Assembly (NCBI GenBank): GCA_017527825.1
Contig: JAFXPO010000016.1
Coordinates: 151,568 to 183,567 of the forward strand
DNA: 32,000 nucleotides
Direction of reading: 5' to 3'
From: Oscillospiraceae bacterium
Lineage (GTDB): Bacteria; Bacillota; Clostridia; Oscillospirales; Oscillospiraceae
Position 1 is the stretch's first letter, and every line of letters starts with the position of its first letter. Both the position numbers and the translations under genes were made by a program. This document shows, piece after piece, positions 1 through 32,000 of the stretch. Below the pieces are notes generated by a model, which saw nothing but the letters and a program-made list of their open reading frames with translations, searched no databases and had not been told where the DNA came from.

Positions 1-169
1 CGCCGCCGCCGGGGCCGGCGTAAACGATGAAGTCCTTCTGCCCCTGGCGCAGGATCTCGGAGACCGCCGCATAGGGCTTGCGGTTGGTGGTGAAGCCGCC
101 GGTGGCGAGCACGTCGCCGTTTTCGACGTACTTTGCGATGGCGTCATGCAATGACATTACTTTGCTCAA
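1..169 (-). CDS. CoA-transferase subunit A-like protein, N-terminal fragment (gene runs off the window start)
   Basis: Not in the ORF track because it is truncated by the window edge. Minus-strand translation is MSKVMSLHDAIAKYVENGDVLATGGFTTNRKPYAAVSEILRQGQKDFIVYAGPGGGG. A TTG at 167-169 lies 8 nt after GGGAGG; an alternative ATG is at 155-157. The N-terminal pattern resembles glutaconate/3-oxoacid CoA-transferase A subunits, judged from memory only. Confidence 0.5.
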   Translation of the reverse strand, partial: MSKVMSLHDAIAKYVENGDVLATGGFTTNRKPYAAVSEILRQGQKDFIVYAGPGGG

Positions 170-264
170 AATGATAACCTCCCTGTTCCATCGGTTTTCG
201 CTGTGTTTTTGCAATCTTTCCGTCAGAGCCGAACCCACAGACGCCCGATTTAAAGTCAGCATAC

Positions 265-293
265 ATTATAGTAGAAACGTCCCTCGGAATCAA
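265..293 (-). promoter_or_regulatory. Putative sigma-A promoter for the CoA-transferase gene
   Basis: Minus strand reads TTGATT, a 17-nt spacer, then TATAAT (-35 at 288-293, -10 at 265-270). It lies about 90 nt upstream of the start codon. Confidence 0.45.
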
Positions 294-442
294 TGGAAAA
301 AGCGACGGAATATTCGGAAAAACTGAACAAATTTTTTTCGCTTTTTTTGTCGTTTCCGTGGATACCCGTCCACGATTTGCGGGACGATCCGCCGCGTTTT
401 GCAAGAATTCCTGCATACAAAAGCAGGCGCCGCGCCGGGTGC

Positions 443-471
443 TTGCAACCGCGTCCATATCCTGTTATAAT
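443..471 (+). promoter_or_regulatory. Putative sigma-A promoter for the MscS-family gene
   Basis: TTGCAA (443-448), a 17-nt spacer, then TATAAT (466-471) preceded by TGt (extended -10). It lies about 35 nt upstream of the AGGAGG/GTG start. Confidence 0.5.
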
Positions 472-504
472 TCCGTTCATCCGACACAACAGGAGGTATT
501 TCCC

Positions 505-1317
505 GTGGATATCACCGAATTGCTCTCCCAATCCGGCATCAGCTTCGGCGCGCTGACGCTCGCCGCGGCGGTCAAGGCGCTGGCGGCGCTGCTGATCGGC
601 ATTGTGCTGATCCGCGTGTTCCTCTCGCTCTTCGACCGCGCCATGGAGCACTCCGAGAAGCTCTCGCCGCTGAAAAAGCATGTGCGCCCCATCGTCAAGG
701 GCTTGCTGGCGCTGCTGCTGGCGCTGGTGGTGCTCGACTCCCTCGGCGTGCAGGTGACAAGTCTCATCGCGCTGCTCTCCGTGGCGGGGTTGGCGGTGTC
801 GCTGGCGCTGCAAAATTCGCTTGCCAACATCGCCGGCGGCATCATGATCCTCACCGCCCAGCCCTACGGCATCGGCGATTATGTGTCCATCGACGGAACG
901 GAGGGCACGGTGGATTTCATCCGCCTGTCCCACACCAAGCTGCACACGCCGGACAACAAGGAGGTGCAGATTCCCAACAGCACCGTCGCCGGCGCGACCA
1001 TCACGAACTACAACCGTCTCGGCCGCCGCCGTCTCGACCTGACGTTCACAGCGTCCTACGACGCGCCCACCGAGGACGTTTACGCCGCGCTGCGGGACGC
1101 GATGGCGCGCTTTGCGCAGATTCTGCCCGATCCCGCGCCGGAGGTGCACGTCAAGGACTACGGCGCGAGCAGTATTGCGTATCTCGCGCGGATGTGGGTA
1201 CCCGCCGCCGACTACTGGACGGTGAACTGGGGCGTGATCGAGGCGGTGCGCGAGACCTTCGCCGCGCACAACGTGGAGATGACCTACGACCACCTCAACG
1301 TGCACATGGAGAAATGA
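505..1317 (+). CDS. Small-conductance mechanosensitive channel (MscS family)
   Basis: Tracked ORF 358..1317, trimmed to the GTG at 505, which has AGGAGG 7 nt upstream. TM helices are followed by LANIAGGIMILTAQPYGIGDYVSIDGTEGTVDFIRLSHTKLHTPDNKEVQIPNS, typical of the MscS TM3/beta domain. Confidence 0.85.
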   Translation: MDITELLSQSGISFGALTLAAAVKALAALLIGIVLIRVFLSLFDRAMEHSEKLSPLKKHVRPIVKGLLALLLALVVLDSLGVQVTSLIALLSVAGLAVSLALQNSLANIAGGIMILTAQPYGIGDYVSIDGTEGTVDFIRLSHTKLHTPDNKEVQIPNSTVAGATITNYNRLGRRRLDLTFTASYDAPTEDVYAALRDAMARFAQILPDPAPEVHVKDYGASSIAYLARMWVPAADYWTVNWGVIEAVRETFAAHNVEMTYDHLNVHMEK

Positions 1318-1344
1318 AAGATCCCGCCGATCGGCGGGATCTTT
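1318..1344 (+). terminator. Rho-independent terminator after the MscS gene
   Basis: aaagatcccgcc-gatc-ggcgggatcttt, a perfect GC-rich stem starting immediately after the stop codon. Confidence 0.6.
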
Positions 1345-1580
1345 AAAAATGGCGCAGCAGAGCCGCGCCATGAAAAACGCAGAGGCTCCGATGCCGCCAA
1401 GCAAATCCATCAGCACGCAAAGTGTAATGAACCGGAGCGTGCGTTTTTGCCCCGGTTAGTCAGAACAGAAACGCACACTTTGCGTACCCAATAATATGAA
1501 TTTGCTTGGCACGTTCAATGTACCATAACCCGACAATTTTTGCAACCAAAACCGTTCGACGAGTTTCGACGCCCTTCGCG

Positions 1581-1610
1581 TTGACGGGAGCGGCAGCGGC
1601 ATGGTAAAAT
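1581..1610 (+). promoter_or_regulatory. Putative promoter of the small plus-strand membrane ORF
   Basis: TTGACG (1581-1586), an 18-nt spacer, then TGgTAAAAT (-10 at 1605-1610). GAGGGG Shine-Dalgarno and the ATG at 1627 follow. Confidence 0.4.
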
Positions 1611-1626
1611 AATAGAGGGGTGGCGT

Positions 1627-2337
1627 ATGATGCGAGAGAAGAATGATTTGCATACCGATAAAACCTCAAATCCATCAAAACCGCAGGATACAGTTCACAC
1701 GATTTGCGCTTGGTGCTTCATGTTATCCGGTATATTCGTTGTACTATGCTTCTTTTTGAAAGGAACGCCACGCCTTTTGTATGACTTCTCATTTTATGTG
1801 GCTGTGGTTCTTGGCATGGGCAGCATTATCGTCGACCGTGTAAATGCCTTCTTAAAAAGAGCAAACACGTCAAAGGAGAGGAGAACAAGGACGCATAATC
1901 GTCCTTGTTCTCCTCTCGCCCTCTTCTATTTTTCTTTTAATATCAGTGCAATAATAAAATCAATTAACGCATCTTTTTCTGCTTTGCTCCAGTCCTTTTC
2001 CTCAGAAAAATCATTTTTATATATTACCTTCAAAGCCTCAGAAATGAGATCCCCAAGTCCCGTCTCAACACCTTCGCCAATCGCAGTTAATCCGTTTTGG
2101 GCATTTGCACGTTGCAGTTCACTCCACCCTCTCTGCTCCGCAACAGTATCAATCGCCTTTTTGAATATATCATCAAATCTTCCGCGACCATATATTTTCC
2201 CTATACCATCAACAGCTTTTTCCAAGAGCGCACCGCTTATTGCGCTTCCCACACCGTACAGCGCCTGTTGTCCGAGAGTCGCTCCTTCCTGCCGCGCCGT
2301 CTGCGCCGCATCGCCGAATGTGCGGAGCGCCAGATAG
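1627..2337 (+). CDS. Putative small 2-TM membrane protein (only the first ~85 codons look credible)
   Basis: A promoter-like site and Shine-Dalgarno lie upstream. The N-terminus has hydrophobic helices (ICAWCFMLSGIFVVLCFFL, FYVAVVLGMGSIIV) in an AT-rich islet. The frame stays open through the 1876-1917 terminator hairpin and runs antisense to the 144-aa gene until 2337, so the true 3-prime end is unclear. Confidence 0.25.
   Translation: MMREKNDLHTDKTSNPSKPQDTVHTICAWCFMLSGIFVVLCFFLKGTPRLLYDFSFYVAVVLGMGSIIVDRVNAFLKRANTSKERRTRTHNRPCSPLALFYFSFNISAIIKSINASFSALLQSFSSEKSFLYITFKASEMRSPSPVSTPSPIAVNPFWAFARCSSLHPLCSATVSIAFLNISSNLPRPYIFPIPSTAFSKSAPLIALPTPYSACCPRVAPSCRAVCAASPNVRSAR
1876..1917. terminator. 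Perfect 18-bp stem-loop between convergent genes (bidirectional terminator candidate)
   Basis: gagaggagaacaaggacg-cataat-cgtccttgttctcctctc. It lies 8 nt downstream of the stop of the minus-strand 144-aa ORF, with T-rich sequence on both sides. Confidence 0.65.
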
Positions 2338-2360
2338 GGCGTGGCGCCGATCTTCGTCAT
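1926..2360 (-). CDS. Hypothetical protein; N-terminal ~50 aa are paralogous to the central motif of the 714-aa phage protein
   Basis: Tracked ORF of 144 aa. ALRTFGDAAQTARQEGATLGQQALYGVGSAISGALLEKAVDG aligns by eye with FLRTVGESYEQAKADGASDAKASAYAMGNGLLNAAAEVGGG of the 13015-15159 product. Codon composition switches from GC-ending to AT-rich after about codon 45. Confidence 0.5.
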   Translation of the reverse strand: MTKIGATPYLALRTFGDAAQTARQEGATLGQQALYGVGSAISGALLEKAVDGIGKIYGRGRFDDIFKKAIDTVAEQRGWSELQRANAQNGLTAIGEGVETGLGDLISEALKVIYKNDFSEEKDWSKAEKDALIDFIIALILKEK

Positions 2361-2440
2361 CGCGCCGAGGGCTTTATCACCGGCTGCGTTTCCCGCAGCT
2401 TGTCCATATCGGCATATTGATATTTCGGATTACCTGCCAT
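2357..2440 (-). CDS. 27-codon upstream ORF overlapping the 144-aa ORF by ATGA (leader peptide, or N-terminus of a frameshifted gene)
   Basis: GGAGAATGAAAG lies upstream of the ATG at 2438-2440. The product is MAGNPKYQYADMDKLRETQPVIKPSAR, and its stop overlaps the next ATG. It is too short to be in the track. Confidence 0.25.
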   Translation of the reverse strand: MAGNPKYQYADMDKLRETQPVIKPSAR

Positions 2441-2465
2441 CTTTCATTCTCCTTTTTCCCATTTC

Positions 2466-2494
2466 CAAAAAAGCGGGCTTACGCCCGCTTTTTT
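2466..2494. terminator. Strong bidirectional rho-independent terminator ending the phage late operon
   Basis: aaaaaagcgggc-ttac-gcccgctttttt, abutting the TAA of the 312-aa gene. Confidence 0.8.
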
Positions 2495-3431
2495 ACTGTC
2501 TGTACGCCTCGCCGTAGTAGTATTCGTATGCCGCGAGCACCGCGTCGGTCAGGACGCCCGCCTTGATCGCCGCGTTGACCTGCGCCACCGTAAGCGTCGG
2601 CTTCGCCGAGCGTTCGGCAGCCTCCTCCGCTTCCCGCTGCTCCTTCGCCAGCTGTGCGGCGTAGACGGCGGCGCGCTGCGCGTCCTCACGCGCGTACGCC
2701 TCCTGCTGCGCGTCCAGCTTGTCCTGGCGGTTGATGAGGAATTGGAGCGCGTCGGCGTAGGCGTCCATCTGCTCCCGCGCCGCCGCCGCGGCGGCGTTGG
2801 CGCTCTCGATGTCGCCGGTGAGCCGCGCGTCCGCGATCGCCTGATCCAGCGAGCCGACGGCGCTGATGCGCCCCTGCTCACCCTGGCGCAGCGCGTCCTC
2901 ATACGCCGTGTCGTAGCCGAGGCGCGTGGTCTCCGCCGCGCCGCCGGTGACGCCCATGGCGGAGAGCTGCTGGTCCAGATTTTTGCGGTTGCGCATCTTG
3001 TCAATGTAGAGCTGGCGGAACAGGTCGGCGTACTGCGCGTCGGTGTCCGTCTTCTGCGCCTCCAGCGCGTTTACCGCCTTTTGCACCGCCGCCTCCTGCG
3101 CCTGACGCTGCTGCTCCAGCGCCTGCTGACCTGCGCTGTTCTGCGCGCCGCTGTTCAGGGTCTTGTATTCGTCGATGAGCCGGTTCAGCTCCTGCGGCTG
3201 TTTCAGATTCGCGGCATCGTCCGTGCCGCCGGTCACCGTCCAGATGCCGGAGGCTGTGTCAAACGTACTCGTCGAGCCGGTGAGCCCGTCCAGCATCCTG
3301 TTGATTTCGATGTTCTGCCGGTGCAGCTTGTCCTTTTTCTTCTCGTCGCCGGTCAGATGCCAGTCCGCCGCGTTCTGCTTCGCTTTTTCGCGCAGCTCGT
3401 CCGCGGTGATTTGACCAGAACCAAAAGCCAT
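2493..3431 (-). CDS. Hypothetical coiled-coil protein, last gene of the late operon
   Basis: Tracked ORF of 312 aa with AAGGAGGG Shine-Dalgarno 6 nt upstream. It is rich in Q/A/E heptad-like segments, and I recognise no motif. Confidence 0.7.
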   Translation of the reverse strand: MAFGSGQITADELREKAKQNAADWHLTGDEKKKDKLHRQNIEINRMLDGLTGSTSTFDTASGIWTVTGGTDDAANLKQPQELNRLIDEYKTLNSGAQNSAGQQALEQQRQAQEAAVQKAVNALEAQKTDTDAQYADLFRQLYIDKMRNRKNLDQQLSAMGVTGGAAETTRLGYDTAYEDALRQGEQGRISAVGSLDQAIADARLTGDIESANAAAAAAREQMDAYADALQFLINRQDKLDAQQEAYAREDAQRAAVYAAQLAKEQREAEEAAERSAKPTLTVAQVNAAIKAGVLTDAVLAAYEYYYGEAYRQ

Positions 3432-3443
3432 AATTGTCCCTCC

Positions 3444-4091
3444 TTATTGATAAAGCCCCAACCGCTCGTGGATCACGAGCACGCGGAGCATGTCCGTTGT
3501 GAGATCCAGCCCCGCGTCCGTGCCGCGCAGAGCGCCCGCCGCCGTCAGCCGCCGGACCGTCTCCGCCGCCCACGGCGCTTCCCGCTCGATCTCCTCCATG
3601 GTCTGATAACGTTTCATTTCCTCCTCCTCTATTTCCCGTGGGTGAATGTATGCCGCGACAAGGGACGCGGCGCGAACGCGGCGCAGCACCGCGCCGCCGT
3701 CGGCGTCGCTGAGCGTGCCGGTGTTGCCGTCGACAGTGACGACGCTGTCCCCCTGCATGCGCTCAAAGATGCCGGTATGGTCGACCGCCTTGCCGCCGGG
3801 AAAATCGAAGATGACGATGTCCCCGGCGACAGGGTCGCGCGTGAGGCAGTCCGGCTGGTGCTCACGGTACCAGCGCAGCAGCGCGCCGCAGCTCGCCGTC
3901 TTGAAGGGCAGCGCCGCGCCCGCGCGGTCATAGCACCACTGCACGAACGCCATGCACCACGGGTACGCGCTGCCGCTGACCTCCCTGCCGTAGTACCAGG
4001 TGTTGTACAGGACGCGGTTGCTGCCCGGCGGGGATTCCCGCGCGCCCAGCTCTGCCGCCGCGACGGCGAGCACGTCAGTTCCCGCCGCCAT
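3444..4091 (-). CDS. Endolysin with an N-terminal CHAP (Cys/His amidohydrolase-peptidase) domain and a ~57-aa C-terminal module
   Basis: Tracked ORF of 215 aa. The candidate catalytic Cys is in SAYPWCMAFVQWCY and the His in KAVDHTGIF. It overlaps the end of the holin gene, with GGAGGAGA Shine-Dalgarno upstream. Confidence 0.8.
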   Translation of the reverse strand: MAAGTDVLAVAAAELGARESPPGSNRVLYNTWYYGREVSGSAYPWCMAFVQWCYDRAGAALPFKTASCGALLRWYREHQPDCLTRDPVAGDIVIFDFPGGKAVDHTGIFERMQGDSVVTVDGNTGTLSDADGGAVLRRVRAASLVAAYIHPREIEEEEMKRYQTMEEIEREAPWAAETVRRLTAAGALRGTDAGLDLTTDMLRVLVIHERLGLYQ

Positions 4092-4284
4092 CGGTCGTCT
4101 CCTCCCTCTCGCCGCGCTTTTCCGCCTGCGTGCCGAAGTAGAACGAGATCACCACTGTAAACACGGTCAGGAACTCCGTCCCGTCCACGCCGCCGGTGAT
4201 CGCCAGACAGGCGAACACGCCCGTGAGCAGTATGGTCACGATGCTCTTGACCGACGCCAGCCGATCCACGATCCGCTCCTTCAT
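4075..4284 (-). CDS. Putative holin
   Basis: 69 aa with two hydrophobic helices (IVTILLTGVFACLAITGG, FLTVFTVVISFYFG) and a charged C-terminus. AAGGAGGT Shine-Dalgarno lies upstream. It sits directly upstream of, and overlaps, the endolysin gene. Confidence 0.6.
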   Translation of the reverse strand: MKERIVDRLASVKSIVTILLTGVFACLAITGGVDGTEFLTVFTVVISFYFGTQAEKRGEREETTDGGGN

Positions 4285-4523
4285 CGCTCCGACCTCCTTT
4301 CCAAATCCTCAATGCGGTGGTTTGCCACCTTGATTTTTTCCTCCTGCAGCTCCGTGCGCTCCTCCAGCTTATAGGTGCGCTCCACGACGCTGTTGTGCTT
4401 CTCTACTCTCTTTTCCAGCTGCTCCAGCCGGTACGCGATCAGCGCCGCGCTTCTGCGGTTGCTGAGATACGTTCCCAACAGGGCAAGCAGCCCCGTGATC
4501 AGGGCGGTGATCGCATCGCTCAT
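4281..4523 (-). CDS. Membrane-anchored coiled-coil protein of the lysis cassette
   Basis: This is the C-terminal 80 codons of tracked ORF 4281..4964. The ATG at 4521-4523 is preceded by AGGAGGGG. An N-terminal TM (AITALITGLLALLGTYL) is followed by a charged heptad region. Its stop overlaps the holin start by ATGA. Confidence 0.55.
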   Translation of the reverse strand: MSDAITALITGLLALLGTYLSNRRSAALIAYRLEQLEKRVEKHNSVVERTYKLEERTELQEEKIKVANHRIEDLERRSER

Positions 4524-4537
4524 TCCTCGCCCCTCCT

Positions 4538-5443
4538 CTATGCCGTGACCGGCGGCAGCGCGGTGTAATAGGTCGTGTTGATGTCCGGGGTGCCCATAAA
4601 CGTACCGCCGGTGGAATCGAACATATCGCAAAGCGAGGTTGATTGACTCGTTCCCGTTCCCGCGGTAGGGATGCGGTACGCGTAGGGATACTCGCTCGAT
4701 TGAGTGATGGAGAGCTTGAGCGCCTGGCAGTTGTAAAACATGTCCGAGTAACACCATTCTGGTAGTGTCAGCGCGGGTAGCATGGGCACCGTTTTCAAAG
4801 AGAGACAGTTTCTGAACATGCTGGCGTAACAGTCTTCCGCCAGCGTCGTCGCGGGCAGCGCGGGCACCGTTTTCAAAGAATGGCATTCTCTGAACATGTT
4901 GGCGTAACAGCGTTCCGCCAGCGTCGTCGCGGGCAGCGCGGGCGGGTATAGAAGCGACTTGCAATTATAAAACATATTTTCGTAGCAATCTTCACCCAGT
5001 GTGGTCGCGGGCAGCTCCGGCGCTGAAATCAATGCGGTGCAGCTATAGAACATCCCATAAAACGCGTATCTACCCGCCGTCGAAGCGGTTCCTGCCGCCA
5101 CTGCGGCATAATCGAGAAGCGTTTGGATGTTCCCGTCGCAGCGGACATTTTCTCCCTGAATGACAAATGTTTTGTCTGTCTTCTTAGCAAAACCTGTATT
5201 CGCAATCCCGCGTAACGCAAGATAGCCCTCAGGCGCGTTCAGCGTGACGGTGCTGTCCCACACCGCCCAGTCGGCGTCGCTGTTTTTGTATTCCACCGTT
5301 CCGTTCCAGTTCTTTTTGCCGTCCATAGCCGACACGGTAAACGGAGCGGAGCTGGAAAACACAATGCAGTTCCACATCCTCGCCAGATCGGGCCCGACGA
5401 TCGGAAACCCGTCCTGCTTGCGAATATAGGGGTTGAGAATCAT
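4538..5443 (-). CDS. BspA-type leucine-rich-repeat protein (candidate receptor-binding / distal tail protein)
   Basis: Tracked ORF 4538..5887, trimmed to the ATG at 5441-5443 (MILNPYIRKQ), which overlaps the fibre gene stop by ATGA. It has 4-5 tandem 25-aa repeats of the form LPATTLAExCYxxMFxxCxSLKTVP. Confidence 0.75.
   Translation of the reverse strand: MILNPYIRKQDGFPIVGPDLARMWNCIVFSSSAPFTVSAMDGKKNWNGTVEYKNSDADWAVWDSTVTLNAPEGYLALRGIANTGFAKKTDKTFVIQGENVRCDGNIQTLLDYAAVAAGTASTAGRYAFYGMFYSCTALISAPELPATTLGEDCYENMFYNCKSLLYPPALPATTLAERCYANMFRECHSLKTVPALPATTLAEDCYASMFRNCLSLKTVPMLPALTLPEWCYSDMFYNCQALKLSITQSSEYPYAYRIPTAGTGTSQSTSLCDMFDSTGGTFMGTPDINTTYYTALPPVTA
4706..5071 (-). repeat. Tandem ~75-bp coding repeats (LRR units)
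   Basis: Near-identical units are visible in the DNA, for example gcgggcaccgttttcaaaga...ctgaacatg.tggcgtaaca..cttccgccagcgtcgtc repeated at about 4774-4851 and 4851-4928. Confidence 0.8.
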
Positions 5444-6870
5444 GCGCTCACCTCCGTAATCACCACATACACCGTCAGCGATGAGGTCGGCACGGAATCG
5501 CAGGAGAAGGTCAGGCGGTTCGTTGCCTGCGCCGTCGCCCGGACCCCCGCCGCCTCGTAAGCGCTCCGGGACGCGCTGGCGGGCACGGGCTGAATGAGCT
5601 GCGCCGTCTCCGTCGCGCTCACGCCGGTGACCGTGACGCTCTGCGTCTTGCTCGACCATCCCGACGCGCTGAGCGTCACGGTGACGCGCTTGATCTTGTT
5701 CTGCTTCGCGTTGAGCGCGGTCTGCGTCGCGGTGGAGACCGGCTTGTTCAGGTCGCTGGTGTTGTTGACGCTGCCCAGCCCCACCATCGCCGCCGTATAG
5801 TCGCCGGACTGCGGCGTCACCGCGCCGGTCCTGCCGTTGAAGCTGGTCACGCGGGCGTTTGCGGACTGCTCCGCCTGTTCCGCCCAATACTTCGCGTTGT
5901 TGTGGTACGCCGCGTCGGTGGATGGTACGTCCGCACCGCTACGCTGGCCCACCGCCCACGCTTCGCTGTCCTTCGCGCTGTTCTCGGCGGACGCGGCGGA
6001 GTTCGCCGCGTTCGTCTCGCTGGTTGACGCGGAAGATGCGCTGGTTGACGCGGCGGTTGCGCTCTGCGCGGCGGCGCTGGCGCTGTTTGACGCGTTGCTC
6101 GCGCTGGCGGCGGCGTCCGCCGCCTTCTGGTTCGCCGTGTTTTTGTACACTTCCGCCGCCGTGACGCTCTGCGCGGCGGAGGTCGCGCTGTTTGACGCAG
6201 TGATCACATAGCCGCGCAGCTGAGCGGCAAGCGCGGAGGAGAGCATCGAGTCGGTGATGCTCCCGGTCTTGATCGACGCCGTCACGCAGTGGTTGCGGAC
6301 GGAAAACTCGATCTGATCGCTGTCCTGAAACTCCGTTTCCGTGACGAACGCGGACAGCGGAATGCTCTGCGCTGATCCGTCCGCCAGCGTCAGGATCAAG
6401 CTCTGCGTCAAGGCGTCGTACCGCCAGTTGGTCGCGACCTTCTCCAGCGCCGTATCGATCACGGTGAAGCTGCCGTCCTGGCGGGTGAAGGTAAACGCGC
6501 CGGTGACGGCGTTGAAACTCACCGACTTGATGTGCAGGTCGGTCACCGACTTGTCGCTTTTGAGTGAGAGCGCGGAGGTCACGTCCGCTCTGGTGCTTTT
6601 GGTGTCCAGAATGGTTTTGAGGCTGCGCAGCACCGTCTGTACGTCGCCGCCGGCGATGCCGGCGATGGCGGTGGTGCCGATCTCCGCCGCGCCGTCCTCG
6701 CCGGAGAGCGCGTCGATCAGCCCGTTGAACAGCTCCTGCACCGTCTCGCGGATGAGGCGGTCGAACACCGCCTTGTTCTGCGCTGCGGTGCCGGTCAGCT
6801 TGTCGGGCGCGGCAATGACGCCCTTTTGCGCGATGGCGCTGTCGGTAATTTTATAGTCTGTTAAACTCAT
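5440..6870 (-). CDS. Tail fibre protein
   Basis: Tracked ORF of 476 aa. The N-terminus reads PDKLTGTAAQNKAVFDRL. An Ala/Ser-rich coiled segment follows, and a C-terminal FNGRTGAVTPQSGDYTAAMVGLGSVNNTSDLNKPVSTATQTALNAKQNK motif is common in phage fibres. Confidence 0.7.
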   Translation of the reverse strand: MSLTDYKITDSAIAQKGVIAAPDKLTGTAAQNKAVFDRLIRETVQELFNGLIDALSGEDGAAEIGTTAIAGIAGGDVQTVLRSLKTILDTKSTRADVTSALSLKSDKSVTDLHIKSVSFNAVTGAFTFTRQDGSFTVIDTALEKVATNWRYDALTQSLILTLADGSAQSIPLSAFVTETEFQDSDQIEFSVRNHCVTASIKTGSITDSMLSSALAAQLRGYVITASNSATSAAQSVTAAEVYKNTANQKAADAAASASNASNSASAAAQSATAASTSASSASTSETNAANSAASAENSAKDSEAWAVGQRSGADVPSTDAAYHNNAKYWAEQAEQSANARVTSFNGRTGAVTPQSGDYTAAMVGLGSVNNTSDLNKPVSTATQTALNAKQNKIKRVTVTLSASGWSSKTQSVTVTGVSATETAQLIQPVPASASRSAYEAAGVRATAQATNRLTFSCDSVPTSSLTVYVVITEVSA

Positions 6871-6879
6871 GGTTTCCCC

Positions 6880-8742
6880 CTATTCTCTGGCAAATTTGCC
6901 CGCCGCGTAGTGCTTCACGATGGCATACACGCCGAAGCCCTCGTTGACCGCGTCGTTTTTCACCAGAATTTGCAGACGCTTGTATTTTTTCACCGCGTGG
7001 CGAAAGGCGATCTCCGACGGACCGTCGTTGGTGTTGAAGGCGACGCGGGAGAAGTCAATGGTCTCCCAGCTGAAAATGTCCATCGTGCCCTCCGCCGCCT
7101 GCCATGCCACCGCGTCGCGGTCGGTGCGGAAGAAAATCTTCGCCCCTGAGCACGCGTAGGGCTTGATGGTGACGGCGTTGCCGTGCTTGAGCAGGGTCTT
7201 GTACACCATCGGGTCACCGTCGTCGTCCGCGCGGGTCGACCACACCGCCTCGATGGCGGCGCCGTCGTCGTTGTAGCGCGCCATGCCCTCAATGTCGGTG
7301 TTGAAGCGGCACACCCTGCCGTCCGCCGTGCCGAAATACAGGGACTCCCGCCCGTTCTCCATGTGCCGGAGCACGCAGCGCGCCGGGACGTTCTCCCAGT
7401 AAAAGCACTCATAGACAAAGCTCATGTCGCCGCGGGACTGATAGCTGCGGCTCTGCCGCCCGTCAAGCCCGTAGACCCGCCCGCCGACGAAGATGAGGTA
7501 CGCGCCGTTGTAGCTGCACGACACCGCCTCGCTCAGGTCCTCGCTGAGCAGCTTGGGATCGACGCGGAAACTGCGGTTCTGGGCAATGCGCTCCGCGGTG
7601 AGACTGTTGGTGGTCAGGGCGTACACGCCGCTGCCGGTGAGAAGCAGCTGCTCGTCGCCGATGCTGCCGAAGCCGAAGCGCGACACCGCGCCCGCGCCCG
7701 CGAGGCAGGGCTTCACCGGAAACCGCGCCTCCCCGTCGTCGTCGAGCGCACCGGAGCGCAGGAACACGGTGGAATCCTGCCCGTTGTCCTCCTTGATGAC
7801 GGCGAGGTATTCTCCCAGCCGCCGGTAGCCCATGACCGCGGTCTCGTCCGTGCCGATGACGGCGTAGCTCGTGTCCGGCCAGTATCCGCCGTTGGCATAG
7901 GCGCAGATGAAGTCGTAGTTCGGATAGTCCGGGTTTCCTGTGGCGACGATGCGGTCGCTCGCCGCGCCGACGCCCCAGACGATCGCCGCGCGGCACCTGC
8001 CGATGCGCCCGGCATAGCCCGGCACCGTTTTGGTAAACGTGATGACCACGTTGTCCTCCGCGCCCGCGGCGGGCGCAGCCGGCGCGGCGGCAAAGGTCAC
8101 GTTACCCGCGGTGAGGTCCGCCGACCAGCCGGCTGTCAGGCGTTCGCCGTTCACCTCGACGGCGTCCACGCTGTCCAGCCCCTCGCAGGGCAAAACGTAC
8201 ACCGTGCTGCTCCCGTCGGCGAGGAAGCTCACCCGCTGCGCTCCCGTCAGCAGGTTCACCGCCTCATAGCTCACGCCGCCGCCCGCGGGCGTTCGGGCAA
8301 TGACCGTCAGCGGCGCATAGGCGTCCTCCGCCGCGTCGCGGACAGCGATTCCGTCGTAGCAGTACAGCCCGTCGCCGGTGAACAGCCACAGCATACCGCC
8401 CATGTATACCGCCATACTGCGCGCGTCGGGCAAATGCTCCGCCAGCAGCGCGGGCGGCGTGCCGCCGTCCTCATACCAGCGCCAGAGCTTTGTGCCCGCG
8501 TGGACAAGCCGGTGCGCCGTTCCGTCGAACACCGCGTCAAACAGCCCGTTGACACGCCCGTCGAAGGTTTGCAGTGTGCGCCAGCCGGGGCGCTTTTCCG
8601 GCATGCCGCCCATGTCGGCGACCATGTTGGGCGCCCAGGGCGAGCGGGCGTCGTCCACCAGCGCGGGGTCGGTGGTGAAGTCCACGCCGCGGAAGCGCTC
8701 GTATTTCTTGGTGCGGATCGCCGCACCCTGTTTCCTCGCCAT
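6880..8742 (-). CDS. Large tail hub / nozzle-like structural protein (function assigned by position)
   Basis: Tracked ORF of 620 aa with GGAGGT Shine-Dalgarno upstream. It has repeated beta-propeller-like segments (LWRWYEDGG, LWLFTGDGLYCYDG, LYFGTADGRVCRF). Its position after the capsid and adaptor-like genes matches T7 gp12 / P22 gp10 layouts. Confidence 0.45.
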   Translation of the reverse strand: MARKQGAAIRTKKYERFRGVDFTTDPALVDDARSPWAPNMVADMGGMPEKRPGWRTLQTFDGRVNGLFDAVFDGTAHRLVHAGTKLWRWYEDGGTPPALLAEHLPDARSMAVYMGGMLWLFTGDGLYCYDGIAVRDAAEDAYAPLTVIARTPAGGGVSYEAVNLLTGAQRVSFLADGSSTVYVLPCEGLDSVDAVEVNGERLTAGWSADLTAGNVTFAAAPAAPAAGAEDNVVITFTKTVPGYAGRIGRCRAAIVWGVGAASDRIVATGNPDYPNYDFICAYANGGYWPDTSYAVIGTDETAVMGYRRLGEYLAVIKEDNGQDSTVFLRSGALDDDGEARFPVKPCLAGAGAVSRFGFGSIGDEQLLLTGSGVYALTTNSLTAERIAQNRSFRVDPKLLSEDLSEAVSCSYNGAYLIFVGGRVYGLDGRQSRSYQSRGDMSFVYECFYWENVPARCVLRHMENGRESLYFGTADGRVCRFNTDIEGMARYNDDGAAIEAVWSTRADDDGDPMVYKTLLKHGNAVTIKPYACSGAKIFFRTDRDAVAWQAAEGTMDIFSWETIDFSRVAFNTNDGPSEIAFRHAVKKYKRLQILVKNDAVNEGFGVYAIVKHYAAGKFARE

Positions 8743-8745
8743 AGC

Positions 8746-9294
8746 CTACCTCCGATACAGGCTCTGCCGCGCGCCGCCCGAACCCATCGTCGAGCGGGGC
8801 AGCAGGGCGCGCATCTGCAAATAGAGGTTGTAGAACGCGCCGTAATCCACCACCAGGTCCGCCACAAGCTGCTGCGCCGCCACAAAAAAGGGCAGGCAGT
8901 TCGCTGCCTCGTCGCTGACCTCAAATTCGTAGTCGTCCGGCGTTTGCGGCGAGATTGCCTCCGGCGAGGCGATGTAATCCAGCGTGAGCAGGGACCGGTC
9001 GCCCTCCGGCGAGAGCAGCGCGCCGTCCACGACCTCGTAGCCCGTGACGACGTTGCCGTTTTTCCGCACGCGGATCACCCGCGACACGTCGCGGGGCAGC
9101 GTCATGCTGCCTGTGCCGTCCAACAGCAGCGCCACCCGTCGCACGATGGGCTGCCACGCCGCGGCGTCCCGCTGCGCCATGTCAAAGAAATCGTTCATCT
9201 TCGCGTCGATATCCGCGTCGACGCGCACCTCGCCCAGCGCGGAGTATTCGTCGAGCAGCATCAGCACCTTGCGCTTTGCCTCTCCCAATGTCAT
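8746..9294 (-). CDS. Head-tail adaptor-like protein (function assigned by position)
   Basis: Tracked ORF 8746..9333, trimmed to the ATG at 9292-9294 (MTLGEAKRKVL) with GGGAGGAA 6 nt upstream. At 182 aa it sits between the capsid and tail hub genes. Confidence 0.4.
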   Translation of the reverse strand: MTLGEAKRKVLMLLDEYSALGEVRVDADIDAKMNDFFDMAQRDAAAWQPIVRRVALLLDGTGSMTLPRDVSRVIRVRKNGNVVTGYEVVDGALLSPEGDRSLLTLDYIASPEAISPQTPDDYEFEVSDEAANCLPFFVAAQQLVADLVVDYGAFYNLYLQMRALLPRSTMGSGGARQSLYRR

Positions 9295-9314
9295 ATATGG
9301 TTCCTCCCTTCCTC

Positions 9315-9345
9315 CCGGAGGGTAACGGTTCACGTTACCCTCCGG
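9315..9345 (-). promoter_or_regulatory. 12-bp stem-loop immediately downstream of the capsid gene
   Basis: ccggagggtaac-ggttcac-gttaccctccgg. No U-tract follows on the transcribed strand, and the stem abuts the Shine-Dalgarno of the next gene. Confidence 0.5.
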
Positions 9346-9375
9346 GTAAAAAAGCCTGTCGCGGAATGCTGACGC

Positions 9376-10323
9376 TCAGCTCGGATTGCTGAAAATGATC
9401 TGTCTTGCGTCGCCCCAGCCGCAGCCGAAGTCGACATAGCCGGTGTAGAGGTCCTTGAGCGGATTGTCCAGCGCGGTCTGCATGACCGTGGGACGGGTGA
9501 CGTAGACCAGCTTGACCACCTCGCGCATCAGCGCGGGATCGCAGATCGCCCACTGCTTTGCCGTGAAGCCGTCGTTGCCGCCGCCGATGACCATGTACTG
9601 AAGGTCGGCGACCGGGTTGGCGGCGTTGTTGTCCTTGTCGGGGTTGCCGGTGGGGCGGAACTTGCCGTTGTCGCCGCAAATTTCCTTTGCCTGCGCCTCC
9701 AGCTCCGGGGACACCAGCAGCAGGTTCATCTCCGCCAGCAGCGGCAGACCATCGGGGGTGGTCATGCGCCCCGCCATGCTCTGCGCGGCGGTGATGGCGC
9801 TGACGGACAGCTCCTCGGTGATGAGGTTGGAGTAGGTTCCGCTGTCGGGGTCGACGATGAACGTGCGCCCGCTGGAGCCCTTGGAGGCGACGGGGTGCTC
9901 GGTGGACGCCCAGGGCTTGCCGTCGCCGCCGAGGGCGGTGGCGTCAAACGCGCCCGCGAACATGCGCAGGGCGTGCATGTACACGGTCATGGCGGCGGAA
10001 TTGCCCAGCATCTTGCCTACGCGGGAGCACTCGCCGCTCTTGTCGATCTTCGCCTGCTTGAAGCCGACGGACTCGCTGAGGGAGAATTCCTCCGGCGTGA
10101 TGATGGTCTTGAAGCCGCGCTTCTTGACGCCCTCGTTGAGGTTGTCGCCGTCGTAGGCGGGCATCTCGCCATAGCCGCCGGAGCTGACCAGCTCGTAATC
10201 GATGCTGTTGGCATTGGCAACGCCGAGGATGGCGAGCAGCTTGTTCAGGCGGTTGGCGTAGGCGTAGTCAAACGCCTTGCCGACGAATTTGTAGTTATCG
10301 GTTTTCCATGCGGTATTGGACAT
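9376..10323 (-). CDS. Major capsid protein
   Basis: Tracked ORF 9376..10359, trimmed to the ATG at 10321-10323 (MSNTAWKTDNYKF) with AAAGGAG upstream. At 315 aa it follows the scaffold gene and is bracketed by stem-loops. Assignment is by position and size, not by a recognised motif. Confidence 0.7.
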   Translation of the reverse strand: MSNTAWKTDNYKFVGKAFDYAYANRLNKLLAILGVANANSIDYELVSSGGYGEMPAYDGDNLNEGVKKRGFKTIITPEEFSLSESVGFKQAKIDKSGECSRVGKMLGNSAAMTVYMHALRMFAGAFDATALGGDGKPWASTEHPVASKGSSGRTFIVDPDSGTYSNLITEELSVSAITAAQSMAGRMTTPDGLPLLAEMNLLLVSPELEAQAKEICGDNGKFRPTGNPDKDNNAANPVADLQYMVIGGGNDGFTAKQWAICDPALMREVVKLVYVTRPTVMQTALDNPLKDLYTGYVDFGCGWGDARQIIFSNPS

Positions 10324-10348
10324 GATTTCAAATCTCCTTTCGTGATTT

Positions 10349-10386
10349 CTGCGAAGCATCGCAGTGTCTGCCGCCCGCAGGCGGCA
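10349..10386 (-). promoter_or_regulatory. Two adjacent stem-loops in the leader of the capsid gene
   Basis: ctgcga-agca-tcgcag (10349-10364) and tgccgcc-cgca-ggcggca (10369-10386), inside the 96-nt scaffold-capsid intergenic region. Confidence 0.45.
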
Positions 10387-10419
10387 AATGATTTTGGCGT
10401 GTTTCCGGCGGCGTGCGTG

Positions 10420-10845
10420 TCAGCGCCCCAGAAACTCTCTGGCGGTCATTGCCATTTCCGGGTGCTCGGTGTTCCATGCGTCCAGCACATACTTCTGTGC
10501 CGGGGTCAGCGCCGCGCCGCCCGCCGTGCCGCCGCCGGTGGAGCGGGCGCTGCGGCTCTGCATCTGCGCCACTGCCGCGGCGCCCGCCTCGCTCACCAGC
10601 GCCACAAAGTCGTCGTAGAGCGCGGCGAGAGGCTCGTGCCCCATACGCGAGCCGCAGAAGCGGAGAAAGCGGGTGTTGCCCATCAGCTTCTCCACGTCCA
10701 CGTCCCCATGGCGCTCCAAAAACTCGTCGAGGTCGCGCATGGCGAAGTCCAGCCTCGCCTTTTTCGCCAGCGCGATCTCATCGAGCAGCTCGGTCTCCGG
10801 GGTCTGCGTCAGCGCCTGCGTGGTTTTTTCCTGATCCATCTTCAT
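10420..10845 (-). CDS. Scaffolding protein (assigned by position and composition)
   Basis: Tracked ORF of 141 aa, acidic and helical, lying between the portal and capsid genes. Its start overlaps the portal stop by ATGA; an alternative ATG at 10837-10839 has better Shine-Dalgarno spacing. The C-terminus ...LTPAQKYVLDAWNTEHPEMAMTAREFLGR is shared with the 714-aa protein. Confidence 0.6.
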   Translation of the reverse strand: MKMDQEKTTQALTQTPETELLDEIALAKKARLDFAMRDLDEFLERHGDVDVEKLMGNTRFLRFCGSRMGHEPLAALYDDFVALVSEAGAAAVAQMQSRSARSTGGGTAGGAALTPAQKYVLDAWNTEHPEMAMTAREFLGR

Positions 10846-12638
10846 AACTCCTTTCCTGTCATATCTATCGCCACGCCCGGTTCACCGGGCGGTACGACCG
10901 TTTCCTCCGGCGCGAATTTCTCACGCCACTGTGCGACGATCTCCTGCTTCTGCGGGATGTCCAGATAGTCCAGCTCCGCCGCCAGAAGCTTCCAGTTGTC
11001 CGCCGTGACCTTGGTCTCGATCAGCTTCTCCAGCGCGTTTACCGTCGCGGTCGGACTGCGGCTCAGGCTGCTGCCTGCGCTTACGGTCACGTCGACACGC
11101 GGGTAGTAAAGCTGTCCCGCGCGGATGGTCTCACCGGTCAGGGGATCGGTCAGCGCGCCGGTCTCTATGGCGTAGTTCGCGCCGTTGTAGCGGATGGATT
11201 CTTCCGTGCCGCCGGTCTGCTTCGCGCCGATGAACAGCAAGCGCCCGTCGTCAAAATACTCCAGCGCCAGCTTGTCCAGCAGCTCATAGAGCCGGCAAAA
11301 GCCCGCGTTGCGGTCGGCGGATTTGATCTTCTGCTGCGCCTGCGCGTCGGTGCGCAGCTGCATCAGCCCGCTGGCGGTGGTGACGCGGGTGGTCTCCTGC
11401 CCGATGTTGGAATCGTAGTTGCGGTTGGTGCGCTGGATCTGACCCAGCAGCCAGCTCACCATGCTGAGGCTCTTCACCCCGTCGGACAGCCCGCCGAGGC
11501 GGGCGATGCCGCCGCCGCGTCCCTGATTGACGCGCACCACCGCGCCGGGGACGTTGGTGAACTCCTCGCCGGGGGCGAGGGCGCCGTCCTCCAGGATGAC
11601 CACGTCGTTGGCGGTCATCGCGTCGTTGAACAGTCCCGTCGCCAGTTCGCGGTCGGCGGCGTCCACCAGCGGCAGGATCGGTTCCAGCTCGCTCTTGTTC
11701 CAGAACTGGGTCTCGTCCCGAATGCACCAGTAATGCACGAAGGGGAAGTCGTCGCACTGCGCGCCGAGCTTCACCCAGTAGTTCGGGATGTGCCGCAGCT
11801 CCACGCCGCCCGCCTGCACGCTGCACCCCACGCTGCCCGCCTTCGCCTCCCTTGTGTCAAAGGGCTGGCGGTACCAGAACTCCATTACCTGCACCACGTC
11901 GTCGCGGCTCGCGGTGGACTGGGTGTAAGGCTCCAGGATATCGTCCGCCTCGCGGTACTGCGCCGCGCCCACCACGTCGTCGAGCGTCTTGTCCTGCCGC
12001 GTCAGCGCGCTGTGGTAGAGCCGCCAGAATCTGAGCTTGTGCATGGTGTAGACGTAGAACACATACTCGCCGCTTTGCAACCCCTCCGGTCCCGCCGTGG
12101 GGTCGGGGTAGATGTCCTGCACCGCCACATCGCGCACGCGGATGTTGCCGCGCTTATCGCCGCAGGGCATGGTCTCGTCCCAGTACGCCTTCCAGAACGC
12201 GTCGCCGTACTTGCGCAGCCTTCGCTCGTTGGCGGTGTTCCGGTCGCCGAGGCGATTTTCCTCGATGAGGTACTTCACCGCCAGCTCGCGCTCGTGCGCC
12301 TTTTTGCCGTCGAGGTCGTCGTCGCGGCCGTGGAACTCCGGCTGCGGCACCTCCGGTTCGATCTGGCTCTCCACCATGATGTACGGGTCAGGCACGCAGG
12401 CGGGCGTCCACGGAAGACCGCTGTCCTCGAACGCCTCCGCCATCTCCCGCGCCGCGTCGTGGGCGAAGTTGTAGTAATCGTTGTACCTGCGCCACTCCGC
12501 CTCGCGCACCGCGCGCTCGTCCTTCGCCTGCTGGAACAGCCACTCCGCCGTGGCGACGCGGCCCTCGCTCGTCGAATAGTCATAGATGCGTCCCCGTTCA
12601 TACCCCTCCGGGGTGGGGATGCGTTTGAATAATCCCAT
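10842..12638 (-). CDS. Portal protein
   Basis: Tracked ORF of 598 aa with AGGAGGAG Shine-Dalgarno upstream. Its size and position upstream of the scaffold and capsid genes fit a portal, as does the N-terminal region EAEWRRYNDYYNFAHD, typical of portal N-termini. Confidence 0.7.
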   Translation of the reverse strand: MGLFKRIPTPEGYERGRIYDYSTSEGRVATAEWLFQQAKDERAVREAEWRRYNDYYNFAHDAAREMAEAFEDSGLPWTPACVPDPYIMVESQIEPEVPQPEFHGRDDDLDGKKAHERELAVKYLIEENRLGDRNTANERRLRKYGDAFWKAYWDETMPCGDKRGNIRVRDVAVQDIYPDPTAGPEGLQSGEYVFYVYTMHKLRFWRLYHSALTRQDKTLDDVVGAAQYREADDILEPYTQSTASRDDVVQVMEFWYRQPFDTREAKAGSVGCSVQAGGVELRHIPNYWVKLGAQCDDFPFVHYWCIRDETQFWNKSELEPILPLVDAADRELATGLFNDAMTANDVVILEDGALAPGEEFTNVPGAVVRVNQGRGGGIARLGGLSDGVKSLSMVSWLLGQIQRTNRNYDSNIGQETTRVTTASGLMQLRTDAQAQQKIKSADRNAGFCRLYELLDKLALEYFDDGRLLFIGAKQTGGTEESIRYNGANYAIETGALTDPLTGETIRAGQLYYPRVDVTVSAGSSLSRSPTATVNALEKLIETKVTADNWKLLAAELDYLDIPQKQEIVAQWREKFAPEETVVPPGEPGVAIDMTGKEL

Positions 12639-12745
12639 GGTTCTCCTCCTGTTTGTAACTTATAAAGTTTCTTTCAGGGAGTGTTTATTTTTCATTTTCG
12701 TTGTGCTATTATTCAGTTAATTGATTTGAAAGGAGCTGTCACATC

Positions 12746-13012
12746 ATGTTCAAAAGCGAAACGCTTCGTCAAGTGTCCAAGCCAGCCGCGCTTCTTTTCG
12801 GCATTACCTTTCTAATAAAGCTTTTCTGTAATCCCTATTTTGAACTTTTCCCCATACTCTTTGCCATTTTGATTTTTGAGGTGTTTGCTCTCATCACTTG
12901 TTATTATCTTGTCATCTGCAAGAACAAGCCACGCAATATGATTTGGGCAAATTATGTTATTTGGACGCTTTTTGTTAACCTTGGTGACTTAGCGGCGGCA
13001 CTTTCCGCTTAA
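12746..13012 (+). CDS. Small 3-TM membrane protein encoded on the opposite strand in an AT-rich insert (moron)
   Basis: Tracked ORF of 88 aa with AAGGAG at 12730-12735. An extended -10-like TGCTATTAT lies at 12704-12712. Hydrophobic helices include LLFGITFLIKLF, LFPILFAILIFEVFALITCYYLVI and IWANYVIWTLFVNLG. Confidence 0.55.
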   Translation: MFKSETLRQVSKPAALLFGITFLIKLFCNPYFELFPILFAILIFEVFALITCYYLVICKNKPRNMIWANYVIWTLFVNLGDLAAALSA

Positions 13013-13014
13013 TT

Positions 13015-15159
13015 TCACCGCCCCAAGAACTCCTCCTCGGTCATGCGCAGTTCGGGAAAGGCGCTGTTCCATGCTTCCAATTCCCGCCGCTGCTCCGGCG
13101 TAAGCGTCTTCGCCCCGCCGCGCTCCCGCGCCAGCTCTGCCAGCAGCGCCGCGTAGTCGTGCGGCGTGCCGGAAAACGGTCTGGTTGAATTGAGTAAAGG
13201 CGGAAAAAGAGGCCGCTGGTCACTTGCCCGATATCTGCTGTTGATGTAACCTTGATGGATCGCGGCGAGTTCCGCGGCATAAGCGTCAAAATCATAAAAC
13301 GCGTTTTTCAAGCCGTTGTACATGTTCTCCGGCATTTTTCCTGACGCTACATGTCCGTAAATTGTCGCGTTCAGCTCATCGTAAAGCGTTTTGATCTCCG
13401 ATTCCGTCGCATCAAAAGGGTCGATGCCGCGATGAGCAGATATTTCATCAAGCAATTTGTACGCTATGTCATTTTCTAGATCAATCATCTCCGGCGTTCG
13501 CTCAATGAAATCCAGATACGGCTGGTATCCCGCCTGTTTCATAACATGCGTCCCCTCGTGCGGCGCGATCATGCCCCGGTTCTCCTCCGGTATGGTTTCG
13601 CGCATATAGACCTCGGCGTTGCGGGTAAACGCGGAATCCGACCTGTTCCACTCAGCTTCGGGAATAATATGCACATTGGCATTGTACTGGGAAAGGGTCT
13701 GTCTCGAATCCTGCGCGACACTCAGTCCTCCGTGTCGTTTCCAAAGGTCACGAAAAGCTTCAAGAAATTTTCCGTCTCCTCCCTGTACTTTGGGTCGGTT
13801 TCCATTTTCTGCCTGTGCCTCATAATCCCCTCTTGTAGCTGCCTGCGCTGTCTCTCGAAGCGTTCCTCCCGGGTTTCTTCCTTGTCCGCCATTGCCTGTG
13901 CCCTCCATTCCTGTGATACTATCACTATACGCGCTTCGCGCCTGCGGAACAAGCCCGTTTTTTGCCTTCCCCGCAGCCGCCTGTCCGCCGCCGAGGACGC
14001 CGCCGACCGCTGCGCCGACGCCGAACTCCTTTGCCGCCGTCGCCGGGTTGAGTACTGCTGTCTCATTCCCGACCGAGAACAGCGGATTTTTCTTGCCGTA
14101 CACGACATTTTGCAAGCCGCGCTCGGTCACGCCCTGGATCGGCTCCTCCGCGCCCTCCTGCACGGCGGATCGCAGCCACTGTTTGAGCGCGGGTGCTCCG
14201 CTTTGCAGTTCTTTCGGCAAGGTCTCAAGTCCTCCCCCGACCTCCGCCGCCGCGTTGAGCAGCCCGTTGCCCATTGCATACGCTGAAGCCTTGGCGTCGC
14301 TCGCGCCGTCCGCCTTCGCCTGTTCGTAGCTTTCGCCCACCGTGCGCAGAAAGCTCGTCCAAAAGTTCGGATTGCTTGCCAGACCCGATACCGCGCTCCG
14401 CAGCGAGTTTAGGACGCCCGGCGCCCGCTGCGCCGCGGCAGCCGCCGCCTCAAGCCCTTTTGTGCCAACCGACGCGCCGCCGCTCATGAGCGCGGTGATT
14501 GCCTGCGGAACCGCCGCGACGACCGCCGTGCCGACGGTATCGGCGATCTTTGCCGCCGTGCCGCCCGCCGCGACGTTTGCCGCGCTGCTGCGGTAAGCGT
14601 CCTTTCGTTCCCGTTCGATCGCGTCGTTCCACTTGTAGAACAGGCCGTGCTGCTCCTGCATATCGTCAAAGCCGGTCAGCGCTTCCGCCAGCGCAAATGC
14701 CGCGCCCTCCAGCAGCGAAAGTGTACTGCTCATGGCGTGTGCCGACTCCGTCGTGCCCTTGCGGGCGATCCCCTCCAGCAGCTTCGCCGTGCTGAACGTA
14801 TCGCCGGAGGTTTTCTTATTCTCCGCCGTCTCCTTTGCGGCGGTCTTTTCAGCTTGGAACGTCGTTTTGGGAATCACTGCCAAGGCCGTGGATTCCGGCG
14901 TCTGTTTTACCGGACGCACATAAATCTGCCCGTTCTTTTCCTCCGCGGCGGCCTTTCCGGCGCTCACCAGCGCGTCCGCCGTCCTTGCGCTGATGGGGCC
15001 TTGGTTCAGGCTCAGCAGGCTTGCCGGATTGTAAACCGGAAGCTGCTTTTTTTCGTTCTGCTTGTCCAACTCATCAAGCACATTGCGCGCGGGGACGTAT
15101 CCGTTCGTCCGTACCCTTGTTCCGCGCTCTTTGCCGTAGATGTCCTTTACCTGCGCCAT
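13015..15159 (-). CDS. Large virion-associated protein candidate with a Gly/Ala-rich central region, an HExxH motif and a scaffold-like C-terminal peptide
   Basis: Tracked ORF of 714 aa containing MIAPHEGTHVMKQ (HExxH). The central YAMGNGLLNAAAEVGGG-type motif is reminiscent of phage polyvalent or ejected proteins. The C-terminus reads TLTPEQRRELEAWNSAFPELRMTEEEFLGR. Confidence 0.6.
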   Translation of the reverse strand: MAQVKDIYGKERGTRVRTNGYVPARNVLDELDKQNEKKQLPVYNPASLLSLNQGPISARTADALVSAGKAAAEEKNGQIYVRPVKQTPESTALAVIPKTTFQAEKTAAKETAENKKTSGDTFSTAKLLEGIARKGTTESAHAMSSTLSLLEGAAFALAEALTGFDDMQEQHGLFYKWNDAIERERKDAYRSSAANVAAGGTAAKIADTVGTAVVAAVPQAITALMSGGASVGTKGLEAAAAAAQRAPGVLNSLRSAVSGLASNPNFWTSFLRTVGESYEQAKADGASDAKASAYAMGNGLLNAAAEVGGGLETLPKELQSGAPALKQWLRSAVQEGAEEPIQGVTERGLQNVVYGKKNPLFSVGNETAVLNPATAAKEFGVGAAVGGVLGGGQAAAGKAKNGLVPQARSAYSDSITGMEGTGNGGQGRNPGGTLRETAQAATRGDYEAQAENGNRPKVQGGDGKFLEAFRDLWKRHGGLSVAQDSRQTLSQYNANVHIIPEAEWNRSDSAFTRNAEVYMRETIPEENRGMIAPHEGTHVMKQAGYQPYLDFIERTPEMIDLENDIAYKLLDEISAHRGIDPFDATESEIKTLYDELNATIYGHVASGKMPENMYNGLKNAFYDFDAYAAELAAIHQGYINSRYRASDQRPLFPPLLNSTRPFSGTPHDYAALLAELARERGGAKTLTPEQRRELEAWNSAFPELRMTEEEFLGR
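13722..13892 (-). CDS. Embedded +1-frame ORF (56 aa) inside the linker of the 714-aa gene
   Basis: GGAGGG (13901-13906) lies 8 nt before the ATG at 13890-13892. The product is MADKEETREERFERQRRQLQEGIMRHRQKMETDPKYREETENFLKLFVTFGNDTED. Codon third-position GC (GC3) favours this frame over the long ORF frame across the segment. Confidence 0.35.
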   Translation of the reverse strand: MADKEETREERFERQRRQLQEGIMRHRQKMETDPKYREETENFLKLFVTFGNDTED

Positions 15160-15162
15160 GCT

Positions 15163-16533
15163 CTACCAATCACTCCTTCTTCGTTTTTGCTTCCGCTTTT
15201 CCCGCGGGGCGAGCCGGTCGATCAGCTTCACCCGCTGCGGCGCGGCAGGCTCGCAGCCGTTCGCCGTCCAGTAAACGCAGAAGCCGCGCAGGGCGTCGGG
15301 CGCATGGGTCAGCTCATGGGGCGAGTTCGCCACGTCGTTGACCCGATGCTCGTCGTATTGCAGCAACGGCAGGCAGCGGATGATGTTCCGGCAGTTGGGG
15401 AAGAACCGGATGCGCGGACGCTTGACGCCGTCGGCGCCCTCGCGGGGCTTGAGCCACTCCTTGACCGCCAGCCAGCCGTTGACGCGGTCGTTGGAGGTCT
15501 TGGTCAGATACACGCCATGCTCGGCGAAGATGTCCGCGACGCTCTTGCCGCTCTCCTGTCGGGCGTTCCAGAGGTCGGGCGGCGCGAGATAGGCGGTGAC
15601 GGTTCTGTCCCCCGCCAGCGCCCTGACCGCTTCCGCCGCCTCGGAGATGATGAGGCCGTCGTGCCCCTCACCCCGGTCGCGGCCCTCGTAGACCTCGCCC
15701 ACGACCCACGCCTCGCCGTTCTCGTCCACGCCGATGAGCAGCGCCGCCAGCATGTCGAGGCCGTAATCCATCGTGACGTACCAGCGCCACCACGCGCCGG
15801 GCAGGAACGCTTCGCAGACGTGAAGCTCCCGATCCCACTCGGTGAAGTACTGCCCCACGAACACGTCCCAGTTGCCGTCGCGCCACGCCTCCCGCAGACC
15901 GCGGGGCAGGTTGTCCAGCCGCCGGACGTACTCCGGGTCCTTCTCCACGAGGATTTTATTGTCCGTCACCTTGGCGGGGATGAACACATAGTCCTCCGGT
16001 CGCTCGCCGCCGCGGAAGTCCCGGTCGATGAACAGGCGCTTCACCCACGCGTGTCCCGGTCCGCCGGGGTTGCAGGTGAGGTACATTCGCTTGGGGAAGT
16101 CGTTGGCGCCGCGCAGCGCGGCGGTCAGCGTGGCGTACTGGTACTCGGTGAAGTGGGTCGCCTCGTCGAGGAAGATCACGTCGTACTCCTGCCCCTGGTA
16201 CTGGTCGACGTCGCCCTCGCTGTCACAGTAGCCGAAGACGATCAGGCTGCCATTGGGGAACTCGAACGCCTTGTCCGTCGCCTTGTAATCCGCGACGCCG
16301 CGCAGCAGCCGCCGCATGGGGCGGATGTGGTTCTCGCGCAGCTCGACGAGCGTGCGGCGCAGGATCAGGATGCGGATGCCCGCGTACCGCGCCGCCATCA
16401 GCACGGATTTGTGCTGCACGCACCAGCTCTTGCCGCCGCCCCGCGCCCCGCCGTAGCAGACGTAGCGCTCCCGCGCGGCGAAGAACAGCTCCTGCCTGGG
16501 CTGCGGCGGCGGCAGTACGATCTCAGTCGCCAC
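15163..16533 (-). CDS. terL: Terminase large subunit
   Basis: Tracked ORF of 456 aa. The Walker A motif is in YGGARGGGKSW, and the Walker B / nuclease regions (VIFLDEATHF, TCNPGGPGH) are typical. The GTG start overlaps the TerS stop. Confidence 0.9.
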   Translation of the reverse strand: MATEIVLPPPQPRQELFFAARERYVCYGGARGGGKSWCVQHKSVLMAARYAGIRILILRRTLVELRENHIRPMRRLLRGVADYKATDKAFEFPNGSLIVFGYCDSEGDVDQYQGQEYDVIFLDEATHFTEYQYATLTAALRGANDFPKRMYLTCNPGGPGHAWVKRLFIDRDFRGGERPEDYVFIPAKVTDNKILVEKDPEYVRRLDNLPRGLREAWRDGNWDVFVGQYFTEWDRELHVCEAFLPGAWWRWYVTMDYGLDMLAALLIGVDENGEAWVVGEVYEGRDRGEGHDGLIISEAAEAVRALAGDRTVTAYLAPPDLWNARQESGKSVADIFAEHGVYLTKTSNDRVNGWLAVKEWLKPREGADGVKRPRIRFFPNCRNIIRCLPLLQYDEHRVNDVANSPHELTHAPDALRGFCVYWTANGCEPAAPQRVKLIDRLAPREKRKQKRRRSDW

Positions 16534-16762
16534 GGTCGCCCACCTCGTCGGACAGCGTCAAAATGACGCGGTTGCCGTCGATGTTCGCCGCCTTGATCGG
16601 CACGTCCAGCCCCAGAATCTTGCTGATCTGATCCAGCGCGCTGAGCGCGCCCTTGGCGTCGAAGCCCTTCGGCTCCTCCTGAATGCAGCGCTCGTACACC
16701 TCCAGATACTTTCGGATCACGTCGTCCTGCGTCAGCTCCGGTTTCTTCCTTCTTGCAGCCAT
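16523..16762 (-). CDS. Terminase small subunit-like protein (short, 79 aa)
   Basis: Tracked ORF 16523..16921, trimmed to the ATG at 16760-16762, which follows an almost perfect Shine-Dalgarno (GAAGGGAGGTGAGGGC). The basic N-terminus MAARRKKPELT and ...KGALSALDQISKILGL resemble a TerS core. It lies directly upstream of, and overlaps, terL. Confidence 0.5.
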   Translation of the reverse strand: MAARRKKPELTQDDVIRKYLEVYERCIQEEPKGFDAKGALSALDQISKILGLDVPIKAANIDGNRVILTLSDEVGDRGD

Positions 16763-16930
16763 GCCCTCACCTCCCTTCGTCACCGATGTGAACTGATTCC
16801 CCGCGTCGCCCCTCCACTTGTAGCCCGTAGCGTTACTTTTTGTGCAAAAAGCGTCCTGCTCGGCTCTCTTCACGGGCGCGCTCTCCCGCCCACCGCATAA
16901 TTCACATGGGTAACTCATCAAGTTGCCACT

Positions 16931-16959
16931 AGTGTAACATTTGTTCTATGACTTGTCAA
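16931..16959 (-). promoter_or_regulatory. Late (structural operon) promoter
   Basis: Minus strand reads TTGACA (16954-16959), a 17-nt spacer, then TGtTACACT (-10 at 16931-16936). Confidence 0.65.
16934..16947. promoter_or_regulatory. Cheo-box-like (GAAC-N4-GTTa) candidate operator overlapping the late promoter -10
   Basis: Minus strand reads AGAACAAATGTTAC, against the Firmicute LexA consensus CGAAC-N4-GTTCG. A second 11-bp palindrome, ACTTGtCAAGT at 16951-16961, overlaps the -35. Confidence 0.4.
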
Positions 16960-16970
16960 GTTCTTTTTTC

Positions 16971-16999
16971 TTGATTTTTGAAAATTTTTATGGTAAGAT
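16971..16999 (+). promoter_or_regulatory. Repressor gene promoter
   Basis: TTGATT (16971-16976), a 17-nt spacer, then TGgTAAGAT (-10 at 16994-16999). AAGGAGGG Shine-Dalgarno and the ATG at 17030 follow. Confidence 0.6.
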
Positions 17000-17029
17000 A
17001 GGGCATTATTAAAATAAGGAGGGATCGCC

Positions 17030-17797
17030 ATGACGCTGGGCGAACGAATCAGGGCTGCGCGGGAAGCGCTGAAGATGACGCAGGAGGAGCTGGGCGCGCT
17101 GTGCAACACCACCAAGCAGACCATCTTCAAGTATGAAATGGGCATCGTCACCAACATCCCGCTGGACCGGCTGGAGCTGCTGAGTGAGAAGCTGGGCGTC
17201 ACCCCCGCCTATCTCACCGGCTGGTCGACGGAACCGGCGCTCCGCCTGCCGGAGAAGCTGCAAGCACTTTCCGAGCCGTTCGCCCGTCTCAACGACGACG
17301 GGCAGGACAAGGTCGTCGATTACACCGCCGATCTGGTCTCCTCCGGCAAGTACGTCCGCGAGGAGCCGGCGCGGGTGATCCCCTTCCCCAAGGCGAAGCG
17401 CCGCGCCGACGGCTTTGTGGAGTTCAAGGTCTACGACCAGCCCGCCGCCGCGGGTCTTGGCAACTATATCGACACCCCCGTGTTCACCGTGGAGCAGTAC
17501 CCCGCCCCGCTGGCGCCAGAGGGCGCGGACTTCGGCGTGCGCATCTCCGGCGACTCCATGGAGCCGGAGATTCCCAACGGCTGCACGGTATTTGTCCGCC
17601 CCACCCCGGCGGTGGACGTGGGCGACATCGGCATTTTTGTCTACGACGGTCAGGCGTACTGCAAAAAATTGATCGCCGACCGCGCGAACCGTCGAACGCT
17701 GCTGCGCTCCCTCAACCCGAAGTACGCCGACATTGTGGTGGAGGACGAGGCGCGGATGCGCACGCTGGGCAAGGTGCTGGGTCACTACCCGGCATGA
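17030..17797 (+). CDS. CI/LexA-like repressor with an XRE-family HTH and an S24 self-cleaving peptidase domain
   Basis: Tracked ORF of 255 aa. The HTH region is LKMTQEELGALCNTTKQTIFKYEMG. A candidate Ala-Gly cleavage site is in PAAAGLG. The Ser is in SGDSMEP and the Lys in AYCKKL. Confidence 0.9.
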   Translation: MTLGERIRAAREALKMTQEELGALCNTTKQTIFKYEMGIVTNIPLDRLELLSEKLGVTPAYLTGWSTEPALRLPEKLQALSEPFARLNDDGQDKVVDYTADLVSSGKYVREEPARVIPFPKAKRRADGFVEFKVYDQPAAAGLGNYIDTPVFTVEQYPAPLAPEGADFGVRISGDSMEPEIPNGCTVFVRPTPAVDVGDIGIFVYDGQAYCKKLIADRANRRTLLRSLNPKYADIVVEDEARMRTLGKVLGHYPA

Positions 17798-17863
17798 CGC
17801 CGCGGGAAGCCGTTTTTTGTAGACTTATTGATCATTATTGAATTTTCAGGTCTTTTCAAAGTA

Positions 17864-17892
17864 AAGAAACCCGCTCAAAGAGCGGGTTTCTT
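17864..17892. terminator. Bidirectional rho-independent terminator at the right edge of the element
   Basis: aagaaacccgct-caaag-agcgggtttctt, flanked by A and T runs. Confidence 0.75.
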
Positions 17893-18048
17893 CTGCTTTA
17901 AGCCAGTGATATCAAACATTTTTCAAGAAATCATCTTTTGGAGACTGTAGGGTTTCTTTTCATCCTCGTCAGTCGATCTTTGTTGTTTTTTGACGATGGT
18001 CGATTGCATCGGTCTATTGAATATCATTTGAGTCGGTTCTCGGAGCAA

Positions 18049-18696
18049 TCAGAGCAGCAGCGGCAACAGCTGCTCCGGCGTGTCTACGATGACCGCCGCC
18101 CCTGCCGCGCGGAGCGCGGCGCGGGAGCGAAAGCCCCAGCTCACGGCGATGAGGGGCAGCCCCGCGTTTTGCGCCGTCGCCACGTCCACCTCGGAGTCGC
18201 CCACATAGACCGCGCCGTTTTTCTCCGCGCCCAGCGCGGCGAGGGCGGCGTCCACCGTGTCCGGCGCGGGCTTGCGCCGCAGGGACGGCGTCTCGCCGAT
18301 GGCGACGTCCATCAGCGTGCCGAAATGCTCCGCGCTGAGCAGCCGCACGGCGGCGTCCGGCTTGTTGGACACCACCGCCAGGCGCTTCCCCGCGCCCTTG
18401 AGCGTTTCCAGCAGCTCCGCCACGCCGGGATAGGGCTTCGTGTGGTCGCGGCAGTGCGCGGCGTAGTACGCGCGGTAACGCGCGAGCGCGTCGTCGATGA
18501 CGTCGTCTCCGCTGCCCTCCGGCAGGGCGCGGCGGATTTGGTTCCGCGCACCGTTTCCGACGTAACTTCGTATGTCATCCATACCGCGTTCCGGGAACCC
18601 CAGTTCCCGCAGCACGGCGTTGGTGCTTGCCCAGAGGTCCTGTAACGTGTCGAGCACCGTTCCGTCCATATCAAACAAGATGGTTGCATAGCCCAT
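18049..18696 (-). CDS. HAD-IA hydrolase (phosphoglycolate phosphatase-like)
   Basis: This is the C-terminal 215 codons of tracked ORF 18049..19626. The ATG at 18694-18696 follows GGAAGGAGAG. Motifs are ILFDMDGTVLDT (motif I), VVSNK (motif II) and YVGDSEVD (motif IV). Confidence 0.85.
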   Translation of the reverse strand: MGYATILFDMDGTVLDTLQDLWASTNAVLRELGFPERGMDDIRSYVGNGARNQIRRALPEGSGDDVIDDALARYRAYYAAHCRDHTKPYPGVAELLETLKGAGKRLAVVSNKPDAAVRLLSAEHFGTLMDVAIGETPSLRRKPAPDTVDAALAALGAEKNGAVYVGDSEVDVATAQNAGLPLIAVSWGFRSRAALRAAGAAVIVDTPEQLLPLLL

Positions 18697-18724
18697 GTTC
18701 GTCTCTCCTTCCGCTTTTCTTCGC

Positions 18725-18753
18725 ATTATAGACGCGGCGCGGGAAAATGACAA
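18725..18753 (-). promoter_or_regulatory. Putative promoter of the HAD hydrolase gene
   Basis: Minus strand reads TTGTCA, a 17-nt spacer, then TATAAT. Confidence 0.5.
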
Positions 18754-18768
18754 GCCCTTGCAAAAGCC

Positions 18769-18797
18769 TTGAAAACTTCCCGCCCTTTGTTTATAAT
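18769..18797 (+). promoter_or_regulatory. Putative promoter of the udp-recG gene string
   Basis: TTGAAA (18769-18774), a 17-nt spacer, then TATAAT (18792-18797). Confidence 0.55.
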
Positions 18798-18831
18798 GAA
18801 AGAATAGAATATTGTACAGGAGGTACCCGTC

Positions 18832-19608
18832 ATGCAGGAACTCGAACGTCAATACCACATCCATTGCGCCCCCGGCGAGGTGGGCCGCTATGTGATCCTG
18901 CCCGGTGATCCGGGTCGCTGCGCCTCCATCGCCGCGTACTTTGACGACGCGAAGCTGATCGCGCAGAACCGTGAGTACACCACCTACACCGGAACGCTTC
19001 TGGGCGTGCCGGTCAGCGTCTGCTCCACCGGCATCGGCGGACCCTCCGCCTCCATCGCCATGGAGGAGCTGCACAAGCTGGGCGCGGACACCTTCATCCG
19101 CACCGGCACCTGCGGCGGCATCGACCTGGACGTGAAGTCCGGTGACATTGTGGTCGCCACGGGCGCGATCCGCTTTGAGCACACCTCCATGGAATACGCG
19201 CCCATCGAATTCCCCGCCGTGGCGGACTTTGACCTCGCCGCGGCGCTCATGCAGGCGTCGAAGGCGCTGGGCTACACCACCCACAGCGGCGTGGTACAGT
19301 GCAAGGACAGCTTTTACGGCCAGCACAGCCCGGAGGCAAGCCCGGTTTACTACGAGCTGCTGCAAAAGTGGGAGAGCTGGAAGCGCCTCGGCGTCAAGGC
19401 GAGCGAGATGGAATCCGCGGCGCTGTTCGTCGTGGCGGCGGCGCTGCATGTGCGCTGCGGCTCCTGCTTCCATGTGGTCTGGAACCAGGAACGCGAGAAG
19501 GCGGGGCTTGACCAGGATATGAGCGAAGACACCTCCGCCGCCGTCAAGGTCGCCGTTGAGGCTTTGAAGCTGGTCATTCAGCGCGATCTGGAGGCGAAGA
19601 AGGCGTAA
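18832..19608 (+). CDS. udp: Uridine phosphorylase (PNP/UDP-1 family)
   Basis: Tracked ORF of 258 aa. [32 protein letters not shown] and SEMESAALF match Udp-type nucleoside phosphorylases. Confidence 0.75.
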
Positions 19609-19642
19609 TTCGCCCGTCAACACCAACGAACGGAGTCATTTC

Positions 19643-21055
19643 ATGGTCTTTAGCAGTGTCAGTTTTCTGGTCTTTTTCCTGCCGGCGCTCCTCGTGTCGT
19701 ACTATCTTGTGCCGCGGCGCTTTCGTGAAGCGCGAAACGCCGTGCTGCTGGCGTTCAGCCTCGCGTTTTACGCCTGCGGCGGAGTGCGCTATCTGGCGCT
19801 GCTGATTCTGTCCATCGCCATCAACTATCTCTGCGGGCTGCTCGCGTCCGACGCCCACCGCGCCGGCGTTCGCCGCGCCGCGGTGGTGCTGGCGTGCGTG
19901 CTGGGGCTGGGGCTTCTGGGCTGGTTCAAGTACGCGGGCTTCTTCGCCCGGATTGTCAACGATCTCGGCGTCGCGATCCCGATCCCGCACATCGCGCTGC
20001 CCATCGGCATTTCGTTTTTTACCTTTCAGGGACTCAGCTACGTCATCGACGTGGCGCGGGGCGACGCGGCGTGTCAGCGTAACCCCTTGCGGGTGGCGCT
20101 GTATGTGGCGCTGTTCCCGCAGCTGGTGGCGGGACCCATCGTCCGCTACACAACGGTGGAGCGGGAGATCGGCGCGCGGGATGAATCGCTGGACGAATTC
20201 ACCGCGGGTCTGGTGCGCTTCCTCTTCGGTCTCGCCAAGAAGATGCTGCTGGCGAACGCCATGGGCGAGCTGACGGACAGCGTGTACGGGATGCCGCAGC
20301 TCTCGGCGTCGACCGCGTGGATCGGGGCGATCGCCTACACCTTCCAGATTTATTTCGATTTTTCCGCCTACTCCGACATGGCGATCGGGCTGGGACGGAT
20401 GTTCGGCTTCCATTTTCTCGAAAACTTCAACTACCCCTACGTCTCCGCCTCCGTGACGGAGTTCTGGCGACGCTGGCACATTTCGCTGTCCTCGTGGTTC
20501 CGGGATTACCTCTACATCCCCCTCGGCGGCAGCCGCTGCGGACGCGTCCGCCAGCTTCGCAATCTGGCGGTCGTCTGGCTGCTCACGGGGCTGTGGCACG
20601 GCGCGTCGTGGAACTTCATCGCGTGGGGCGCGTGGTTCTGTGTGCTGCTCATCGGAGAAAAGTTTCTCTATGGCGCGGCGCTGGAGCGCTCGCCCGCCGT
20701 GCTGCGCCACGTCTACACGATGCTGGCGGTCGTCATCAGCTGGGTCTTTTTCCGCGCGCCGACGATGAGCGCCGCGCTCGCGTTCCTGCGCGCCATGTGC
20801 GGCGGCGGAGCGGGCTGGTATTCCGCCGACTCCGTTTACTATCTGCGGGAGTATCTGCCTGAGCTGCTGATCTGTCCCGTCGCCTGCCTGCCCGTGCGAG
20901 ACGCCCTGCGGGGCATGCTGGAACGGCGGAGCGGTCGGGCGGCGGAGGCGGTCCTGATCCTCGCGCCGAAGCTGCTGGCGCTGGCGCTGCTGGGGCTTTC
21001 CTACATGAAGCTGGTCTCCGGCAGCTTCAACCCGTTCATCTACTTCCAGTTCTAG
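19643..21055 (+). CDS. Membrane-bound O-acyltransferase (MBOAT; AlgI/DltB family)
   Basis: Tracked ORF of 470 aa, polytopic. FWRRWHISLSSWFRDYLYIPLGG and GLWHGASW are typical MBOAT motifs. Confidence 0.85.
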   Translation: MVFSSVSFLVFFLPALLVSYYLVPRRFREARNAVLLAFSLAFYACGGVRYLALLILSIAINYLCGLLASDAHRAGVRRAAVVLACVLGLGLLGWFKYAGFFARIVNDLGVAIPIPHIALPIGISFFTFQGLSYVIDVARGDAACQRNPLRVALYVALFPQLVAGPIVRYTTVEREIGARDESLDEFTAGLVRFLFGLAKKMLLANAMGELTDSVYGMPQLSASTAWIGAIAYTFQIYFDFSAYSDMAIGLGRMFGFHFLENFNYPYVSASVTEFWRRWHISLSSWFRDYLYIPLGGSRCGRVRQLRNLAVVWLLTGLWHGASWNFIAWGAWFCVLLIGEKFLYGAALERSPAVLRHVYTMLAVVISWVFFRAPTMSAALAFLRAMCGGGAGWYSADSVYYLREYLPELLICPVACLPVRDALRGMLERRSGRAAEAVLILAPKLLALALLGLSYMKLVSGSFNPFIYFQF

Positions 21056-21064
21056 GGGGCGCGC

Positions 21065-22255
21065 ATGAAAAAGCTGAATCGTTTCGCGCAGCTCGCGACC
21101 GTCTCCGCCTTTGCGCTGTTCCTCATTGCCGCGATGCTGCTGACGTACCGCGCCCGCCACAAGGGCTATTCCTTCTACGAAAACCGCAATCTCGCGCCGC
21201 GTCCCGCCTATTCCGCCGGAGCGGTGCTGGACGGAACATGGTTCTCCGCGCTGGAGAGCTACCTGATCGACCGCGCGGCGGGGCACAACACGCTCGCGCG
21301 GCTCAACGCGCGGCTGGACATCGCGCTGCGCCGCCCCACGGTCAACAACGTGGTGGTGGAGGACGACCTGCTGTTGGCGATGCTGCCCTATCAGGCGGCG
21401 GACGCCGCGGCGCTGGAGGCGCGATCGGAGCGGATGGCGGAGCGCTTGCAGGAGATCGACGCGCTGGTGTCGTCCTGCGGCGGGCAGTTCTGCCACGTCC
21501 TTGTCCCCAGCCACTACGCCTACTACGCCGATCGCTACCCCGCCTTCCTCAACAATTTCGCCGAGGACACGGCGCTCCGCCGCGCGTCCTTCCGCGCCGC
21601 CCTTGAGCGGCGCGGCGTGGACTATGTGGACCTCTGGGACACCTTCGCGGCGCTGGGGTTCCCGTCGGAGCTTGGCTCCGCCGTCGATCACCACTACAGC
21701 GTGTACGGCGCGTACGAGATTTACCGCGCGGTGCTGGAACACTTCAACGAGCGCGGCGCGGGGCTGACGGTATACGACGCCTTTGACGACGCGCAGATCG
21801 ACAAGCCGTACCTCGGCTCCCGGATGCGCAAGCTGCTGGGCGCGTGGCAGTCCGACGAGCGGCTGCACTATTTTGTGCCGCGCGATGAAATCCCCTTCAC
21901 GCGCTCTGACAACGGTCACGAGAGCGCGTCCACCGTCTTTGCCTTCCCCGCGGCGGACGACGAGTGGGTGACCTACAGCTTTTTCATGGGCGGCGACATC
22001 CCCCACACGGTCATCGACACCCACCGCGACGAGCTGCCCAGCATTCTGATCTATGGCGACAGCTTTACCAACGCGCTGGAATCCATCGCCTATGTGAGCT
22101 TTGACGAGACGCATTCGCTGGATTTCCGCTATTACACCGATCAATTGACCTTGGGCGAGTACATCGAGCAATACCGACCCGACTATGTGATCTGCGTCCG
22201 CGATTACGAGGTGCTGCTGGAAACCGGCGGCAACGGCGTGGGCGTGGACGGATAA
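21065..22255 (+). CDS. DHHW / AlgJ-like extracytoplasmic partner of the MBOAT
   Basis: Tracked ORF of 396 aa with an N-terminal signal anchor. It has a VDHHYSVYGAY motif, a variant of DHHW. It lies 9 nt downstream of the MBOAT gene. Confidence 0.55.
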   Translation: MKKLNRFAQLATVSAFALFLIAAMLLTYRARHKGYSFYENRNLAPRPAYSAGAVLDGTWFSALESYLIDRAAGHNTLARLNARLDIALRRPTVNNVVVEDDLLLAMLPYQAADAAALEARSERMAERLQEIDALVSSCGGQFCHVLVPSHYAYYADRYPAFLNNFAEDTALRRASFRAALERRGVDYVDLWDTFAALGFPSELGSAVDHHYSVYGAYEIYRAVLEHFNERGAGLTVYDAFDDAQIDKPYLGSRMRKLLGAWQSDERLHYFVPRDEIPFTRSDNGHESASTVFAFPAADDEWVTYSFFMGGDIPHTVIDTHRDELPSILIYGDSFTNALESIAYVSFDETHSLDFRYYTDQLTLGEYIEQYRPDYVICVRDYEVLLETGGNGVGVDG

Positions 22256-22270
22256 AAAGGAGCCGTTTGT

Positions 22271-22966
22271 ATGAAAAAGGTCATCGGCATCATCGGCGGC
22301 ATGGGACCTCTCGCCACCGCCGACCTGTTCCGGAAGATCACGCTGCACGCCGCCGTCGCCTCCGATCAGGAGCACCCGCGGGTGGTGATCGATTCCAACA
22401 CCGATATCCCCGACCGCACGGAGGCACTGCTCCACGGCGGCAAAAGCCCCGTGCCGGAGATGGTGAACAGCGCGAGGCGGCTGGAACGCGCCGGCGCGGA
22501 AGTGCTGGTCATGCCCTGCAACACCGCCCACTGCTTTTTCGACGAGGTGGCGTCCTCGGTCAGGATTCCGATGCTGCACATGATTACCCTGACCTGTGAC
22601 GCGCTGCGCGCGCGCGGCGTGAAGCGGGCGGGGCTGCTGGCGACTGACGGCACGGTGCGGACCGGCATCTACCAGAACGCCTTTGATGACAACGATATCG
22701 CGCTGCTCACGCCGCCTCCCGCCGCCCAAGCCGCCGTCATGGATATCATCTACGGCGGCATCAAGGCGGGGAAGCTCGATTATGACGCCTCCGCCTTCCG
22801 CGCCGCCTGCGAGGGGCTGCTGGCGGCGGGCGCGGAGACGCTGGTGCTCGGCTGTACCGAGCTGCCCCCCGTGTTCGAGCTGTATCACCTCGACTACAGC
22901 GCCGTAGACCCGACGCTGGAGCTGGCGCTGGGCGCGCTGCGCTTCGCGGGCTGCCCCATCAAATGA
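22271..22966 (+). CDS. Aspartate racemase (Asp/Glu racemase family)
   Basis: Tracked ORF of 231 aa. GIIGGMGPLAT, MPCNTAH and LGCTELP contain the two catalytic Cys motifs. Confidence 0.8.
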   Translation: MKKVIGIIGGMGPLATADLFRKITLHAAVASDQEHPRVVIDSNTDIPDRTEALLHGGKSPVPEMVNSARRLERAGAEVLVMPCNTAHCFFDEVASSVRIPMLHMITLTCDALRARGVKRAGLLATDGTVRTGIYQNAFDDNDIALLTPPPAAQAAVMDIIYGGIKAGKLDYDASAFRAACEGLLAAGAETLVLGCTELPPVFELYHLDYSAVDPTLELALGALRFAGCPIK

Positions 22967-22979
22967 AGGAGGAGAACCC

Positions 22980-23810
22980 ATGGCATACGCCGATCAAATA
23001 TTCCGTCAAACCTGTCTGGACATCCTGAACAACGGCGTCCGGGACGACAACCTCACCGTCCGCCCCCACTGGGAGGACGGCGCCCCCGCCCACACCATCA
23101 AGAAATTCGGCGTGGTGAACCGCTACGACCTGCAAAAGGAGTTTCCGATCCTGACGCTGCGCCGCACCTACTGGAAGAGCGCGGTGGACGAGCTGCTGTG
23201 GATCTGGCAGAAAAAGTCCAACAACGTCCATGACCTGTCCTCCCACATCTGGGACGCGTGGGCGGACGAGAACGGCTCCATCGGCAAGGCTTACGGCTAC
23301 CAGCTCGGCGTAAAGCACCACTACAAAGAGGGCGATATGGATCAGGTGGATCGCGTGCTCTACGACCTCAAGCACAACCCCGCCTCGCGCCGCATCCTGA
23401 CCAACATCTACAATTTCGCGGATTTGAGCGAGATGGCGCTCTATCCCTGCGCCTACTCCATGACCTTCAACGTCAGCGGCGACACGCTCAACGCGATCTT
23501 AAACCAGCGTTCTCAGGACATGCTGGCGGCGAACAACTGGAATGTGGTGCAGTACGCGGTGCTCCTGCACATGTTCGCGCAGGTCAGCGGGCTGAAGGCA
23601 GGCGAGCTGGTGCATGTTATCGCCGACTGCCACATCTACGACCGGCACATCCCCATCATCGAAAAGATGCTCAACGAGCCGGAGCGTCCCGCGCCGACGT
23701 TCACCGTCGACTCGGCGGTGACGGATTTCTACGCCTTCACCAAGGACAGCTTCACGCTGGAGCACTACGAATACTCCCCCTTTGAGGACAAGATCCCCAT
23801 TGCGATTTAA
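22980..23810 (+). CDS. thyA: Thymidylate synthase
   Basis: Tracked ORF of 276 aa. Motifs include ELLWIWQ, RRILTNIYN, LYPCAYSMTFNV (active-site Cys) and NQRSQDMLAANNWN. Confidence 0.93.
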   Translation: MAYADQIFRQTCLDILNNGVRDDNLTVRPHWEDGAPAHTIKKFGVVNRYDLQKEFPILTLRRTYWKSAVDELLWIWQKKSNNVHDLSSHIWDAWADENGSIGKAYGYQLGVKHHYKEGDMDQVDRVLYDLKHNPASRRILTNIYNFADLSEMALYPCAYSMTFNVSGDTLNAILNQRSQDMLAANNWNVVQYAVLLHMFAQVSGLKAGELVHVIADCHIYDRHIPIIEKMLNEPERPAPTFTVDSAVTDFYAFTKDSFTLEHYEYSPFEDKIPIAI

Positions 23811-23829
23811 AGAAAAGCGAGGCTTAACT

Positions 23830-24303
23830 ATGCAAGCAATTGTCTGTGTCAGCGAAAACTGGGGCATTGGCGTGGACGGCGATCTGCTGTTCCGCATCTC
23901 CGCCGACATGAAGCGCTTCCGCGAGCTGACCGTCGGCAAAACGGTGATTTACGGTTCGCGCACGCTCAAAACCTTCCCCGGCGGAAAGCCCCTCCCCAAC
24001 CGCCGCAACATTCTCCTGACCCACAGCGAAGAGCCTGTTGACGGCGCGGAGCTGGCACACACGCCGGAGGAAGCCGTCGCTCTGGCGGGGGACGACGCCA
24101 TTGTGATCGGCGGCGCCAGCGTCTACACGCAGATGCGCCCTTACTTTGACCGCGTCCGCGCCACGAAGGTCTTTGCCGCGCCCAGGGCGGACAGCTTTTT
24201 CCCCAACCTCGACAAGCACGCCGACTGGCGCATCGCGTTTGAAAGCGAGATCATGGAGGAAAACGGCCTCCGCTTCCAATACGTTGACTATGTGAAGAAG
24301 TAA
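23830..24303 (+). CDS. folA: Dihydrofolate reductase
   Basis: Tracked ORF 23782..24303, trimmed to the ATG at 23830. MQAIVCVSENWGIG...MKRFRELT...GSRT...PLPNRRNILLT is the DHFR signature. Confidence 0.9.
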   Translation: MQAIVCVSENWGIGVDGDLLFRISADMKRFRELTVGKTVIYGSRTLKTFPGGKPLPNRRNILLTHSEEPVDGAELAHTPEEAVALAGDDAIVIGGASVYTQMRPYFDRVRATKVFAAPRADSFFPNLDKHADWRIAFESEIMEENGLRFQYVDYVKK

Positions 24304-24306
24304 ACC

Positions 24307-26355
24307 ATGCCTGACATGACCACCAACGTGCGCTACGTCAGGGGGATCGGCGAGCAGCGGGCAAAATCTCTGCAAAAGCTGGGGATTACGAACCTGCGGG
24401 AACTGATCTCCTACTTTCCGCGCGCCTATGAGGACCGGCGGGAATACCGGCGCATCGCCGACCTTGTTCCGGGGGAAAACGCCTGCGTCCGCGCGATGGT
24501 GGCGACGGAGCCGAAGCTCTCCCACATCCGCAAGGGACTGGACCTCGTCAAGCTCCGCGTGGTGGACGAATCGGCGGCGCTGGAGCTGACATACTTCAAC
24601 CAAAGCTATCTCAAAAACAGCTTTCATCTTGGTGAGGAATACGTCTTTTACGGCAAGGCGGAGGGGAATCCGCCGCGGCGGCAGATGGTGAATCCCCTGT
24701 TCGAGCCGGAGGGCGCGAACCGCGTCACGGGGCGCATCGTGCCGATCTACCCGCTGACCGCCGGCGTGAGCCAGAACGTGCTCTCCTCCGCCGTGCGGCA
24801 GGGGCTGGACGCCTGCGCCGACGATCTCACCGACTTCCTCCCGGAGGACGTGCGCAAGTCCTGTCAGCTCTGCCACGTCCGCTACGCCTACGAAAACGTC
24901 CACTTTCCCGCGGACGAAGAGGCGCTCGCCGTTGCCCGGCGACGGCTGGCGTTCGAGGAGCTGTACCTTTTGACACTGGGGCTTCGCCTGTTGCGCGATC
25001 GCCGCGGCGCCGTGACCGGGCAGAAATGCGCCCCGACCGACCTCGCGCCGTTCTACGACGCGCTGCCCTTCTCCCTCACCGGCGCGCAGAAACGCGCCAT
25101 CGGCGACGCGGTGCGGGACATGTGCGCCGACCGCCCCATGAACCGTCTCGTGCAGGGCGACGTCGGCTCCGGCAAGACGATGGTTGCCGCGGCGGCGATC
25201 TGGTTCGCGGCGCAAAACGGCATGCAGTCGGCGCTCATGGCGCCCACTGAGATTCTGGCGGAGCAGCATTACAAGACCATCGCCCCGCTGCTGGAGGGCT
25301 TTGGCGTCCGCTGTGCGCTCTTGACCGCCGCCACCACGGCGAAAACCCGCCGCTCGGTTTTAGAGCAGCTCTCAAGCGGCGAGATCACGCTTGCCATCGG
25401 CACCCACGCGCTGCTGTCGGCGGATGTGACCTATCAGCGGCTGGGACTGGTGGTGACCGACGAGCAGCACCGCTTCGGCGTGGACCAGCGCGCGGCGCTG
25501 GGCGCGAAGGGCGACAATCCGCACCTGCTGGTCATGTCCGCGACGCCCATCCCCCGCACGCTGGCGCTGATGATTTACGGCGACCTCGACGTGTCGCTCA
25601 TCGACGAGCTGCCTCCCGGTCGCCAGAGCATCGACACCTACGCGGTCAATTCCGGCTACCACAAGCGCATCTATGATTTTCTCCGCAAGCTCATTGCCGA
25701 GGGGAGGCAGGCGTACATCATCTGCCCCATGGTCGCGGAGAACGACGAATTGCCGGACGAGCGCAAGGCGGTCACCGTCTACGCCGAGGCGCTGCAAAAG
25801 GACGTCTTTCCCGATCTCACGGTGACGCCCATCCACGGCAAGATGAAGCCGAAGGAAAAGGACGCGGTCATGCGCGCCTTCGCCGCCGGGGAGATCGACA
25901 TTCTGGTTTCCACCACGGTGGTGGAGGTGGGCGTGGACGTGCCCAACGCGGCGGTCATGCTCATCGAGAACGCCGAGTGCTTTGGGCTTTCCCAGCTCCA
26001 CCAGCTGCGTGGGCGCGTGGGACGCGGGTCGCACAAGTCCTACTGCATCCTCGTCTCTGACAACACGGGCGAGGACAACCGCCAGCGGCTCGCGGTCATG
26101 ACGAAAACCAACAACGGCTTTGCCATCGCCGAGGAGGACCTGAAGCTCCGCGGGCCCGGCGACTTCTTCGGCTCGCGCCAGCACGGTCTGCCCTCGCTGC
26201 GCGTCGCCGATCTCACCTGCGACATGGAGCTGCTGCACCTCTCACGCGCCGCGGCGGAGCGGCTGATCGCGGACGATCCCGATCTCGCGGCGCACCCTGC
26301 CCTGCGTGGGCGAATCGACGAGCTTTTTGAGCTCCACGCCACAGCGATGAATTGA
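24307..26355 (+). CDS. recG: ATP-dependent DNA helicase RecG
   Basis: Tracked ORF of 682 aa. It has a wedge domain, helicase motifs GDVGSGKT, DEQHRFG, MSATPIPR, ENAECFGLSQLHQLRGRVGRG and TRG motif-like KLRGPGDFFG. Confidence 0.95.
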   Translation: MPDMTTNVRYVRGIGEQRAKSLQKLGITNLRELISYFPRAYEDRREYRRIADLVPGENACVRAMVATEPKLSHIRKGLDLVKLRVVDESAALELTYFNQSYLKNSFHLGEEYVFYGKAEGNPPRRQMVNPLFEPEGANRVTGRIVPIYPLTAGVSQNVLSSAVRQGLDACADDLTDFLPEDVRKSCQLCHVRYAYENVHFPADEEALAVARRRLAFEELYLLTLGLRLLRDRRGAVTGQKCAPTDLAPFYDALPFSLTGAQKRAIGDAVRDMCADRPMNRLVQGDVGSGKTMVAAAAIWFAAQNGMQSALMAPTEILAEQHYKTIAPLLEGFGVRCALLTAATTAKTRRSVLEQLSSGEITLAIGTHALLSADVTYQRLGLVVTDEQHRFGVDQRAALGAKGDNPHLLVMSATPIPRTLALMIYGDLDVSLIDELPPGRQSIDTYAVNSGYHKRIYDFLRKLIAEGRQAYIICPMVAENDELPDERKAVTVYAEALQKDVFPDLTVTPIHGKMKPKEKDAVMRAFAAGEIDILVSTTVVEVGVDVPNAAVMLIENAECFGLSQLHQLRGRVGRGSHKSYCILVSDNTGEDNRQRLAVMTKTNNGFAIAEEDLKLRGPGDFFGSRQHGLPSLRVADLTCDMELLHLSRAAAERLIADDPDLAAHPALRGRIDELFELHATAMN

Positions 26356-26435
26356 GGTGGTTTTACGGAACACGCCACAAAAATGAGAATTGCACGGACA
26401 AGATGTGCGTCACCGAAAATACCCGAAAAACCAAA

Positions 26436-26463
26436 GGGTTCCGTCCAACGACGGAACCCTTTT
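26436..26463. terminator. Bidirectional terminator shared by recG and the convergent minus-strand operon
   Basis: gggttccgtc-caac-gacggaaccc followed by tttt, and preceded by aaa. Confidence 0.75.
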
Positions 26464-26467
26464 CGCG

Positions 26468-27742
26468 TTATATCAGTTGTACGCCGCCGACGTTGCGGAT
26501 CTGCACGGTGTGGCAGCAGCCCTTGCCGAACTCATCCTCCATGGCGGCGACGAAGCCGTCCAGCCGCTCCAGCGGCACATACGCCTGCGCGGTTCCGGCG
26601 AAGCCGCCGCCGTGAACCCGCGCCGCGCCGGTTTCGCCCGCCAGCTCCCGCGCCCTTCGAATCACCCGCAGCAGCCGGTCACCGTCAGGACGGTTGACGG
26701 ACACGTTTTGCAGCTTGGTCTCCGAGGATTCCCCCGACTCCCGCACCAGCGCGAGGAAACCCGCGAAGTCGCCGCGCTTGAGCGCCTCGTACTGCGCCAC
26801 GGCGCGTTTGGTCTCGGCGAAGTAATGCTCCGCGCGGAGCGCCGGACGCTCCCCCAGAGCGGCGCGCACCTCGTCCTCCCGCCGGAAGAACTCGGCTTCG
26901 TCCACCTCATGCAGCACGGTCTTGCCGAAGAACCTCGCCACGTCGCCCATCTCCCGCGTGATGGCGGCGTACTCGCCGTCCAGATCGGAGTGATTGGCGC
27001 CGCTGTCGATGACCACCAGCGCATAGCCCTCCCAGTCCACCGCGCAGCGCTGCACGGCGGGGTTCTGGGGATCGGCAAAGTCGATGGCGACCACGCCGCC
27101 GGTGGCGCACGCCATCTGGTCGAGCAAGCCGCAGGGCTTGCCGTAGTAGACGTTCTCGGCGTACTGACCGACCTTGGCGAGGTCGGTGGAATCGAATTTC
27201 CCGCCGCAGAAAAGCTGGTTGATGATCTGCCCGATGAGCACCTCGAACGCCGCGGAGCTGGAAAGCCCGCTGCCCCGCAGCACGCGGGTCTCGGTGTAGG
27301 CGTTGAAGCCGCCCACGCCGCCGCCCAGCTCCCGCAGGCGCACCGCCACGCCGCGCACCAGCGCGGAGGAACTGCTCTGCTCCGACGCGCGCACGTCGGT
27401 GTCGTGCAGGTCCACGCGCACGGGGTTGTGTCCCTTGGAGAGCACGCAGATGATCGGCTCGTCGCAGCGGGCAACGCAGGCGAGCGTGTCCATGTCCACG
27501 CTGCCGGCAAGACCGCAGCCGTGCTGGTGGTCGGTATGGTTACCGCCCAGCTCGGTGCGCCCCGGCGCGCTGAACACCGTCAGATCGCATGTCTCGCCGG
27601 GGTCGAAGTTCTCGCAGAACCCGCGCACCACCGACTCAATGCGGCTATACACCGTTTTGAGCGCCCTCTCGCCGTACACCGGGCGCAGGGCGTCATCGAA
27701 CCGCCCGTCATAGAGGGCGCTGAGCAATTCCTTCGCGTGCAT
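26468..27742 (-). CDS. Galactokinase-family GHMP sugar kinase with a non-canonical N-terminal signature
   Basis: Tracked ORF of 424 aa. GHMP motif II is LRGSGLSSSAAFEV and motif III is VHGGGFAGT. The N-terminal motif is PGRTELGGNHTDHQHG rather than the canonical GRVNLIGEHTDY. Confidence 0.75.
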   Translation of the reverse strand: MHAKELLSALYDGRFDDALRPVYGERALKTVYSRIESVVRGFCENFDPGETCDLTVFSAPGRTELGGNHTDHQHGCGLAGSVDMDTLACVARCDEPIICVLSKGHNPVRVDLHDTDVRASEQSSSSALVRGVAVRLRELGGGVGGFNAYTETRVLRGSGLSSSAAFEVLIGQIINQLFCGGKFDSTDLAKVGQYAENVYYGKPCGLLDQMACATGGVVAIDFADPQNPAVQRCAVDWEGYALVVIDSGANHSDLDGEYAAITREMGDVARFFGKTVLHEVDEAEFFRREDEVRAALGERPALRAEHYFAETKRAVAQYEALKRGDFAGFLALVRESGESSETKLQNVSVNRPDGDRLLRVIRRARELAGETGAARVHGGGFAGTAQAYVPLERLDGFVAAMEDEFGKGCCHTVQIRNVGGVQLI

Positions 27743-27753
27743 CGTTACCTCCG

Positions 27754-29478
27754 TCAGCCCGCCTGCGCGATTTTGGCAAGCTCCTCTTCCTCCAGCTTGC
27801 GGTAAGCCACCTTGCCGACGAGCGTCTTGGGCAGCTCGTCGCGGAACTCCACGTCGTAGGGCATGGCGTACTTCGCGACATGCTTCGCGCAGTGGTCGAG
27901 GATGGACTGCTTGACCTCCTCCGTGGGCTGGAAGCCCGCGTTGAGCTTCACAAACGCCTTGACCTTCTGCATCTTATAGGTGTCGGGCACGCCGATGACG
28001 CAGCTCATCTGCACCGCCTCATGGGCGTCGATGATGTTCTCGATCTGGGCGGGATAGACGTTGTAGCCGGAGGAGATAATCATACGCTTGGCGCGTCCCT
28101 TGAAGAACACGAAGCCCTCGCTGTCCATGGTGCCGAGGTCGCCGGTGTAGACCCAGGTCAGCCCGTCGGCATGGGTGCGCAGCGTGTTCGCCGTCTCGTC
28201 GGGGTGCTTCATGTACTCCTTCATGGCGGTGGGACCGGAGAGCAGAATCTCGCCTTCCTGACCGTAGGGCAGCTCTTTGTCGGTACCCGGCTCAACGATC
28301 TTGATATAGGTGTCGGGGAACGGGATGCCGATGGAGCCTTCCTTGTGCATGTGCGGCGGAGTGAGGCAGCAGGCGGTGACGGTCTCGGTGGTGCCGTAGC
28401 CCTCGCGCACCTGAACGACCGCCTTGTGGTCATAGAGGAACCTGTCGAACTTCTTCTTCAGCTCGATGCTGAGGCTGTCGCCGCCGGAGAACACGCCCTT
28501 GAGGCTGGAGAAGTCGGCGCGATCCATGCCCGGCAGTCGCAGCAGCGCCTCATAGAGCGTGGGGACGCCGGCGATGAAGTTGCAGTGGTACTTGGTGATC
28601 TGCTTGGCGTAGGACTTGGGCGTGAAGCGCGGGATCAGGATGCAGCGCCCGCCCTGCGAGAGCATGGAGTGGACGCAGACGCCGAGACCGAAGCCGTGGA
28701 AGAGCGGCATGGCGGCGAGCATCTTGTCGCCGGGGCGGAACATGGGGTTCGTCGCGACGATCTGCTGACCGAGCGCGTTGAAGTTGCGGTTGGTGAGCAC
28801 GATGCCCTTGGTGGTGCCGGTGGTACCGCCGGAGTAGAGGATCACGGCGGGGTCCTCGCCGCGGCGCGGCACCTTGTAGGTCTTGTAGAAGCAGGACTTG
28901 GAAAGGCGCAGGAAATCCTTCCACATCAGCACCGGCGCGTCGGCGGGAATCTTCTCGATCTTGCGGCCGGCGGTGAGCATATAGCCCGCCTTGATGGGCT
29001 TGGAGAGCGCGTCCTTGACGGAGGCGATGACGATGTTCACGACCTTGGTGTTCTGGCGGATGCGCTCGAACTTGTCGTAGAACTGATCGAGCGTGATGGC
29101 GAGCACGCTTTCGGATTCGTTCAGGTAGAACTCGATCTCCTTCTCCGCGGAGAGCGGATGGATCATGTTGGCGATGCCGCCGACCAGATTGACGGCATAG
29201 AACAGGAAAATCGCCTGCGGGCAGTTCGGCATGGCGATGGTGACCTTGTCGTTCTCGCGGATGCCGATGGTCTTGAGCGCCTTGGCGCAGCGCTCGATCT
29301 CCATGACCATCTGGCGGTATGTGGTGGACTTGCCCATGAAATCAAAGGCGATCTGGTTGGGGTATTTTTTCGCGACGTTCTCCACCGCCTCGAACATGGA
29401 ACCGTCGAAGTAATCCAGATGCATGGGCACCTCACCCATGGAATTCTTCCAGGGAGTTTTCACAGTAATATCGCTCAT
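27754..29478 (-). CDS. AMP-forming acyl-CoA ligase (long-chain fatty-acid-CoA ligase-like)
   Basis: Tracked ORF of 574 aa. YSGGTTGTTKG is the AMP-binding motif. GYGTTE, YTGDLG and the C-terminal LPKTLVGKV are also present. Confidence 0.85.
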   Translation of the reverse strand: MSDITVKTPWKNSMGEVPMHLDYFDGSMFEAVENVAKKYPNQIAFDFMGKSTTYRQMVMEIERCAKALKTIGIRENDKVTIAMPNCPQAIFLFYAVNLVGGIANMIHPLSAEKEIEFYLNESESVLAITLDQFYDKFERIRQNTKVVNIVIASVKDALSKPIKAGYMLTAGRKIEKIPADAPVLMWKDFLRLSKSCFYKTYKVPRRGEDPAVILYSGGTTGTTKGIVLTNRNFNALGQQIVATNPMFRPGDKMLAAMPLFHGFGLGVCVHSMLSQGGRCILIPRFTPKSYAKQITKYHCNFIAGVPTLYEALLRLPGMDRADFSSLKGVFSGGDSLSIELKKKFDRFLYDHKAVVQVREGYGTTETVTACCLTPPHMHKEGSIGIPFPDTYIKIVEPGTDKELPYGQEGEILLSGPTAMKEYMKHPDETANTLRTHADGLTWVYTGDLGTMDSEGFVFFKGRAKRMIISSGYNVYPAQIENIIDAHEAVQMSCVIGVPDTYKMQKVKAFVKLNAGFQPTEEVKQSILDHCAKHVAKYAMPYDVEFRDELPKTLVGKVAYRKLEEEELAKIAQAG

Positions 29479-29493
29479 GAGAAAAAACCTTCC

Positions 29494-30378
29494 TTAATAC
29501 TCAAAATCAATTTCCGCGCTCAGCGGTTTTTCCAGCTCCTCCGGGTGCTCAAGCAGGTACTTGAGCAGGCGGACGCTCTTGGAGTAGTAATACCCGTCGG
29601 CAATGCGCTCGTCGACGGTGAGACCGATGTCCAGCGACTCGTACATCTTCACAAGCCCGTGCTCATCGTACAGCGGCGACCACTTCTTCTCCCCGATGAC
29701 CACAAACAGCGAGGTCGTGCCCCAGGTGGAGAGGTGGTGATAGCCGCACTTGAGCTTGATGGAGCCGAGGTTGGTGATGAAGACGCTGGCGTAATTGGCG
29801 TCGTTGGCGATCAGGCTCTGCGGCACCCAGCCGTGCTTGTCCATCCACATGAGGAAGTGGACGATCGTTTTGCTCAGCCAGCGGGGCAGGCGGTTGAAGA
29901 GGTCCATCGCGTCGCCGGTGGAATCGTGCTTGCCGCCGCGGTAGCCCGTGACCTGATCGCGGATCTCGTCGTGGATGGTGTCGATGGTTGCGTCCGGCTT
30001 GCCGTGGATGAAGGCAAGCCCCTCCTCGGCGTGATCTTCGAACTTCTTTTTCATGGTAAAACCGGCGGTGATCTCATGACGCTGGTAGTAATTCTCATTC
30101 TTGTAAAATCGGTTGAGCTTCGGGCGCAGCGTGATGGTCTTGAGCAGCCCCGTCAGGATCACATGGAAGAACGTGTACTTGAAGTCGATGCCCTCCACAT
30201 TCTTCTTTGCCAGGTATTCCTTGATGGCGGTCAGATCGATGCGTTCGGAGATGTACGCCTCGTTGTCGGGACGGTTGGGGTAGACCACGCCCATGATAAA
30301 GTGCATCGAGTCCGCGTCGCGCAGCAGCGTCGCATCCCTGCGATCTCCCCAGTGTTTTGCCGGCGTAGTTTCAGCCAT
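29494..30378 (-). CDS. 2-oxoacid dehydrogenase E2 / CAT-fold acyltransferase-like protein
   Basis: Tracked ORF 29494..30411, trimmed to the ATG at 30376-30378 (GAGGAAAG Shine-Dalgarno upstream). The C-terminal LTVDERIADGYY aligns with the E2 DHRxxDG motif, with Glu in the His position. Confidence 0.55.
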   Translation of the reverse strand: MAETTPAKHWGDRRDATLLRDADSMHFIMGVVYPNRPDNEAYISERIDLTAIKEYLAKKNVEGIDFKYTFFHVILTGLLKTITLRPKLNRFYKNENYYQRHEITAGFTMKKKFEDHAEEGLAFIHGKPDATIDTIHDEIRDQVTGYRGGKHDSTGDAMDLFNRLPRWLSKTIVHFLMWMDKHGWVPQSLIANDANYASVFITNLGSIKLKCGYHHLSTWGTTSLFVVIGEKKWSPLYDEHGLVKMYESLDIGLTVDERIADGYYYSKSVRLLKYLLEHPEELEKPLSAEIDFEY

Positions 30379-30413
30379 GTTGCTTTCCTCTTTCCTGTTG
30401 TTTCTTTTCATCT

Positions 30414-31142
30414 TTATGGGACAAAGCCCTCGAATATCACCTGCGCGCCCTCAGCCTCAGCAGCCTCCATGTCGGCGCGGGAGCGGACCGTCCAGTAGAA
30501 CACCGCCGCGCTGTGCGTCCGCTTGACGCGGCGCAGGCTCGGACAGTCCCGATCCTCGTAGCGGAACGCCACAAAGTTGGGCTTGGTGAAGCGGTTGAAC
30601 GCCATGTGTGTCAGCAGCCGGTCCGCCTTGTCGCCCATGCCGGAATGCTCACCGTGGATGAAGTCCATGGAGAGCTGCCCGCGGATGATCTCCGGGCGGT
30701 TCTTCCGCAGCCACAGCAGGCACCGCGGGTCAAAGGACTCCATGACGTAGGGCACGCCGTATCGGTCCAACTCCTCCACCGTCCGGGCGGCGAGGGTGGC
30801 ATAGTTGCTCTTGTTGCTTTTCAGCTCCACCACCAGCGGCAGCCTGGCGCGGTCGAACAGCGAGAGCACCTCAAAGAGCTGCGGGATGGTCTCCTCCGTG
30901 CCGCCGAGCCGATACCCGGCAAGCTGCGCCGCGGTCAGCTCCTCGATCACGCCGTCGCGTCCGGTCATGCGCTTCAAATCGGAGTCGTGGAACACCGCCA
31001 GCGAATGGTCCGCGAGCAGGTGCACGTCCAGCTCCGCGCCGAGACCGTGCTCGACGGCGCGGCGAAACGCGGGGAGCGAGTTTTCGGGGACGCCCTGCGA
31101 AAGGTCGTGCAGCCCCCGGTGCGCGTAACGAAACTGTTTCAA
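30414..31142 (-). CDS. Glycerophosphodiester phosphodiesterase (GDPD family)
   Basis: Tracked ORF 30414..31193. I prefer the TTG at 31140-31142, which lies 8 nt after AAAGAGG and avoids overlap with the MFS gene. AHRG...ENSLPAF...ELDVHL...VFHD are GDPD motifs. Confidence 0.75.
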   Translation of the reverse strand: MKQFRYAHRGLHDLSQGVPENSLPAFRRAVEHGLGAELDVHLLADHSLAVFHDSDLKRMTGRDGVIEELTAAQLAGYRLGGTEETIPQLFEVLSLFDRARLPLVVELKSNKSNYATLAARTVEELDRYGVPYVMESFDPRCLLWLRKNRPEIIRGQLSMDFIHGEHSGMGDKADRLLTHMAFNRFTKPNFVAFRYEDRDCPSLRRVKRTHSAAVFYWTVRSRADMEAAEAEGAQVIFEGFVP

Positions 31143-31161
31143 AAAAGTCGCCTCTTTGTCT

Positions 31162-32000
31162 TTAGTCGTCGCCCATATCCTCGAACGCGTCAAGCCCGCG
31201 TTTCGCCTCCACCTTCGCGTCGCCGTGCCTGACGAACAGCATCGTCACGAAGCTCAGCGCCACGAACAGCGCCGCGTAGGGGAACAGCACCTTATAGCTG
31301 ATCTGCCGCATGAGCGTGCCGGCAAAGATGGGCGTCACCACCTGCGCCGCCATGGACGCGGTGTAGTAGTAGCCGGTGAACTTGCCGATGTCGCTGCCGC
31401 GGCACATCTCCACCACCATGGGAAGCGAGTTGACGTTGATCGCCGCCCACGCGAAGCCCACCAGCGCGAACACGAGGAACATGACCGCGTTGATCGACGA
31501 ATACGCCGTGGTCAGCACATAGCCAAGGAAGAAGCAGACCGAGAGCAGCACGCAGCCGCCCAGGATGGTCTTTTTGCGCCCGATTCTCGACGCGAGAACA
31601 CCGATGGGGATGTAAGAGAGGATCGCGCCGCCGGTGGCGATGAGCAGGCAGGTGGACGCGCCGCCAAGCCCCTGCCCCATGACGACGTCGACGTAAGTGG
31701 TGAACCACGTCGTCACGCCGTTGTAGCCGATGAACCACAGCGCGATGGACGCGAGCAGGAAGCCTAAGCTGCGCTTGACCTCCGCGGGTAGGACTTCGTT
31801 GCCGCTGCCGTCGTCGGTGGCGAGGTTCCATTCGGGGTGCTCCGCCTCCAGCGCCTTGTTCGCCTCCACGAGTTTCGGCTCCCTGACGGTGAGGAACAAC
31901 ACCGCCACCGACACGAACATGATGGCGGAGACGATGATGAACAGCGGCTGATAGTTGACGTGGGCGAGCCCCTGCACCTTGGCGTTGGGGTACAGCACCG
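31162..32000 (-). CDS. MFS-type transporter, C-terminal part (gene continues beyond the window end)
   Basis: Tracked ORF 31162..31998, polytopic, with RIGRKK between helices. It has no start codon inside the window. Confidence 0.7.
   Translation of the reverse strand, partial: VLYPNAKVQGLAHVNYQPLFIIVSAIMFVSVAVLFLTVREPKLVEANKALEAEHPEWNLATDDGSGNEVLPAEVKRSLGFLLASIALWFIGYNGVTTWFTTYVDVVMGQGLGGASTCLLIATGGAILSYIPIGVLASRIGRKKTILGGCVLLSVCFFLGYVLTTAYSSINAVMFLVFALVGFAWAAINVNSLPMVVEMCRGSDIGKFTGYYYTASMAAQVVTPIFAGTLMRQISYKVLFPYAALFVALSFVTMLFVRHGDAKVEAKRGLDAFEDMGDD

Follow-up and report, generated by a model that had tools for sequence, protein, structure and literature searches.

Background

Gene transfer agents (GTAs) of the RcGTA type in Alphaproteobacteria are siphovirus-like, are regulated by the host proteins CtrA and GafA, package ~4 kb and have their lysis genes located elsewhere. 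PBSX, the defective prophage of Bacillus subtilis, has a contractile tail and a repressor that has no S24 domain, with the Xpf sigma factor sitting between this repressor and the late genes, and it kills but does not transfer. Capsid-forming PICI satellites are small (~13-16 kb) and have their own terminase, portal and capsid, together with an integrase, replication genes, att sites and borrowed tails. The GTA that was published as the first podovirus-like one is FpGTA of Faecalibacterium prausnitzii (Borodovich et al., Nat Commun 2026; PMC12946183), which is near-ubiquitous in its host genus and forms particles with 40-nm capsids that contain ~8.5-9 kb of host DNA; the paper makes no mention of a repressor (PMC12946183).

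The element described here lies in a 32-kb stretch of DNA (the window) from a ruminant-gut bacterium of the Oscillospiraceae, a family related to the Ruminococcaceae that host FpGTA. Unlike the FpGTA particles it is known from its genes alone; all its hosts are uncultured MAGs. It shares with FpGTA the podovirus-like head, tail and lysis genes, the absence of replication and integration genes and, as a further likeness, a reduced TerS, that of FpGTA having no recognisable DNA-binding domain. FpGTA differs in having a Prp-like gene and two operons (head/packaging and tail/lysis) with 125 kb between them, whereas the window holds one contiguous operon; moreover, its capsid (RCH50849.1) is annotated as N4-gp56 family and that of the window as Phage_capsid_4/Mu gpT-like. 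On this comparison of capsid family annotations, and given the single operon, we do not assign the element to the FpGTA family. A podovirus-style GTA had been thought undescribed in the original prediction, a claim of priority that the publication of FpGTA overturns.

Like PBSX, the element is fixed in the chromosome, its phage-derived region has neither integrase nor replication genes, its late genes adjoin an Xre-family repressor and it encodes an XhlA-type lysis protein; PBSX is SOS-inducible, as the element may be too. In contrast to PBSX, its tail is probably short (an adaptor and a predicted P22-gp10-like nozzle) and its repressor faces the late operon directly; no family of a PBSX-type contractile tail (sheath, tube, tape measure) was matched in the window with Pfam or PHROG. 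RcGTA-type GTAs resemble it in that their head-tail cluster is passed on vertically and is subject to purifying selection, that TerS is truncated and that they do not replicate themselves. Capsid-forming PICIs are similar in size and in having their own terminase, portal and capsid, but they are ruled out by the opposite pattern in the window, i.e. tail and lysis genes with no integrase, replication module or att sites. Nor is the element a functional temperate prophage, as the window yielded neither an integrase or excisionase nor att sites nor a replication/early module.

Gene content and organization

Between ~1926 and 17797 the window contains a single minus-strand late operon and a divergent XRE/S24 repressor, which together make up an element of ~16 kb with the following features:

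17030..17797, plus strand: CI-like repressor with XRE helix-turn-helix and S24 autocleaving peptidase, 255 aa (Pfam, PHROG)
16912..16962, minus strand: predicted operon promoter with two operator-like palindromes (promoter scan, repeat search)
16523..16762, minus strand: TerS stump, 79 aa (partial Terminase_2 alignment)
15163..16533, minus strand: TerL, 456 aa (Pfam Terminase_3/Terminase_6N, E 1e-13; PHROG 979, E 7e-48)
13015..15159, minus strand: accessory protein in the TerL-portal slot, 714 aa, HExxH motif, scaffold-like C-terminal tail
12746..13012, plus strand: AT-rich membrane ORF, 88 aa, moron-like insertion (called in metagenome contigs; low-GC region)
12657..12669, no strand: third operator palindrome (perfect copy)
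10842..12638, minus strand: P22-type portal, 598 aa (Pfam P22_portal, E 5.8e-9; PHROG 156)
10420..10839, minus strand: scaffold-like protein, 139 aa (between portal and capsid; similarity to L012)
9376..10323, minus strand: HK97-like major capsid protein, 315 aa (Phage_capsid_4/Mu-like_gpT; PHROG 371)
8746..9294, minus strand: head-to-tail adaptor-like protein, 182 aa (SU10_adaptor, E 1.7e-4, below cutoff; PHROG 13046, E 1e-25)
6880..8742, minus strand: predicted beta-propeller tail nozzle/hub, 620 aa (PHROG 3287, virion structural protein; AlphaFold and Foldseek)
5440..6870, minus strand: tail fibre, 476 aa (PHROG tail fibre and minor tail families)
4538..5443, minus strand: BspA-type leucine-rich-repeat (LRR) protein, 301 aa (Pfam LRR_5, E 1.6e-4, below cutoff)
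3444..4523, minus strand: lysis cassette of three genes, namely
4281..4523, minus strand: XhlA-like protein, 80 aa (Pfam XhlA, weak)
4075..4284, minus strand: membrane protein, 69 aa
3444..4091, minus strand: CHAP endolysin (Pfam CHAP, E 3e-10)
2493..3431, minus strand: Ala/Gln/Glu-rich protein, 312 aa, coiled-coil-like by eye (conserved in the elements and related phages)
1926..2440, minus strand: truncated last gene, remnant of a 293-aa phage protein (tblastn with the L017 protein)

The Pfam and PHROG gene calls bear out the head, packaging, tail and lysis cluster facing a divergent XRE/S24 repressor that had been described in the original prediction, and the flanks include the two housekeeping genes it named, MscS on the left and HAD on the right, and further PNP, MBOAT, racemase, ThyA, DHFR and RecG. 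The tight packing claimed for the operon is evident in the coordinates (overlaps of 4, 4, 4, 11 and 17 nt), but the plus-strand 88-aa ORF and the 714-aa gene, both lineage-specific, break it up. Likewise, the proposed extent of 2466-17892 covers the core cluster, but phage-derived DNA reaches left to ~1926. The truncated last gene found there carries an internal deletion and a frame change: residues 1-19 of the 293-aa protein of locus L017 match 2440-2384 and residues 138-293 match 2384-1929. Homologues of this gene come after the Ala-rich gene in related phages. AT-rich islets, also foreseen, number three and coincide with variable accessory genes (at 1.5-2.5 kb, at the LRR gene and at 12.5-13.5 kb). 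As had been claimed, none of the ORFs of the 32-kb window matched an integrase, an excisionase, a replication protein or a sheath, tube or tape measure protein (Pfam, PHROG, NCBIfam); neither was there a tRNA or an Rfam match in the window, or a flanking repeat of at least 10 nt (att candidate) around the element.

TerS proved to be 79 aa long and not 131 as originally given: the Shine-Dalgarno sequence GGAGGTGAG stands ahead of the ATG at 16762, group-A metagenome orthologues (group A being the reduced elements) are called at 79-80 aa and L017 has a stop codon upstream of TerS. The protein aligns solely with residues 90-154 of the 175-aa Terminase_2 TerS of a related phage; on this alignment it lacks the N-terminal portion present in homologous phage proteins, a reduction shared with RcGTA and FpGTA and only suggestive of the packaging of random host DNA. 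The portal has at least 820 homologues, and the window capsid, 80-95% identical across group A, has no NCBIfam match at E<=0.01. The 139-aa scaffold-like protein is 56% identical to L012 across 81% of its length; the post-portal ORF of L012 is 296 aa, and the window protein matches mainly the C-terminal part of such a ~300-aa phage protein. The 714-aa protein ends in 27 aa that share 56% identity with the C-terminal end of the scaffold-like protein; it has no family match (Pfam, PHROG, NCBIfam), and its sole group-A match is in L017, where the copy is interrupted. The 88-aa membrane ORF is restricted to the window's species.

For the 620-aa protein, the best Foldseek matches of the AlphaFold model are podovirus portal-tail and tail complex chains, including a P22 gp10-gp26 entry, and the model thus predicts a podovirus P22-gp10-like nozzle fold. 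It is on this nozzle-like fold and the P22-type portal that the short-tailed nature, as originally proposed, is based. The tail fibre is strongly variable among species, and the LRR protein, of lower GC and likely to function in receptor binding, is found in L007 and L017 only (34-42% identity) and is missing from other loci. The lysis cassette matches PHROG endolysin families (E 1e-24) and phrog_13256. The 312-aa Ala-rich protein has no family match (Pfam, PHROG, NCBIfam) and shows 47-77% identity within group A and 29-61% identity with related phages; we suspect it to be a virion or ejection protein.

Repressor and promoter region

The repressor matches Peptidase_S24 (E 1.2e-21) and HTH_3 (E 1.2e-13) in Pfam as well as PHROG 4 (transcriptional repressor), and its translation shows the GDSM serine, the CKK lysine and the AAG cleavage motif. 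All group-A loci have it, at 72-89% identity, and even the deletion remnants have kept it. Two copies of an operator-like palindrome, AACTT-N3-AAGTT, are found at the operon promoter: O1 (16950-16962) overlaps the -35 TTGACA (16954-16959), and O2 (16912-16924) lies beyond the extended -10 TGTTACACT (16931-16939). The palindrome has 3 matches in the 32-kb window versus 0.24 expected, the third copy (AACTTATAAAGTT) being located directly upstream of the portal ribosome-binding site and only in the window's species. In an alignment of the promoter region from 13 loci, ACTTGACAAG is invariant and TGyTA and AACTTAAAAAGTTAC are conserved, and a LexA-like motif (GAAC-N4-GTT) overlaps the -10 in 6 of the 13. 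Each of the 24 repressor-bearing loci has one copy of the operator 10-mer, versus 0 of the 129 other loci. From this arrangement, the operon appears to be controlled by the element's own CI-like S24 repressor.

Conserved genome context and inheritance

The same reduced element, likewise flanked by HAD/PNP/ThyA and, at its other end, by MscS, was found in ~10 other Oscillospiraceae species, counted as GTDB species-representative MAGs with metagenome contigs in addition. The original prediction had pointed to this syntenic locus and to purifying selection, and both were found (core dN/dS 0.06-0.25); the autonomous ~16-kb phage that would have been the contrary outcome is not among the close homologues, all of which are the same element at the same chromosomal site. 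The structural cluster without replication or integration functions and the vertical inheritance under purifying selection by which GTAs are recognized are thus both present.

TerL is 81-96% identical in group A. For each of the 15 pairings of six species, the dS of the element core equals that of the host genes next to it (r=0.93, Mantel 1/720), a correlation that could in part be accounted for by genome-specific GC3, and in these species omega is 0.11-0.25 for the element versus 0.09-0.22 for host genes. Terminase, portal and capsid are under the strongest constraint (relative to L017, dN/dS is 0.057 for TerL and 0.119 for the capsid). At a synonymous divergence of 0.4-0.9 the core genes are intact in the ~10 species, and the structural ones are of full length where truncation would have indicated decay; this holds even though gene orders are rearranged in some loci. 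In two further species (L146, L151) the identical site holds deletion remnants of the form repressor-TerS-TerL'::CHAP-Ala-rich, which points to an ancestral site and an immobile element. Retention in related species is not universal.

Related phages

More distant relatives are uncultured ~38-44-kb Oscillospiraceae podophages (group B), with homologous portal (41-68% identical), capsid (51-76%), nozzle (32-74%), adaptor, Ala-rich protein and terminal gene in unchanged order. Unlike the window element they carry early and replication modules and, in most cases, a different terminase. In those inspected, TerS is a full-length Terminase_2 protein, TerL has 555-559 aa and the scaffold-region protein ~300 aa. 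The S24 repressor, the operator and the conserved chromosomal site with its host flanks are absent. Bacillus Pagevirus phages contain more distant homologues of the same module, the nozzle being 28% identical to a structural protein of podophage Page. One IMG/VR contig (L070) nests within the element clade; upstream of its TerL lie a DNA methylase gene and small ORFs of early type, and it has neither repressor nor operator; being phage-like and inside the clade, it suggests that a live phage with this module may still exist.

Discussion

We consider it reasonably probable (roughly 0.6) that the locus represents an independent podovirus-derived GTA/PBSX-like lineage, the late module having become fixed in the chromosome and being vertically inherited as a host locus. 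The domestication that had been proposed is supported by the co-divergence with host genes, the purifying selection and the near-invariant, repressor-controlled promoter; since the locus is inherited and kept intact like an ordinary chromosomal one, it is likely a GTA-like device rather than a dying prophage. The late module (packaging, head, short tail and lysis) would have been derived from a ~40-kb Oscillospiraceae podophage and fixed in a ruminant-gut clade of Oscillospiraceae, with mscS on one flank and the HAD/PNP/ThyA block on the other and with loss of all lysogeny, early and replication functions. The repressor would bind the two palindromes that bracket the operon's single sigma-A-type promoter and, upon DNA damage, undergo RecA-stimulated self-cleavage, after which transcription of the operon would begin directly, no Cro, antiterminator or late activator intervening. 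The resulting terminase, procapsids, P22/T7-style adaptor-nozzle-fibre tail and lysis proteins would lead to cell lysis and the release of GTA-like or PBSX-like particles. The packaged DNA would be chromosomal, because the locus cannot excise or replicate and TerS lacks the phage N-terminal part.

An SOS-type repressor beside a late operon in a Firmicute, an XhlA-like lysis protein and fast-evolving fibre and LRR genes could also point to a PBSX-like role in killing or lysis, in which SOS-induced particles or lysis from the domesticated locus would harm competitors or release goods, any DNA transfer being incidental. We regard this as unlikely, since the window shows neither a contractile tail nor any other evident machinery for killing (Pfam, PHROG), and since the strongest constraint on terminase, portal and capsid suggests that DNA packaging itself is under selection. 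Somewhat less plausible still is a vertically inherited defective remnant that has no selected particle function and is in slow decay, its persistence being due to a repressor that keeps toxic lysis genes silent. Such decay could be read from the lineage-specific losses of peripheral genes (the window lineage is without a 222-aa head-module gene found in most relatives, L017 without endolysin and L022 without fibres), from the truncated terminal gene and from the large deletions in L146 and L151 that spare the repressor, but it is at odds with a core that is intact in ~10 species despite rearranged gene orders, with a constraint that is no weaker than that on neighbouring housekeeping genes and with the near-invariance of the regulatory DNA.

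Least credible to us is a still-mobile minimal phage or helper-dependent element that packages itself, alone or with its flanks (in-situ headful), and re-enters by homologous recombination. The nesting of L070 would fit, as would the presence of two different elements in each of two MAGs, the inversion relative to mscS in L024 and the dS of the 714-aa gene, which at 0.14 (versus L017) is far below that of its neighbours and implies that some exchange occurs. However, dS follows that of the host genes pair by pair, the neighbourhood is constant, att site, integrase and replication genes are absent, and the four IMG/VR contigs checked have no terminal repeats.

Within the reading of a domesticated particle producer, it is a possible, if doubtful, further step that the locus is an active SOS-triggered podovirus-type GTA, independent of FpGTA, which would package ~35-40 kb of chromosome if the large capsid of the ~40-kb ancestors has been kept. 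Packaging could then be random, or it could be initiated in situ from inside the element, which would be carried along with flanking host genes. Borodovich et al. list a ~35-kb 'generalised transduction' signal on Oscillospiraceae scaffolds (Supplementary Data 1; PMC12946183); if active, a GTA of this kind could be one genetic basis of that signal.

Gene content and boundaries of the element

Listing and translation of the ORFs, combined with family scans, bore out the head, tail and lysis gene cluster of the original prediction, with three corrections, which concern the left boundary of the phage-derived DNA, which extends to about 1926 (where the remnant of a 293-aa phage gene is found that is internally deleted and frame-shifted), the size of the small terminase, which is 79 and not 131 aa, and a membrane ORF of 88 aa, rich in AT, which lies opposite to the operon. 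The genes of the operon overlap by 4-17 nt, as judged from the ORF coordinates.

Genes of the element (window coordinates, strand, product)
17030-17797, divergent from the operon: repressor with XRE helix-turn-helix and S24 peptidase domain (E 1e-21)
16523-16762, minus: small terminase (TerS), 79 aa
15163-16533, minus: TerL (Terminase_3/6N)
13015-15159, minus: 714-aa protein with HExxH motif
12746-13012, opposite strand to the operon: 88-aa AT-rich membrane ORF
10842-12638, minus: P22-type portal
10420-10839, minus: scaffold-like protein, 139 aa
9376-10323, minus: HK97-type capsid protein
8746-9294, minus: SU10-adaptor-like protein
6880-8742, minus: 620-aa tail protein
5440-6870, minus: fibre
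4538-5443, minus: BspA-type LRR protein
3444-4523, minus: XhlA-like protein, 69-aa membrane protein and CHAP endolysin
2493-3431, minus: 312-aa Ala-rich protein, coiled-coil-like by eye

In the repressor, the serine of GDSM and the lysine of CKK are present, as is an AAG cleavage motif. Family scans of the whole 32-kb window yielded no integrase, excisionase, replication protein, sheath, tube or tape measure, in agreement with the original prediction, and the window contains neither a tRNA, nor a match to Rfam, nor detectable flanking att-like repeats of at least 10 nt. The 714-aa, 312-aa and 293-aa proteins and a 222-aa protein of relatives had no match in Pfam or PHROG scans; an NCBIfam scan of the 714-aa and 312-aa proteins and a PDB sequence search with the 714-aa protein likewise gave none. 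A 236-aa plus-strand ORF (1627-2337), which is called in metagenome contigs, overlaps the remnant of the 293-aa gene on the minus strand; it was rejected in favour of that remnant and is likely to be spurious. Between mscS and that remnant lies an AT-rich stretch (1456-1925).

The AlphaFold model of the 620-aa protein (mean pLDDT 62.8) has a confident beta-propeller core at residues 51-480, and the PDB structures most similar to it are chains from portal-tail or tail complexes of podoviruses (cyanophage A4, Pa223, GP4, P22 gp10-gp26, Pan3 and VP1), which are intermixed in the match list with generic propellers and have modest TM-scores (0.3-0.46). The prediction of a short-tailed particle is supported by this model as well as by the P22-type portal, the adaptor-like protein and the lack of genes for a tube or sheath.

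A 131-aa TerS was rejected, since the 52 additional codons at its N-terminus overlap with the operator and leader sequence and contain an interruption in the closest species (L017; L numbers denote compared loci from GTDB species genomes, IMG/VR or other contigs). In small terminases of the SF6 type the N-terminal part contains the DNA-binding domain. The 79-aa TerS aligns solely to residues 90-154 of the 175-aa Terminase_2 TerS of a more distant phage (group B, see below) and thus lacks the N-terminal part of the phage protein. The TerS of FpGTA, the podovirus-like gene transfer agent (GTA) of Faecalibacterium prausnitzii, was reported to have no obvious DNA-binding domain (Borodovich et al., PMC12946183).

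Relatives of the element

The exact portal protein of the window occurs on 12 metagenome contigs, the source being an Oscillospiraceae MAG; the gene order is the same in all six places listed among those contigs, and the flanking genes match those of the window in the places that reach the flanks. When GTDB species genomes and IMG/VR were scanned with the portal, 48 and 80 loci, respectively, were obtained, and each was scored against all window proteins. Loci with a portal at least 76% identical to that of the window form group A, to which belong metagenome contigs and about 10 species-representative MAGs, the majority of these MAGs being from ruminant guts. Where the contig is long enough, these loci carry throughout the same reduced gene set (identity to the window 72-89% for the repressor, 81-96% for TerL and 80-95% for the capsid protein), with HAD, PNP, Asp/Glu racemase, ThyA, DHFR and RecG on the repressor side and MscS on the lysis side, so that the cluster is indeed present at the syntenic mscS/HAD locus where the original prediction had proposed to look for it. 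Local rearrangements occur in some group-A lineages.

Neither the window repressor nor the window host flanks were found in any locus of group B (portal identity 41-68%). Most of these loci lack a TerL match, a few have a related TerL (50-68% identity), and in the two lineages that were examined TerS is a full-length Terminase_2 protein and TerL measures 555-559 aa. Where the upstream side is covered, it contains typical early genes (PcfJ, DUF3102, DUF551, Tad2-like and REP-like), and the contig sizes cluster at 38-44 kb. The closest cultured relatives are the 40-kb podophages of Bacillus megaterium (genus Pagevirus), for which the detectable match is limited to the 620-aa protein (28% identity). 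The window element thus corresponds to the late module of a podophage of ~40 kb, together with a repressor. The gene that follows the portal encodes 296-307 aa in phage-like loci and 314 aa in the element L025. In most elements its product has 131-232 aa (the window protein has 139), and this shortening could have changed the size of the capsid.

Vertical inheritance and selection

Remnants of the element are found between HAD and MscS in two further species (L146, 12033-12947; L151, 6962-7850) and consist of the repressor, TerS, the first ~120-140 TerL codons fused to the CHAP endolysin, and the Ala-rich gene, the promoter motif also being kept. Their occurrence at the same site argues that the site is ancestral and that the element does not move; by the same token, retention among species is not universal. 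In L146, an M42 peptidase and an IS605 OrfB/TnpB gene are inserted before mscS.

Co-divergence was assessed in six species by comparing concatenated TerL, portal, capsid and repressor genes with concatenated PNP, racemase and ThyA genes. In each of the 15 pairs the dS of the element is close to that of the host flank (e.g. 0.39 versus 0.39 and 0.83 versus 0.87), and the two are correlated with a Pearson r of 0.93, a value that only the identity permutation reaches among 720 permutations. Genome-specific GC3 could account for part of this match, which would then itself imply long residence. The check for purifying selection proposed in the original prediction gave, for the same six species, an omega of 0.11-0.25 for the element and of 0.09-0.22 for the host genes; relative to L017, omega is 0.057 for TerL, 0.118 for the portal and 0.119 for the capsid gene. 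At the level of sequence, domestication of the element is well supported.

Losses, rearrangements and inserted genes

The 222-aa gene, which in most relatives lies between the scaffold-like and capsid genes, is absent from the window lineage and from L017, L018 and L065. L017 furthermore lacks the endolysin and the 69-aa membrane gene (L017 17615-18955), and the fibre and LRR genes are missing inside the cluster in L022 (16425-17014) and L035; these lysis and fibre functions may have moved elsewhere, by analogy with the two-operon FpGTA, or may have been lost. In a subclade (L025, L027, L068, L070 and L071) the genes are intact and the order is TerL, adaptor and/or nozzle, portal, scaffold, capsid. 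L070, an IMG/VR contig, nests inside group A in neighbour-joining trees that were built on a reduced locus set and carry no support values; because a C5 methylase gene and small ORFs also precede TerL in it and the operator motif is missing, a live phage with a window-type module may exist. The four IMG/VR contigs checked (three of ~13 kb and one of 18.8 kb) have no terminal repeats. Two MAGs contain two different group-A elements each (RGIG3791, L018 and L025; RUG12493, L021 and L035), which could reflect bin mixing by related species or a second locus.

The N-terminal part of the 714-aa gene (window 13850-15159 versus L017 7701-9014) has a dS of 0.144, compared with 0.4-0.5 for the neighbouring genes, and the L017 copy is split into three ORFs; a recent exchange of this AT-richer gene between lineages is suggested. 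A C-terminal tail, P.Q…L.AWN…PE..MT..EFLGR, is common to the 139-aa scaffold-like protein (10420-10500), the 714-aa protein (13015-13095) and an unrelated 394-aa protein of L148 (15184-15393), which occupies the same slot between TerL and portal. The tail resembles a tag that would direct exchangeable cargo proteins to the capsid or portal, and the TerL-portal junction looks like an insertion hotspot.

An MBOAT acyltransferase and a DHHW/AlgX-like protein are encoded between PNP and racemase (19643-22255) in the window's species only; in L017, L019, L022 and L026 both are absent and PNP adjoins racemase. In more distant Oscillospiraceae (HAD 60-63% identical) other phage-like clusters lie next to this HAD gene, neither a repressor nor an integrase being visible in the stretches covered: L150 (12583-20654) has TerL, capsid and tail sheath, and in L153 (10810-13150) HAD is followed directly by a Terminase_2 TerS of full length and a TerL of 418 aa. 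These may be further domesticated elements, or the HAD locus may be a hotspot.

Promoter, predicted operators and proposed control

In 13 aligned repressor-TerS spacers, ACTTGACAAG is invariant and represents the -35 element TTGACA inside the palindrome AACTT-GAC-AAGTT (O1; window 16950-16962), accompanied by an extended -10 (TGyTAnnnT) and, just downstream, a second palindrome AACTT-AAA-AAGTT (O2; 16912-16924). Every one of the 24 loci that carry the repressor has a single copy of the 10-mer ACTTGACAAG, which is absent from the other 129 loci. At up to one mismatch the palindrome has three matches in the window, versus 0.24 expected. The third, AACTTATAAAGTT (12657-12669), is perfect, extended by AC as in O2, and situated ~12 nt upstream of the portal ribosome-binding site at the junction created by the insertion of the 714-aa and 88-aa genes; it is found in the window's species only and could serve as a second restart point controlled by the repressor. 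Overlapping the -10 (16934-16946) is a GAAC-N4-GTT motif, which reads GAACAAATGTTAC on the minus strand and resembles the Firmicute LexA (Cheo) box, GAAC being present in 8 and the whole motif in 6 of the 13 aligned loci; host LexA could be a further protein that binds at this position, or the resemblance could simply be due to the extended -10.

In the proposed mechanism, the repressor would keep the single operon promoter closed by binding both operators, DNA damage would trigger its self-cleavage, and the whole operon would then be expressed directly, after which particles would assemble and fill with DNA and the cell would lyse. The packaged DNA would most likely be chromosomal, as excision and replication genes are lacking and TerS is a stump.

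Comparison with known systems

The statement in the original prediction that a podovirus-style GTA had not been described is out of date, since FpGTA has been published; its two operons lie 125 kb apart, its 40-nm capsids contain 8.4-8.9 kb of host DNA, and GTA-like packaging was also detected in Oscillospiraceae, the genes for which were not found (Borodovich et al., PMC12946183). Apart from that paper, a literature search turned up no report of a GTA gene cluster in the rumen or in Oscillospiraceae. The FpGTA capsid is annotated as N4-gp56 family and is accompanied by a Prp-like gene, whereas no NCBIfam model matched the window capsid, a distinction that is drawn by family annotation. In contrast to the two operons of FpGTA, the genes of the window element form a single contiguous operon, beside which lies an S24 repressor gene, and the element is not an obvious FpGTA homologue. 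With PBSX it has in common the predicted Xre-type control and an XhlA-like lysis protein, but it has neither a contractile tail nor an intermediate sigma factor, and it shares vertical inheritance and a truncated TerS with RcGTA. We interpret it as an independently derived, podovirus-type and repressor-wired GTA/PBSX-like element that is conserved within a ruminant-gut Oscillospiraceae clade.

To our knowledge, gene transfer agents are known from few lineages and FpGTA is the sole podovirus-like one described so far; the window locus would be a second, apparently independent podovirus-type domestication, in abundant gut Firmicutes. Its predicted control circuit is unusually simple and legible, i.e. 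one autocleavable repressor, two operators and one operon. The locus provides genes and a promoter for comparison with viromes, in which the packaging of Oscillospiraceae host DNA lacks a known cause. With living ~40-kb phage relatives and natural deletion derivatives as comparison material, it provides an example of how domestication retains some phage functions, truncates others (TerS, the scaffold region) and discards the rest.
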